The position numbers and the translations under genes are program-made. From the IMG/VR virus record IMGVR_UViG_3300044630_002552, positions 1 through 58,131 of that record: DNA of 58,131 nt, one strand, 5' to 3'. This DNA is from a virus (lineage: Duplodnaviria; Caudoviricetes). The notes beneath the pieces are model-generated. The model was not told the DNA's origin. It made no database searches and saw only the letters and a program-made list of their open reading frames with translations. Of this stretch, positions 1 through 58,131 are shown one piece after another; position 1 is the first letter of the stretch; every line of letters begins with the position of its first letter.

Positions 1-477
1 TCTGCGATGGATAGATTCTGTGAGAACTTTGAGAAACTCTCTGACAGTGTAAAGAAACGATTGACAATAGAGAATGATGATAAGGCATCTATGTACTCTG
101 TTGCAGATTTAATGTACATTCATCATAAGATTGGTATTCCAATTGTATTCGATTACCACCACCACCAATTTTGTACCGGTGATTTAACCGAACAACAAGC
201 TCTTATCCTTGCAGTATCTACTTGGAACAAATCAGGTGTAAAGCCAGAAGTTCACTATTCAGAATCAAAAGCTTTACATGAAAGTGATGCAAAAATAAAA
301 CCACAAGCACATTCAGATTATATTACAAACCTACCAGATACTTATAATATTGATGTAGATGTTATGGTAGAAGCAAAAGCTAAAGAATTAGCTATCCTAC
401 CTTTTATTAATGAATTAACAATTAAACATGTCTCCACTAGAAAGGATTTACGAACAAAAGTGTCATACTCCATCTGA
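1..477 (+). CDS. uvsE: UV DNA damage endonuclease (UvsE/UVDE), C-terminal part; 5' end lies outside the window
   Basis: Motifs LTIENDDK, IPIVFDYHHH, HYSES, QAHSDYI and DVMVEAKAKELA are typical of the UVDE TIM barrel; frame is open from position 1. Confidence 0.9.
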   Translation, partial: SAMDRFCENFEKLSDSVKKRLTIENDDKASMYSVADLMYIHHKIGIPIVFDYHHHQFCTGDLTEQQALILAVSTWNKSGVKPEVHYSESKALHESDAKIKPQAHSDYITNLPDTYNIDVDVMVEAKAKELAILPFINELTIKHVSTRKDLRTKVSYSI

Positions 478-988
478 TATTAACGAACATTTACCTACAT
501 TAAAAAAATATGCAGAAGAATGTGAGCATATTACCGAAATGGGAGTCCGTTGGGTAGTATCCACATTTGCGTTTATGATGGGTAATCCCAAAACTTTAAT
601 TTCATATGATTATAATGATGCACCCGGTATCAATGTTGCATACGAATTAGCAGAAATGCATGGGATTGATTTTAAGTTTGAGAGAGCCGATACTCGTGAT
701 TTAATAATCGAAGAAACTGATTTTTTATTCATAGATACATTACATCACTATGACCAATTAAAAATTGAATTGGAATTACATGGTAATAAAGCACGAAAGT
801 ATATTGCATTTCACGATACAACAACTTATGAATTTATTGGAGAAAGATATACAACGGGAGATGATTGGTTTGAAGAAGGTATGGGATTGTGGAAAGCAAT
901 TGAAGAGTTTTTAGAAGCAAATCCACACTGGGAATTGCACGAAAGATATACAAATAACAATGGTTTAACTATATTAAAGAGGAAATAA
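428..988 (+). CDS. Class I SAM-dependent methyltransferase-like protein
   Basis: TEMGVRWVVST motif-I-like stretch; DFLFIDTLHHY and IAFHDT resemble the Methyltransf_24-like family. Confidence 0.65.
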   Translation: MSPLERIYEQKCHTPSDINEHLPTLKKYAEECEHITEMGVRWVVSTFAFMMGNPKTLISYDYNDAPGINVAYELAEMHGIDFKFERADTRDLIIEETDFLFIDTLHHYDQLKIELELHGNKARKYIAFHDTTTYEFIGERYTTGDDWFEEGMGLWKAIEEFLEANPHWELHERYTNNNGLTILKRK

Positions 989-1980
989 TGAAAGTATTAA
1001 TTACAGGTGTAGCTGGATTATTAGGCAGTAGATTAGCAGATTACATCATAGAAAATGTACCAGAAGCAGAAGTAGTAGGTATTGATGATTTAAGTGGTGG
1101 ATATAAAGAAAATATTAATCCAAAGGTAACATTTTGGAATCAAGATATTGTCAATCACCCAATTGAAAATTGTTTTGAGGTATATAAGTTTGATTATGTA
1201 TTTCATTTAGCAGCTTATGCGGCCGAAGGATTATCACCGTTTATCAGAAAGTACAACTATGAAAACAATTTAGTTGCAACTGCTAAAATAGTAAATAATT
1301 GTATTAAATATAATGTTAAAAGATTGGTATTCACTTCTACTCTTGCAGTATATGGACATGGCGAAGGTGGTATCTTTGATGAGAACCAACAACAAGCACC
1401 AATTGACCCATATGGTGTGGCAAAATATGGTTGTGAAATGGATATACAAATTGCAGGAGAACAGCATGGTTTAGATTGGTGTATTATCCGACCACATAAT
1501 GTGTATGGTAGAAATCAAAACATTTGGGATAAGTACAGAAATGTTTTAGGTATTTGGATGTATCAGCACTTAAATGGTAAACCAATGACTATATTTGGTG
1601 ATGGAGAACAAACGAGAGCATTTAGTTGTATTGATGATATTGTTGAACCACTATGGAAATCTGCTATTTTACCAGAAGCATCAAATCAAATTATCAATTT
1701 AGGTGGTGTAGAGGAATTTACAATCAACGATGCGTGTAAAGTATTACAAAAAGTAATTGGTGGTGGTACAATCGAATATAAAGAAGGTAGACATGAAGTT
1801 AAACATGCCATTCCAACTTGGAAGAAATCGATTGATATATTGGGATTTGAACACAAAACCGAATTAGAAGATGGATTGAAGGATATGTGGGAGTGGGCTC
1901 AAAAACAACCTAAAAGAGAACAATTCGTTTGGGATTCGTATGAGATAGATAATGGTATTTACTCATTTTGGAAAAACTAA
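988..1980 (+). CDS. NAD-dependent nucleotide-sugar epimerase/dehydratase (extended SDR)
   Basis: LITGVAGLLG Rossmann motif, YGVAK (YxxxK), RPHNVYG, GDGEQTRAF. Confidence 0.92.
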   Translation: MKVLITGVAGLLGSRLADYIIENVPEAEVVGIDDLSGGYKENINPKVTFWNQDIVNHPIENCFEVYKFDYVFHLAAYAAEGLSPFIRKYNYENNLVATAKIVNNCIKYNVKRLVFTSTLAVYGHGEGGIFDENQQQAPIDPYGVAKYGCEMDIQIAGEQHGLDWCIIRPHNVYGRNQNIWDKYRNVLGIWMYQHLNGKPMTIFGDGEQTRAFSCIDDIVEPLWKSAILPEASNQIINLGGVEEFTINDACKVLQKVIGGGTIEYKEGRHEVKHAIPTWKKSIDILGFEHKTELEDGLKDMWEWAQKQPKREQFVWDSYEIDNGIYSFWKN

Positions 1981-1991
1981 AAAAAAAAATT

Positions 1992-2555
1992 ATGACATTT
2001 GCAGATTATTACAACAAACTAGAACCAAAAAGTGATAAAGGTACTTTACACGATTATATTGATGGTTATTATTCAAATGAATTTACTGATAAAAAAACAG
2101 AAAAATTAACTATTGTAGAAATTGGTGTAAGAAGGGGAGATTCTTTACAATTATTAAGTAATTGGTTTATAAATTCATCAATTTTTGGAATTGATAATGG
2201 ACATGAAATGAATGAAAATGATAAAGATTTTGTCAATACCATTCCAAATGTAACCATGTTATACGAAGATGCATATGATATTAATACTATTAATAAATTT
2301 GCTGATAATTCTTTAGATTATTTAATAGATGATGGTCCGCATACTTTAAATACCCAATTAATATCTATAAAAGAGTGGTTTAAAAAAATTAAATCAGGTG
2401 GAACTCTTATAATCGAAGATATACAAGATTGGGATAATGAAAAGAAATTTTTTGATAATGAATGTAATTTATTGGGAATATCATATGAATATATTGATTT
2501 GAGAAAAAATAAAGATAGGTATGATGATGTATTGATAATAATTAAAAAAATATAG
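1992..2555 (+). CDS. Class I SAM-dependent methyltransferase
   Basis: SDKGTLHDY, VEIGVRRGDS, DYLIDDGPH, GGTLIIEDI; ATG at 1992 preferred over the upstream alternative start. Confidence 0.8.
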   Translation: MTFADYYNKLEPKSDKGTLHDYIDGYYSNEFTDKKTEKLTIVEIGVRRGDSLQLLSNWFINSSIFGIDNGHEMNENDKDFVNTIPNVTMLYEDAYDINTINKFADNSLDYLIDDGPHTLNTQLISIKEWFKKIKSGGTLIIEDIQDWDNEKKFFDNECNLLGISYEYIDLRKNKDRYDDVLIIIKKI

Positions 2556-2558
2556 CAA

Positions 2559-3296
2559 ATGATTAAAAATCTAGTGTATTATTGTTATTTTGAAAATTCC
2601 GAAATAAATGAATTTGCAAATTATAATATTAATTTATTAAATCGCTATTTATCAACATTTAATGGACAAAGGATTATAAAAATTGCAGTAGATGATATGT
2701 CTAAAAATAATTCACATTTAATTGAATTATTTCCTAATTGTGATATTGAAATTGTACAAAACAATTCGGAAACAAGAGAATCGGAGTATTTTATTCAATC
2801 TTTAAAGGAAATTAAAAATAAAAATTCAATCACATTTTTTGGACATAATAAAGGTAGTAAAAGTGGTGGAAATGGAAATAATATAGTAAAAATTTGGTTA
2901 TTATCAATGTATTTTTTTAATTTAGAAGAACATTATTTATCTAATATTGAATACAATTTAACAAATGATAAAACATTTAGTGGTATAATGCAAATAACTG
3001 TACCATGTCCTCCTTGGGTTACAACTAATTGGCATTATAGTGGAACATTTTTTTGGTTTAATACAGAAAAATTATTTAGTATAGATGGGTGGGATAGTTT
3101 TGAAAAAGGAAGATTTTCAGTAGAAGGTTATCCTGGAAAAATGGTAGATGTATCAAAATCACACGTTACATTATGTAGCGAAAGCTATAATTGGAACTCA
3201 TATATGCCAACCATATGGAAAAAATATATAACAAAAGAAACAATAGGTGATAAACAATTAAATAAATATTTAGATTTACATAACAATATATTATAA
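2559..3296 (+). CDS. Hypothetical protein of the glycan-modification cluster (possible glycosyltransferase-like fold)
   Basis: 245-aa ORF with FFGHNKG and WHYSGTFFWF motifs; flanked by methyltransferase and GT2 genes. Confidence 0.45.
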   Translation: MIKNLVYYCYFENSEINEFANYNINLLNRYLSTFNGQRIIKIAVDDMSKNNSHLIELFPNCDIEIVQNNSETRESEYFIQSLKEIKNKNSITFFGHNKGSKSGGNGNNIVKIWLLSMYFFNLEEHYLSNIEYNLTNDKTFSGIMQITVPCPPWVTTNWHYSGTFFWFNTEKLFSIDGWDSFEKGRFSVEGYPGKMVDVSKSHVTLCSESYNWNSYMPTIWKKYITKETIGDKQLNKYLDLHNNIL

Positions 3297-3934
3297 TGTA
3301 TTCAGTTATTATACCCACTCTATGGAAGTGTGATAGATTAAAAGAAACACTTAAAGAATTAGATTCTCACCCATTAATTGGTGAGATTCTTTTGTTTGAT
3401 AATACTACAAACAAAACACCGATTACGGATTTACCAAAATTAAAACATATTTTGGAAGGTAGAAATACATATGTAACTGCTCCTTGGAATAAAGGTGCAG
3501 CTATGGCACAATATGATAAGTTGTTGGTTCTAAACGATGATAATTGGATGGATTGGAATATATTGTATTCTTTAAGTGATTTTATTACAGAAGAGGTAGG
3601 TTTGATTGGTATGGATGAAAAAAACCATCATATGGCCGAAACTAACTATGAAATTGGATTAGAACCAATAGAACATCGTAATGGTGGATATGGTTGTGTA
3701 TTATTTGTACATAAAAATAGTTGGATTCCAATACCAGAAGAAATGATGATTTGGGGACAAGATGATTGGTTATTTGTTAAAAACAGAAACTATGGTAAGC
3801 AAAACTACAAATTAGTAAATTTCAAAGTAAATGGTTCAGTATCATTAACACATGAGGCACTTGCAAATGATGATGAAATCAACAAAATTAAACAAAACGA
3901 TTTAAAATTAAAAGAAAAATATAAATTATTTTAG
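3296..3934 (+). CDS. Glycosyltransferase family 2-like (GT-A fold)
   Basis: SVIIPT, EILLFDN, WNKGA, LVLNDD, WGQDDW. Confidence 0.8.
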   Translation: MYSVIIPTLWKCDRLKETLKELDSHPLIGEILLFDNTTNKTPITDLPKLKHILEGRNTYVTAPWNKGAAMAQYDKLLVLNDDNWMDWNILYSLSDFITEEVGLIGMDEKNHHMAETNYEIGLEPIEHRNGGYGCVLFVHKNSWIPIPEEMMIWGQDDWLFVKNRNYGKQNYKLVNFKVNGSVSLTHEALANDDEINKIKQNDLKLKEKYKLF

Positions 3935-3936
3935 TT

Positions 3937-4584
3937 ATGTATTTACCTATACCCTATAAGATTACATATGATGTACAAAAATATCCATTTAGGAACATCG
4001 TATCCAAAATACTAGAAACAAATGGTGAAAGTTTGGAGAATTTACACAAAATACAACATTACGATTTATTGAGTAGAGAAAAAGACCAATCTACCATCTG
4101 GCACAAGCGATATTATGAAAAGTTTCAAAATGAGTTTTTACCAACTTATTTAGAATTAGTTAAAGAACTAAAAGAACGTTTTGAATATGAAGAAGTAATT
4201 TATCAATCAATTCCATCATTTAGAGTTCAGTTAGCAGATGGAAATTTGGGTGTGGGTGAATGGCATAAAGATAAAACATACAATCATGGAGCAAGTGAGG
4301 TAAATTTTTGGCTACCATTTACAGATGCTTGGACTAATAACACCATTTGGATGGAAAGTAAAGAGGATAAAGGTGATTATAAACCATATTATGTAAGATA
4401 TGGTGAAATATTGATATTCAATGGTGCAAATCTAATGCATGGTAATAAAAACAATGATACTGATTCAACAAGAGTTTCTGTTGATTTTAGATTGGTAGAC
4501 CCACAAAAATTTGTACCAAACGAAGCTGGTTCTATAAATATGAACTCAAAATTCGATATTGGTGGGTATTTTAATAAAATATAG
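3937..4584 (+). CDS. 2OG-Fe(II) oxygenase-like protein (StrG-like)
   Basis: HxD...H triad (WHKD...MHGN), VNFWLPFT, TRVSVDFR. Confidence 0.65.
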   Translation: MYLPIPYKITYDVQKYPFRNIVSKILETNGESLENLHKIQHYDLLSREKDQSTIWHKRYYEKFQNEFLPTYLELVKELKERFEYEEVIYQSIPSFRVQLADGNLGVGEWHKDKTYNHGASEVNFWLPFTDAWTNNTIWMESKEDKGDYKPYYVRYGEILIFNGANLMHGNKNNDTDSTRVSVDFRLVDPQKFVPNEAGSINMNSKFDIGGYFNKI

Positions 4585-4591
4585 TTAATTA

Positions 4592-4623
4592 TTTGGTAAA
4601 ATCATTTAAAAGTTGTATATTTG
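4592..4623 (+). promoter_or_regulatory. Bacteroidetes-type sigma-A promoter upstream of def
   Basis: TTTG (4592-4595), 20-nt spacer, TATATTTG (4616-4623); matches the -33 TTTG / -7 TAnnTTTG consensus. Confidence 0.7.
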
Positions 4624-4648
4624 TAAAAGTAAATAAAAAATAAAAGAA

Positions 4649-5266
4649 ATGAAATTAGTAACCGATATTCATGCGTTAAAACAACCAATCCCTAATACCA
4701 AATTTAGTAAGATTGAAGAAGAGTTAGCATCTGCTGCACTTTTAACTGCTATTGCAGAACATAAGTGTTTGGGTATGAGTGCAAATCAAATTGGGTTAAA
4801 TAAAAGAATTTGTGTAATCAATGTAAGAGAAGAACCTATGATTTTAGTAAATCCTACTATCGTTAAAAGTAGTGAGGATACTTTAATTTATTTAGAAGGT
4901 TGTTTATCTATTCCAAAGACATTAGAAAAACCATTAAAAACAATTCGTAACTATGAGGTTACAATCAAAGCTGATAACTATTCAGAAGAGTTACACTTTG
5001 GTACATCTCGTAGAGAATACAAAGATGGGTATGAGTTAATGGATGATGTTGATTTGTTAGAATCAGTTTGTGTTCAACATGAGATTGACCACTTAAATGG
5101 TTTAACTATTCGTGATAGACAATATACCACTACCATTCAAAAAACTTCTTACGAAACTTTAGGTAGAAATGAAAAATTAATGTTAAAATCTCCACAAGGT
5201 AAAACTGAAATGATTAAAAAGAAGAAAGTTCAGGAATACCTACAAATGGGATATGAAGTAATTTAA
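4649..5266 (+). CDS. def: Peptide deformylase
   Basis: Three PDF motifs: LGMSANQIG, EGCLS, QHEIDHLNG. Confidence 0.95.
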   Translation: MKLVTDIHALKQPIPNTKFSKIEEELASAALLTAIAEHKCLGMSANQIGLNKRICVINVREEPMILVNPTIVKSSEDTLIYLEGCLSIPKTLEKPLKTIRNYEVTIKADNYSEELHFGTSRREYKDGYELMDDVDLLESVCVQHEIDHLNGLTIRDRQYTTTIQKTSYETLGRNEKLMLKSPQGKTEMIKKKKVQEYLQMGYEVI

Positions 5267-5267
5267 T

Positions 5268-5540
5268 ATGATAGTAACAATATTTATAATATCCTCACTC
5301 TTTATTGGTTCTTTATATGTGAATTATAATCTATTTCGCAAATTAGAAGTATTGGAAGATGAGATTGAAAACAACTTAACTATATTCAAAGGAATTTATA
5401 ATACAATGAAAGAAATAGATTCCACCGGCGCATTTCAATCAGATGATGAAGTGGGTTCTGTATTTGCAGATTTAAAGGAAATAGTAGAAAAAAACGAACA
5501 ACTATTAAATTCGGAGTTTGGTAAAAAAGAGGAGGAATAG
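5268..5540 (+). CDS. Hypothetical protein with N-terminal transmembrane helix
   Basis: Hydrophobic N-terminus followed by a coiled-coil-like stretch; stop overlaps the start of the next gene. Confidence 0.6.
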   Translation: MIVTIFIISSLFIGSLYVNYNLFRKLEVLEDEIENNLTIFKGIYNTMKEIDSTGAFQSDDEVGSVFADLKEIVEKNEQLLNSEFGKKEEE

Positions 5541-6268
5541 TGGGAAGGAAGAAAAAAGATACCCGTTACTTTACGGAAGAAACCGAAGCTGCTATTATAG
5601 CGTATAATAACTCATCAAGCGAAAGAGAACGAAACTTATTGTTTAGAGACCACATCTACTATTCTTTTTATAAGTTAGCGGAAAATGTTTTAAATACTTG
5701 GAAATTTACTTACTTTGATGATGATAAAGAAGATACGAAACAAGAAGTTATTTCTTTCTTATTGGAAAAAATACACAAATACCAACAAGATAAAGGAAAA
5801 GCATTCTCATACTTTACGATTGCAGTTAGAAACTATTTAATCTTAAATAACAACTCAAACTACAAACGATATAAAAGTACATCAAAGATTTCAGAGATGC
5901 CAGAGAATTGGAATCCTGAAAATGATTTTAAAGAAACACAACATAATGAAGAGTTCAAAATATTTAACAATAGAATGCTTCAATATTGGGATGAGAATCT
6001 AAATCGTATTTTTACAAAGAAAAGAGATATTCAAATTGCAGATTCTATTTTAGAGTTATTTCGTAGAGCAGAGTATATAGAAAGTTTCAATAAGAAGTCT
6101 TTATATCTTTTGGTAAGAGAAATGACAGGTCATAAAACACACTACATTACGAAGGTTGTGGCTAAAATGAAAGAAACACAAGTTAAGTTGTATGACCAGT
6201 TTTTAGATGATGGTGATATAATGGATGATGTAAATGACCCCTTTTGGGCAAAAACAATTAAAAGATAG
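5540..6268 (+). CDS. Phage late-transcription sigma factor (T4 gp55-like)
   Basis: Sigma region-2-like KLAEN...KAFSYFTIAVRNY; GTG start with AGGAGG at 5530-5535; sits at the head of the structural region. Confidence 0.7.
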   Translation: MGRKKKDTRYFTEETEAAIIAYNNSSSERERNLLFRDHIYYSFYKLAENVLNTWKFTYFDDDKEDTKQEVISFLLEKIHKYQQDKGKAFSYFTIAVRNYLILNNNSNYKRYKSTSKISEMPENWNPENDFKETQHNEEFKIFNNRMLQYWDENLNRIFTKKRDIQIADSILELFRRAEYIESFNKKSLYLLVREMTGHKTHYITKVVAKMKETQVKLYDQFLDDGDIMDDVNDPFWAKTIKR

Positions 6269-6270
6269 TT

Positions 6271-6298
6271 AGAAGGTGGTCTTGTACCACCTTTTTTC
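6271..6298 (+). terminator. Intrinsic terminator after the sigma factor gene
   Basis: AAGGTGGT-cttgt-ACCACCTT hairpin followed by T-run. Confidence 0.8.
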
Positions 6299-6306
6299 TA
6301 TGTATA

Positions 6307-6315
6307 ATATTTATA
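6307..6315 (+). promoter_or_regulatory. Putative late promoter motif ATATTTATA
   Basis: Same motif recurs in most intergenic gaps upstream of structural genes. Confidence 0.6.
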
Positions 6316-6332
6316 CTAAACAAAGAGTTATT

Positions 6333-6749
6333 ATGGGTAATATTGATATGGATTTTGAAATCTTTAAGGGAAAATCTTTTTCTTCCCTATTAAAAGATAT
6401 ATACGAAAACCAACAAGGTAAAAAGAAAAACATTTCAGGTCTTATTGAGGAACTACGAAAACTAATTCGTAACCCACAGGATGCTATACAACTAACACCA
6501 ATGATTACGCAGTTAATAAATGCGTCAATTAGTAACGATGACCATTTGGTTAAAATGGCTACGATTGCTCAAAGATTGATTCTTGCGGAAGGTAAGAGTA
6601 ATGGTGAAGATGGTTGGTTAAGTGATGAGGATAGAAAGCAGTTAATGGAAGAAATTGAAGATACTGCAACAAAGATTGAGCAAAAGACTGATGATAAGTT
6701 AGAAGAAATAGAACAAGAATTAGAACAATTAAGACAGGGGATTAAATAA
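6333..6749 (+). CDS. Hypothetical phage protein (helical)
   Basis: ATG at 6333 lies downstream of the terminator and promoter motif; the computed 6276 GTG start is inside the terminator hairpin. Confidence 0.7.
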   Translation: MGNIDMDFEIFKGKSFSSLLKDIYENQQGKKKNISGLIEELRKLIRNPQDAIQLTPMITQLINASISNDDHLVKMATIAQRLILAEGKSNGEDGWLSDEDRKQLMEEIEDTATKIEQKTDDKLEEIEQELEQLRQGIK

Positions 6750-8039
6750 ATGGCTGGGTTTGATTATCACAGAGGACATACCTCAACATCATCTGTAACA
6801 TCTTATGGAAAAACGCATACTGAAAAGGCTGCTATTGTTCATAGTGTCATTACATCGTTTGATGATATTGATGATAATACCCTAAATCCAATAAATAAAG
6901 CATACGAAGAGTACCAATCGGATGATTATGTTACAAAAAATGCAAACATATATGGTGGTATTAAATTTAAATTTCCATCGGGTGCTGAATTAAATGAAAA
7001 CAATTTACCAGTTGCTATACCATTAAACAAAAACAATTTATTGGTACCTGTAATTGGTGAGATGGTATTTGTTCAGCAAATATCTGGTATATGGTATTAT
7101 ACACTTACAAATTATAGTAACTCTGTTAATTTTAACACAAATCCATCTTTATTATCTCTTACAAAAAAAAATTCAAATGAAAATGATAGTTCTCAAACAC
7201 AAGCATCACAAGTAAACGAAGTTGCAGCTACGGGTATTTCAAACTCAAATGAATCAAATGGTGCAATTAAAAAAACCATAAGAAAAGGATTTCAGGGCGA
7301 TTATTTTAAGAGAGATTTAAAAATACATCAATTATCTTTAAGAGAAGGTGATAATGTTATACAAGGTAGATTTGGAAACTCAATTCGTTTGAGTGGATAT
7401 TTACACGATGATAAAACAAATGGAATTTTTGACCCGGCTGTTATAATTCGTAATGGAGAATCGATTGATAATATGTCTAAAAAGATATATGATATAGTTG
7501 ATGAAGATATTAATGAAGATGGAACATCATTACATATAACAAGTGGAAAATATGTTACAAAATATAAACCAGTAGTAAATTATTCAAAATCATCTCACAA
7601 ATTTCCAAGTGAAGCGAAGGGAGACCAAATCGTAATAAATTCCGATAGAGTAACAATATCTTCAAAGGCAGAAGATTTATATTTGTTTTCTAAAAAGAAA
7701 CTTTCTATATTTGCAAATGATGTAGTTAGTATAGATACTGATTCTATTGATTTTACTACACATAATGGTGATATGTATTTTACTGCAAAAAATAGAAATG
7801 ATATGGTGTTTGAGGTTGAGAATGGTAAAATTATGTTAGGTGGTGGTAGTGTAAATCAACAAATGGTATTGGGTAATAAATTTACAAATTTAATTGCACA
7901 ACTTATAGATGCTATAAATCAAATGCAAATAGCAACTCCATCAGGTCCGTCTGCCCCTGGTCCTATAAATAGACAGGCATTTACCGAAATAGGTAATCAG
8001 TTAAAGGATTGTCTTTCTAAAACAAATTATCTTATATAA
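6750..8039 (+). CDS. Baseplate hub/central spike-like protein (gp5-like)
   Basis: PVIGEMVFV OB-fold-like stretch, EGDNVIQGRFGNSIRL, beta-rich C-terminus; upstream of gp25 and gp6. Confidence 0.55.
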   Translation: MAGFDYHRGHTSTSSVTSYGKTHTEKAAIVHSVITSFDDIDDNTLNPINKAYEEYQSDDYVTKNANIYGGIKFKFPSGAELNENNLPVAIPLNKNNLLVPVIGEMVFVQQISGIWYYTLTNYSNSVNFNTNPSLLSLTKKNSNENDSSQTQASQVNEVAATGISNSNESNGAIKKTIRKGFQGDYFKRDLKIHQLSLREGDNVIQGRFGNSIRLSGYLHDDKTNGIFDPAVIIRNGESIDNMSKKIYDIVDEDINEDGTSLHITSGKYVTKYKPVVNYSKSSHKFPSEAKGDQIVINSDRVTISSKAEDLYLFSKKKLSIFANDVVSIDTDSIDFTTHNGDMYFTAKNRNDMVFEVENGKIMLGGGSVNQQMVLGNKFTNLIAQLIDAINQMQIATPSGPSAPGPINRQAFTEIGNQLKDCLSKTNYLI

Positions 8040-8602
8040 TGTCTTGGACTATTTTTAAATTAGAATTGGCATCCAAAATGGAAAACCCAAATTGGGATTC
8101 CGTTGAAGATTATGCCGATTTCTTTGTAAAAAAATATGATGAATGTGTTAAGCGTGGCTTTGATATAATTACAAAAAACACAGCAATAAAAGGTAATACT
8201 GAATTAATGAAATCTACTTTAATATTAGCTTTAATGCAAGGTACTAATTCAAAAAGTGAAGATTTCTATAACCAATCGCTTGCATTATATGGTAAAGCAA
8301 TAATTTCGTATTGGGTTGGTGTTGAATTGGGAAAAATACCACCACTAATACCAGCACCAGGTACTATACTAAATCTATCAGTTGTTTCTAATACTGTAAT
8401 AAATCCTGGCGTTTGGATAGAAACCCCAATACCAATTTTACCGTCTACAACTATAAATACATTTTTAGAAATTATTGTATTAGCTGCAAAAATACATTTA
8501 ACAACAATTGGTGGCATATGTAATACAATATCACAATATCCACCCACCGCTCCTCCTGGACCAGGTATTTTGACTTGGCAAGGATACACTATAATAGAAT
8601 AA
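8039..8602 (+). CDS. Hypothetical baseplate-region protein
   Basis: 187-aa ORF, TAATG-coupled to the previous gene, Pro-rich C-terminus. Confidence 0.6.
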   Translation: MSWTIFKLELASKMENPNWDSVEDYADFFVKKYDECVKRGFDIITKNTAIKGNTELMKSTLILALMQGTNSKSEDFYNQSLALYGKAIISYWVGVELGKIPPLIPAPGTILNLSVVSNTVINPGVWIETPIPILPSTTINTFLEIIVLAAKIHLTTIGGICNTISQYPPTAPPGPGILTWQGYTIIE

Positions 8603-8620
8603 CCAAAAAACATATAACAT

Positions 8621-8629
8621 ATATTTATA
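8621..8629 (+). promoter_or_regulatory. Putative late promoter motif ATATTTATA
   Basis: Recurrent intergenic motif. Confidence 0.6.
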
Positions 8630-8650
8630 TAAGATAAACTACAATTTATT

Positions 8651-9085
8651 ATGAATCAAACAGAATTAATTAAAGGTTTAGTTAAGGTTTTAAGAGAAGA
8701 TATGAAAAAAACTCTTAAAGAAGAAATCCGCAAAGCGGTACGTGAGGTGTTAAACGAAGAATTGGAAACACCATCTAAACCACAAATAAAAGAAAATTAC
8801 CAAGCAGTATCAAAGGATGATGGAAGTTGGGGAGAAATGAGATTTGATAAAAGAAGTGCAAATCCACATACTCCAAGAATTACACCTGATATGTTAGGAT
8901 ATGGTGATAACTCATTTGGTGAGGAATCAAATATGGCAGACCAATTTGGTGCTTCCGCAGGTGGACCATCGGTATTAGAGCAAGCAAGAATGATGGCACA
9001 TAAGAATCCAGAGGGAGTTGATGTGTTGATGAAAGCAATGACAAGAGATTACTCACAATTAGTTAAGAAGTTTAATAAGAAATAA
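8651..9085 (+). CDS. Hypothetical phage protein
   Basis: 144-aa ORF with IRKAVREVLNE motif; stop overlaps the gp25 start. Confidence 0.6.
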   Translation: MNQTELIKGLVKVLREDMKKTLKEEIRKAVREVLNEELETPSKPQIKENYQAVSKDDGSWGEMRFDKRSANPHTPRITPDMLGYGDNSFGEESNMADQFGASAGGPSVLEQARMMAHKNPEGVDVLMKAMTRDYSQLVKKFNKK

Positions 9086-9507
9086 TGGCATACGTTATAC
9101 AGAAACCATTAATTATAGATACCCAAGACAAAAGTGTTGGTGTATCTCTTCCATTTACTGTTGGAAATAATGGATTCTTTGCTGTTACATATACCACAAA
9201 AGAACAAATAAAATCAGACCTTAAAAATTTGATTTTAACTAATAGAGGAGAAAGATTGGGAATACCAGATTTTGGATGTGATTTAAGAAAGGTTATATTT
9301 GAACAAGATGGACAAGATGCTTATGCATATATACAAGCCGAAATACAAGATTCAATTTCAACTTGGCTACCCTTTATAACAATAAATGGTATTAACATAT
9401 CATCTAATGATGCATCAAAAGATAATAATAGAATAGATATTCAATTGGATTATACCTTATCATTTGCTGGTAACAATTCAAGAGACTCATTAAATATAAC
9501 AGTATAA
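9085..9507 (+). CDS. Baseplate wedge subunit gp25-like
   Basis: QIKSDLKNLILTNRGERLGIPDFGCDL...IFE...WLPFI is the gp25/GPW signature. Confidence 0.9.
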   Translation: MAYVIQKPLIIDTQDKSVGVSLPFTVGNNGFFAVTYTTKEQIKSDLKNLILTNRGERLGIPDFGCDLRKVIFEQDGQDAYAYIQAEIQDSISTWLPFITINGINISSNDASKDNNRIDIQLDYTLSFAGNNSRDSLNITV

Positions 9508-9508
9508 T

Positions 9509-11524
9509 ATGGCACTACTACCTACCGAAAAAAATTGGGGTAAAAACAATAAAGATATAAAATATCTTAATAGAGATTTTGCATCACTCCGTCAATCTCT
9601 TATTGAATTTACGAAAACATACTATGCTGATACGTTTAACGATTTTAATGAAGCATCGCCTGGTATGATGTTTTTGGAACAAGCTGCATTTGTTGGTGAT
9701 GTTCTTTCTTATTATACAGATGCTCAATTAAAAGAATCATTTATTAATTTAGCTGGAAACTATAAAAACGTTTTAACTCAAGCACAAAATTTAGGATACA
9801 AACCAAAATTATCAAAGCCAGCAACAACAACTTTATCAGTTTATCAAACCGTTCCAAGTACAGGAAGTGGTATTAATAATAAACCTGATTATACTTATGC
9901 GTTGAAGATTAAACAGGGTATGCAAGTAAAATCTACTCTAAATACTAATTTGATTTTTACAACTACCGATGATGTAGATTTTAATGATGCAACTGATAGA
10001 GAGGTTAGTGTATTTCAAACAGATGGTGTTAAGCCACTATTATATCTTATAACAAAAAAAGTAAAAGCAATAAGCGCAGAATCAAAATCTGTAACGCAAG
10101 AGTTTTTTAGTTTTATAAAAAACCCAATCGTATCAATAAGTGATACTAACTTTATTGGAATAAGTAATGTGGTTGATAGCAATGGTAATAAATACTACGA
10201 AGTTCCTTATTTGGCGCAAGACATGATATATGTAAAAATACCAAATGTAGAATCAAACGACCCAACGTTATCACAATATAGAGAATCTGTACCATATTTA
10301 TTAAAATTAATCCGCACACCTCGCAGATTTACAACAAAAGTAATGGATACTGGTGATATTGAATTACGTTTTGGTGGTGGTAGTGGGGATGTAAGTGATG
10401 AGATATTAATACCATCTACTAAAAATGTTGGTTTGGGTTTAAACAATTCAATTGATAAACTTGGTGAAACATTTGACCCAACACATTTTTTAAAAACATC
10501 AACATATGGTATAGCACCATCACAGACTACATTAACAATTAATTATTTATCTGGTGGTGGTATTTCGTCAAATGTACAAAGTGGTGATTTATCAACAATT
10601 AATTTAATTGAATTTGATGAAGATTTGATACAATATACACCAATATCATTACCACAATATAACCAATCAAAACAATCGGTAGCGGTTACTAATTTAGAAC
10701 CAGCAGTAGGTGGAGCTGGTGGTGAAACTATTGAAGAAATTAGAGAAAACGCAATAGCAAACTATGGTTCTCAAAATAGAGCAGTAACTCGTAAAGATTA
10801 CGAAATTAGAACACTTGCTATGGATGCTCAATTCGGTGGTGTTGCAAAAGTTTATGTAGCACAAGATACTGCATTGGATGATACAAAGGTACAATCGGTT
10901 TTAAGAGATGATACTGCTAGGCAACAATTTTTAAATTTAGTAAAATCATCAGTAGGTAAAAGTGATACGGAAATAGGTGACCAGATTGAAAGATATATTT
11001 TACAACAAAAATCTATAAACGCGGAGTTTAATAATCCATTTGCTATCAATATGTATCTTTTGGGATATGATGTTAATGGCAACCTCACCACACTAAATGA
11101 TGCAGTTAGACAAAATCTAAAAACATATTTAGAAGAATATAGAATGTTGACAGATGCGGTTAATATGTTAGATGGATTTGTTATTAATATTGGTATAAAC
11201 TATGAGATTACAGTATTTTCCAACTACAATAAACGAGAAGTTTTATTAAAAGCCAATCAAGCATTAATAAACTATTTTGATATTACAAAATGGCAAATGA
11301 ACGAACCTATAAATTTAAGTGAGATTGAATTGGAAATAGCAAATATAGATGGTGTATCTTCCGTTCAAAATGTGGAAGTTGTAAATTTAAGAGGTAGTAA
11401 TTATTCTACATACGCTTACAACATTAAAGAGGCAACTCGTAACAAAATGGTTTATCCATCTTTAGACCCTGCAATCTTTGAAATTAAATTTCCAAACACA
11501 GATATTAAAGGAAGAGCACTATAA
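9509..11524 (+). CDS. Baseplate wedge subunit gp6 / baseplate J-like
   Basis: RDFASLRQSL, DFNEASPG, AQNLGYKP, GGAGGETIEEIR...QNRAVTRKDY. Confidence 0.88.
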   Translation: MALLPTEKNWGKNNKDIKYLNRDFASLRQSLIEFTKTYYADTFNDFNEASPGMMFLEQAAFVGDVLSYYTDAQLKESFINLAGNYKNVLTQAQNLGYKPKLSKPATTTLSVYQTVPSTGSGINNKPDYTYALKIKQGMQVKSTLNTNLIFTTTDDVDFNDATDREVSVFQTDGVKPLLYLITKKVKAISAESKSVTQEFFSFIKNPIVSISDTNFIGISNVVDSNGNKYYEVPYLAQDMIYVKIPNVESNDPTLSQYRESVPYLLKLIRTPRRFTTKVMDTGDIELRFGGGSGDVSDEILIPSTKNVGLGLNNSIDKLGETFDPTHFLKTSTYGIAPSQTTLTINYLSGGGISSNVQSGDLSTINLIEFDEDLIQYTPISLPQYNQSKQSVAVTNLEPAVGGAGGETIEEIRENAIANYGSQNRAVTRKDYEIRTLAMDAQFGGVAKVYVAQDTALDDTKVQSVLRDDTARQQFLNLVKSSVGKSDTEIGDQIERYILQQKSINAEFNNPFAINMYLLGYDVNGNLTTLNDAVRQNLKTYLEEYRMLTDAVNMLDGFVINIGINYEITVFSNYNKREVLLKANQALINYFDITKWQMNEPINLSEIELEIANIDGVSSVQNVEVVNLRGSNYSTYAYNIKEATRNKMVYPSLDPAIFEIKFPNTDIKGRAL

Positions 11525-12633
11525 TGAACATATTTTACACAGCATCATCGGATGCAAGTATATACTTACAACAACCATACCAAAATACTGGTATTGATGA
11601 GATATTAGAAGTATCTAAACAATACTATGGTGATACAAAAGATATTGCTAGAACTTTAATAAAGTTTGATTTAACTGCCATATCTCGTAGTGTAGCTAGT
11701 GGTGAAATTCCATCCGGTTCTTTTACTGCATCGTTAGAATTAAAGTTAGCAGAAGCAAATGAAATACCCGCAACAATTACATTACAAGCATACCCAATCT
11801 CACAGAGTTGGGAAAATGGTACTGGTACTCGTTTTGATAAAATATCTACAAATGGTGTAACTTGGATTTATCGTAATGGTGATGATACAACATCTATATG
11901 GAATGATGATATAAATGGTATTACCGCATCTTTTACTGCTGGAACAACTGGTTCTTGGACTGGATATGGTGGTACTTGGCACACACAATCAGCTGATAGT
12001 AATACATACTCATATGAGTTAGGTGATGTAACTTTTGATATTACACAACAACTTCGTGTTTGGTTAAGTGGTAGTTATGCTAACAATGGCTTAATTATCA
12101 AATATAATTCAGAAGCAGAAGAAGATAGAGTTGATTATGGTTCTATAAAGTTTTTCTCAAAAGAAACAAATACCATCTACCAACCAAAATTAAAAATTAG
12201 TTGGCAAGAAACATCACCATCAACAGGTAGTTTAGCAGCTGTTGGTACTAGACAATATAGAGTTTATTCATCTAATTTAAAAAACCAATACAAGTTAGGA
12301 CAAAAAGTACAAATAAAATTATTAGCGAGAGAGTTATATCCAATTAAACAATTTAACCCGATAACATCTGGAAATGTTTATCCAACATTTGAATATCAAA
12401 CTGGATATAAATTACCAACAGAAAGTTATTATACTATAAAAGATACGATTACAAAAGAAACAATTGTACCATACGATGTAAATTCAAAAGTATTAGTAGG
12501 AACAGATAGTAATATCATTCGTCTAGACTTTACTAATTTTGCTTATGGTAGAGTATATAATCTAATGGTGAAAGTTGTTGAAGATTATAACGAAGAAGAA
12601 TTTGAATTGGGTGATTTTGAAATAATCAAATAA
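11524..12633 (+). CDS. Virion structural protein with DNRLRE/CBM96-like domain
   Basis: DASIY, RTLIKFDL, SWENGTG, NNGLII, FFSKE...QPKL. Confidence 0.6.
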   Translation: MNIFYTASSDASIYLQQPYQNTGIDEILEVSKQYYGDTKDIARTLIKFDLTAISRSVASGEIPSGSFTASLELKLAEANEIPATITLQAYPISQSWENGTGTRFDKISTNGVTWIYRNGDDTTSIWNDDINGITASFTAGTTGSWTGYGGTWHTQSADSNTYSYELGDVTFDITQQLRVWLSGSYANNGLIIKYNSEAEEDRVDYGSIKFFSKETNTIYQPKLKISWQETSPSTGSLAAVGTRQYRVYSSNLKNQYKLGQKVQIKLLARELYPIKQFNPITSGNVYPTFEYQTGYKLPTESYYTIKDTITKETIVPYDVNSKVLVGTDSNIIRLDFTNFAYGRVYNLMVKVVEDYNEEEFELGDFEIIK

Positions 12634-13643
12634 TGGCAATAGATAGAACAAATATAAATTATAGTGATAGCTTATCCGAAACACTATCAACTAAATTATA
12701 TACCGATGACTTAAATAGTATTCAGGTTGAAAAATCTGTTGATACAAAGGTTACGGAATTAATTAAACCATTACCAACTCCAAATTTAGATTTAGTACCA
12801 AAGCCAATATATGATGCGGAGGTGGAATTAAATGCGGAATTAAATAGAGAAATTACAAATTTAAATACTGAAATAGCAGATTTAACAGAAAAATTAAATC
12901 AAAAAACTTCGGATAGTGGTTCATTGTACGTTTCAAACGATTTCCTTAAAATAACAAATGCAAATTTAGAAAACAATTTGGCAGCACAAAATAATATAGT
13001 TAGTGAATTGAGAACAGGATTATCAACTGCTATACAAAAATCAATTTCAGAAAATGCGGAACGAACGGGATTGGAAGCCGAAACATCTGGTCTAACCGCA
13101 CAAAAAACTGCTTTATTAAAACAAATAGATACTTTAAATAATTTGGTAAAAGCGGCAGGTGCTTCATTGGAATCCGTTCAATCATCGTTAATTGATTCGC
13201 AACGGGCGTTAGCAGAAGCACAGACTTCAAATTCACAAGCGCAAGCTAGAGCAGCAGCTGAACAATCTATAAGAATACAATCGGAATTATCTAAAACAAA
13301 GAAAAAGAAAATTATTTGTAACGAACTATATAATCAAGGTTATTTACCACAGCACATTTGGAATGCGGATGAACGATATGGTAATATGATGTTTGATAAA
13401 GAACCAAAATTAGTATTAGGTTATATGATGTGGGCAAAGGATGTGGTTAAGTTTATGAAAGAAAAACCTAAATATACCAAATGGATTTATACGATAGTTA
13501 AACCTTGGACAGAACATATGGCATATGAGATGGGTGAATTACCTAATGATAATTTCATAGGAAAAATTATTCATAATGTTGGTAAGAAATATTGCTATTA
13601 TGTATATAATCAAACAATGAGTAAAAGAAATTTAGCATACTAA
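12633..13643 (+). CDS. Coiled-coil virion protein with distinct C-terminal globular domain
   Basis: Long heptad-like region followed by KKKIICNELYNQG domain. Confidence 0.55.
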   Translation: MAIDRTNINYSDSLSETLSTKLYTDDLNSIQVEKSVDTKVTELIKPLPTPNLDLVPKPIYDAEVELNAELNREITNLNTEIADLTEKLNQKTSDSGSLYVSNDFLKITNANLENNLAAQNNIVSELRTGLSTAIQKSISENAERTGLEAETSGLTAQKTALLKQIDTLNNLVKAAGASLESVQSSLIDSQRALAEAQTSNSQAQARAAAEQSIRIQSELSKTKKKKIICNELYNQGYLPQHIWNADERYGNMMFDKEPKLVLGYMMWAKDVVKFMKEKPKYTKWIYTIVKPWTEHMAYEMGELPNDNFIGKIIHNVGKKYCYYVYNQTMSKRNLAY

Positions 13644-13645
13644 TA

Positions 13646-15283
13646 ATGGCAATAAAAGATTTTAAAAATATCGAAAAAATAAATCAGGAGTTAGAGCAAA
13701 CTGCTCAACTAATAAAACCTGCTGATTTAAATATATTTAAAACATCCGCTAAAAGTGTAGATGATTTTGGATTATCAAAAAATGATGCTATTGAGTTCCG
13801 TTTATATGATATTTCAAATAATCTATTAGAACAAACTAATGGTGTTAAAGTTAGATATATCCACAAAGATGAACTATTCAAATATTTAAAACAGTCATTA
13901 GATACAACAACTGGTGAAAAAATATTTGAAATTGATGTTGAGAAATTGGTATTTGACGCAGGATATGGAAATGGTGAGTTTAGAGTAAGTTTTGCATTTG
14001 TTAAAAACTATGTAGGAAACGAAAATAAAAAGAAAAGAGTTTGGATACATGAAGTATCACCATCACGAACTGAAATTAGAGTATTACCATTGTTAGGCTC
14101 CGATAGCAGTATTAATGTGGATTTGGAAGATAGATATTATTCTTTTATGGATAACGTAGTTGAGCTTCGTCAATCTTATAAAGAAATACAAGCATTTTTA
14201 GATAAAATAGAATTAAACATATCAACACTTATAGATGATTATTTTATATCATCTTTTGGACCAAAATATATTGAAGTAATAAACAAAGACTTTATTTTCG
14301 GTGGACCAGATGGTTATACGAATTTCAAAAATAAAGTTTATGTAAATTTCCGTGAATCGGTTATAAATGAAATCAATGGAAAACAATTTAGATTGGGTTC
14401 GGTTGATTATGGGCAACAAATAAGTGCTACAATTGATTTAGATGATTTTGTATCAACTGCAGAATTTAGACTAATTATAGAAAATAGATTACACGATTCG
14501 GTTGAATATAATATTGAAAGACTTCCTAAAAAAATATATAGTTTGTTATTTAAAGAAGTAATTGGTGAATATAGACCATCGAAAGAATTACAATCTTTAT
14601 TAAATACTGGATATAATTCAGTTACTAAATTACAATCTATACAAGATTCCACCGGCGTAAATCCTAACCAAACAAATAGAACAACAACTAAATTAGCGGA
14701 TAGAGTTATATACGAAGAAGAGAAAAAGAAAGAGTTACCACAAGATAAAGAGCCACGTAGAGAACCATATGTTCCACCAACTATATACCGAGAACCTGCG
14801 GGAACTGTTTTGGTTTCAGATGTAATACCTGGTAGAAAACCACCAGAGGCAATAAATCCAGGATTTGAAACAAGTGATTATGGATTCACACCAGGCGCAC
14901 CAATCGGCCCTCCAGTAATTCCATTAGAACCAGTAATACCACAAGGTACATCCACTTCTATATCACCATCTCAATTCTACTATACGTTAGATAATGAAAC
15001 GGATAGTGACCAGACCGTAACATATAATGTTGGTCCTAACGCAACACTATTGACTATGGTAGTTCCAGCCAGAGGAAATAGAATTGTTTGTGCAAATGTT
15101 GGAACTGTTAATGGTAATGTTACAAAGAATGCAAGAGCTGGTTGTGGTGGTGGAGAAGTAATAACCACACCTACAAGAGCAGCAGCTCCAACAACCACTA
15201 CTTCGTCTGGCGGAGGAGGTGGAGGCGCAGGCGATGGTGGTAGAAGTAATGATTTATTTATTGATTCATCAATCACCTCATAG
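13646..15283 (+). CDS. Putative virion structural protein, Pro/Thr/Gly-rich C-terminus
   Basis: 545 aa; IHEVSPSRTEIRV motif; low-complexity tail. Confidence 0.55.
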   Translation: MAIKDFKNIEKINQELEQTAQLIKPADLNIFKTSAKSVDDFGLSKNDAIEFRLYDISNNLLEQTNGVKVRYIHKDELFKYLKQSLDTTTGEKIFEIDVEKLVFDAGYGNGEFRVSFAFVKNYVGNENKKKRVWIHEVSPSRTEIRVLPLLGSDSSINVDLEDRYYSFMDNVVELRQSYKEIQAFLDKIELNISTLIDDYFISSFGPKYIEVINKDFIFGGPDGYTNFKNKVYVNFRESVINEINGKQFRLGSVDYGQQISATIDLDDFVSTAEFRLIIENRLHDSVEYNIERLPKKIYSLLFKEVIGEYRPSKELQSLLNTGYNSVTKLQSIQDSTGVNPNQTNRTTTKLADRVIYEEEKKKELPQDKEPRREPYVPPTIYREPAGTVLVSDVIPGRKPPEAINPGFETSDYGFTPGAPIGPPVIPLEPVIPQGTSTSISPSQFYYTLDNETDSDQTVTYNVGPNATLLTMVVPARGNRIVCANVGTVNGNVTKNARAGCGGGEVITTPTRAAAPTTTTSSGGGGGGAGDGGRSNDLFIDSSITS

Positions 15284-15337
15284 GATAGAAACCCAAAATC
15301 CTAAAAAGTGATAATTATAGTAAAGAAATAATACAAA

Positions 15338-18300
15338 ATGGCTTTAACACCAGAGCAAAAGGCGGAAGCGGATAAATTGGGAATACCCTACGATACATAC
15401 GAAGCCAGCATCGCACAGATGATAGCTGATTTGGCAAAAATCGTAGAAGGATTTAATGCTCCTGGTGGTATAAACACCGCCGAAGGCCAAGCCGCATTGA
15501 CGGCAGGTATAGCTGCTAATATTGGTAATATAAATCCACTCACAATGTTGGGTAGTGATACTATTGGGCCAATACAAAGTGGTATTACTTTAACAAGAGC
15601 TGATGGTTCTAGGGAGGTTATATCATCAACCAATCCTACGCAAGATTTATCATCGCAAACCGCTATTGATAAATTAATGAAAGATGTTGTTAATATAAAT
15701 TATTTAGATAACAACGCTGGTAAAAATGTAGATGTACCAATCACCCGTCCAGTTAAAACAATCAATGTAAAGGTAGTAAATAATTCAGTATCAAAAGGAA
15801 CTACAACTTACACTATAAATGGTCAAATCGTAGAAGAGGGTAGTACTACTCAATTTAATTTAGATAAATTAAATGATAGTACAATAATTTTTCCAAATTA
15901 TGATACAAATAAATACACCATTTTAAATAGATTTATAATTGGTAAAAGCGGTGATGGTTTGGTTTTAAATGAAGTAGAGGGTAGTACGCCAAAAGAACCA
16001 ATATTTTTTCCAAAAACACCAGCAACTCTTGAATTAAATTATAAATATCAGGTAATTCAAAATCCCCCATCTACTAAAACCAAATCAAAAACTATTGCTG
16101 GTGGAACAACCTATACAGTAAAGCAAGAATTTGGATTTGTAACAAATTATAGACAATCTCCGTTTAACATTAGAGTTGATAGTGCAGATTTATCATCACC
16201 ATTATTATTAAAAACAGATGATGGTGCTACTATTACAACCGACAATAGAGAATTACGGGATGTTTCATTTTCAGTATCAAATACTGGTAACTATGATTTA
16301 GTTGGATTAAAATGGGCTTATGCCGGGGATGATAATTTTACAACAGATGGATTTAGAGATGGTAGATTGATTATACCATCAAACAAATTAATCCGTAACA
16401 TAAATGTTATGGTTGATTTGAAACCAAGCGAAAACAAAATCGCTGGTGTTCAAGTCGATTCATTACAGCCTAATTTTAAAATTTCAGGTACAACTTTACG
16501 TTCAAAATATAAAACACAAACGATACAAGTACCAATTGCAATAAGAAATGCAGAAGGTGTTATTGTTAAAACTCCGTTTGCTCAAAGAGTAATTGGTGCT
16601 ACTGCTGGTAGTATATACGAAAATAAGGTAATTACATTAGATTTAAAAGCTGATTTTAATAATAACATTGGTTCATTTAAAGTTGCTTTTATATCAACTA
16701 ATAGTGTGTTTGGAGATGCACCAAATCCTGGCTACACTACCATAAATTTAAGTGAAGGATATGATGTACCATTAATTAACGATTTAGATTTTCCAGATTC
16801 AATAACAATTCCAACATATACGTTGGGAGATTACCCATTTAGTACAACATATCGTTCAGATACCGCAGATTATGTAATTGTATATCACACCAGTGAGGAA
16901 GATAAAAATATAATTGGCAAGTATGGTAAAGCAGATACATTAAACTTTAATTTTAATGATTTAAAAAGCAAAGGCGCTTTAAATTCATCATCAAAAATTG
17001 ATTTGATATTTGTTCCATACGATGAAAGTAATGTGAATGGTCAATCCATAATGGAAGCTATTCGTGGTGATGAAACTAAAATTACAATATCAGTAACGGA
17101 GCCTCCTCTTTATATTTCAACCGATAAATTAAAACAAGATTTTTATAATTCAATAATTAGTAATATTGATTTTAATTTAGAAGATACTCCAAAGTATTTA
17201 AATCATCTTGCTGAATTTGATAAAGAAGATAAACAAATTGTAATATCAAACTGGGATGAAGATAATTCAACATTTACTAATTTTAGAATTGATGAATTAG
17301 GAAATCAAATACCTGTTGATATACAACGAAGTATTGTTTTAAAATTATACGAACCATTACCGACAACTATTACTAAAAATGATAGTTTGTGGATTAGTAA
17401 AATAATGGCCTTGCCAATTGTAAGAACAATTACAATAACAAGTGAAAGTGAGCAAAATTTAAAATATTTAAGAGGTCCTAATTTTGATATAGATGTAGAT
17501 TTTGTTAAAGAACAATCAACATCGTTTGAATCGTTAGACCAACTTATTCTTTCCGGTTCTACATCATCACAACAAATTGTTGATAAATACTTATACGATA
17601 ATTTATTTGAGGTAGATAAGGTCAATATAGATTATAGTGATTTTAATAATTTTGTAAAATATAGTTCGGCGGTTGAAAGATTAGCCAACTTTAAATACAA
17701 AAAAGAATTATTAGAATACTATGATGATAGGATTTTTCATTTACAAACATTTACCGGCTCTGTTAGTATTATAAATGAAATAACATCATATGAAACAAAA
17801 AAAGTAAATTTATTAAATGCATTTGATGGTTGGGAAAACTATGTGGTATCATCATCTGTTTCAAATTTTCCAAAGGTCGGTTTATTTGCTGGTAAATTTA
17901 CAACTGGTTCATTTGATGCAAATGGAAACTACATTGTTCAGTATGCACCAACTGGTTCTGGTACAACAACTAATTGGTTTAACTCTACGTTATCTATTGC
18001 TGATAATTATGATAAAAACAATAGAAACTTATTAAAAAACAATATACCATTACATCTTATAGATAGTGGTGATAATGATAGTTATTTGTTGTTTTTAGAT
18101 ATGATTGGTCATCACTTTGATATTATTTGGTCTTACATAAAAGGTATGGCCGAAACAAAGAACATAACGGAAACAAATGATTATGGTATTCATGATGATT
18201 TCTTATATGATTATCTAAAATCATTTGGTTGGGATGCAAAAAATCTAAACTCAAATCAACAACTATGGAAATATGCATTTGGAAAAGATGCAGATGGGAA

Positions 18301-20527
18301 TGTAGTTGAAGAAAATACACCAGAGCAAAGAACCAAATCAATTTGGAGAAGAATTGCTAATAACTTACCTTATTTATTAAAACACAAAGGTACAAAGCGT
18401 GGTATTCAAGCTCTATTAAATTGCTATGGAATTGCTAACTCTAACTTATCTATTATAGAGTTTGGTGGACCGGATACCGATGATGCATTAGAGTCTACAA
18501 AATATATATACGATACACAAACTGCAAATTTAAATTTCATAAGCGGTTCGTATTTAACTACAAATTGGAGTGGTTCAAACGCAATTGAGTTAAGAATCAA
18601 ACCCGCGTATTCTGGTAGTGGAATGACTTTAGTTTCGGGTAGTTCATTTAAACTATCATTAGTACCGGGTAATCATTCCTCACAAACATCTGGTAGTTTA
18701 GAATTAACATTTACATCAGGTTCCCCTGCTTTAACAGTAACCTATGTAACAAATCAATATCAATTCTACGATGGAAACTACCATAGTATATTATTAAATA
18801 GAGAAGCAATTGGTACTGATTCTACATTCACACTTTACTATAAAAATGGTGAAAAGGATAGGATAATAAAATCCGGAAGTTATTCGTTTGGAATAGGTAG
18901 TGCTCCTTGGAATACTGGTTCAACTATACAATTGGGTGGTAATTATGTAGGTGAAATGGATGAGTTCCGTATGTGGAATACTGCATTGAGTGAAAGTGCA
19001 TTTGACTTACACGTTTTGCATCCGGAAGCTATAAATGGTAATCATATATCAGCATCTACAACCGATTTACAAGTTCGTTTAGATTTTGAGTGGCCAAAGA
19101 ATTTGGCATTGACGGCATCTGTTAAAAACGTAGCACCAAAAAATACATATCAAACATATGTAAGTGCAAGTGGGTTTAATAATATAGCAGCATATCCATA
19201 CCAATATGAAATTATAGATAGAACTGTTAGTTTGGAAATACCAAATTCAGGAGCATCTCGATATAGTTCTAACAAAGTAAGATTTGAGGACCAAACTCTA
19301 ATAAGTGATTTATCATACAAATCGCGTTCAACTAAAAAAGCATACGAAACATCAAAGCGTGATAGCAATAGATTAGGATTATTTTTCTCTCCAAATAAAG
19401 ATTTAGATTTGGATATTGCTAAATCATTTGGTGGAGTTAGTATAGATGATTATATTGGGGCATACGATGACCAGTATCAGGACACTTACAAAGATTTAGC
19501 CGATTTAAGAAACTACTATTTTGAAAGAATAGGTGAAAGAGATATTTATCAATTTATCAATTTAGTTCGTCTTTATGACAAATCGTTATTTCTAAACCTT
19601 AAAGAGATGATACCTGCAAGGGTTAAAGCTACAACTGGTTTATTAATAGCACCACACTTATTAGAAAGAAGTAAGCATAGAATACGGCCGGTAACTACCG
19701 AATATACATCATCAAACGCAGATACTACTATTGTAATTACAGATACTACACTAATTAGTGGTGATGTGAATATATACGATGCTAATTTAATGTTGACTGC
19801 ATCTACATTATTGGTTGGTGAGTTTGGTAATTACGAAGCATCTTTAAGTTTAGCAACATCAAATGTATTAGAAGCTGAAAATGATAGTTATGAAACTACA
19901 ATTAACACATTAGATATAGATAATTTAGTTTTGGTTGATAATTACTACGAAACCAATCAAACCGCATCTATTGATACTAGAATAATATCAGGAAGTTTAA
20001 CGGCTGAATTTGAATTATTAGGCAGTACAATTGTAAATGTAGGTGAATTATATAGTGATGTTGGATATAATACTTATTTTGACAATGGTTGGGCTAGGTT
20101 AAATTATGAAGATTATGATGGTACATATAAATCCAGAAAAGTAAGAGGATTTGTAGTTACTCGTAGAAGTGATTTGATAATACCTATGAATGTTGGTGGA
20201 ATTTCTGGCTCAATTTATGAAGATATATTAACAGATGTCTTTACACAAGAATTAATATTACAAGAGGGATACCAAACTGCTTCATTAGCTAGTGATGTAA
20301 ATATAGTTTCTATCACAACTGCGAGTGGATATTTAAAATCTCACTATATATATAATAAAGATAGAAGCATAGGTTTGGAAAACACATTCTTCAAAGGTGC
20401 TAAACAAACAACTGCAACTACTATTGATGGTAGAGCAGCGGTTGAAGAGTTCGTATCTAATCCTACTATCCTACGTGTTAATGAGAATGGAAGACCTAAC
20501 AACGAACCGATATTGGTTGTTGATTAA
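15338..20527 (+). CDS. Large baseplate/tail protein with LamG-like lectin domain
   Basis: 1729 aa; IWRRIANNLPYLLKHKGT...LLNCYG (P2 gpI/gp7-like baseplate motif); YVGEMDEFRMWNTALS (LamG-like). Confidence 0.6.
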   Translation: MALTPEQKAEADKLGIPYDTYEASIAQMIADLAKIVEGFNAPGGINTAEGQAALTAGIAANIGNINPLTMLGSDTIGPIQSGITLTRADGSREVISSTNPTQDLSSQTAIDKLMKDVVNINYLDNNAGKNVDVPITRPVKTINVKVVNNSVSKGTTTYTINGQIVEEGSTTQFNLDKLNDSTIIFPNYDTNKYTILNRFIIGKSGDGLVLNEVEGSTPKEPIFFPKTPATLELNYKYQVIQNPPSTKTKSKTIAGGTTYTVKQEFGFVTNYRQSPFNIRVDSADLSSPLLLKTDDGATITTDNRELRDVSFSVSNTGNYDLVGLKWAYAGDDNFTTDGFRDGRLIIPSNKLIRNINVMVDLKPSENKIAGVQVDSLQPNFKISGTTLRSKYKTQTIQVPIAIRNAEGVIVKTPFAQRVIGATAGSIYENKVITLDLKADFNNNIGSFKVAFISTNSVFGDAPNPGYTTINLSEGYDVPLINDLDFPDSITIPTYTLGDYPFSTTYRSDTADYVIVYHTSEEDKNIIGKYGKADTLNFNFNDLKSKGALNSSSKIDLIFVPYDESNVNGQSIMEAIRGDETKITISVTEPPLYISTDKLKQDFYNSIISNIDFNLEDTPKYLNHLAEFDKEDKQIVISNWDEDNSTFTNFRIDELGNQIPVDIQRSIVLKLYEPLPTTITKNDSLWISKIMALPIVRTITITSESEQNLKYLRGPNFDIDVDFVKEQSTSFESLDQLILSGSTSSQQIVDKYLYDNLFEVDKVNIDYSDFNNFVKYSSAVERLANFKYKKELLEYYDDRIFHLQTFTGSVSIINEITSYETKKVNLLNAFDGWENYVVSSSVSNFPKVGLFAGKFTTGSFDANGNYIVQYAPTGSGTTTNWFNSTLSIADNYDKNNRNLLKNNIPLHLIDSGDNDSYLLFLDMIGHHFDIIWSYIKGMAETKNITETNDYGIHDDFLYDYLKSFGWDAKNLNSNQQLWKYAFGKDADGNVVEENTPEQRTKSIWRRIANNLPYLLKHKGTKRGIQALLNCYGIANSNLSIIEFGGPDTDDALESTKYIYDTQTANLNFISGSYLTTNWSGSNAIELRIKPAYSGSGMTLVSGSSFKLSLVPGNHSSQTSGSLELTFTSGSPALTVTYVTNQYQFYDGNYHSILLNREAIGTDSTFTLYYKNGEKDRIIKSGSYSFGIGSAPWNTGSTIQLGGNYVGEMDEFRMWNTALSESAFDLHVLHPEAINGNHISASTTDLQVRLDFEWPKNLALTASVKNVAPKNTYQTYVSASGFNNIAAYPYQYEIIDRTVSLEIPNSGASRYSSNKVRFEDQTLISDLSYKSRSTKKAYETSKRDSNRLGLFFSPNKDLDLDIAKSFGGVSIDDYIGAYDDQYQDTYKDLADLRNYYFERIGERDIYQFINLVRLYDKSLFLNLKEMIPARVKATTGLLIAPHLLERSKHRIRPVTTEYTSSNADTTIVITDTTLISGDVNIYDANLMLTASTLLVGEFGNYEASLSLATSNVLEAENDSYETTINTLDIDNLVLVDNYYETNQTASIDTRIISGSLTAEFELLGSTIVNVGELYSDVGYNTYFDNGWARLNYEDYDGTYKSRKVRGFVVTRRSDLIIPMNVGGISGSIYEDILTDVFTQELILQEGYQTASLASDVNIVSITTASGYLKSHYIYNKDRSIGLENTFFKGAKQTTATTIDGRAAVEEFVSNPTILRVNENGRPNNEPILVVD

Positions 20528-20562
20528 TAAAGTTAAAAAAAAAGTAAAAAATTATATATTAT

Positions 20563-20571
20563 ATATTTATT
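20563..20571 (+). promoter_or_regulatory. Putative late promoter motif (ATATTTATT)
   Basis: Variant of the recurrent intergenic motif. Confidence 0.55.
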
Positions 20572-20590
20572 AATGATATAAAATACAAAT

Positions 20591-21220
20591 ATGGGATATT
20601 TAGATAATACTACAATTACTGTTGATGCTATTCTTACAAAAAAAGGAAGAGAGAAGTTAGCATCCGGACAATCATTAAACATTACACAATTTGCTTTGGG
20701 TGATGATGAAATTGATTACGCTTTATACGATGCAGCACACCCAAAGGGTTCTGCTTACTATGATGCATCAATAAAAGCTACTCCTATTTTAGAAGCATCA
20801 CCAGATGAAACTCAAGTATTGAAGTATAAATTGGTTACATTACCAAAGAATACTACAAAAATTCCACAAGTTTCATTGAATGTTACTATAATAGCGGCTA
20901 AAACAACATCGGGTCAATTCCCAATAACACCAACAACTTCTCCATCTGGAAATAAGAATGCTGGTTATACTGCAATATTGGCTAACAAAAACGCAGGTTC
21001 TCTTATTGGTGAAGGTTTGACAAGTGCAAATACAACTTCAACAACTTTCTTGGGTTCAAATATTACAACAACCGCAGAAGTTGCAAAGGGTTTAACTTTC
21101 TCTTTCATACCTAATAGTTCATTAACATCAAACGTTTCTACAACAATAACAATATTTGGAAATGAGACAGGTGGTTCAGTAACAATTCCAGTTACAGTAA
21201 CCTATGTAACACCTGTATAA
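20591..21220 (+). CDS. Virion structural protein (tail/baseplate region)
   Basis: DAILTKKGREKLA...ITQFALGDDEIDY resembles tail-fibre-base N-termini; beta-rich. Confidence 0.55.
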   Translation: MGYLDNTTITVDAILTKKGREKLASGQSLNITQFALGDDEIDYALYDAAHPKGSAYYDASIKATPILEASPDETQVLKYKLVTLPKNTTKIPQVSLNVTIIAAKTTSGQFPITPTTSPSGNKNAGYTAILANKNAGSLIGEGLTSANTTSTTFLGSNITTTAEVAKGLTFSFIPNSSLTSNVSTTITIFGNETGGSVTIPVTVTYVTPV

Positions 21221-21241
21221 TAAATTGGATAATAAAACAAT

Positions 21242-22468
21242 ATGGCAACTTTAGGACAAAATACAGGTACCCAACTTATCAACGATTTAGCATCGTATCT
21301 AAACTCACAACAGCAAACAGCTAATGGTGCATTAGATACTACTCAATTGGCTGGTATCATTAACAGATATTTAACAACTGGTGAACAATTAGTAACCGAA
21401 ACTGGTGTTGTTACAAATTCAATCTACAAACAATTCAATACAACTGATATTGTAACTGCAAGAAATGAAATTGTAACAACTGGTTTGTGGAGTAGTGGGG
21501 CTGGGCAATTAAGTACATTTTTCACAGGTTCTACTCCAGCAGTAGCAGGACAAAGCGGTTCAGCAACAGATGAGTATTACTATAATGTTTATGGGAGTGC
21601 AACAACTGCTTCGGCAGAGGTTGAGTTTGCAGTATCATATGGACACATTAGCGGCTCTGGTGCTCCTGATTTAGCAGCTAATCCAGATTCAACTTTACCA
21701 ACAAAAGCAACATATGTACAATATCGTTCTATATTATTGAATAGTGGTGTTTCTAAATTTCAATTTATTACAGCTTCAGCAGACCCATATTATGAGAGTG
21801 ATGATATTTATATCATAAATGTTGCCCGTGCAAGATACAGAGAAAGAATGGATGCAGGTAATATTTCATTAACTCTATCCGGTTCAAACGGAATACATAC
21901 TTTCATTGATAATAGTGGACAAAAATTTGATTTCCAAACTAACTATGGTGTTAGAGAATTTGATATTGTTAAAGGAGATTTAAATTTAGGAACAAATAAC
22001 GCAGCAACAATAACTACAACCACCGCTTCAAATGGACAAGGATTTGGCAAGTTTTATCCAGAGCAAGGTATTATTGTTCTTAACCCAACTGCATTAGCAT
22101 CTACCGTTGGTAGCGAATTAACACCATCTGGTTCATATAATGTTTATGCATGGAATCATAAACGTATATTTAACGCAATTAGTGGAGGTGCAGATTTTGA
22201 TGCAAGAAGAACTGAAAATGTTTCTACATCACACTACTTTGTAAGAGTATTTAACAGAGAGTTTAACTACTCAAATAATCCATCTTATACAAGCGGTTCA
22301 CAAGGAGCATTCTACCAAGATACTTTCAAAACAGACCCGAAAGCATATATAACTTCAATCGGTCTTTATAACGATGCAAACGAATTGTTAGCAATTGCAA
22401 AAACATCTAAACCAATTGAAAAATCATTCTCAAAAGAATTGGTATTAAAGGTTAAATTAGATTTCTAA
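21242..22468 (+). CDS. Virion structural protein
   Basis: 408 aa; C-terminal YITSIGLYNDANELLAIAKTSKP, paralogous to the C-terminus of the next gene. Confidence 0.55.
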   Translation: MATLGQNTGTQLINDLASYLNSQQQTANGALDTTQLAGIINRYLTTGEQLVTETGVVTNSIYKQFNTTDIVTARNEIVTTGLWSSGAGQLSTFFTGSTPAVAGQSGSATDEYYYNVYGSATTASAEVEFAVSYGHISGSGAPDLAANPDSTLPTKATYVQYRSILLNSGVSKFQFITASADPYYESDDIYIINVARARYRERMDAGNISLTLSGSNGIHTFIDNSGQKFDFQTNYGVREFDIVKGDLNLGTNNAATITTTTASNGQGFGKFYPEQGIIVLNPTALASTVGSELTPSGSYNVYAWNHKRIFNAISGGADFDARRTENVSTSHYFVRVFNREFNYSNNPSYTSGSQGAFYQDTFKTDPKAYITSIGLYNDANELLAIAKTSKPIEKSFSKELVLKVKLDF

Positions 22469-22490
22469 TCTAAACAAACTATAAAAGTTG

Positions 22491-22522
22491 AACCCATCCC
22501 AAAAAGGTGGGTTTTTCTTTTT
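22491..22522 (+). terminator. Intrinsic terminator
   Basis: AACCCATC...GGTGGGTT hairpin (G-U pair allowed) followed by T-rich tract. Confidence 0.75.
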
Positions 22523-22525
22523 CTT

Positions 22526-22534
22526 ATATTTATT
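22526..22534 (+). promoter_or_regulatory. Putative late promoter motif (ATATTTATT)
   Basis: Directly after the terminator and 4 nt before ATG 22539. Confidence 0.55.
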
Positions 22535-22538
22535 ATAG

Positions 22539-23849
22539 ATGAAGAAAATACCTAAAAGTGATATTAGTATAAGACCATTTAAGGTCTACAAATCATATAC
22601 TGCAACTAACGCAGATAGTGGTAGTGGTTACAATAGATATTTAGCAGAAAACAAATATGCTACTGCTGATGCATTATCCGAAGGTGATTTATTTTTACAT
22701 TCTATGTGGCATCAAATACACAGAATGTATTATGACCAAATCTACAATCCATTAAGAACATATGGTAGAGAAATTGCAGATTATGTAACGGATACTAGAA
22801 GTTATGGAAAAAAGGCGTTACAATCAAAGTGTGTTGTATTTACAATACCACAAAATCACTATGGTGAAGAAATTAAACCAAAATCAATAATATTAACCGA
22901 TGTTGATAGTTTAGAAACTGAATCGCCAAGACTATTTAAGGATGATGGGTATGGGAATATATTAAGCAATAAAGAAACATTTGATGTACTTAATTTAAAT
23001 TTACAAACATCTCAATTTCAAATTGTAGATGGTGTTGGTAATATTATTGATTTAACAATTATTTCCTTTGATGCCGATACTTCTATTTTAGTAGTTGAAA
23101 CGGATGAAGGTGATAGTGGATTTATAGTATTTAAATTATCAACGGGTGATGGGTTATTTTTGGGAGAAGATAATCTTAATAATACATATAACATAGGACA
23201 AGTTGAAACTGAACCAAATTTAACTCAATTTAAGTATGCAAAAAGTGTAGTTGGTAATGTTAGTTATGAACATGGTATAATTGTTATAACAACATCTGTT
23301 GGTATAGAAACCGAAATGGCTAATTTTCAATTAGAATATAAAGGTACAAATACAATATACGAAAACGAATATTATATCATAGTTGGTGAAGATGAGTTTA
23401 ATGTATCAACAAACCCAACTGCAATAGTAGAAATCGGCGGCAGTATTACAACTGCTTCGGTTTTTGATTTTAGTTCTATATCTACTAATCCAAATATATA
23501 CACACAATCGATTCATATTGATGGACAAAAATTCATTAAAAAGAAAAGTGTATTGCCAGATGGAACAGAAACGGATAGAAATATAGTAACCACACATTTA
23601 TTTCCATCTGGTAGTAGATATTTGGGACAAGTATTAACTGCATCATTAGCAGTAACTGGTAGTGGTGGTTTTGGTGATTATGAAATTTCATCTTCAATAG
23701 ACCAAACTGGTTCGTATCTTGCACCATTTATAACAACAATTGGTTTATATGATGATAATATGGATATGGTAGCAGTGGCTAAATTGGGAAAACCAATAAA
23801 ATCATTACCTGATTTCCCGGTAAACTTTATTGTTAGAATAGATACTTAA
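22539..23849 (+). CDS. Virion structural protein
   Basis: 436 aa; C-terminal FITTIGLYDDNMDMVAVAKLGKP, paralogous to the previous gene. Confidence 0.55.
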   Translation: MKKIPKSDISIRPFKVYKSYTATNADSGSGYNRYLAENKYATADALSEGDLFLHSMWHQIHRMYYDQIYNPLRTYGREIADYVTDTRSYGKKALQSKCVVFTIPQNHYGEEIKPKSIILTDVDSLETESPRLFKDDGYGNILSNKETFDVLNLNLQTSQFQIVDGVGNIIDLTIISFDADTSILVVETDEGDSGFIVFKLSTGDGLFLGEDNLNNTYNIGQVETEPNLTQFKYAKSVVGNVSYEHGIIVITTSVGIETEMANFQLEYKGTNTIYENEYYIIVGEDEFNVSTNPTAIVEIGGSITTASVFDFSSISTNPNIYTQSIHIDGQKFIKKKSVLPDGTETDRNIVTTHLFPSGSRYLGQVLTASLAVTGSGGFGDYEISSSIDQTGSYLAPFITTIGLYDDNMDMVAVAKLGKPIKSLPDFPVNFIVRIDT

Positions 23850-23862
23850 AAAATAATACTAT

Positions 23863-23871
23863 ATATTTATA
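23863..23871 (+). promoter_or_regulatory. Putative late promoter motif ATATTTATA
   Basis: Recurrent intergenic motif. Confidence 0.6.
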
Positions 23872-23889
23872 TTATATAAAAGGAAAAAT

Positions 23890-24231
23890 ATGGCAAACAC
23901 AAATTGGAAAGGTAGTATAATAGATACTTACAATGGTAACGAAAAATTTGCAGGAAATAATAGAGATGCAAAGGGCGTAGATAATGCACCTGGTGTTGAT
24001 TTCTTACAACAATTATACAAGGGAGTTGAATCGGTTGATGGTTTTAAAACAAAATTAAATCCAAAAGACCATACGCCTACAAATTTTAATATGGTTGATA
24101 CAACAAGTAAAATAGTATCTCCTAAATTTGAAGAATTAGTTACAAATAAGGGATATGCATGGGATGGTATTAGTGGTATATCTCCATTTAATAATAAAAA
24201 GAAATACAAAGATAGTATTAAATTAGTATAA
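23890..24231 (+). CDS. Hypothetical protein
   Basis: 113-aa ORF preceded by the promoter motif and AAGGA. Confidence 0.65.
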   Translation: MANTNWKGSIIDTYNGNEKFAGNNRDAKGVDNAPGVDFLQQLYKGVESVDGFKTKLNPKDHTPTNFNMVDTTSKIVSPKFEELVTNKGYAWDGISGISPFNNKKKYKDSIKLV

Positions 24232-24238
24232 TAAAGTT

Positions 24239-24646
24239 TTGGCTAAAAAGAAAAGTTACAAAGGTACAGCAATAAAAAATGGATTTAGAAGTGGGTTGGA
24301 AGAGGTAGTATCTAACCAACTCACATCTAATGGAATAGTTACTCAATACGAAAGTAAGGATAATATAATTCCATATATAGTTCCAGCTACAAATCACAAA
24401 TATCTTCCAGATTTTAGATTACCCAATGGTATCATAGTAGAAACCAAAGGTAGATTTGTATTGTCAGATAGAAAGAAACATTTGTTAATCAAACAACAAC
24501 ATCCTAATTTGGATATTCGTTTTGTATTCACATCATCCAAAAACAAAATCAGTAAAGCATCTAAAACTACATACGCCGATTGGTGTGTAAAGAATGGTTT
24601 TAAATACGCCGATAAACTTATTCCAGATTCTTGGATAAATGAGTAA
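24239..24646 (+). CDS. Endonuclease I / Holliday junction resolvase (T7 gp3-like)
   Basis: FRSGLEE, YLPDFRLPNGIIVETKGRF, DRKKHLLIKQQHP, YADWC; TTG start. Confidence 0.92.
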   Translation: MAKKKSYKGTAIKNGFRSGLEEVVSNQLTSNGIVTQYESKDNIIPYIVPATNHKYLPDFRLPNGIIVETKGRFVLSDRKKHLLIKQQHPNLDIRFVFTSSKNKISKASKTTYADWCVKNGFKYADKLIPDSWINE

Positions 24647-24651
24647 ATAAA

Positions 24652-24683
24652 TTAGGAATTACAAAAATAATTTCGTATATTTG
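24652..24683 (+). promoter_or_regulatory. Bacteroidetes-type promoter upstream of primase
   Basis: TTAG (24652-24655), 20-nt spacer, TATATTTG (24676-24683). Confidence 0.6.
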
Positions 24684-24687
24684 ACTT

Positions 24688-25677
24688 ATGCAATTAATAA
24701 GTCTTTTCCAAAAGTATTTAGGAAGTTCTGCTACTCTTAAAAAAGATGAGCATGCTTTCCATTGTCCATTCTGTCATCACCACAAACCAAAACTACAAGT
24801 CAATACAAGAACAAATAAGTTCCATTGTTGGGTATGTAATTCAGGTGGTAGTATAACGTATCTGGCCAAACGTATTGGTATGAATACGGATGATTTACAG
24901 ATAATCTTTGGTGAGTCTAATACTAAATTAAAAACTGCTATGAGTTCTAACAAAACTCTAAATGAGCAATTTTTGGATATGTGGGAAAAGTATGAGGAAG
25001 AAGATGAAGAAAACCATGTGTACTTATCATTACCTCCAGGATTCAAATCGGCATTAGAACTTACACCAAATGTTACTAATCCAATTGAAGGTCATGCTAT
25101 TCAATATCTAAAAAACAGAGGGTTAAGTAAGAAAGAGATTATTAAATACAACATTGGATTTACATCGGAAGGTGTATATAAAGATAGAGTTATTATTCCA
25201 TCATATGATAAAGATGGTATGTTAAATTACTTTATTGCTAGACATATTGATGCAAATAGTAAATACAAATACAAAAATCCACCAGTAAGTAAAAATATAA
25301 TTGCATTTGAAAATCAAATAGATTGGACCGAACCAATTACACTATGTGAAGGTGCTTTTGATGCTATTGCTTTAAAACGAAATGCTATTCCTTTGTTTGG
25401 TAAATTTGTACCTAGAAAGTTAGATACTGAAATTAAAAAAAGAGTAGCTGATGGTGAAGTTAAAGAAATGGTTATTGCATTGGATAATGATGCAAAACAA
25501 GACTCTTTAAAGATTTACGAAAAATATAATACCATAATACCAACAATAAAGTTAATAGACTTTCAAGAAAAGGATGCAGGTGAATTAAAGTTCAAAGATA
25601 TTTTGATATATCAAAAAAATTCCGTAACTTTGAGTTTTGAAAGTTTAATCAAACAGAAACTATCTTTTATTAAATGA
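24688..25677 (+). CDS. DNA primase (Zn finger + TOPRIM)
   Basis: CPFC...FHCWVC zinc finger; RVIIP, YKNP, LCEGAFDA, ALDNDA. Confidence 0.9.
   Translation: MQLISLFQKYLGSSATLKKDEHAFHCPFCHHHKPKLQVNTRTNKFHCWVCNSGGSITYLAKRIGMNTDDLQIIFGESNTKLKTAMSSNKTLNEQFLDMWEKYEEEDEENHVYLSLPPGFKSALELTPNVTNPIEGHAIQYLKNRGLSKKEIIKYNIGFTSEGVYKDRVIIPSYDKDGMLNYFIARHIDANSKYKYKNPPVSKNIIAFENQIDWTEPITLCEGAFDAIALKRNAIPLFGKFVPRKLDTEIKKRVADGEVKEMVIALDNDAKQDSLKIYEKYNTIIPTIKLIDFQEKDAGELKFKDILIYQKNSVTLSFESLIKQKLSFIK
25602..25632 (+). promoter_or_regulatory. Bacteroidetes-type promoter inside the primase 3' end, upstream of the Mre11-Rad50 gene
   Basis: TTTG (25602-25605), 19-nt spacer, TAACTTTG (25625-25632). Confidence 0.55.
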
Positions 25678-28600
25678 GAAATATAGATTTAGGTTTTAAG
25701 AAAATTAAGACCATTTATCATATTGCAGATGTCCACATTCGCAATTTGAAGAGACATGAAGAATATAAGGAAGTATTCCAAAAATTATATTCAGATATAA
25801 AGCAACGTGGTACAAACGATGCAATAATTTATTTAGCTGGTGATATAGCTCATGCTAAATTAGAATTATCACCAGAATTAGTAAAGGAGATTTCTGCTTT
25901 TTTAAGAGAGTGCTCGGAGTTATGTCCTACATTCTTAATCGCAGGTAATCACGATTGTAATTTAAATAATATCCACAGACTAGATGCTTTATCTCCAATT
26001 GTAGATGGTCTTAATTTGCCCAATCTATATTACCTACGTGATACGGAAGTAGTTAAAGTTCATAATATTACATTTGGTGTATTCAGTATTTTTGATAAGA
26101 AAGAGAATTGGCCGAAAGGAGTGGATATTCAGGGTGATGTTAAGATTGCTCTTTTTCACGGACCAATTGATAAATCACAGACAGATATTGGGTATGTTAT
26201 TAGTTCTCGCAATTTTACCACAGATATTTTTAATGGATACGATGCAGCTTTATTAGGTGATATTCATAAGCGTCAAACTGTTAAGCAATCAAATCCAATT
26301 GTAGTTTATCCAGGTTCACTTATTCAGCAATCACATGGTGAAGCATTGGAAAATCACGGATATGCTATTTGGGATGTTGAAACTTTAAAACCTACATATG
26401 TTGATATTCCAAACGATTATGGTTACTATACTCTACATGTAGATAATGGTATAGTTCCTATTGTAACGGATATGCCCAAAAAACCTCGTCTTCGTGTCTA
26501 TGTATCTAATACAGATGTAGGTGATATGAAAAGAGTTACTACTGAAATTAAAAAGAAATACAATGTTGATGAATTTACGATTACTAAAACAGATAGTTTA
26601 TCTAAACTCCGTAACGGCGTTAGAGATGGTAAAATTAACGTTGGCGATATTAACGATGTAGATTATCAAAACGGATTGATTGAAGATTATTTAGTTCGTT
26701 CTTTTTCAATTGATAATCAATCTTTAGCAAACGTTAAATCATTAAACACAGAATTAAACAAAAGACTTACAGATGAAGATTTGGCTAAAAACATTGTATG
26801 GAAACCTATTAAGTTTGAGTTTTCAAATATGTTCTCATATGGAGAAGATAATGTTATTGATTTCACAAAGTTAAATGGTGTCATTGGTCTATTTGCACCA
26901 AACGCAAGTGGTAAATCATCAATCTTTGATGCGGTATCATTCTGTGCATTTGATAAATGTAGTAGAGCATTTAGAGCATCGGCTATATTAAACAATCGTA
27001 AATCTAATTTTAAATGTAAGTTACATTTTCAAATTAATGATGAAGATTTCTTTATAGAAAGAACCGCGGCACAAAACTCAAAAGGTACAAACGTAAAAGT
27101 AGATGTACAATTTTGGAAAGAAACCGATGGACAACAAATCTTATTAAATGGCACAGAGCGTAGAGATACAAATAAAAATATCTCACAATATTTAGGAACT
27201 TATGAAGATTTTGTATTAACTGCATTATCTCTGCAAGGTAACAATGCGTTGTTTATTGATAAATCACAAAGTGAAAGAAAAGATTTGTTAGCACAATTTA
27301 TGGGTATTAACGTATTCGATAAATTGTACGCACATGCATTGGAGGATATTAAAGAAGTTCAGGTATTATTAAAGAAGTTTAAATCAAATGATTTTACTAC
27401 TGAATTGGCTAACGATGAGTTAAAAGTAGTGGTTTTAAACGATAGTTATTCAGTTGAAGAAGGAAAGCATACTAAACTAATAGAAGACCGGTTAGAACAG
27501 AACAATACCCTATTAGAACTTACACAACAATTGGTGCCAGTAGATGCTAGTATTGCTGATATTGATGGGTTAGAGAAAAAGAAAAAAGAGCAAGAAGAAA
27601 AAATCCAACAACTAAAAGACGATGAAGCTAAAAAGTTAGAACAATTGGAGCAATTCAAAGATGCGTTAATTCAAATCTCACAAAGTGTAAATGAGTTAGC
27701 AACATTTGGTGAATTAGATATTGAGCAAGCACATACCGAATATCTACGATTATCTAATTTACAAACATCTTCTTTACACTCAATTGAAAAGTGTAAGATT
27801 TCATTGGAAAAGAATGAAGAGAAGTTAGTACATTTGGCAGAGCATGAGTATGACCCGAATTGTAATTTCTGTATGAATAACGTATTTGTAAAGGATGCAC
27901 AGAAAACACAAGAAGAAGTAGACTCTCAAAAGATTGTATTGGAAGAGTTGGAAAAAAATTATTCTAAAACATTATATAGATTAGAAAAATTAAACGGTGT
28001 AGTTGATAATTATAATGACTACAAATCATTTAAGCAAAAGTTTGATAAGGGTAAATTGAGTGCTGAAAAATTAGTAGTTGATATTAAATCATACGAAAGT
28101 AAAAAGCAAGCAGCTGAATTGGAGTTACAAAACATCCAAACTTTAATCCAAAGGTATCATGAAAATGAAGCAACAATCCAAAACAATAAAGTTCTTCAAA
28201 AAGATATTAATATTATCAAAGGTAGTATTGATGATTTTGATAAAGATATTTCCTCCGTACAAAAAGAAATGTTGTCATTAACCGGCTCAATATCAAGGTT
28301 ACAAGAAAAGATTTCAAGTGTAAACGAAAAGATTGAAGAAGCAAAAGAATTAGAAGAGAGATATTCCACATATGAATACTATTTAGATGCAGTAAAAAGA
28401 GATGGTGTATCTTATGATTTGATTGCTAAATCTTTACCTGTAATTGAGGGTGAGGTTAATAATATTTTATCACAAATTGTAGATTTTGGTGTTACACTAA
28501 CAATGGATGGTAAGAATATAACTGCTAACATTGTATATGAAGACCAAGAGTGGGGATTGGAAATGTGTAGTGGTATGGAAAAGTTTATTAGTGGATTGGC

Positions 28601-28841
28601 AATTAGAGTTGCACTTATTAATGTATGTAATCTACCTCGTCCAAATTTTTTAGTATTAGATGAAGGATTTGGAACATTGGATGGTGAAAACTTACAATCT
28701 ACATTCCTATTGTTTCAGTATCTTAAAACACAATTTGATTTTGTAACCATCATTTCCCATTTAGACCAGATTAGAGATGTGGTAGATACTTTGGTAGAAA
28801 TCAAAAAGGAAAATGGATACTCAAAAATCTCACACAAATAA
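25674..28841 (+). CDS. Fused SbcD/Mre11 nuclease + SbcC/Rad50 ATPase (gp47-gp46 fusion)
   Basis: Phosphoesterase motifs HIADVH, AGDIAH, AGNHD, LGDIHK; Walker A APNASGKSS; coiled coil with CNFC zinc hook; signature CSGMEK; Walker B LDEGFG; ISHLD. Confidence 0.92.
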   Translation: MRNIDLGFKKIKTIYHIADVHIRNLKRHEEYKEVFQKLYSDIKQRGTNDAIIYLAGDIAHAKLELSPELVKEISAFLRECSELCPTFLIAGNHDCNLNNIHRLDALSPIVDGLNLPNLYYLRDTEVVKVHNITFGVFSIFDKKENWPKGVDIQGDVKIALFHGPIDKSQTDIGYVISSRNFTTDIFNGYDAALLGDIHKRQTVKQSNPIVVYPGSLIQQSHGEALENHGYAIWDVETLKPTYVDIPNDYGYYTLHVDNGIVPIVTDMPKKPRLRVYVSNTDVGDMKRVTTEIKKKYNVDEFTITKTDSLSKLRNGVRDGKINVGDINDVDYQNGLIEDYLVRSFSIDNQSLANVKSLNTELNKRLTDEDLAKNIVWKPIKFEFSNMFSYGEDNVIDFTKLNGVIGLFAPNASGKSSIFDAVSFCAFDKCSRAFRASAILNNRKSNFKCKLHFQINDEDFFIERTAAQNSKGTNVKVDVQFWKETDGQQILLNGTERRDTNKNISQYLGTYEDFVLTALSLQGNNALFIDKSQSERKDLLAQFMGINVFDKLYAHALEDIKEVQVLLKKFKSNDFTTELANDELKVVVLNDSYSVEEGKHTKLIEDRLEQNNTLLELTQQLVPVDASIADIDGLEKKKKEQEEKIQQLKDDEAKKLEQLEQFKDALIQISQSVNELATFGELDIEQAHTEYLRLSNLQTSSLHSIEKCKISLEKNEEKLVHLAEHEYDPNCNFCMNNVFVKDAQKTQEEVDSQKIVLEELEKNYSKTLYRLEKLNGVVDNYNDYKSFKQKFDKGKLSAEKLVVDIKSYESKKQAAELELQNIQTLIQRYHENEATIQNNKVLQKDINIIKGSIDDFDKDISSVQKEMLSLTGSISRLQEKISSVNEKIEEAKELEERYSTYEYYLDAVKRDGVSYDLIAKSLPVIEGEVNNILSQIVDFGVTLTMDGKNITANIVYEDQEWGLEMCSGMEKFISGLAIRVALINVCNLPRPNFLVLDEGFGTLDGENLQSTFLLFQYLKTQFDFVTIISHLDQIRDVVDTLVEIKKENGYSKISHK

Positions 28842-28859
28842 CGAAAAAACATAAGTAGG

Positions 28860-28868
28860 ATATTTATA
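28860..28868 (+). promoter_or_regulatory. Putative late promoter motif ATATTTATA
   Basis: Recurrent intergenic motif. Confidence 0.6.
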
Positions 28869-28888
28869 TAAAAGAATATCCTACACTT

Positions 28889-31800
28889 ATGGCAGTAGAA
28901 GTTAAAGTTGCTCCTGATAATCAATTAGAATTAAAATCGGTATTCCTAGAAGATAGGAGAGTAACATCACAATATTTTAATCTCACCGAACTACCCGATA
29001 CATTTACGGGTGGTAAAAATGCATTCCTAATTGCCGGTACTGATTATTTAGAGCAAAATACGGAAGTATTGGTTCAGATTAAAGATGCAACCGGTAGAGT
29101 AGTTTATACTGAAAGTTCCGATGGTAATCCTGAATACTATGAAGGTATATCAAAAGTAATAGCAGTTTATGTTTATCCAAGTGATAGTGTAGAACAAGCA
29201 ATTGACTCAACTGCATTTGGTCCTTGTACTATTACAATTTTAGGTGAGTTAAAGTTTTACGATAATAATGGTAGTAAAACGGAAGTACCTGATATATGGA
29301 AAGGTAAGTACAATGTTCGTTATGTAGGTACTGCAAATATAAATCCAAATCTTGCAAATACAACTCGTGTTCGTTTTTTTAGAAGACCACAAGCTACAAT
29401 TACAGAAATTTTAAAACCAATTTATAGTACACCATCTGGTTCATCGCCCATCGCATCTGCAATTACTGCATCATATGCTAATATAAAATTATCTCGTTTA
29501 GAAACATTTGCTGGTGATGTAAAAAGAGTAAAAGTATATCGTTCATCTACATCAACCATTAGTGATTTTGAATTGATACAAGATATTCAAATTGAAGCAA
29601 AAGAATTATTACAAACATTAAATGCAACTGGTAGTGTAGTAACTGATACTGGATTTTTTAATTCAGAAGTTCTTTCTAATTTTTGGAATAGTGGCTCTTT
29701 AACGGCAACATTAGATACTAACCAATTTGTAGATTCAACTACGGTTAAACTGAATGGTAATGGTAATTTTTCATATCTACCTAAATTAGATTTAAGTGAT
29801 GTTACGGTTTATGAATTGGCATTTGATGGTTTTTATAATGGGTCATCACAAAGTAATTTGGAAATACATATTAGCGGTTCTCAAAATGGAGATAGAGAGA
29901 TTGATACTATTGTGGGATTTTCTCCAACTCGTAATTTAACAAATTATATATCTCAATTTTCATTACCAAATTCAGAACCAACTGCTTCACTATATTTTAA
30001 ACAAACACAAGGTAATTGGTTCTTAAAAGATATTAGTTTAAGAGCATCATCCGAAACTGTATTCTCACCAAACGAGGTATCGTTTATTGTATCAATGCCA
30101 ACCAATATATCAAATGAAACATTCAACTTTAGATTTGAGTTTTTTGATGTAAATAATAACTTTATTCCGGTATCAGTAACTGGCTCTCAAACATTTACGG
30201 GTGGAAATAATTTTATTGCTAGTAATAAATTATTAACATTTGAATCAGATAGAACGGCATTCCGTTTTAGTAGTGGCTCATTTGGTAATCCTGCTTTTCA
30301 ACAGGTTGGATTTTCAATTGGTAGAACTAATTTAACTGGTTCGGTTACTTATGCATCTGCAGCATTTGATACAACTGGTAATTATATAGTTCCTGCTAGT
30401 TATGCGGGAACATATCCTGGTCTTTTAACAAACGCAGGAGATGGTGGTGCAAGTTTAACTATTGCTAATTTTAGTGGTAGTGTATCATCAATACTAGTTG
30501 GTTCTATAACATATACTGCATCATGCGAAGGTTTTAATGAATTTGAAACAATATATCGTTTTGAAGATGGTGAGAATGCACCTGGTGTTTTTGTAACTGC
30601 AAATACAAATCAATTTATTTATAAAGCAACTGATTTATCCCTAAACCCAAGTGGACAAACTATAACAATAGAAGCTAAACGTAAAAATTTAGCATCTTCT
30701 TCAACCCCATTAACTGTAAATTCCGGAAGTGGAAAACCATCATTAACTTATGTTTCTACAAATGCTACAAACGGAGTTGATACTTACACTTTGGCCGGTT
30801 CATCGTACCCATTCTTAACAGATGAAACAATTTATAGTATTTCTGGTTCTGACCAATTTGGAAATCAATTTTCGGATTCTATTAAAATAACTCCTGTAAA
30901 AATATTAGATGGGTTTTCAGTTGCTGTTACTAATGAAAATGCATCATTTCCTGCAACATCAACGGGAACAATAGTTGGTGATTTGGTAGCAAGTAGTGGT
31001 TCTATTACAGTAAAAGTTGGTAATGAAACAATAAATTATTCATCAGGATTTATAACTAATTCATTTAGTGCAAGTATTTCTTCAACTTCTGGACTAACTG
31101 CAAATACATTTAACGGAACAAATTATTCAATAAACGCATTATCAGCAGATAGTGGTTCTTTAACCCTTTTAGTAAAATATAAAGATGGTGGTGGAACTAT
31201 ATTAAGTTCTTCAAAAGATATTACATATTCAAAGGTTAAAAAAGCAGCACCTATTTTAAATTTTGTAATTGGTAACAATAATCAAACAGTTACTGCAAAA
31301 TCGACAGGTGAACAACTTGATTCATTTATAAACGCATCGTTTTCGGTTAATGAAATTTATAATGGATTAACTTCCACAAAAACATTTACACCAACATCAA
31401 TAACTGCTACAAATTCTTATACGGTGGGAAGTGCAACGGCAACATCATTAACATTACCAAATATGGCAAATGGGACTGATTCGGTTGATATATCCATAAC
31501 CGGTTCAGTTGTTGATTCGGAAAATACTACAAGAAATGTATTTGGAAATATTTCATTATCTAAAACTAAAAAGGCAGTTCCTAATATAGTAGTAACTGCC
31601 TCACCACAAGCACAATCGGTATTAGCAAATTCTGCAGGTACTCAAACTGGCACATTATCAAATGTAACAATTGCTGCATTAGAGGGAAGTACAAATATTT
31701 TTACATCAATGGTTATTGCTTCTACTAATGGGTTTTCAACCCCACCAACAGTTAGTGGAGCAACATTAACAATGACATCCGCAGTTATGAATGCTGCAGA

Positions 31801-33304
31801 AGGTTCTATAACTCTAACTGTAACACATACTGATAGTGAAGGTACGACTGGTCAAACTAAAACAATAATAGTAAGGGCAACAAAAGTACCAACAGGTGCT
31901 GATGGTGCGGGTGGAACAAGCGGAACAAGTGGTGCAGGTGGTGCAAACGGAACGAGTGGTACGGCTGGAGCAAGGGGAGGTGATGGTCCGGGTATAGTAT
32001 TTAGAGGCCCGTGGAGTTCTTCAATAACTTACAATAGTATTAGTCAAGACCCAACACGTAGAGATGCGGTATTGTATAGTGGAACTTATTATGCAACAAA
32101 AACAAATGCAAGTGCCAACTTAAATAAACAACCCAATACTGAAACTACGTTTTGGGAATCATTGGGTACTGATTCATTTTTTGTAGCTGCTGAAATAATT
32201 ATATCTAAAGAATCATTTGTACAAAACACAATAAACGTTGGAACAAATACAAGTGGTGACTCAAATATTGCTATTGCAGGTGGTACAAACTCTCCATATA
32301 TTTCAATTGGACAAGGGACCAAAGGATATGATAATACAGGTGTATTTATAGGTAGTGATGGTACGAGTGGAAAACTTTCCCTAAAAAGTTCTACAAACTC
32401 CCTACTATGGAATGGTAGTAGTTTAAATATAGTTGGTGGTGGAACATTTACCGGAACATTAAGTATTGGAACTGGTGATAGTATTTTTAAAGCAGATACT
32501 ACCGGTATATATTTGGGTAATGCATCATTTGCTTCTGCACCATTTAGTGTAACCGCTGGGGGTATATTAAAAGCCACATCTGGTACAATTGGTGGGTGGT
32601 TAATTGATACCACTAAAATATACGCATCATCGCCATCCGGAGCCGGCAGTGTTGAATTACAAGCCAATAATAGAAAACTTTTATTTGCTGGAGATGGTTC
32701 AATAGAATTTACTGGTGACGGATTTATTAGTTTCAATTCCCCCGCAGGAAATAATGGAGGAGGTATTAATATACAAAATACTAATTTTGGTATATATGTA
32801 CAAAGAACTGAAACCCCCAATCAAATTACTGCCGGAATTGGTTATAGTACAGCATATGCCGTATTTGGTGATGCGAATGGTAGTGGTGCTAGGTCTGGTG
32901 CATTTTCCGGTGGTAATTTAACTTGTACCAATAACATTATAGCTTTTTATTCCGATGAAAGACTAAAGAATATAATAGGTAATATACCAAATGCATTGGA
33001 TAAGGTAAATAAATTAAATGGATTTTATTATACTAACAATGAATTAGCTAAATCGGTTGGTTATAGTGATGATAAAATACAGGTTGGGGTATCTGCACAA
33101 GAAGTAAACGAGATAATGCCCGAAGTGATTTCACTTGCACCATTTGATATTGAATTTGATGAAGACACTCGAACTGAAAAATCAAAAAGTGGTGAAAACT
33201 ATATGACAGTTCAGTACGATAGATTAGTTCCAATATTAATAGAAGCTATAAAAGAATTATCAAATAAAGTAGAAAATTTAGAAGAAAAATTAAAGAATAA
33301 GTAA
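28889..33304 (+). CDS. Long tail fibre protein with collagen-like segment and C-terminal intramolecular chaperone (peptidase S74)
   Basis: S/T/G-rich beta repeats, Gly-X-Y run, SDERLKN...GVSAQEV...YDRLVPILIEAIKEL. Confidence 0.85.
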   Translation: MAVEVKVAPDNQLELKSVFLEDRRVTSQYFNLTELPDTFTGGKNAFLIAGTDYLEQNTEVLVQIKDATGRVVYTESSDGNPEYYEGISKVIAVYVYPSDSVEQAIDSTAFGPCTITILGELKFYDNNGSKTEVPDIWKGKYNVRYVGTANINPNLANTTRVRFFRRPQATITEILKPIYSTPSGSSPIASAITASYANIKLSRLETFAGDVKRVKVYRSSTSTISDFELIQDIQIEAKELLQTLNATGSVVTDTGFFNSEVLSNFWNSGSLTATLDTNQFVDSTTVKLNGNGNFSYLPKLDLSDVTVYELAFDGFYNGSSQSNLEIHISGSQNGDREIDTIVGFSPTRNLTNYISQFSLPNSEPTASLYFKQTQGNWFLKDISLRASSETVFSPNEVSFIVSMPTNISNETFNFRFEFFDVNNNFIPVSVTGSQTFTGGNNFIASNKLLTFESDRTAFRFSSGSFGNPAFQQVGFSIGRTNLTGSVTYASAAFDTTGNYIVPASYAGTYPGLLTNAGDGGASLTIANFSGSVSSILVGSITYTASCEGFNEFETIYRFEDGENAPGVFVTANTNQFIYKATDLSLNPSGQTITIEAKRKNLASSSTPLTVNSGSGKPSLTYVSTNATNGVDTYTLAGSSYPFLTDETIYSISGSDQFGNQFSDSIKITPVKILDGFSVAVTNENASFPATSTGTIVGDLVASSGSITVKVGNETINYSSGFITNSFSASISSTSGLTANTFNGTNYSINALSADSGSLTLLVKYKDGGGTILSSSKDITYSKVKKAAPILNFVIGNNNQTVTAKSTGEQLDSFINASFSVNEIYNGLTSTKTFTPTSITATNSYTVGSATATSLTLPNMANGTDSVDISITGSVVDSENTTRNVFGNISLSKTKKAVPNIVVTASPQAQSVLANSAGTQTGTLSNVTIAALEGSTNIFTSMVIASTNGFSTPPTVSGATLTMTSAVMNAAEGSITLTVTHTDSEGTTGQTKTIIVRATKVPTGADGAGGTSGTSGAGGANGTSGTAGARGGDGPGIVFRGPWSSSITYNSISQDPTRRDAVLYSGTYYATKTNASANLNKQPNTETTFWESLGTDSFFVAAEIIISKESFVQNTINVGTNTSGDSNIAIAGGTNSPYISIGQGTKGYDNTGVFIGSDGTSGKLSLKSSTNSLLWNGSSLNIVGGGTFTGTLSIGTGDSIFKADTTGIYLGNASFASAPFSVTAGGILKATSGTIGGWLIDTTKIYASSPSGAGSVELQANNRKLLFAGDGSIEFTGDGFISFNSPAGNNGGGINIQNTNFGIYVQRTETPNQITAGIGYSTAYAVFGDANGSGARSGAFSGGNLTCTNNIIAFYSDERLKNIIGNIPNALDKVNKLNGFYYTNNELAKSVGYSDDKIQVGVSAQEVNEIMPEVISLAPFDIEFDEDTRTEKSKSGENYMTVQYDRLVPILIEAIKELSNKVENLEEKLKNK
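31895..31993 (+). repeat. Collagen-like Gly-X-Y repeat in the tail fibre
   Basis: GADGAGGTSGTSGAGGANGTSGTAGARGGDGPG. Confidence 0.8.
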
Positions 33305-34257
33305 TGGCATTACCAGCATCCGGCGAAATATCATTTGCTTTGTTTAATACTGATAGGGGAATTGCATTCAATACGGAAATTGATATGGCAAGTGCTGGTA
33401 CTGTATATGGGGTATCATATGTAACCAATGGTAGTAATGATTTAAGAATGGATGAGTTTTATGGTAAAAGCGCAGGTGGTACTACAACAACAACTACGGC
33501 AGCACCAACAACTACTACAACAACGGCTGCACCAACAACAACTACAACAACGGCGGGACCAACCACTACTACAACAACGGCTGCACCAACTACAACGACA
33601 ACAACGGCTGCACCAACTACAACGACAACAACGGCTGCACCAACAACTACTACAACTACAACTACAACTTTACCTCCATTGAATATGACAATATCACAAG
33701 GATGTACTGGATATTTGGGAACTGGATTTATTAATATAACGGGTGTAAATAATGGGTCTGGTAATTATGTTTATCATATCGGTAATTCGGTGATTGATTT
33801 TAGTAATCCTAATGAATATAGTTTAACCCAGAGTCAATTTGGATTAGCAAATGGAAATTATTATGTTGCTGTATATGATAGTTCATATTTAATATATGTG
33901 GTTGAAATTAGAAATATTAATTGTGCAGTAGAACCAACAACTACTACAACAACTACGACTACCACTACAACAACTACAACAACAGCGGCACCAACGACAA
34001 CTACTACAACAACTACGGCAGCACCAACAACTACTACAACAACTACAACAACAACTGCTGGTCCTGATTGCCAGTTTTATTTCTTGTCTAATAGTGATGA
34101 ATTTGCAGATTATTATGATTATCAATCTTGCGATGGTACTTGGAATTATGGTGTAGAACTACAAGGAGGAGGTAGCCTAACAATTTGTGCAAGAATTGGA
34201 ACGGTAAGTGCGGGGGGAGCAATAACGGTTAATGGGCCACAAGGAAGTTGTTCATAA
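33304..34257 (+). CDS. Mucin-like Thr-rich protein, putative tail-fibre tip/adhesin
   Basis: MALPASGEIS...MDEFYGKS N-terminal domain, two AAPTTTTTT repeat blocks, Cys-containing globular domains; TAATG-coupled to the fibre gene. Confidence 0.7.
   Translation: MALPASGEISFALFNTDRGIAFNTEIDMASAGTVYGVSYVTNGSNDLRMDEFYGKSAGGTTTTTTAAPTTTTTTAAPTTTTTTAGPTTTTTTAAPTTTTTTAAPTTTTTTAAPTTTTTTTTTLPPLNMTISQGCTGYLGTGFINITGVNNGSGNYVYHIGNSVIDFSNPNEYSLTQSQFGLANGNYYVAVYDSSYLIYVVEIRNINCAVEPTTTTTTTTTTTTTTTTAAPTTTTTTTTAAPTTTTTTTTTTAGPDCQFYFLSNSDEFADYYDYQSCDGTWNYGVELQGGGSLTICARIGTVSAGGAITVNGPQGSCS
33481..33669 (+). repeat. Coding tandem repeat, ~27-nt unit (AAPTTTTTT), block 1
   Basis: Repeated gc(a/t)gcacca-ac(a/t)... 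units seen directly. Confidence 0.9.
33934..34059 (+). repeat. Coding poly-Thr/AAP repeat, block 2
   Basis: ACN codon runs interrupted by gcgcacca-type units. Confidence 0.9.
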
Positions 34258-34258
34258 T

Positions 34259-34342
34259 ATGAGATACATCTACTATCAACCATCAAAAGTATATGTTACA
34301 AACATTAATAGTTCTACAATAGTTGTAAGAACTTATCCATAA
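34259..34342 (+). CDS. Small 27-aa ORF (MRYIYYQPSKVYVTNINSSTIVVRTYP)
   Basis: Fills the gap: ATG 1 nt after the upstream stop, TAA 12 nt before the next ATG. Confidence 0.4.
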   Translation: MRYIYYQPSKVYVTNINSSTIVVRTYP

Positions 34343-34354
34343 AATAAAAAAGTT

Positions 34355-35326
34355 ATGAAAAATTTAAGATTTATATGTGCGCAACCTGCTAATTTATACT
34401 ATACTTGGCAGGTTGAAACAATGCTTACCAACTTTATCGAAATGGGAATAAATCCGAATAACATAGATATTGTATGTTGGAAAGAAAAAGGTGTAATACC
34501 GGAAGAATGGAGTAAATTGGCAAATGGATATGCAGCACGTTTCTTTTTCTATGATGATACAAGACAGACGAAACATTATATTTCATCAATCAGACCGAAC
34601 ATCTTAAAGCAACATTTTTTACAACATCCGTATTTAAAAGAAGAATCAATATTCTACCACGATTCAGATATTATCTTTACTAAACCAATTAAAGATTGGA
34701 TTACATATGAAATGATAAATGATAATAGTTGGTATGGTTCAGATACGCGTTGGTACATTGCACACTCATACATTAAATCCAAAGGACAAGATGTAATAGA
34801 TGCGATGTGTAAGATAATGGATTTACCTGAATCTTTAATTGAACATAATGAGTTAAATTCTATTGGAGCACAATATCTAATGAAAGGTATAGATTATAAT
34901 TTTTGGAATAGAGTTGAAATAGATTCCGAATTATTATATAAAAATATTACAGATTTAAATACTGAAAAAGTTATTGAGGATAGAAGAACAATGTCACCCG
35001 GCGAAGAAAGAGCCCCATATCACCCTTTACAAATATGGTGTGCAGATATGTGGGCAGTATTATGGGGTGGGTGGAGATTAGGATACACTACAAATTGCCA
35101 TTCTAATTTTGATTTTAGTTGGGCAACATCTAATGAAGATGATTACTTTAAGATGAATATATTTCACAACGCCGGAGTAACATCAAATGAGCATGGTAAA
35201 TTTTACAAAGCAAATTATATTAATTCATTACCATATAATGAAGAATTAAAAATAACACCCAATACAGCAAGTTGGCATTATTGGAATTGGATACGAAAAA
35301 CAAAACAAAAATCAGTTTTATTATGA
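34355..35326 (+). CDS. Putative glycosyltransferase resembling plant peptide O-glycosyltransferases (GT95 HPAT / GT96 SERGT-like)
   Basis: YYTWQVE, YISSIRP, YHDSDIIF (DxD), GAQYL and WCADMWAV occur in the order recalled for HPAT/SERGT motifs; recognised by eye. Confidence 0.55.
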   Translation: MKNLRFICAQPANLYYTWQVETMLTNFIEMGINPNNIDIVCWKEKGVIPEEWSKLANGYAARFFFYDDTRQTKHYISSIRPNILKQHFLQHPYLKEESIFYHDSDIIFTKPIKDWITYEMINDNSWYGSDTRWYIAHSYIKSKGQDVIDAMCKIMDLPESLIEHNELNSIGAQYLMKGIDYNFWNRVEIDSELLYKNITDLNTEKVIEDRRTMSPGEERAPYHPLQIWCADMWAVLWGGWRLGYTTNCHSNFDFSWATSNEDDYFKMNIFHNAGVTSNEHGKFYKANYINSLPYNEELKITPNTASWHYWNWIRKTKQKSVLL

Positions 35327-36294
35327 GTAAAAGTTATAGTGTATTTGTTGATGATATGTATTATTGTGATTTTATAGCATTATATAATAGTTGGAAATAT
35401 TATGAAAATAAAATACCTTTAAAAGTATATTTACATCGTGGTATTGATAATAAAAAATTAAACACTATTAAAAAATATTGTGAAGTAATTGAAATAGAAT
35501 GTGGCGAATTTAATGATACGGATTGGAATGGTAAATGTTTATTCAAATATGTTGGATTATTAAAACATATGTCCGATTGTGAAATAGTATTAGATGCGGA
35601 TACTATATTTTTATCAAATATGGATTATTTGTTTGATTATATAGAAGACGGAAAAATAATTGGTTCGGTTGAAAATGATTGTGATTTTATTCATAGAGTC
35701 TATTATAAAACAGAAGAAGAATTGGAAATTGCAAATACAACTATTAAAAATGAATTAAGAAAAACATTAGGAAATGTTATAGATAATTATTCTTTGGATT
35801 TTGAACATAAAATTTATAATGGTGGATTTTTAGGATTTAATAAAATAAAACATTCACATCTTTTGGAAAAAACTATAAAATTGTTATCAGATGAATTTAA
35901 AGATATACGCAATCCAATATTTGACAATGAACAATATATGGTTAATTTTTTAATAGCGTTATACAATGAAGAAGTGGTAGGATTACCATATAGTGAATGG
36001 ATGAATACTTGGGATAGTCATAAAAACCCTAAAAAAATAATAAAAGTAGATGATGGAAAATTGACTTTATATAATGAAAATAGTAATAGAATAAATTTTT
36101 ACCATTTTACGGGGGGAATTGGAATGCCATACGGAGAGCAACAATTACCATATTCATGTAGACCACATCAATTATATAATAACGAACCACGTGAAATAAA
36201 ATTTAAAAGAGAAGATGTTGAAAAATTATGGTACGAAATACACCAGACACCTGTATTGTTATTATATGAATTTTTTTACAATAAAGGTTTTTAA
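35323..36294 (+). CDS. Glycosyltransferase family 8-like
   Basis: LDADTIF (DxD), YNGGFLGF, DNEQYMVN, YHFTGG; ATG 35323 gives an ATGA overlap with the upstream stop. Confidence 0.7.
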   Translation: MSKSYSVFVDDMYYCDFIALYNSWKYYENKIPLKVYLHRGIDNKKLNTIKKYCEVIEIECGEFNDTDWNGKCLFKYVGLLKHMSDCEIVLDADTIFLSNMDYLFDYIEDGKIIGSVENDCDFIHRVYYKTEEELEIANTTIKNELRKTLGNVIDNYSLDFEHKIYNGGFLGFNKIKHSHLLEKTIKLLSDEFKDIRNPIFDNEQYMVNFLIALYNEEVVGLPYSEWMNTWDSHKNPKKIIKVDDGKLTLYNENSNRINFYHFTGGIGMPYGEQQLPYSCRPHQLYNNEPREIKFKREDVEKLWYEIHQTPVLLLYEFFYNKGF

Positions 36295-36304
36295 TAAATA
36301 AATT

Positions 36305-36404
36305 ATAATAGGATACATAAAAAATAAGTTTCAACAATACAAAATAAATAAGCTATGATAGAACACATACAAAATCAGTTTCAACAATACAAAATTAATC
36401 AGTT
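36305..36404 (+). repeat. Imperfect 50-nt tandem duplication of the radical SAM gene 5' end
   Basis: 36305-36354 vs 36355-36404: 42/50 identical by manual alignment. Confidence 0.85.
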
Positions 36405-37389
36405 GCAATTAGACCCATTTGGAGTTTGTAATGCAAAATGTTGGTTTTGTCCAGTTGTTTTAAAAGGAAATCCAAAAGAGGGAAGAGAAGTAATGAGTCC
36501 GGAACTATTGGAAAAAATCATTAAAAATCTAATAGATGAAAGGGAAAAGGATAATGGTTTGGTAACTAAAAGTTTTGGTGGTTTTTATACTGCACATTAT
36601 AATGAAATTTTATTGTATCCACATTTTGAAGAATTATTACAAATATGTCAAAAATACAAATTATGTTTTATGGTTTTATCAAATGGTGCAACACTTACTC
36701 CTGAAAAAGTTGATTTAATAAACAAATATAAAGGTGTAGTAAACGGTATATGCTTAAATGTTCCCGCATTTGAAAGAGAATTATGGAGTAAAAGAGCAGG
36801 AGTAAATCCTAAATTATTTGATAAATTAATATCAAATATTGAATATGCTATTGATAATTTACCATTAATGGTTCAATATAAAACAATGTCAATTCAAATA
36901 AACGGTGCAAATGAATATTCTTTTGAAGAAAAAGGTGGTTGGCTAACAAAAGGTCCTGATTTTCCATCGGATATGGATTTAGACCCAATAACTGGTGAAT
37001 TGGCAACACAGGAAAAGTTAGCAAGAGAATTATTTCCAACTATGCAAATATTTTCAGTTCCATCGTTAGTAGATAGAGCAGGTGAATTAGATAGTATAAT
37101 GAGTAATAAATCATCTATAATTCGTAATTTACAAAGTGGAGATGAAACTAAAAAAGTAGTTAGTTGTGGAAATGGTAGAGAAGTTGGTGGTAGACCTGTT
37201 GGTTGGATTCATGTAAATGCAGCAGGAAAGGCATTTTTATGTTGTAATGATTATGATATGGAAATCGTAATTGGTGATTTTAAAAGCCAAGAATTATCAG
37301 ATTTTTGGGGTAACGAAGAGCATGTGGAATTAGTAAAAAAATCTTATGAAACCATATGTAGAACGTGTGCTTCTGCAATTTTTGAATAA
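36355..37389 (+). CDS. Radical SAM enzyme with SPASM/twitch domain
   Basis: CNAKCWFC (CX3CX2C), SNG, C-terminal C...G..FLCCND...IGD...CRTC. Confidence 0.9.
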   Translation: MIEHIQNQFQQYKINQLQLDPFGVCNAKCWFCPVVLKGNPKEGREVMSPELLEKIIKNLIDEREKDNGLVTKSFGGFYTAHYNEILLYPHFEELLQICQKYKLCFMVLSNGATLTPEKVDLINKYKGVVNGICLNVPAFERELWSKRAGVNPKLFDKLISNIEYAIDNLPLMVQYKTMSIQINGANEYSFEEKGGWLTKGPDFPSDMDLDPITGELATQEKLARELFPTMQIFSVPSLVDRAGELDSIMSNKSSIIRNLQSGDETKKVVSCGNGREVGGRPVGWIHVNAAGKAFLCCNDYDMEIVIGDFKSQELSDFWGNEEHVELVKKSYETICRTCASAIFE

Positions 37390-37449
37390 TCATAAGTACG
37401 ATGCCCCCGCTTATACTTTGTACAGAAAACTTATTTAATAAAAAAGTAT

Positions 37450-37458
37450 ATATTTATA
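37450..37458 (+). promoter_or_regulatory. Putative late promoter motif ATATTTATA
   Basis: Recurrent motif, 4 nt before ATG 37463. Confidence 0.6.
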
Positions 37459-37462
37459 GTAT

Positions 37463-40400
37463 ATGAATGAATTATCAAACTATTTAGTGGAAACTTTCTT
37501 ACTGACTGAATCGGTAAAGGAAAAGGTAGTTATATTTGGGGGTAGATTTCAACCATTTCATGCAGGACACTACAAAACATACAAACATCTTTGTTCTGTA
37601 TTTGGAGCAAAGAATGTATATATTGCAACATCAAATGTGCAAGACTCAAATAAATCACCACTTTCTTTTAATGAGAAACGCGATATTGCAGTTAAAGTAT
37701 TTGGTGTTTCACCATCAAAATTCATTCAAGTAAAATCCCCATATCAACCAGTAGAAATATTACGTGATTTTAATCAAACAACAACTGCACTTATTATAGC
37801 ATTAGGTGAAAAAGATGCAATGCGTTTAGGTGGACAATATTTCAAACCTTATAAAAACGATAAGGATATGGAAGGTTATATGACAAAGGGATATGTGTAT
37901 TCTAAAACACCATCAAATTCATTTGGAGCAACGGATGTTAGAAATATGTTCCGTAGTAATCTTTCAGCAGATGAAAAAGAAAAACAATTCCAAAAGTTCT
38001 TTGGCAAATACAATAAAGATGTATTCCAAATGTTAAATAAAGGATTGAATGAAGAAAAGGAATTTATACCTGGTGGATTATCCAAAGGTATGACGTTGGC
38101 TCAAATTGCTGATAAACATAAAGTAGATTTAGATACTATAAAGAAAGAGTTTAAAAAGGGTGTAAATACAGAAATGGAACACACTACTGATATTAGAATA
38201 GCATCGGAGATTGCAAAAGACCATATATTTGAAGACCCTAAATACTACGATAAGTTAATGACAATTGAGGGCGATATTGATTATGAACCAGACTCGGTAG
38301 ATTGGGACAACATAATGAATATGGAAATTGCTGACCCGGCAACTGGTAAGAAATATCGTATCAAAGATGCTCTTAAATTGGATAGAGTAGAGTTTGCAAG
38401 ACAAGAAGCAATGCGAGTTCTTCGTGTTCATGCTTTGATGGATAAAAGACAAGTTCCAGGAAACATAGAGAAAGGACAAAAATCCCCAAAGAGTGATAAA
38501 GTAAATCAGGTCAATCTAGCATTATATAATTCATATGGTGAAGGTATTGTAAAAGAAGCATCTGTAAAAGGTAGTGGATATTCACCACAAATCTTAAACC
38601 AATTAGTAAAGAATCCAGATACAGGTGAAGATATTAAAGTAAGTTCTGCATTAAACTACGATAGAGACCACCCGGCTTACAAAGCAGCAATGATGTTGGT
38701 TGCTAAAATGGGTGGCTCGGATAGACAAAAACTACAAAAGGTTAAACAAAAAGCACAATCTCCATCTGTTGCAAAAAGTGGAGAAACAGATAATAAAGCA
38801 TCGGTTGGAAAAGTTGCTAAAACCGCAGTATCTAATCCAAAAGCAGTAGTTAGAGCAATAGGTCAAAAAATAAAAAAGTGGAGTGAAAAAGAAAAAGAAT
38901 TTTTCAAAGGAGCACATGCACCACAATCAAAAGAAAGACGTAGTGTTGGACAATGGATTGGAGATAAGGCAAATGGTATTGTAAAAGGTGTAGTTAGAGA
39001 AGCAAAGCATTTAGGACACGAAATAAAAGAAGCTGGGGAAGGATTTAAAGCAGTTTTCTCTGGTAAAAAACCAGATGAAAAACAAAAGAAAGCAATGATT
39101 GGTGTTGCTAAAACAGTAGGTTTGACTGTTGGTAGTATGTTATTGACGGGTGGTATCAGCGCACTTGCAGTAGGACCTACAAAACTAATGGCAGGTGTAG
39201 GTTTACACCTTGCTGAACATATGATGGGTGAGGTATTAGCTGGTGGAGTTATAAAAGCAGCATTAAATGCCGGTGTAGAAACTATTACAGATGAAACTTA
39301 CATCGAATACTTTACATTACAACTTGCCGATAACATAATGAATGGTGCTATACCAGCTACCGTTTGGGCAAAGGTAGTTGATGGGTATAACAAAGATAAG
39401 GAAAGTGGTAAGGTTAGTGAAAAAGATTGGGAAGGTCCAAATGAGCTAAAAGAAATGGCAAAGGTTGATATGGATAAAGTTGAGAAATATGCAGATTCTC
39501 AATTATCTCCAGAAGATGTTGTTTTAGGAAAAGAAACAGACCATTTTTTCCAAAGATTAAATGACCCTCGTAATGGTAAAGAAATATCACCAGCAGAACT
39601 AACTGGTTTCTTTAAAAGATTAGCAAAAAATAAGAAAAAGTTTTTAGAATTTGTAAAACAATACAATGAATTTGTAGTAAAAGATAAAAGAACAGGTATC
39701 AACATTCCATTTATGGTTCAAGCAAACAAATTGATTGCTAAAACTATAATGAGAAAAGATGATTTCAAATCATCAACACCTGTTTATACAACTGAAACTA
39801 AACTTAATGAAATATCAAAAGGTATATTTGGTGGAACAATTAAAATTGGTGGACAACCTGTAAAGATTGAAGTTGAATTGATTGGTGCAGATAATAAGAC
39901 AAGAGAGTTCGTTACAAAAGTGGTTCACATAGATAGTAAGTATTTCAGTAAATTACCAATAGGTTCTACATTTAGAATACCAGCAAGATTATTTACAACA
40001 CCGGGTGGTGGTTGGTACAAAGTAAAACATAGTGCGTTTGAAGCTATAAATACAAAAAACCACGAACCTCACGGAACTGCCGATAATAACTTTAATCACC
40101 ATCACAAAACATCAACATATGCACCAGATTATGGGTATGAACCTGAATTGGATACAATAGATTTTGATGATGATAATAGAAAAAAAGAACCTGGTCATCA
40201 AACTGATACAAAAGATACTCAAAATCGTGGATACGAACCTATTAAAAAATCCGTAAAAGAAAGTTTAATAATGGAAGGTGGTGCTTATGGACATATGAAC
40301 CATCCATTTGATACTGATATAAACCTAACATTCAAAGATTTAAAAACCATTGTAAGTAAAGCATTGGATGGTTCATTGGGTGTTGTTAGAGAAAAAACCG

Positions 40401-41464
40401 ATGGACAAGCTCTAGCAATTAGCTGGAAAAATGGTAGATTAATTGCAGCAAGAAACAAAGGACATTTGGCAAACGGAGGAGCAAATGCATTAGATGCTTC
40501 TGGTATGGCTTCAAAGTTTGCTGGTAGGGGAGCATTAAGTGATGCTTACAACTTTGCTATGAAGGATTTGGAAAGTGCTATTAGAGGATTATCCCAAGCA
40601 CAAAAAGATAAGATATTTATGAATGGTAAAGCATTTATGAATTTAGAGGTTATTTATCCAACATCTGTAAATGTTATTCCATACGGACAAGCTTTATTAG
40701 TATTCCACAACGCGGTAGAATATAATGAAGCTGGAAACGCAGTAGGACAAATCAAAGGAGCAGAAAGTGTATTGGCTGGTATGATTAAGCAAGTAAATGC
40801 ACATATACAATCTAAATATGTAATACAAGGACCTCCAATTGTAAAATTACCAAAAAGTGAAAATTTAAGTTCACAAAAAGGTAAATTCCTTACAAAGATT
40901 TCTAAACTACAAAGTGAGTTTAGTTTACCGGATAATGCTGGTGTAGCTGATTACCATCAAGCTTGGTGGAAAGCTTATATACAAAAAGGTTCTAAAGGTT
41001 TAACATCATTGGAAATTGAAGGTTTAACAAAAAGATGGGCCTTTGGTGATAAATCATTCCGTATAAATTTGATTGGTGATGAGAAAGCAAGAGCATGGGC
41101 CGATGGTATTGAGAAACAAAGTAAAGATAAGATTGCAAAAGAAAACCTAATGAAATTTGAGGAAATCTTTTTAGGTGTAGGAGCAGAAGTTTTACAATTC
41201 ATGCAATCGGTGTTGACAGCATCTCCAAACGAAGCACTACAAACAATCCGTAAAAGATTAGATACAACAATAGATAAAATAAAAGCAGAAGGTACACCTG
41301 CACAAATTGAAAAGATGAAATTGGAATTAGAAAGATTAAATTCAATCGGTGGATTTGATAAGATAGTTCCAAACGAAGGAATTATATTTACATACAAAGG
41401 TAATGTATTTAAGATGACTGGAGCATTTGCATCGTTAAATCAATTGTTAGGAATATTTTACTAA
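37463..41464 (+). CDS. Large modular protein: N-terminal HxGH nucleotidyltransferase, several small modules, C-terminal ligase-like (EKTDG) domain
   Basis: GGRFQPFHAGH; EMEHT..IAKDHIFEDPKYYDKL; DPATG/NPDTG..IK..AL modules; GGAYGHMNHPFD...EKTDG...EGIIF. Confidence 0.65.
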   Translation: MNELSNYLVETFLLTESVKEKVVIFGGRFQPFHAGHYKTYKHLCSVFGAKNVYIATSNVQDSNKSPLSFNEKRDIAVKVFGVSPSKFIQVKSPYQPVEILRDFNQTTTALIIALGEKDAMRLGGQYFKPYKNDKDMEGYMTKGYVYSKTPSNSFGATDVRNMFRSNLSADEKEKQFQKFFGKYNKDVFQMLNKGLNEEKEFIPGGLSKGMTLAQIADKHKVDLDTIKKEFKKGVNTEMEHTTDIRIASEIAKDHIFEDPKYYDKLMTIEGDIDYEPDSVDWDNIMNMEIADPATGKKYRIKDALKLDRVEFARQEAMRVLRVHALMDKRQVPGNIEKGQKSPKSDKVNQVNLALYNSYGEGIVKEASVKGSGYSPQILNQLVKNPDTGEDIKVSSALNYDRDHPAYKAAMMLVAKMGGSDRQKLQKVKQKAQSPSVAKSGETDNKASVGKVAKTAVSNPKAVVRAIGQKIKKWSEKEKEFFKGAHAPQSKERRSVGQWIGDKANGIVKGVVREAKHLGHEIKEAGEGFKAVFSGKKPDEKQKKAMIGVAKTVGLTVGSMLLTGGISALAVGPTKLMAGVGLHLAEHMMGEVLAGGVIKAALNAGVETITDETYIEYFTLQLADNIMNGAIPATVWAKVVDGYNKDKESGKVSEKDWEGPNELKEMAKVDMDKVEKYADSQLSPEDVVLGKETDHFFQRLNDPRNGKEISPAELTGFFKRLAKNKKKFLEFVKQYNEFVVKDKRTGINIPFMVQANKLIAKTIMRKDDFKSSTPVYTTETKLNEISKGIFGGTIKIGGQPVKIEVELIGADNKTREFVTKVVHIDSKYFSKLPIGSTFRIPARLFTTPGGGWYKVKHSAFEAINTKNHEPHGTADNNFNHHHKTSTYAPDYGYEPELDTIDFDDDNRKKEPGHQTDTKDTQNRGYEPIKKSVKESLIMEGGAYGHMNHPFDTDINLTFKDLKTIVSKALDGSLGVVREKTDGQALAISWKNGRLIAARNKGHLANGGANALDASGMASKFAGRGALSDAYNFAMKDLESAIRGLSQAQKDKIFMNGKAFMNLEVIYPTSVNVIPYGQALLVFHNAVEYNEAGNAVGQIKGAESVLAGMIKQVNAHIQSKYVIQGPPIVKLPKSENLSSQKGKFLTKISKLQSEFSLPDNAGVADYHQAWWKAYIQKGSKGLTSLEIEGLTKRWAFGDKSFRINLIGDEKARAWADGIEKQSKDKIAKENLMKFEEIFLGVGAEVLQFMQSVLTASPNEALQTIRKRLDTTIDKIKAEGTPAQIEKMKLELERLNSIGGFDKIVPNEGIIFTYKGNVFKMTGAFASLNQLLGIFY

Positions 41465-41478
41465 AATATAAAAACTAT

Positions 41479-41487
41479 ATATTTATA
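41479..41487 (+). promoter_or_regulatory. Putative late promoter motif ATATTTATA
   Basis: Recurrent intergenic motif. Confidence 0.6.
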
Positions 41488-41512
41488 TATATAAAACAAA
41501 ATAATAAGTTAT

Positions 41513-42151
41513 ATGAGTAAGAAATACATGCACCCATCCAGAAAAAAGATTTTGGATGTAGCTTTTAACAGAGATAATAGTGGAACAAATACACATGGTT
41601 GGTCCGCTACAAAGCAGGATAGAGTACTTGGTGAAGAGTGGACGGATAGTGATGGTGTAACTTGGGTACAAGAGAAGGGGTATAAGATTGTTAAATCAAA
41701 GTTCGATGGAATTAGAGAATACATACAATCATTATCTACTTGTAAAAGTAAAAGTTGTAAAACAGTTAAAAAAACTCAAAAGCATTTACAATTTATTCGT
41801 AAAACTGGTTATTGTATAGATTGTTTGGCTGAAAAAGAACAATTATTTAGAGTAAAAGGTAATTGGAACGAATACGAAAAGTGGAAGATTGCTAGTTTTG
41901 AAATTGAGTTTTTAAAAGATTTAGTTAAAAAGTTCCAAGAGGCATTAGTAGATGCAAGTAAGGAACATATATTCGCCAATTCAGATGGTACTACTGAAAA
42001 GTGGAATTACGATGGTGATTTAGAAGAGTTAAAAGCTAATATCAAAAATGATATAGCTGAAGCAGAAGAAAACATATCCGGTTATCAGCAAATAAAAGAT
42101 GATAGTTGGGAAATAATAAAAGAAGATTATGCTAAAGTTTTTACAGAGTAA
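41513..42151 (+). CDS. Hypothetical protein with Cys cluster (possible Zn finger)
   Basis: GEEWTDSDGVTW, CKSKSC...YCIDC. Confidence 0.6.
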   Translation: MSKKYMHPSRKKILDVAFNRDNSGTNTHGWSATKQDRVLGEEWTDSDGVTWVQEKGYKIVKSKFDGIREYIQSLSTCKSKSCKTVKKTQKHLQFIRKTGYCIDCLAEKEQLFRVKGNWNEYEKWKIASFEIEFLKDLVKKFQEALVDASKEHIFANSDGTTEKWNYDGDLEELKANIKNDIAEAEENISGYQQIKDDSWEIIKEDYAKVFTE

Positions 42152-42791
42152 TATCAAATGGATTGTGATTTTTGCAACTGCCGGAATTGTATGGTACAAA
42201 TGTACCAAAGATGATGGTAAAGTAGGTGAAACTATAAATGTAGATGGAAAAAACTACGAGTTGTTAAAACACAAGATTGATACTGTAATAATAGACCACA
42301 CCAAAATAAAATATGTTAGAGGTAAAGATATTTACCACGAAACAATTGTTGAAAAAGAAAAAAGAATAGAAGTTCCTGTATATACAAAAGGAGATACGGT
42401 TAGAATAGTTCAATCGTATAACCAAAAGGTGTTATATAAAGATAAATTAGTTTTAGATAATAATTTGGGAACAATAGAACTTACAGATACTTTATACCAA
42501 AATAAAATATTAGGTAGAAAGTGGAATGCTACGATTAAAGAACGAACTATTACTGATACAAAGATAGTAAAAGAACTACCTAAAAATCAAGTATATGTTG
42601 GTATAAACGGAGCATTGGATAAAGTAAATTTCGGCAATTCAATTGGTGCAGGTGTAATCCTAAAAACAAAAACAGATAAATTATACCAATTAAATCTTGG
42701 TATATCCAATCAACAATCACCTACTGGTGGAAATCAAGTAATTCCATATGTAGGTGGTGGTGTATATTGGAAAATCCGTATTAAAAAATAG
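42129..42791 (+). CDS. Hypothetical membrane-anchored protein (possible lysis accessory)
   Basis: N-terminal hydrophobic segment and beta-rich C-terminus ending YVGGGVYWKI. Confidence 0.45.
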   Translation: MLKFLQSNIKWIVIFATAGIVWYKCTKDDGKVGETINVDGKNYELLKHKIDTVIIDHTKIKYVRGKDIYHETIVEKEKRIEVPVYTKGDTVRIVQSYNQKVLYKDKLVLDNNLGTIELTDTLYQNKILGRKWNATIKERTITDTKIVKELPKNQVYVGINGALDKVNFGNSIGAGVILKTKTDKLYQLNLGISNQQSPTGGNQVIPYVGGGVYWKIRIKK

Positions 42792-42801
42792 GTAAGGCAT
42801 T

Positions 42802-44397
42802 ATGGCCGCAAATCAAACAAAATCACTGCAAGATGCAGTAAAAGAGCAATACAGAAAATGTGCACAAGACCCTGTCTATTTTATGCGCAAGTATTGCAAA
42901 ATTCAACACCCAACTCGTGGGAAAATTCCATTTGATTTATACGATTTTCAAGAAGGAGTTTTAAATGATTTTAAAGATAATCGCTTTAATGTTGTTTTAA
43001 AATCACGTCAATTAGGTATATCTACATTAGTAGCTGGATATTCTTTGTGGAAAATGATATTCAACGATGACTTTAACGTGTTGGTTATTGCAACAAAACA
43101 AGAAGTTGCAAAGAACTTGGTATTAAAGGTTAGAGTAATGAACCAATTCTTACCAGTATGGTTAAGAGTACAAGAATCGGAAGATAATAAACTATCTCTA
43201 CGATTAAAGAATGGTTCTCAAATCAAAGCAATTTCATCTAAACCAGATGCAGGACGTTCGGAAGCACTATCCCTATTGGTGTTTGATGAAGCAGCTTTTA
43301 TTGATTATATTGAAGATATTTGGACATCGGCACAATCTACTTTATCAACGGGTGGTAGTTGTATAGCATTATCTACACCAAATGGTATTGGTAACTGGTT
43401 TCATCAAATATGGGTAGGTGCAGAAAATGGTGAAAACTTATTTCACCCAATTAAACTCCATTGGACAGTTCACCCTGAAAGAGATATAAGTTGGAGAGAG
43501 GAACAAGAAAAACAATTAGGACAAAAAGGAGCAGCACAAGAATGTGATTGTGACTTTATCAGTTCTGGAGCAACGGTAATCGCACCGGAGTTATTAGTTA
43601 AATATACCGAAGCATATGTAAAAGACCCAATGTATAAGCGTGGGTTTGATAATAACTTATGGGTTTGGGAAGACCCTAATTATTCAAAAAGTTATATAGT
43701 AACTGCTGACGTTGCTCGTGGTGATGGAGAAGATTATTCTACCTGCCACGTAATAGATGCTGAAAGCTGTGAACAAGTTGCAGAATATAAAGGAAAGATT
43801 GAACCAAAAGATTTTGGTAATTTTCTAATTAATTTGGCAACCGAATATAACGATGCTTTACTAATCATTGATAATGCATCAATTGGTTGGACAACAATTC
43901 AACAATGTTTAGATAGAAACTACAAAAATCTATTCTGGTCTAACAGAGATGTTAAGTATGTAGATATTGATACTCAATTTACTAATAAGTTTTACAGAGA
44001 TGAAAAGCAAATGGTACCAGGATTTAGTATATCATCTAAAACTCGTCCGTTAGTAATATCAAAGATAGACACTTATATGCGAGATATGAGTGTTATTATC
44101 CATAGTAAAAGAACGATAGATGAGTTCTTTACCTTTATTTGGCACAATGGTAGAGCCGAAGCAGCAAGAGGATACAATGATGACTTGGTAATGGCATTAG
44201 GAATGGGATTGTGGATTAGAGATACTGCACTCCGTTTAAGACAAGAAGGTATTGATTTGACAAGACGTTCTATTGATGGTTTCGTACAAACATCTTATGA
44301 TACTTTATACACACCCGGCCAATTTGGTGATGACCCATACAAAATGCAAACGGGTAAAAATGATGAGTTTGAAGACTTGCGTTGGTTACTACGATAG
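42802..44397 (+). CDS. Terminase large subunit (T4 gp17-like)
   Basis: LYDFQ, KSRQLGIST, VFDEAAF, STPNG, ADVARGDGEDYS, GYNDDLVMA. Confidence 0.95.
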   Translation: MAANQTKSLQDAVKEQYRKCAQDPVYFMRKYCKIQHPTRGKIPFDLYDFQEGVLNDFKDNRFNVVLKSRQLGISTLVAGYSLWKMIFNDDFNVLVIATKQEVAKNLVLKVRVMNQFLPVWLRVQESEDNKLSLRLKNGSQIKAISSKPDAGRSEALSLLVFDEAAFIDYIEDIWTSAQSTLSTGGSCIALSTPNGIGNWFHQIWVGAENGENLFHPIKLHWTVHPERDISWREEQEKQLGQKGAAQECDCDFISSGATVIAPELLVKYTEAYVKDPMYKRGFDNNLWVWEDPNYSKSYIVTADVARGDGEDYSTCHVIDAESCEQVAEYKGKIEPKDFGNFLINLATEYNDALLIIDNASIGWTTIQQCLDRNYKNLFWSNRDVKYVDIDTQFTNKFYRDEKQMVPGFSISSKTRPLVISKIDTYMRDMSVIIHSKRTIDEFFTFIWHNGRAEAARGYNDDLVMALGMGLWIRDTALRLRQEGIDLTRRSIDGFVQTSYDTLYTPGQFGDDPYKMQTGKNDEFEDLRWLLR

Positions 44398-44415
44398 GTT
44401 AAACTGAATTTCTTT

Positions 44416-44424
44416 ATATTTATA
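44416..44424 (+). promoter_or_regulatory. Putative late promoter motif ATATTTATA
   Basis: Recurrent intergenic motif. Confidence 0.6.
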
Positions 44425-44432
44425 TATTGTAT

Positions 44433-45509
44433 ATGAATGGTAATATAAAATTGCGTAATATAGTAAAAGAAGACCTACGCAAGTGGTTTAAGGAAAAGTG
44501 GGTAAACATCGGCAAGAAAGTTGATGGGAAACATCCTCCATGCGGCACTTCGGGTGAGAAGAAAGGATATGCAAAATGTGTTCCAGCATCAAAAGCTGCC
44601 GGAATGAGTAAAAAAGAAAAAGAAAGTGCAACTAGAAGAAAAAGAGCAGCACAAAATGATGCAGATAGAGGTGGTAAGAGTAGTAGTGGACAGGGTAAAA
44701 CACCAATATATGTTTCTACAAAACCAAAAAAGGAAAGTATGAATATCTACGAAAAATTAAATCTTTTTTTAGAAAAAAATTGTCCAACTGACCCGGCAAA
44801 ATGGTCCGCATCTAAATCGGCAGCTAAATCAAAGTTTGATGTTTATCCATCTGCGTATGCGAATGGCTGGGCTGCAAAGAACTATAAATCAAAAGGTGGT
44901 GGTTGGAAGACTTGTAACGAAGGAGAAGCTAATGCATTATGTGAAGATTGTTGGGATGGATATAAGCAAGTGGGAATGAAGGATAAAGGTGGAAATCAAG
45001 TTCCAAATTGTGTTCCCGTTAATGAAAATGAAACTCAATCAGTAGAATGTGAAAAATGTGGATGGGAATGGGATTTAGAAGATGGTGGAAAAACTCCATA
45101 TGTTTGTCATAAATGTGGACACGATAACACAGATGATTATGATGAGTTAGATGTTGAAGATGATGACATGGAAGATTTCATCAAATATCTAAAAGGATAT
45201 ACAAACGAATTAAAAGAAGATAATTGTAATTGTGTATTTGAAGCAGAATATCAGGGTAGAGAAGTGAAATTGGGTAAACCAACGCGTGGGGATGTTAAAA
45301 AGTTCAAAGTATATGTTAAAAATCCAGCAGGTAATATTGTTAAAGTAAACTTTGGACATGGTGGTACATCTGCAGCATCCAAAGGTGAAAAAACAATGCG
45401 AATAAGAAAATCTAATCCTAACGCAAGAAAATCGTTTAGAGCTAGACATAATTGTGACCAACCTGGTCCAAGACACAAAGCAAGATATTGGTCTTGTAGA
45501 AAGTGGTAA
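44433..45509 (+). CDS. Modular basic/Cys-rich head-associated protein
   Basis: Modules LRKWFKEKW..KCVP; FDVYPSAYANGW; CWDGY..VPNCVP; CEKC..CHKC; AEYQGR..RKSFRARHNC..ARYWSC. Confidence 0.6.
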   Translation: MNGNIKLRNIVKEDLRKWFKEKWVNIGKKVDGKHPPCGTSGEKKGYAKCVPASKAAGMSKKEKESATRRKRAAQNDADRGGKSSSGQGKTPIYVSTKPKKESMNIYEKLNLFLEKNCPTDPAKWSASKSAAKSKFDVYPSAYANGWAAKNYKSKGGGWKTCNEGEANALCEDCWDGYKQVGMKDKGGNQVPNCVPVNENETQSVECEKCGWEWDLEDGGKTPYVCHKCGHDNTDDYDELDVEDDDMEDFIKYLKGYTNELKEDNCNCVFEAEYQGREVKLGKPTRGDVKKFKVYVKNPAGNIVKVNFGHGGTSAASKGEKTMRIRKSNPNARKSFRARHNCDQPGPRHKARYWSCRKW

Positions 45510-45567
45510 AATTGAGTAAAACTATAAATTACCACTAAACACCTAAAAGTGGTAAAAATGAGTAAAA
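45500..45567. repeat. 22-nt direct repeat flanking an inverted core copy, upstream of portal
   Basis: AAAGTGGTAAAA(T/A)TGAGTAAAA at 45500 and 45546; TTACCACT at 45529-45536. Confidence 0.7.
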
Positions 45568-45602
45568 AAATAAAGGTTATATAATTAAACAAACAGAAGT
45601 AA

Positions 45603-47441
45603 ATGGCAACAGATAAATCATTTTTTGGTAGGTTAAACAAACTATTCTCCACATCGGTAATCGTAAGAAAGCAAGGGAATAAGTTAAAGGTAATTGATTA
45701 CGATGAAACGCAAGCAATTGCTACCAATCTACGTGATAGATATATGAGATTACACTCATCGGCTATGAATAATACCTATGAGAACTATCTTGCTTACCAA
45801 CAAATACGACAAGAACTTTTTAGAGATTATGATGCTATGGATGCTGACCCAATCATTGGTGCTGCATTGGATATTTACGCAGAAGAGTCTACATCTAAAA
45901 ACGAATACGGAAAGGTATTAGAAGTTAGAACAAATAACGAACAAATAAAATCCATATTAGAAAACTTATTCTACGATATTATAAATGTTGAATTTAATTT
46001 ATTCCCTTGGGTAAGAAGTTTGGTTAAATATGGTGACCACTTTTTACATATTGAGATTGCAGAAGAGTTAGGTGTAGTTGGTATCCAACCACTTTCAGTT
46101 TATGAGATTACTCGTGTTGAAGGATTTGACCCAAACAATTGGCAAGCAGTTAAATTCGTTCATACTCCATTAGCAACTAAATCACTTTATGTAGCTGGAC
46201 AAAAAACAGAATACGAAAACTATGAGATTGCTCACTTTCGTATGTTGACTGATACTAACTTTTTACCTTATGGTAAATCTATGTTAGAAAGTGCAAGAAG
46301 ATTGTGGAAACAAATTACATTGATGGAAGATGCAATGATTATACATCGTATATCAAGAGCACCACAAAAGCGTATCTACAAAATTGATGTGGGTAACATT
46401 CCTACAAATGAGATTGATAATTACATTCAACGTATTATCAACAAATCAAAGAAAGCACCAATTATTAATGCAGATACTGGTGAGTACAACTTAAAGTATA
46501 ACATTCAAAACTTGATGGAAGATTTCTATCTGCCAGTTCGTGGTAATGATAGTGGAACATCTATTGAAAATTTGGATGGTTTAGAGTATGCTCCTATTGA
46601 TGATATAAACTACTTAAAAGATAAAATGTTTGCGGCATTAAAAATACCAAAACAACATTTAGGATTTTTAGAAGATGGTAATTCAAAAGCTACATTAGCA
46701 GCTATGGATATGAGATTTGCTAAAACAATTGAAAGAGTTCAAAGAATAGTAACATCTGAATTAGAAAAGATTGCAATCATTCACTTATACTCACAAGGTA
46801 TTGAGGATGAAACATTAGCTGATTTTGAATTATCATTAACTATCCCATATACAATCTACGAACAATCTAAAATTGAATTATGGGCATCTAAAGTAGATTT
46901 AGCTAGAACAATGGGTGATTTAAAACTTATCTCAAAAGATTGGATGTATAAGAATGTATTCAATTTCAGCGATGATGATGTTGAAGATATGAAAAAAGGT
47001 TTAGTTAAAGATGCTAAAAATACATTTGTATTAACTAATTTAGAAACAACCGGTAAACCAGAAGGACAGCAAGAGCAAGGTGGTATGATGGCTGGACAAC
47101 CACAACAAGGTGGTGAAGAACAACCTGAAGAAGAACAACCAGAAGAAGAGTTCCCAACAGGAGAGCCATTGGATGTTGAAAAAACTATACAAGATTTAAA
47201 ATCAAAGTTAGGTCAATCACCAAATGAAGCAAAAGCATCGGGTAGACCGCGTGATGTAAATCGTATGGGTAAAGATGACCATATGTATGGTAGAGATGCT
47301 TTTGGCGATAAAGAGTTGAGAAAATTAAGTAGAAGCAATGAAAGTTTCATCAAATCAATCAAAAAATCTCTAAAATCCGGTGGAGCAAAAGTGATAATGG
47401 AAGGTAAGAGTATGATGGATGAGCAAAATATAATCGAATAA
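45603..47441 (+). CDS. Portal protein (T4 gp20-like)
   Basis: YDAMDADP, PYGKSMLE, LMEDAMIIHRISRAPQKRIYKIDVGN, EDFYLPVRG, ALKIP. Confidence 0.95.
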   Translation: MATDKSFFGRLNKLFSTSVIVRKQGNKLKVIDYDETQAIATNLRDRYMRLHSSAMNNTYENYLAYQQIRQELFRDYDAMDADPIIGAALDIYAEESTSKNEYGKVLEVRTNNEQIKSILENLFYDIINVEFNLFPWVRSLVKYGDHFLHIEIAEELGVVGIQPLSVYEITRVEGFDPNNWQAVKFVHTPLATKSLYVAGQKTEYENYEIAHFRMLTDTNFLPYGKSMLESARRLWKQITLMEDAMIIHRISRAPQKRIYKIDVGNIPTNEIDNYIQRIINKSKKAPIINADTGEYNLKYNIQNLMEDFYLPVRGNDSGTSIENLDGLEYAPIDDINYLKDKMFAALKIPKQHLGFLEDGNSKATLAAMDMRFAKTIERVQRIVTSELEKIAIIHLYSQGIEDETLADFELSLTIPYTIYEQSKIELWASKVDLARTMGDLKLISKDWMYKNVFNFSDDDVEDMKKGLVKDAKNTFVLTNLETTGKPEGQQEQGGMMAGQPQQGGEEQPEEEQPEEEFPTGEPLDVEKTIQDLKSKLGQSPNEAKASGRPRDVNRMGKDDHMYGRDAFGDKELRKLSRSNESFIKSIKKSLKSGGAKVIMEGKSMMDEQNIIE

Positions 47442-47464
47442 AATTATTATTAAATAGATATTAT

Positions 47465-47473
47465 ATATTTATA
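47465..47473 (+). promoter_or_regulatory. Putative late promoter motif ATATTTATA
   Basis: Recurrent intergenic motif. Confidence 0.6.
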
Positions 47474-47490
47474 TTTGGAATAAAGAATAA

Positions 47491-48366
47491 ATGAAACAGA
47501 TAAAACACTCAAAGTTTAGAAATACGGGTTTTCTTTTCGAACTATTGGTTCGTCAAGTAACCTCTGATATTCTCTCAAATCGTAAAAGTATTGCGGAGGG
47601 ATTGTTAAAGAAGTATTTTAACTCTAAAACAGAACTGGCAAACGAATTAAAATTATATCAATTCATCGTAAATGAAAAATATAATTCAGAAAATCGTGCA
47701 GAAAGATTTATTGATGCAGTAATTGATAATCGTAAAAAATTAGATGAGAAAAAAATACTTAAAGAAAAGTATAATCTTATCAAAGAAATAAAAGAAAATT
47801 ATCAAATAGATGATTTTTTAAAATCACAAGTTCCAAACTATAAAGTTCTTGCTTCGGTATATAAGATATTTGAATTTAATTTGAATACTGAAAATTCTTA
47901 TGACCCAAAAGATTTTGTAAATACTAAATTTGCAATCGTAGAGCATCTTATATCTAAACCATCTACAAACTTAAAGGCAGTAGATAAAATCAACGAAGCT
48001 CTTAAAAAAGAAGATAAAGAAATTCGTTTACTAACATACAAAATGTTGGTGGAGAACTTTAATAAAAAATACAAATCCTTAAATGAGAAACAAAAGGGTA
48101 TTTTAAAAGAATACATCAACTCATTTACTAACTCTGATAATCTTAAAGCATTTATTACAAACGAAGTTGTTCAATTAAACAAAGAACTAACTAAAACTGG
48201 TAAAGAAATCAAAGATAAAGTTACCAAAATAAAGTTAGCTGAAACAATCAATCAGTTGAATAAAATCAAAACTGCATCTAAAATTACAGATACACACATT
48301 ACATCTGTTATTATGGGATATGAGTTGGATAAAGTATTAAAGGGAACTCAAAATGGAATTATCTAG
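47491..48366 (+). CDS. Hypothetical head-region protein
   Basis: 291 aa, helical, KHSKFRNTGFLFELL N-terminus; follows portal. Confidence 0.65.
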   Translation: MKQIKHSKFRNTGFLFELLVRQVTSDILSNRKSIAEGLLKKYFNSKTELANELKLYQFIVNEKYNSENRAERFIDAVIDNRKKLDEKKILKEKYNLIKEIKENYQIDDFLKSQVPNYKVLASVYKIFEFNLNTENSYDPKDFVNTKFAIVEHLISKPSTNLKAVDKINEALKKEDKEIRLLTYKMLVENFNKKYKSLNEKQKGILKEYINSFTNSDNLKAFITNEVVQLNKELTKTGKEIKDKVTKIKLAETINQLNKIKTASKITDTHITSVIMGYELDKVLKGTQNGII

Positions 48367-48784
48367 TAGAGATAGATTAAAAGAAATAGTTCGTAAAAAA
48401 CTTCGTGAAAGGAACACACCAACTAACGAAGAAACTACAACTGCTTCGGTAGACGGGTATCAAACTCCATTTGCGTTTGGTAGAAATACACAGGCTGATA
48501 AAGAGCGTAAAGCTAAATCATCTGGAACTGGATATGAATTAGCTGAAAATCGTTGGTTAGCACTTAAAAGAGATGAAACTCGTTCACCAGAACAAAAAAT
48601 CAATTTAGGTGTTAGGGAAATCAAAAACCAATTAGCAGAGGTAGAAAGATTTTTAGGTTGGTACAACAAACTTAAAATGGAAAACGGAGTAAAGAACGAA
48701 GATTTTTACAAAAGAACAAACACAAGTATCTTTCGTATAAAAGAAAGATTAAATAAAATAGCAAGAACAATTATAGATTTTTAA
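48353..48784 (+). CDS. Hypothetical head-region protein
   Basis: 143 aa; TTASVDGYQTPFAF motif. Confidence 0.6.
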   Translation: MELSSRDRLKEIVRKKLRERNTPTNEETTTASVDGYQTPFAFGRNTQADKERKAKSSGTGYELAENRWLALKRDETRSPEQKINLGVREIKNQLAEVERFLGWYNKLKMENGVKNEDFYKRTNTSIFRIKERLNKIARTIIDF

Positions 48785-48785
48785 T

Positions 48786-49376
48786 ATGAGACATTTACAA
48801 AAATCGGGTATCATTACTCTTAAAGCATTAGGTGGACCAATTGGTTCAAGAACTGCACAAGTTCAAGAAGCATATGAAGTTCATTATTCAGATGGTATAA
48901 GAGCTGCTAAAAAGTTTAGTAATGAAAGACAGGCAATTCAATTTGCTAAAGACCTAATCAAATCTAAAAAAGGATTACAATTTGTAGATGTATTTAATGC
49001 AGGTTCTGGATTTCATTCAACTGCCGATACTGATGCAATTGTAGCGTGGTGGGGTGATGGTTCATATACATCTAATAAATCAAAACACGATTCTAAATTA
49101 GCATCTAAAAAAATTAAAGAAGAAGTAGTAAAAGAAGGTATCGAAAATGTAGCAAACGGATTGCCACAAACTATGGGTAAGCAAAAATCATTAAAGAGAG
49201 AAGCATTAAAATCAATCGTAAGAGAGGTAATGCAAGAGGAAGCAGAATACCAAAAGTTTTTCCAAAAAGTAATGGATAAAGCTGGTAAATCTATTCCATC
49301 TATGAGTGATGATGAAAAGAAAGCATTTTTTAATAAAGTAGATGCAGCTTGGAAAGCAAAACAAGAGAGGGATTAA
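48786..49376 (+). CDS. Hypothetical modular head-region protein
   Basis: 196 aa; IVREVMQE and YQKFF..MSDDEKKAFFNKVDAAW modules. Confidence 0.6.
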   Translation: MRHLQKSGIITLKALGGPIGSRTAQVQEAYEVHYSDGIRAAKKFSNERQAIQFAKDLIKSKKGLQFVDVFNAGSGFHSTADTDAIVAWWGDGSYTSNKSKHDSKLASKKIKEEVVKEGIENVANGLPQTMGKQKSLKREALKSIVREVMQEEAEYQKFFQKVMDKAGKSIPSMSDDEKKAFFNKVDAAWKAKQERD

Positions 49377-49378
49377 TT

Positions 49379-50257
49379 ATGTTATTGAAGAGAGGTGATA
49401 ATAACGAAGATGTAAAGAAATTACAGGTTAAATTGGGACTAGACCCAGTTGGTAATTTCGGACCAAAAACGGAAGATGCAGTAAAAGCATGGCAAGCCAA
49501 AAATGGTTTGACTGCTGATGGTATTGTTGGACCTAATACTTGGAATAAGATTATGGGTTTAACCCCAGTTCCTAAACCAGTAGTAGTAGCAACACCAACT
49601 CCAGCACCCGTTGTAGCACCTGCACCAGTAGTAGTAGCATCACCATCTTTTCCTGGTTTAAAATTAGATAAATTAAAAGGACATATTCCTGCCAATGTAA
49701 TTGCTATGATTCCAGATACGGCAGCGAAGTTTGGTATAAACACTCCTTTAAGATTAGCACACTTTTTGGCACAATGTGGACATGAAAGTGGTGGTTTCAA
49801 AGCAACACAAGAAAACCTAAACTATTCTGCAAAAGGATTGATGGGTATATTTAAGAAATACTTTCCAACGGTAGCAATGGCAACGGCATATCAAAGAAAG
49901 CCGGAGATGATTGCAAGTAGAGTATATGGTGGACGTATGGGAAATGGAGTTGAAGCAACTCGTGAGGGCTACAAATTCAGAGGGCGTGGGTATATTCAAT
50001 TAACTGGAAAGGAAAACTATACCGCATTCGGTAAGTCCATCGGTGAAGATGTTTGTGCAAACCCAGATGTGGTTGCTTCAAAGTACGCTTTACTCTCGGC
50101 CGCTTGGTTTTTCTCTAAAAACGGATTACATAAGTTAGCTGATGGTGGGTCTTCCGATGCGGTAGTTACACAAATAACAAAAAGAGTAAATGGTGGTACA
50201 ATTGGATTGGCTGACCGAATCAAACATTTTAAAGAGTATTACTACTTACTAGCATAA
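49379..50257 (+). CDS. Endolysin: peptidoglycan-binding domain + glycoside hydrolase family 19
   Basis: FGPKTEDAVKAWQ..GLTADGIVGPNTW; P/A/V linker; HFLAQCGHESGGF, ENLNYS, RGRGYIQLTG, TKRVNGG. Confidence 0.92.
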   Translation: MLLKRGDNNEDVKKLQVKLGLDPVGNFGPKTEDAVKAWQAKNGLTADGIVGPNTWNKIMGLTPVPKPVVVATPTPAPVVAPAPVVVASPSFPGLKLDKLKGHIPANVIAMIPDTAAKFGINTPLRLAHFLAQCGHESGGFKATQENLNYSAKGLMGIFKKYFPTVAMATAYQRKPEMIASRVYGGRMGNGVEATREGYKFRGRGYIQLTGKENYTAFGKSIGEDVCANPDVVASKYALLSAAWFFSKNGLHKLADGGSSDAVVTQITKRVNGGTIGLADRIKHFKEYYYLLA

Positions 50258-50260
50258 GAT

Positions 50261-50845
50261 ATGGGATTATTAATAGAACACAACCTTTTTGAAGGTAGGC
50301 TACAAGAAGATGAAAACGGCAAGTTTTTGGTTAAAGGTGTTTTGCAAAGAGCAGATGCTCCTAACCAAAATCATCGTATCTATCCTCTTAACATATTACA
50401 GAGGGAAGCAAAGAAATACGAAACCCTAATACAAGAGCGTAGAGCATTGGGTGAATTAGACCATCCAGAATCAACCGTTATTAACTTAAAGAATGTATCA
50501 CATAACATTAAAGAAATTTGGTGGGATGGTAGTGATTTATGTGGGACAGTAGAAGTTCTTTCAACTCCATCTGGTAACATCTTAAAAGAATTATTCAAAC
50601 ACAATATCCGTTTGGGTATTAGCAGTAGAGGTATGGGTTCAGTTAAACCTATGAGAGATAATACTGTAATGGTACAAGAAGATTTTGAACTAATTGGTTG
50701 GGATTTTGTATCTAATCCATCTACACATGGTGCATTTTTATCACCAACTTCTATGAACGAAAGTGTGAAAAGAGAAATCGAAGAGTGTGGAAAGTGGTGT
50801 AAATCACAAGATTTAATGAGACAAATAATAGAAGAATTAAACTAA
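50261..50845 (+). CDS. Prohead core protease (T4 gp21-like)
   Basis: NQNHRIYP, ALGELDHP, NVSH, TPSG, GISSRGMGS, DFVSNPST. Confidence 0.95.
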   Translation: MGLLIEHNLFEGRLQEDENGKFLVKGVLQRADAPNQNHRIYPLNILQREAKKYETLIQERRALGELDHPESTVINLKNVSHNIKEIWWDGSDLCGTVEVLSTPSGNILKELFKHNIRLGISSRGMGSVKPMRDNTVMVQEDFELIGWDFVSNPSTHGAFLSPTSMNESVKREIEECGKWCKSQDLMRQIIEELN

Positions 50846-50852
50846 TAAAAAT

Positions 50853-51077
50853 ATGGCATTTAATATAACGCAATATATGGCTTCTAATAAGATTAAAGCC
50901 AAATCTAATGAGCAAGAAAGAAGAGATTTGTTAGAAGCAGCAATGCACGCAATGACTCGTGAAAAATCATTAGATAGATTGAAAGAGGTTAAGCATAACA
51001 TTGCACCTTATAGCAAAGAAGCTATCAAACATATTGATATGGCAATCAAACTTATAGAACAATTTGAAGCAAAATAA
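50853..51077 (+). CDS. Hypothetical protein
   Basis: 74-aa ORF filling the gap, A-rich leader. Confidence 0.55.
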   Translation: MAFNITQYMASNKIKAKSNEQERRDLLEAAMHAMTREKSLDRLKEVKHNIAPYSKEAIKHIDMAIKLIEQFEAK

Positions 51078-51644
51078 TATGATAAAGTTAAAGAAATTAT
51101 TGAACGAAGAAACGTTTACTGCTACTAATAAGAAAACAGGTAACACGTCGGTATTTAAATCAAAAGAACATAGAGATTCTGCAATTAAAGCAGGTACACA
51201 TACTGCTATAAAAGATAAATCGCAATCTACAAAATCTACTGGAAGTTCTTCAAACGGAAATATTTTTGGTAAACCAAAAAAATTAGAACCTAAATCAACT
51301 TCAACATCCACTCCAGCTAAAAAAGTAAACCATATATCGGATGCACTTCCAAAAGAAATTTATGCTAAAATGGATAATGAAGATAGTGATGCTGGCGAAA
51401 TGGATTATTTATCTACAAAAGATGGTGCTATAAAATATGGTATAGCTAAAGAAGGTGATAAATATTATGTAACATTAGGTACTGAAGAAGGTGAAATAAT
51501 AAAATCTTTTGGAAAAACTAAAGATGCTGGAGAAGCTGTACAAATATTTATGAAAAATTTAGATATGGTTAAGTCTAAAGTTAAATTAGATATGTAATTG
51601 AAATATTTAATAAAAAATAATATGATAAAGTTAAAGAAATTATT
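51071..51644 (+). repeat. Perfect 31-nt direct repeat (51071-51101 and 51614-51644) spanning two gene starts
   Basis: AAAATAATATGATAAAGTTAAAGAAATTATT occurs twice. Confidence 0.9.
51079..51597 (+). CDS. Putative internal head protein (MIKLKKLLNE leader)
   Basis: ATG 51079 just after the upstream stop; shared N-terminal motif. Confidence 0.55.
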   Translation: MIKLKKLLNEETFTATNKKTGNTSVFKSKEHRDSAIKAGTHTAIKDKSQSTKSTGSSSNGNIFGKPKKLEPKSTSTSTPAKKVNHISDALPKEIYAKMDNEDSDAGEMDYLSTKDGAIKYGIAKEGDKYYVTLGTEEGEIIKSFGKTKDAGEAVQIFMKNLDMVKSKVKLDM

Positions 51645-52131
51645 AGGTGAAGGTGTGGGTGCATCTAAACAAACTTTAAGCAACGAAGCAAGAAGACACT
51701 TTTTAGAAATCATTTCTACTTATGGTTCATTTGGACCAAAGTTAAAGAATGAAAATGATTTGGCACAAATCGCTGAAACATTGGGTGCAATCACAGATGC
51801 AGCTAGTGAGTTCGCTAATAAAGAAGCTGGTAATCACTTTGACGAGAGCACAGTCAAACGAAATATGAATGAGCTAGGGAAACTATCATCTCAATTCGAA
51901 AAGATTGCTAACGAAGCAAAATCATTACATTCACAAATGGAAAACCTATACGAAGATATGGGACACATTATAGGTAGATACTATGGTGTTAGTGAATTAA
52001 GTGAAGAAGAAGTAAATCAAAGATTAGGTATCCGTAACGAAAAGTTAGTTGGAAATCAACACAAATTAGATGTTGATAAAGATGGTGATATTGGTTCAGA
52101 TGATTTAGCAGATTTAAGAGCACAAAAATAA
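51622..52131 (+). CDS. Putative internal head protein (MIKLKKLLGE leader)
   Basis: Shared leader; LYEDMGHIIGRYY; C-terminal LVGNQHKLDVDKDGDIGSDDLADLR (EF-hand-like). Confidence 0.55.
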   Translation: MIKLKKLLGEGVGASKQTLSNEARRHFLEIISTYGSFGPKLKNENDLAQIAETLGAITDAASEFANKEAGNHFDESTVKRNMNELGKLSSQFEKIANEAKSLHSQMENLYEDMGHIIGRYYGVSELSEEEVNQRLGIRNEKLVGNQHKLDVDKDGDIGSDDLADLRAQK

Positions 52132-52132
52132 G

Positions 52133-52687
52133 ATGATAAAGCTAAAAGAATTATTAAGCGAAATAAAGTTTGACTCCAATGGTCAAATGAAAATCAAAAA
52201 ACAATACAACAATGTTTCTGATTTTGAGAAAAACGCCAAAAACGGAGATTATGTTTGGGTAGGAAAGAACGCTAATGATTTTAAAAATATCGGACAATCG
52301 TATTTATCAAAAGTAGTAGGTAAAGATGCAGAAGGTAACGCAATTTTAACTCCGTGGAAAAGAAATAAAAAATATACAATTCCACAAAAAGACCAAATGG
52401 TAATTGTAGTAGAGTCTTTGAACGAAGCAAACGATTTAAAAGTATATCACAAATCTTATACTGAAGCAATCCAAACTGCAAAAGAATACGCTTTGAAGAG
52501 AGGATATATGGTAGATGATGATGACTCATTTAGAAAGATAGGAATGGGACCTCGTAAACCATCGGAAGGAAAGACTAATAAAGTATCGGTTGAATTGACT
52601 AAAGGTGGAAAACCATCAAACAAACAATTACATATTCAGGTATACGGAATGAAAAACGGATACGAACTTAATTGCTATATAGGATAA
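52133..52687 (+). CDS. Putative internal head protein (MIKLKELLSE leader)
   Basis: Shared leader; internal ESLNE junction; C-terminal LHIQVYGM..YELNCYI module. Confidence 0.55.
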   Translation: MIKLKELLSEIKFDSNGQMKIKKQYNNVSDFEKNAKNGDYVWVGKNANDFKNIGQSYLSKVVGKDAEGNAILTPWKRNKKYTIPQKDQMVIVVESLNEANDLKVYHKSYTEAIQTAKEYALKRGYMVDDDDSFRKIGMGPRKPSEGKTNKVSVELTKGGKPSNKQLHIQVYGMKNGYELNCYIG

Positions 52688-53082
52688 TGATAAAGCTAAC
52701 GGATTTGGTTAAAGGATATGGTAAGTTTGAGCAAGGAGTTGTTTATTCTAATCCATACCATACTGCATTCAAATCACAGGTCAAAGAAGAGGTAATAGAA
52801 GAAGCAACTACAAAGTTAGATTTTGCGCAAGCAAGTGGTGTTGAGTTTATGGCATCCTCAAATAATGGTAAAATTGTTTTAATTCCAAAATCTATAAAAG
52901 ATAAATCAAAAATTGAAAATGTAATATCTAAATTAGGTAATGGTGGAGAAGATGATTTCTTATCATTAGTTCAAATCCGTTTAGAAAAGAAATTAGGATT
53001 GAAAGTTATTGCAGATAAAAGATATAGTGGTGCAGGTTACGCATTTGAAATTGATATGGATACTTTATTAAAGAAACTATAA
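52687..53082 (+). CDS. Putative internal head protein (MIKLTDLVK leader)
   Basis: TAATG coupling at 52685-52689; shared leader. Confidence 0.5.
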   Translation: MIKLTDLVKGYGKFEQGVVYSNPYHTAFKSQVKEEVIEEATTKLDFAQASGVEFMASSNNGKIVLIPKSIKDKSKIENVISKLGNGGEDDFLSLVQIRLEKKLGLKVIADKRYSGAGYAFEIDMDTLLKKL

Positions 53083-53444
53083 TGATAAAGTTAAAAACCA
53101 TATTAAAAGAAAAGTTAGATAATAACGAATACCAAATGGTAGATGGGATTGTTGATATTCTAAATCAAGTATTAGATGTAGAAAATCGTAAATCTATTGC
53201 TGATAATATGGTAAGACAATTTAAAGACGAAGGAATAAAGTTTGATTATAGTAAGTTCTATGATGCAATCGGTTGTTCAGAATCTATGGTTAAAGAAGAT
53301 GGGTTTCCTGGTGGTGCAGGTGTAGGTTTATCCCTACCTGGTGGATATATCAATGGTGCTCCATCTTATGATAAAGTAAAATCAACAAAGAAAAGAATAC
53401 AAAACGATAAAAATCAACGTTATACTAAAGTAGAACAAAAGTAA
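53082..53444 (+). CDS. Putative internal head protein (MIKLKTILKE leader)
   Basis: TAATG coupling; shared leader. Confidence 0.5.
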   Translation: MIKLKTILKEKLDNNEYQMVDGIVDILNQVLDVENRKSIADNMVRQFKDEGIKFDYSKFYDAIGCSESMVKEDGFPGGAGVGLSLPGGYINGAPSYDKVKSTKKRIQNDKNQRYTKVEQK

Positions 53445-53448
53445 AGTT

Positions 53449-53691
53449 ATGATTAACATTGAAGTAAAAGACGGCAATATAGCTGGAGCATTAAAGAAAT
53501 TAAAGAAAAAGTTTGATGCAATTGGTGTTGTTAAAGAATTAAGAGATAGACAACAATTTACAAAACCATCCGTTACTAAAAGAGAAATGATGGAAAAAGC
53601 TGAAAGAAAACAATTAGTTCAGCAAAAAGACCTTTACAGAGGTAAAAAATTAAAAGAAATACCAAAAAAATTTCGTAGTTTATATAAATAA
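53449..53691 (+). CDS. rpsU: Phage-encoded 30S ribosomal protein bS21
   Basis: IEVKDGNIAGALKKLKKKF..GVVKELRDRQQFTKPSVTKR matches the bS21 pattern. Confidence 0.9.
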   Translation: MINIEVKDGNIAGALKKLKKKFDAIGVVKELRDRQQFTKPSVTKREMMEKAERKQLVQQKDLYRGKKLKEIPKKFRSLYK

Positions 53692-53714
53692 TTTACTTTT
53701 TTTTTAAAAAGTAT

Positions 53715-53859
53715 ATATCTATATAATGTAATACCAATATCATTTGGTTAATATCCTGTTAGTTGATGAATAGTTTATCCTTATATAAACTCACCGAAAA
53801 TCTAACAAAATTCTATTAGACCCGAAATCAATGGGTTTAGAAAAAATCAAGTATAAAAA
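53715..53859 (+). promoter_or_regulatory. Late promoter variant (ATATCTATA) and structured 5' leader of the scaffold/capsid operon
   Basis: Motif 53715-53723; stems ACCAA/TTGGT, TGTTAG/CTAACA enclosing AGTTTAT/ATAAACT, TAGACCC/GGGTTTA. Confidence 0.5.
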
Positions 53860-55032
53860 ATGGCAAGTTCAAAATTGTTAAAAGAAGCAATCGCCGATGC
53901 TAAAGCTGTAAGAGAAACTGCATTAGCAAACGCAAAACTTCAATTAGAGGAAGCATTTACTCCTCGTTTGAAGTCAATTCTTTCTCAAAAATTACGTGCA
54001 GAAGCTGAAGATATGGAAGCTGAAGACGAAATGCATGAGGGAGAAGAGGAAGAAGAAGATAAAATGGAAGAAGAATTAAGTTCTTCTAACATTGGGGGTG
54101 GTGCACAACCAACATTAGATTCAGCAGAAGCTGAAGATGAGTTAGGTGCAGCAGACGTAACTAAAACTTCTGGTAAGCCAGAAGATGAGTTAGAAGATTA
54201 CGATTTCGCTAAATCAATCACAGAAGAAGAAGATGAAGATTCAATGGAAGATGCAGCGGAAGATGCAGCTGAAATGGAAGAAGGTGAAGATATGGAAGAT
54301 GATTCTATGGAAGCTCCATCGGAAGATGATTTAGATTTGGAAGCAATCATTCGTGAATTAGAAGACGAATTGGGCGCAGAAGGAGAAGATGAAATGGAAG
54401 AAGGTGAGTATGGTGAAGAAGAAATGGAAGAAGGTGAATACGAAGACGAAAACCCTAACGCAGAAAAAATTGCTGAATTAAGAAAGCAAATAGCTGAATT
54501 AGAAGGTGAAAACGGCGAAGAAGAAGCTCCTGAAATGGAAGAAGGTGAAGAAGAAGATGGTGAAGAAGAATTAAACATCGAATCTATCATCAAAGAATTA
54601 GAAGATGAAGAAGCAGCGGAAGAAGAAGAGAAGAAAGCAGTAGAAGAATCAAAATCATTGAAAAATGAATTGAGACAAGCAATATCTGTAATCAGAACTT
54701 TGAAGTCTACAATCAATGAGATTAACTTATTGAACGCTAAACTTTTATATTCTAACAAATTATTTAGAGGATACAATTTGACTAACGAACAAAAAACAAA
54801 AGTTATTGATTCATTCGATAGAACTGGAACAATTCGTGAAGTGAAATTGGTTTACTCAACAATCGCCGAATCTATGAAGATGGGTGGAAGTGTTAAGAAA
54901 GTACAATCTGTAAAGAGAATTACTGAAGGAGCTTCTAAACCACAAAAGAGTACAGGTGTAAAAAAACAAATCATCAGCGAAAATTCTGCTTACTCTGATA
55001 GATTTAAACAATTAGCAGGATTAATTAAATAA
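53860..55032 (+). CDS. Prohead scaffolding protein (gp22-like role)
   Basis: LLKEAIADAKAVRETALANAK, very acidic centre, EINLLNAKLLY, C-terminal RFKQLAGL; directly upstream of MCP. Confidence 0.8.
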   Translation: MASSKLLKEAIADAKAVRETALANAKLQLEEAFTPRLKSILSQKLRAEAEDMEAEDEMHEGEEEEEDKMEEELSSSNIGGGAQPTLDSAEAEDELGAADVTKTSGKPEDELEDYDFAKSITEEEDEDSMEDAAEDAAEMEEGEDMEDDSMEAPSEDDLDLEAIIRELEDELGAEGEDEMEEGEYGEEEMEEGEYEDENPNAEKIAELRKQIAELEGENGEEEAPEMEEGEEEDGEEELNIESIIKELEDEEAAEEEEKKAVEESKSLKNELRQAISVIRTLKSTINEINLLNAKLLYSNKLFRGYNLTNEQKTKVIDSFDRTGTIREVKLVYSTIAESMKMGGSVKKVQSVKRITEGASKPQKSTGVKKQIISENSAYSDRFKQLAGLIK

Positions 55033-55051
55033 CAAATAAGGAACAAAACAA

Positions 55052-56698
55052 ATGGCACAATTTAATTTAAACAAATTAATGGAAGGCAAAAACCCAACTG
55101 CGGTTATGCTTGAGCAAACTCGCGGGTTGAAAAACAAGTGGGAAAAAACTGGTTTATTAGAAGGCTTAACTGGTGCAACTGAAGAGCACGGAATGGCTGT
55201 AATTTTAGAAAACCAAGCAAAACAATTATTAGATGAGACTACAAAGACAGGTTTTTCAGGTGGTTCTGAAGAATGGTCTGGTGTAGCTTTACCATTGGTT
55301 CGCCGTATATTCGGTGAAATCGCAGCAAAGGAATTTGTTTCGGTACAACCAATGAACTTACCATCAGGTTTGATTTTCTACATGGATTTCAAATATGGTA
55401 CAACTGGAAAAGGATATGGTGATGCATCTAGCACATCATTATATGGTGGAACATCTGCAGCGAAGTTAGGTTCAACTAACGTAGCTCAAAATGGTCTTTA
55501 CGGTGAAGGACGTTATGCATATTCAGTAAATGATAATTCTGCTATCGTATCTTTCGCTACTGCAGCTAAAGTTACTGCTTTATCTGACATCAATTTTGAT
55601 TCATCTTTATCGGCTTCAGTTGCTGCTGGTAACTTGTACAAAATTACTTTAACATCTGCTTCAGTTGCAGCATTATCTGCTGACACTAACGCAGTACGTT
55701 CATTCTATGTATCTGGTTCATTACAAGGTGGAACTTCTGGTTCAATCAACACTTACTACCCAGCATTGACTACTTACTCTTCTAATGGTACTGTATCATT
55801 AATCGTAAGTTCATCAGTATTGGCTTCAGGTTCAACTGCTGCAACTATTGGTTTAGTATATTCTGTACAGCCAACTGCAACATCTCGTGGTGATTTCGAA
55901 GATAGAGACCCTATCAACAACCCATCAGGTGGAACTAACTTGAACATTCCTCAAGTAGATTTAGAATTGAAATCAGAGGCAATCGTTGCTAAAACTCGTA
56001 AGTTGAAAGCAGTTTGGACTCCAGAATTGGCACAAGATTTGAACGCTTACCACTCAATTGATGCAGAAGCTGAATTGACTGCTATGTTATCTGAATATAT
56101 CTCATTAGAGATTGACTTGGAAATCTTGGATTTATTGAAAGGAAACGCATTAACTACTGAATACTGGTCTACAAAGATTGGTAATGAGTGGAATGGTTCA
56201 GAATTTGCAATTGATGCAGATTCATCTAACGCAAGTGCTTACACTAAAAACACTTGGTTCCAGACTTTAGGAACTAAATTAAACAAAGTATCTAACAAGA
56301 TTCACCAATTGACAATGCGTGGTGGAGCTAACTTTATCGTTGCTTCTCCAGACGTTTGTACTATTTTAGAATCAATCCCAGCTTTCTCTGTAAACGCTGA
56401 TAAAGATGCTAAACAATTCGCAGCTGGTGTAACTCAAGTTGGTTCTTTGGCTAATCGTTACACAGTTTACAAAAACCCTTACATGACTTCTAACGAAATC
56501 TTATTGGGTTACAAAGGAAATAACTTCCTTGAGACTGGTGCGGTTTATGCTCCATATGTACCTTTAATCTTGACTCCATTGGTGTACGACCCAGATAACT
56601 TCACTCCACGTAGAGGTGTTATGACTCGTTACGCTAAAAAATTGGTTCGTCCAGAATTTTACGGTAAAGTATTGGTTGAAGGTTTGGCTAATATCTAA
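55052..56698 (+). CDS. Major capsid protein (T4 gp23-like)
   Basis: KWEKTGLLEG, ILENQ, LPLVRR, VQPMNLPSGLIF, AKTRKLKAVWT.ELAQDL.A.H..DAEAEL, YAPYVPL, GVMTRY. Confidence 0.96.
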   Translation: MAQFNLNKLMEGKNPTAVMLEQTRGLKNKWEKTGLLEGLTGATEEHGMAVILENQAKQLLDETTKTGFSGGSEEWSGVALPLVRRIFGEIAAKEFVSVQPMNLPSGLIFYMDFKYGTTGKGYGDASSTSLYGGTSAAKLGSTNVAQNGLYGEGRYAYSVNDNSAIVSFATAAKVTALSDINFDSSLSASVAAGNLYKITLTSASVAALSADTNAVRSFYVSGSLQGGTSGSINTYYPALTTYSSNGTVSLIVSSSVLASGSTAATIGLVYSVQPTATSRGDFEDRDPINNPSGGTNLNIPQVDLELKSEAIVAKTRKLKAVWTPELAQDLNAYHSIDAEAELTAMLSEYISLEIDLEILDLLKGNALTTEYWSTKIGNEWNGSEFAIDADSSNASAYTKNTWFQTLGTKLNKVSNKIHQLTMRGGANFIVASPDVCTILESIPAFSVNADKDAKQFAAGVTQVGSLANRYTVYKNPYMTSNEILLGYKGNNFLETGAVYAPYVPLILTPLVYDPDNFTPRRGVMTRYAKKLVRPEFYGKVLVEGLANI

Positions 56699-56720
56699 TC
56701 CAACAATCAAAAGTAAAGTG

Positions 56721-56752
56721 AAAAGAGAGAGGAGAAATCCTCTCTTTTTTTT
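56721..56752 (+). terminator. Intrinsic terminator after MCP
   Basis: AGAGAGGA-GAAA-TCCTCTCT plus T-run. Confidence 0.9.
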
Positions 56753-56769
56753 GTTTATATGAAAACTAT

Positions 56770-56778
56770 ATATTTATA
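56770..56778 (+). promoter_or_regulatory. Putative late promoter motif ATATTTATA
   Basis: Recurrent intergenic motif. Confidence 0.6.
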
Positions 56779-56802
56779 TAATATAAAAACAATAGGATTA
56801 AA

Positions 56803-57339
56803 ATGGCAAACTCATTACATAGAGCATACGATTTAGATATTATAGCACCGAGTGGTAGTACCAAAGTGATGGTAGTAACGGAAGATGGATTTCAATTTGC
56901 ATATTCAACAGTAGAAGCAATCCAATCACCATTGGATGTGGCTGGATTAGCAACCGATGCTGATATTACATCTTTAAGCGCATCAATAGCCGCATTAAGT
57001 GGTTCGATTGGTGTAAGTGGTAGTTATTCTACACAAGATAAATTCTTCGCAACCAACAATGGTGGTGGACAAAACTTTAAAGTTGGTGATGATGCTTGGA
57101 TTGGTGATGTAAATCGTTCAAATACAATGCAAGTATCAGGTGTACAAAATGCAGCAACTGGATATATTAAATTTGCAAGTGGTTCTAATACACCTGTAAT
57201 TGGTTCGAATGGTGCAAATCGTTTAAACATTGCAAATATCCCAACATATGCTAATAATGCAGCTGCATTAGCAGGCGGGTTAGTAGCAGGTGATATTTAT
57301 ATCTATACTGCAAGTGATTTTTTAGCAATAGTTCATTAA
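56803..57339 (+). CDS. Putative virion structural/decoration protein
   Basis: S/G/A-rich; C-terminal PTYANNAAALAGGLVAGDIY; follows MCP. Confidence 0.55.
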   Translation: MANSLHRAYDLDIIAPSGSTKVMVVTEDGFQFAYSTVEAIQSPLDVAGLATDADITSLSASIAALSGSIGVSGSYSTQDKFFATNNGGGQNFKVGDDAWIGDVNRSNTMQVSGVQNAATGYIKFASGSNTPVIGSNGANRLNIANIPTYANNAAALAGGLVAGDIYIYTASDFLAIVH

Positions 57340-57358
57340 AATTATAAATAAAAATAAA

Positions 57359-57595
57359 ATGGCAGAATATAGAGCATATAAAGTATCAACCGTAAGTGGT
57401 TCGGTTGCATTAGGAAAAGGAACGGCATATCCAAATGTTTGGGGAGTTATGCGAGGTGAAGGAAACCCAAGTGGTAGTGTAGCATTAGCAGGTGGTGGTG
57501 TTATAAATTTAACATCAATTGATAATCATCAAATATTTCCTTGCTACCCGATATATTTAACAATTTCATCAGGTGCAATGATTATTTTGGAATAA
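57359..57595 (+). CDS. Small putative structural protein
   Basis: 78 aa, beta-rich, followed by a terminator. Confidence 0.55.
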   Translation: MAEYRAYKVSTVSGSVALGKGTAYPNVWGVMRGEGNPSGSVALAGGGVINLTSIDNHQIFPCYPIYLTISSGAMIILE

Positions 57596-57616
57596 TATAA
57601 ATTTACAAAAATATCT

Positions 57617-57640
57617 AAACCCACTTCGGTGGGTTTTTTT
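57617..57640 (+). terminator. Intrinsic terminator ending the late region
   Basis: AAACCCAC-TTCG-GTGGGTTT plus T-run; cUUCGg tetraloop. Confidence 0.92.
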
Positions 57641-57648
57641 ATGTCTAA

Positions 57649-57701
57649 AAAATAATTAAGAAAAGACTTGACATTCTCATTATTTTTACTTACCTTTACT
57701 A
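57649..57701 (+). promoter_or_regulatory. Putative early promoter, copy 1 of a 53-nt repeat
   Basis: CTTGAC...TACCTTTA; 49/53 identical to 57973-58025. Confidence 0.7.
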
Positions 57702-57720
57702 TGTAATAAGAGTTAAAGAT

Positions 57721-57780
57721 ATGAAAATTTTAGATTTTATTTGGTTTGGATTGCGAGTTTTAAAAATGTTAGGTTACTAA
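57721..57780 (+). CDS. Possible 19-aa peptide (MKILDFIWFGLRVLKMLGY)
   Basis: First ATG after the repeated promoter; same AAAGATATGAA start context as the next gene. Confidence 0.35.
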   Translation: MKILDFIWFGLRVLKMLGY

Positions 57781-57791
57781 ACAACAAAGAT

Positions 57792-57974
57792 ATGAAGTGG
57801 TTTTACAAAGAAATGGGTAGTAGAGATAAAAAGACCCAAAAGTTAAAATACTACAAAGTTTCAGTTGAAGATTGGAAAATTGTAGATTGTAATTGTGAAG
57901 CAAGAAGTTTCCGTAGATACACACCTTGCAAACATATGGTTTCCATACATAATAAATTAGGACATAGTTTGTAA
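57792..57974 (+). CDS. SWIM-type zinc finger protein
   Basis: CNC...PCKH; ATG 57792 preferred. Confidence 0.75.
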   Translation: MKWFYKEMGSRDKKTQKLKYYKVSVEDWKIVDCNCEARSFRRYTPCKHMVSIHNKLGHSL

Positions 57975-58025
57975 AATAATTAAGAAAAGACTTGACTTTC
58001 TCATTTATTTTGCTTACCTTTACTA
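57973..58025 (+). promoter_or_regulatory. Putative early promoter, copy 2 of a 53-nt repeat
   Basis: Near-identical to 57649-57701. Confidence 0.7.
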
Positions 58026-58053
58026 AACATCAGTTAAACATAAATAATTCAAT

Positions 58054-58131
58054 ATGAAACGATTCACAGATTTTCATTTTTACATTGCGGCATTGACCGG
58101 TGGTTTTGATTTTTTAAGTAAATCCCACATC
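58054..58131 (+). CDS. Hypothetical protein, truncated by the window end
   Basis: ATG after the repeated promoter; frame stays open to the end (MKRFTDFHFYIAALTGG...). Confidence 0.45.
   Translation, partial: MKRFTDFHFYIAALTGGFDFLSKSHI

Follow-up and report, generated by a model that had tools for sequence, protein, structure and literature searches.

A [ST]-[GA]-S tripeptide enriched in the virion proteins of a phage clade, and its possible role as a glycosylation sequon

Results

The tripeptide in the window

The window, by which we mean the whole 58,131-nt stretch of T4-like phage DNA analysed here, contains 55 ORFs; 40 of the 55 proteins have a homologue (55-98% identity) in G002, the nearest complete relative. 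Eight virion proteins are rich in the tripeptide [ST][GA]S (carriers), two neighbouring structural proteins avoid it, and a variable sugar-modification cluster forms part of the context (Table 1). The fibre is identified by tail-fibre PHROG matches together with a match to Pfam PF13884, and the 1729-aa protein gives a weak match to Pfam Laminin_G_3 (residues 1078-1219). The AlphaFold model of the 369-aa protein (pLDDT 68) comprises two beta-sandwich domains, with matches that are only generic (CBM/adhesin-like). The 178-aa protein, which carries 3.4 copies per 100 aa, matches nothing in Pfam or PHROG and lacks homologues in G002, immuto and Mel-JY01.

Table 1. Positions of the features discussed, with copies of [ST][GA]S observed and expected from shuffled sequences.
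Feature	Position	Strand	Observed	Expected	P	Remarks
Variable sugar-modification cluster	988..4584	+				context; epimerase, methyltransferase, weak GT2, 2OG oxygenase
Peripheral baseplate protein, 369 aa	11524..12633	+	7	0.8	0.0005	carrier; directly after gp6-like wedge protein
Baseplate-module protein, 545 aa	13646..15283	+	0	0.7		avoider
Tail/baseplate protein, 1729 aa	15338..20527	+	21	3.2	0.0005	carrier; ConA-like lectin domain
Tail-module protein, 209 aa	20591..21220	+	0	0.8		avoider; Thr-rich
Tail-module protein, 408 aa	21242..22468	+	9	1.5	0.0005	carrier
Tail-module protein, 436 aa	22539..23849	+	6	0.8	0.0005	carrier; absent from the initial annotation's list
Tail fibre, 1471 aa	28889..33304	+	18	7.3	0.0015	carrier; C-terminal Peptidase_S74 intramolecular chaperone
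Major capsid protein (MCP), gp23 family	55052..56698	+	5	1.8	0.03	carrier
178-aa protein	56803..57339	+	6	0.8	0.0005	densest carrier; just after MCP
78-aa protein	57359..57595	+	2	0.28	0.03	weak carrier, weak singly; after MCP

Expected numbers were obtained from composition-preserving shuffles (2000 for each protein). The 55 ORFs together contain 83 copies against 30 expected. In the eight carriers, a set picked once the counts were known, 74 copies are found against 16.3 expected from a global shuffle, 19.1 from a 30-residue local shuffle and 20.2 from a 12-residue local shuffle; taken singly, five carriers reach P = 0.0005. Manual counts in the initial annotation for the 369-, 408-, 178- and 78-aa proteins were reproduced exactly, as were the five copies in the MCP, and the "many more" that it had placed in the two long tail proteins are 21 and 18. 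Its impression that the motif is rare elsewhere also holds: terminase, portal, primase and protease contain none, the Mre11-Rad50-like protein and the 1333-aa protein one apiece, and the remaining 47 ORFs nine in all (13.4 expected).

Shuffles and permuted motifs, the checks that the initial annotation had named, both set the tripeptide apart from composition. Six permuted or substituted patterns stay close to expectation in the carriers, among them [ST][GA]T (20 vs 16), [GA]S[ST] (25 vs 16), S[ST][GA] (13 vs 16), GSS (5 vs 4.5) and SSG (5 vs 4.6). SAS taken singly is not significantly enriched (6 vs 3.6), and SGS is the top non-trivial tripeptide in unbiased rankings from each phage tested. 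Both serine positions are encoded by AGY as well as TCN codons: the signal is therefore at the protein level. Nor do the carriers resemble one another, as had been noted; BLAST similarity among them is limited to a C-terminal stretch of 25 residues common to the 408- and 436-aa proteins. Together these data show that enrichment of [ST][GA]S in the virion proteins is real.

Residue preferences and structural setting

Specificity was determined on a pool of 16,302 aa drawn from three phages (about 30-55% identity). Position 1 is enriched for S (4.8-fold) and T (4.4-fold), position 2 for G (5.8-fold) and A (3.0-fold), and position 3 for S (4.6-fold) and not for T (0.99), D (1.2) or N (0.8). The preceding residue tends to be I, V or F (about 2-fold) and the following residue F, Y or L (1.9-2.9-fold), while K, D, E and R are scarce on either side (0.1-0.35-fold). 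The motif is thus sharp – S or T, then G or A, and S alone at the third position – and lies between hydrophobic, uncharged residues.

A model of residues 1040-1300 of the 1729-aa protein (pLDDT 83.3) includes 11 copies, seven of which directly precede the start of a strand, a position shared by 26% of tripeptide windows overall; the SGS and TGS copies fill inter-strand loops of 3-6 residues. Copies with G are thus placed, in this one confident model, in predicted short strand-loop-strand turns. In the lower-confidence model of the 369-aa protein, two of seven copies lie at strand starts. The MCP copies all fall at residues 187-261, inside a segment (117-300) that has no alignment to T4 gp23.

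Distribution across phages and turnover of sites

Enrichment extends to orthologues. The 74 orthologous ORFs of the 369-aa family (from IMG/VR loci) contain 543 copies against 67 expected, and each of the 46 distinct orthologues has 5-15; orthologues of the 1729-aa protein have 446 against 101, and those of the 408-aa protein 89 against 21. Avoidance extends likewise: 49 orthologous ORFs of the 545-aa protein contain a single copy against 16.3 expected (control [ST][GA]T, 9 vs 16.2), and 22 of the 209-aa protein none against 12.3 (control 22 vs 26).

Relatives infecting Flavobacterium, Microcystis and Rhodothermus are enriched too, and because these hosts belong to three phyla the reader of the motif is likely to be phage-borne rather than host-encoded. 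Each of G002, G004, G005, G006, immuto, Mel-JY01 and RM378 has 2-19 ORFs with Poisson P<1e-3; the whole genomes of three huge phages (LR756508, LR756504 and LR756511) and a cyanophage (S-RIM12) have none at that threshold. Nor is enrichment seen in T4 (14 copies vs 26 expected in 28 structural proteins), and the counterpart of the 369-aa protein in LR756508 is free of the motif. Enrichment is clade-specific, not generic. Depletion in non-carriers is modest, with ratios of 0.60-0.95; outgroups give 1.04-1.18, and RM378 gives 1.38. RM378 has 81 copies against 35.8 expected (control 32 vs 30), most of its carriers lacking a BLAST homologue in G002.

Individual sites are seldom retained. The 1729-aa proteins of the window, immuto and Mel-JY01 have 0-3 of their 8-21 sites in common, and the MCPs 0-1; the homologues of the 408-aa protein have four copies in immuto and seven in Mel-JY01, mostly at different positions. 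In the 369-aa family, three sites are 83-96% conserved, and where conservation is highest the serine at position 3 is swapped for N or D, not T. The motif is maintained by turnover of sites at steady density and not by inheritance of sites, which accords with the view of the initial annotation that it is selected.

Enzymes that co-vary with the motif

Six enriched genomes have 38 core genes in common. For only four of these does LR756508, a relative without enrichment, have no homologue, and the four include two glycosyltransferases, a GT-A of 208 aa and a GT-B of 421 aa. Apart from an endolysin, the enzymes encoded by the co-varying core genes are all glycosyltransferases. A comparison of motif and glycosyltransferase content had been suggested at the outset, and presence of the GT-A agrees with enrichment in 12 of 12 genomes (T4 being represented by its 28 structural proteins only); the four whole genomes without an enriched ORF are all GT-A-negative. 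For RM378 the prediction was blind: distant GT-A homologues were detected first and enrichment afterwards. MCPs of the seven GT-A-positive genomes have 5, 6, 6, 4, 3, 4 and 1 copies (the last being RM378), nearly all of those in the six with 3-6 copies lying at residues equivalent to 124-265 of the window MCP; MCPs of four GT-A-negative phages have 0-1. This correlation rests on few evolutionary events (one or two). In the TerL tree LR756508 is nested among GT-A-positive phages (support 96/97), so that the GT-A label changed at least twice; the MCP tree is compatible with just one change.

The GT-A profile finds GmaR as its best PDB match, over its full length (E = 4.2e-10), has an invariant D-x-D motif, and represents a virus-only family (Atlas clusters 97-100% viral). 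Two GT-B genes accompany its gene in a conserved cluster; the 464-aa GT-B matches chlorovirus B736L (PDB 3OY2; E = 2.5e-11) and is found also in LR756508, and thus does not track the motif. The likeness to GmaR is remote, and the cluster could serve another substrate.

G002 and Mel-JY01 additionally encode a member of the TibC/Aah family. The G002 ORF scores 286 bits against an equivalog cut-off of 200 (NCBIfam TIGR04414, "autotransporter strand-loop-strand O-heptosyltransferase"), matches TibC in the PDB (E = 5.5e-51) and in alignment retains its four iron-finger cysteines and Lys-230, residues whose roles are described in PMC4358343. Its gene immediately precedes five structural genes rich in the motif, and next to it and to the fibre genes lie genes for one sulfotransferase and for two oxygenases of the 2OG-Fe(II) type; no ADP-heptose synthesis gene is present among the eight ORFs scanned upstream. 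The enzyme has 251 relatives in IMG/VR. Across 80 loci the ORF just downstream contains 104 copies where 20.6 would be expected, the control standing at 14 vs 19, and in 13 of the 80 the enzyme is, by ORF length, fused to a GT1 domain. It is missing from immuto and from the complete genomes G004, G005 and G006, all enriched, yet occurs in LR756504, where no ORF is enriched; this distribution rules it out as the general reader. The GT-A and TibC-like genes both lie outside the window, and candidate enzymes in the window's own genome are extrapolated from G002.

The initial annotation had also tied the motif to two glycan clusters within the window, and this link fails. The first, at 988-4584, includes a 2OG-Fe(II) oxygenase of the "sporadic carbohydrate cluster" type; only its GT2-like ORF (3296-3934) has a homologue in G002, and hhalign of this ORF against the GT-A profile found nothing. 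The second (34355-41464) is no cluster of glycan genes; it consists of a radical-SAM/SPASM island, lacking homologues in G002, immuto and Mel-JY01, followed by the nucleotidyltransferase-like 1333-aa core protein, which is found also in the non-enriched LR756508.

Discussion

We tentatively propose, as a possibility a little short of an even case, that [ST]-[GA]-S is the recognition sequon for a cytoplasmic, phage-encoded O-glycosylation of the virion. The targets – the capsid insertion domain, the proteins after the MCP, the outer baseplate, the fibres and, in relatives, the sheath – would be exposed parts of the particle, and a soluble glycosyltransferase could reach a Ser/Thr hydroxyl presented in turns of folded or folding proteins. 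Initiation would most likely fall to the virus-specific 208-aa GT-A (GT2), with the two clustered GT-B enzymes extending the glycan; some lineages, including G002, also encode an O-heptosyltransferase of the TibC/Aah family that is fused to a GT1 domain. Sugar attachment, acceptor residue and motif-reading enzyme are all predicted. A modifier sequon had been the reading of the initial annotation, and its support from enrichment, unrelated carriers, turnover and glycosyltransferase co-variation stands, that from the window's own glycan clusters having fallen away.

The motif might instead be a matter of structure alone: a sequence that the beta-sandwich and fibre domains of this phage lineage favour for tight turns or strand starts, read by no enzyme and left unmodified, with the GT-A match reflecting shared ancestry. 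The short inter-strand loops occupied by G-containing copies fit this well, as do the three conserved sites of the 369-aa family, where the third serine gives way to N or D, typical turn residues, and not to T; moreover, the literature searched holds no mass, staining or structural record of modification for any of these phages, and the enzyme correlation needs only one or two events. We nevertheless consider it rather unlikely: homologous modules of T4 and LR756508 do without the motif, which arose independently in unrelated folds (including RM378 proteins that lack a homologue in the window's clade), most sites are unconserved though their density is, Ser and Thr differ 4.6-fold at position 3 with N and D not enriched overall, and neighbouring structural proteins avoid the motif. 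That enrichment is a by-product of S/T/G/A-rich composition, low complexity, repeats or a DNA-level word is scarcely credible. Carriers are indeed richer in these residues than enzymes, and repeat-rich fibres inflate the controls too (collagen-like fibres in G002, a repeat protein in Mel-JY01), but every shuffle leaves 16-20 copies against 74, the six control patterns stay at expectation, codons are diverse and the carriers mutually unrelated.

Other readers of the motif can be envisaged. The TibC/Aah-GT1 fusion could serve the window's lineage, adding heptose, within strand-loop-strand turns, to the Ser/Thr at position 1, in the way Aah and TibC act on the beta-helices of autotransporters. 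Its equivalog score, PDB match and retained residues, its 251 relatives, its place upstream of motif-rich genes and the five-fold enrichment of the downstream ORF all point that way, and the published acceptor description and glycosylated TibA peptides resemble the motif, heptosylated TibA peptides being rich in hydrophobic-S-G-G and G-S-A strings. This is improbable even so, given that four genomes as enriched as G002 lack the enzyme, LR756504 has it with no enriched ORF, the window itself does not encode it and no gene for ADP-heptose synthesis turned up among the ORFs scanned; most TibC-bearing loci may also belong to the GT-A-positive clade, so that the downstream signal is not independent. 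Just as improbable is a reader that is not a glycosyltransferase – a kinase, a sulfotransferase, another serine modifier, or a turn-binding chaperone or assembly factor. A strict serine at position 3 would suit several serine-directed enzymes, and candidates are at hand in the sulfotransferase and oxygenases of G002 and the radical-SAM/SPASM enzyme of the window; yet the radical-SAM island is without homologues in the enriched relatives compared, the co-varying core enzymes are, endolysin aside, glycosyltransferases only, and no kinase family is found among the 55 window ORFs.

Comparison with known systems

The proposed glycosylation has partial counterparts in several known systems. Bacteroidota, the phylum of one host (Flavobacterium), possess general O-glycosylation that is directed to many proteins by a short sequon, D-[ST]-[AILVMT], and acts in the periplasm. 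This sequon does not explain the phage motif, which recurs in phages of Microcystis and Rhodothermus and in which a preceding Asp is depleted to 0.21-fold. Chloroviruses are reported to glycosylate their capsid protein at non-canonical sites with their own cytoplasmic enzymes. Their glycans are N-linked and their sequons different; B736L is matched by the 464-aa GT-B, unlike the motif shared with LR756508. GmaR of Listeria monocytogenes (GT2), the best solved relative of the co-varying GT-A, is described as a cytoplasmic flagellin O-GlcNAc transferase acting on Ser/Thr of an exposed filament protein. We know of no sequon for GmaR, and the phage GT-A differs from it in being a bare 208-aa catalytic domain. 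In mycobacteriophages, phage glycosyltransferases decorate capsid and tail proteins (Freeman et al. 2023, via PMC12619734), the glycans being placed by that citation at the C-termini of capsid and tail-tube subunits; here the predicted sites are internal, tripeptide-defined turns in many proteins. The known substrates of Aah and TibC (BAHT, TIGR04414) are beta-helices of E. coli autotransporters, whereas those considered here are phage virion proteins (putatively), and no consensus is reported for Aah, in contrast to the sharp phage motif; the phage enzyme also differs in its occasional GT1 fusion and its patchy distribution. Both systems would nonetheless involve cytoplasmic O-glycosylation of many serines on beta-rich surface proteins, and in G002 and Mel-JY01 a true member of the family is encoded directly upstream of motif-rich genes.

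A T4-like virus and its relatives

On the basis of Pfam and PHROGs matches the window is a T4-like myovirus, with 55 substantial ORFs, all on the plus strand, and a GC content of about 31% (see table). The deposited phages closest to it by major capsid protein (MCP) are LR756508 (uncultured, 484 kb; 53%), Flavobacterium phage immuto (52%), Microcystis phage Mel-JY01 (50%) and Rhodothermus phage RM378 (39%). Its nearest complete relative, G002, is an IMG/VR contig of 194,856 bp (CheckV 100%) that is collinear with the window and carries homologues of 40 of the 55 window proteins at 55-98% identity. Ribosomal protein S21 and peptide deformylase are phage-encoded, and both are syntenic in Mel-JY01. 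Of the 1471-aa tail fibre, no more than 441 residues can be aligned to the G002 counterpart (87% identity), and the rest is replaced, which fits an exchange of receptor-binding modules among close relatives.

Features of the window, with observed and expected copies of [ST][GA]S in the eight carriers
Feature	Coordinates	Strand	Basis	Copies	Expected
Peptide deformylase	4649-5266	+	Pfam/PHROGs
gp25-like and gp6-like baseplate wedge proteins	9085-11524	+	Pfam/PHROGs
Carrier (369 aa)	11524-12633	+		7	0.8
Carrier (1729 aa)	15338-20527	+		21	3.2
Carrier (408 aa)	21242-22468	+		9	1.5
Carrier (absent from the initial annotation's list)	22539-23849	+		6	0.8
Carrier: tail fibre with Peptidase_S74 chaperone	28889-33304	+	Pfam/PHROGs	18	7.3
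Large terminase	42802-44397	+	Pfam/PHROGs
gp20-type portal	45603-47441	+	Pfam/PHROGs
Ribosomal protein S21	53449-53691	+	Pfam/PHROGs
Carrier: gp23-family major capsid protein (MCP)	55052-56698	+	Pfam/PHROGs	5	1.8
Carrier	56803-57339	+		6	0.8
Carrier	57359-57595	+		2	0.28
Prohead protease	in window	+	Pfam/PHROGs
Primase, SbcCD-like nuclease	in window	+	Pfam/PHROGs

A sharply defined tripeptide is enriched in virion proteins

The initial annotation had noted, from the sequence alone, that the tripeptide [ST][GA]S recurs in virion proteins. Every one of its counts was reproduced on recount, and the enrichment proved stronger than that annotation could have known. Over all 55 ORFs there are 83 copies compared to 30.2 expected from the composition of each protein. 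Eight motif-rich virion proteins (the carriers) together hold 74, compared to 16.3 after global shuffling, 19.1 after local shuffling within 30 residues and 20.2 within 12; the other 47 ORFs hold 9 (13.4 expected). The excess thus survives composition-preserving shuffles, global and local, which rules out composition or low complexity as its source, and the permuted or substituted patterns [ST][GA]T, [GA]S[ST], [GA][ST]S, S[ST][GA], [ST]S[GA], GSS and SSG each occur at expectation in the pooled carriers. SAS taken alone (6 vs 3.6 expected) is not significant. Because both AGY and TCN serine codons are found at both serine positions, the signal lies at the level of protein, and a DNA word behind the motif is ruled out. 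BLAST among the carriers found no similarity except one 25-residue C-terminal stretch, and aligning five of them with one another gave no useful information.

Residue specificity was computed on the pooled carriers of the window, immuto and Mel-JY01 (16,302 aa). The first position admits S (4.8x) and T (4.4x), with no other residue above 1.4x; the second G (5.8x) and A (3.0x); the third only S (4.6x), with T at 0.99, D at 1.2 and N at 0.8. Hydrophobic residues are raised on both sides (F, Y and L 1.9-2.9x after the motif; I, V and F about 2x before it), and the charged residues K, D, E and R drop to 0.1-0.35x on either flank. In an unbiased ranking of tripeptides SGS is the top non-trivial entry in the carrier sets of the window, immuto and Mel-JY01 each, and in rankings over all ORFs of immuto and the related complete genomes G004, G005 and G006 it is again first, followed by TGS, TAS and SAS.

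The enrichment is confined to some T4-like phages

Genome-wide, [ST][GA]S is enriched in G002 (253 copies vs 108 expected), in immuto (181 vs 85) and in G004, G005 and G006 (2.5-2.8x), and in the tail module of Mel-JY01 (for example 13 vs 2.3 and 9 vs 0.8); each of these six genomes has 4-19 ORFs at p<1e-3. Among 874 ORFs in 80 IMG/VR loci around gp6-like genes there are 1298 copies vs 482 expected, with three control patterns at expectation. The motif is nevertheless no generic structural property of T4-like phages: in 28 structural proteins of T4 (including gp34-37, gp10-12, gp7, Hoc and gp23) it falls below expectation (14 vs 26.2), and the whole genomes of LR756508, LR756504, LR756511 and the cyanophage S-RIM12 contain no ORF at Poisson p<1e-3. 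Total counts in these four are 190 vs 140, 184 vs 149, 159 vs 138 and 140 vs 102, respectively, the control pattern being equally raised in S-RIM12 (161 vs 114). In LR756508 the homologue of the 369-aa carrier contains not a single copy.

Density is kept while sites turn over

Over groups of orthologues the excess is large (543 vs 67 expected in the 369-aa family, 446 vs 101 in the 1729-aa family and 89 vs 21 in the 408-aa family), and all 46 distinct orthologues of the 369-aa protein (42-92% identity) carry 5-15 copies. The sites themselves are less stable. Three sites in the 369-aa family are conserved at 83-96% and four at about 50%, the others being lineage-specific; in the 1729-aa protein just 0-3 of 8-21 sites coincide between the window, immuto and Mel-JY01, and in the MCP 0-1, depending on the alignment. 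The upkeep of density through turnover of sites suggests that the motif itself is under selection. MCPs of seven GT-A-positive genomes (see below) have 5, 6, 6, 4, 3, 4 and 1 copies, the last being RM378, whereas those of four outgroups have 0-1. Where there are 3-6 copies (six of the MCPs), almost all of them fall at residues equivalent to 124-265 of the window protein, an insertion region that gives no alignment to T4 gp23.

Structural proteins next to the carriers steer clear of the motif: in the 545-aa family there is 1 copy vs 16.3 expected (control 9 vs 16.2) and in the Thr-rich 209-aa family, with 22 orthologues, none vs 12.3 (control [ST][GA]T 22 vs 26), these contrasts being inflated by shared ancestry. 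The window member of the 209-aa family (20591-21220; 16.7% Thr) and a second Thr-rich window protein (33304-34257; 29% Thr) contain no copy.

Within the fold the motif was located on predicted models. That of residues 1040-1300 of the 1729-aa protein, a ConA-like domain encoded at 18455-19237 (pLDDT 83.3, pTM 0.83), contains 11 copies, 7 of them directly before the start of a strand, a place taken by 26% of tripeptide windows overall. The SGS and TGS copies occupy loops of 3-6 residues joining consecutive strands, and the three A-containing copies lie in other contexts. The weaker model of the 369-aa protein (pLDDT 68; two beta-sandwich domains) has only 2 of 7 copies at the start of a strand, and Foldseek returned only generic beta-sandwich, CBM and adhesin matches for it (TM-scores 0.14-0.31).

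A virus-only glycosyltransferase co-varies with the motif

The ORFs of G002 were compared with five other enriched genomes and then with the non-enriched LR756508. Homologues in all five were found for 38 ORFs, of which four lack a counterpart in LR756508: a 208-aa GT-A glycosyltransferase, a 421-aa GT-B glycosyltransferase, an endolysin and a 157-aa protein. The GT-A matches Pfam PF00535, and the Atlas clusters of its family are 97-100% viral. It belongs to a conserved cluster (GT-B of 464 aa, GT-B of 421 aa, a small ORF and the 208-aa GT-A) that immuto, Mel-JY01 and RM378 also have; its 464-aa GT-B, which gave a match to chlorovirus B736L, is found in LR756508 too. When a profile of five GT-A orthologues was searched against the PDB, the best of 21 matches (E 4.2e-10; next 3.5e-7), and the sole full-length one, was GmaR, the flagellin O-GlcNAc transferase of Listeria. 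The similarity is remote, with a D-x-D motif that is an invariant D-A-D in 5/5 aligned orthologues and aligns to the D-A-D of GmaR.

The GT-A is absent from LR756508, LR756504, LR756501, LR756511, S-RIM12 and T4, and tblastn against deposited phages found it only in immuto and Mel-JY01. A profile search of RM378 recovered two distant homologues (E 1.3e-14 and 8.7e-6). Motif enrichment was therefore predicted for this phage, and was then found: 81 copies vs 35.8 expected (control 32 vs 30; SGS 28 vs 10.6), with enriched ORFs that cluster at 64.8-78.5 kb and mostly lack a G002 homologue. Specificity is also alike (SGS, TGS and TAS 2.3-2.7x; SGT, TGT, GSS and SSG 0.75-0.94x). A separate T-hydrophobic-S pattern of RM378 (loci L294-L300; genome-wide TLS 34 vs 13, TVS 29 vs 11.5, TFS 25 vs 9.8, each 2.5x) was not seen in the window clade.

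Across phages the correlation between motif and glycosyltransferase content that the initial annotation had called for holds: presence of the GT-A and enrichment agree in 12/12 genomes, with the status of T4 taken from its 28 structural proteins only. In a terminase (TerL) tree LR756508 is nested among GT-A-positive phages (support 96/97), so that the GT-A label must have changed at least twice; an MCP tree allows a single change. In the tree the window was labelled GT-A-positive by extrapolation from G002. For its own GT2-like ORF (3296-3934), membership of the GT-A family was rejected after a comparison by hhalign found nothing (probability 0.1).

A TibC-like enzyme in some lineages

Both candidate protein O-glycosyltransferases, the GT-A and an enzyme like the O-heptosyltransferases of the Aah/TibC family, are encoded outside the window, and none of its 55 ORFs gave a GT9/TibC match. 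A 1226-aa protein of Mel-JY01 has GT1, TibC_1st and GT9 matches. In G002 the product of the TibC-like gene (L093:1288-3249:-) is fused to a GT1 domain, and its 335 C-terminal residues match TibC (PDB 4RB4; E 5.5e-51). By synteny with G002, such a gene would be expected about 20 kb past the 3' end of the window. The protein scores 286.3 bits (cut-off 200) over positions 16-374 of 374 against TIGR04414, the NCBIfam equivalog for 'autotransporter strand-loop-strand O-heptosyltransferase', and Cys-339, 342, 358 and 370 and Lys-230 of TibC all align to identical residues; PMC4358343 describes the four cysteines of TibC as an iron finger and Lys-230 as sugar-binding.

Ahead of the gene lie a pair of GT2 genes, two 2OG-Fe(II) oxygenase genes and a sulfotransferase gene, and no autotransporter substrate gene is paired with it: the five genes on its 3' side encode motif-rich phage structural proteins, including collagen-like fibers and the sheath. 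This modification island of G002 (L103, G002 80001-100000; ORFs 13774-19202, minus strand), the oxygenases of which are prolyl-hydroxylase-like, is located immediately upstream of the genes for collagen-repeat tail fibers with Peptidase_S74 chaperones; its predicted content suggests that collagen-like fibers may be both hydroxylated and glycosylated.

Homologues were found in only 4 of 50,697 deposited phage records (PP395634, LR756501/503 and LR756504). They are common in uncultured phages, with 251 confirmed relatives in IMG/VR. Among the best 80 of these 251 loci (L179-L258) the enzyme is a stand-alone ORF of 300-400 aa in 65, and the ORFs directly downstream contain 104 motif copies vs 20.6 expected (control 14 vs 19). 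Nevertheless, the TibC-like enzyme cannot be the general reader of the motif, because it is absent from immuto, G004, G005 and G006, which are as enriched as G002, and present in LR756504, which shows no [ST][GA]S enrichment.

Alternative explanations

The initial annotation had proposed a sequon read by a phage-encoded glycosyltransferase or other modifier, and had drawn support from two 'glycan clusters' in the window. The proposal is strengthened by the co-variation of the GT-A, and we regard a convergently selected, putative sequon as the best-supported reading, at a little under an even chance, with the GmaR-like GT-A as the leading candidate for the enzyme that recognizes it and the TibC-type enzyme as a probable lineage-specific addition. 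The window clusters do not give it the support they were taken to give. One of them, the first, varies between relatives and bears no relation to the GT-A family that co-varies with the motif. The second resolves into a radical-SAM island and a core nucleotidyltransferase-like protein. The island (34355-37389: a PHROG-4417 protein, a 340-aa protein and a radical-SAM/SPASM enzyme at 36355-37389) lies between the tail fiber and the 1333-aa protein, and none of G002, immuto and Mel-JY01 has a homologue of it, which rules out the radical-SAM/SPASM enzyme and its neighbors as readers. The core protein (1333 aa, 37463-41464), with a predicted N-terminal cytidylyltransferase-like fold and DUF5661, is conserved in all relatives; it was rejected as a correlate because these include the non-enriched LR756508, and since its immuto counterpart is annotated as a NadR-type NMN adenylyltransferase, nucleotide or NAD metabolism is likelier for it than glycan synthesis. 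A reader encoded by the host and the Bacteroidota sequon D-[ST]-[AILVMT] were rejected as well: hosts span three phyla, and Asp precedes the motif 3 times vs 14.4 expected.

The main rival is that [ST][GA]S is a lineage-specific structural turn that is read by nothing. In its favor, at the most conserved sites of the 369-aa family the third serine is exchanged for N or D rather than T, as would be expected of a structural turn residue; against it stands the turnover of sites at constant density. We consider this rival rather unlikely, and less likely than the sequon reading.

Implications

If the sequon reading is correct, a fuller and more tentative scheme is phage-run general O-glycosylation, with sequon-directed modification conducted by a T4-like group that infects Flavobacterium, Microcystis, Rhodothermus and many uncultured hosts. 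The virus-only GT-A would start sugars at [ST]-[GA]-S turns on all exposed layers (the capsid insertion domain, sheath, outer baseplate and fibers) and its GT-B partners would lengthen the glycan. In some lineages another protein O-glycosyltransferase may have been added, one taken over from the autotransporter heptosyltransferases of bacteria. Sequons would be gained and lost rapidly at constant density, in the manner of a viral glycan shield, and be avoided in proteins that need to stay bare.

Should the motif be a sequon, sites of virion glycosylation could be predicted from sequence alone, the glycan coat of a phage would be seen to evolve by turnover of sites, and a function would be at hand for a virus-only GT2 family and for the 251 IMG/VR phage relatives of autotransporter heptosyltransferases, with consequences for how phages adsorb, how stable they are and how grazers or immune systems recognize them. 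Should it be structural only, it is an unusually sharp, lineage-specific turn signature that marks exposed virion proteins in the clade. Since immuto, Mel-JY01 and RM378 are in culture, the sequon hypothesis is directly testable.

A few examples of glycosylated phage particles are known. The literature searched describes no short sequon for a tailed phage, and reports neither the motif nor virion modification in immuto, Mel-JY01 or RM378. A known parallel is the pairing of the Aah or TibC gene with that of its autotransporter substrate: in G002 the principle of this pairing persists, but the class of substrate differs.
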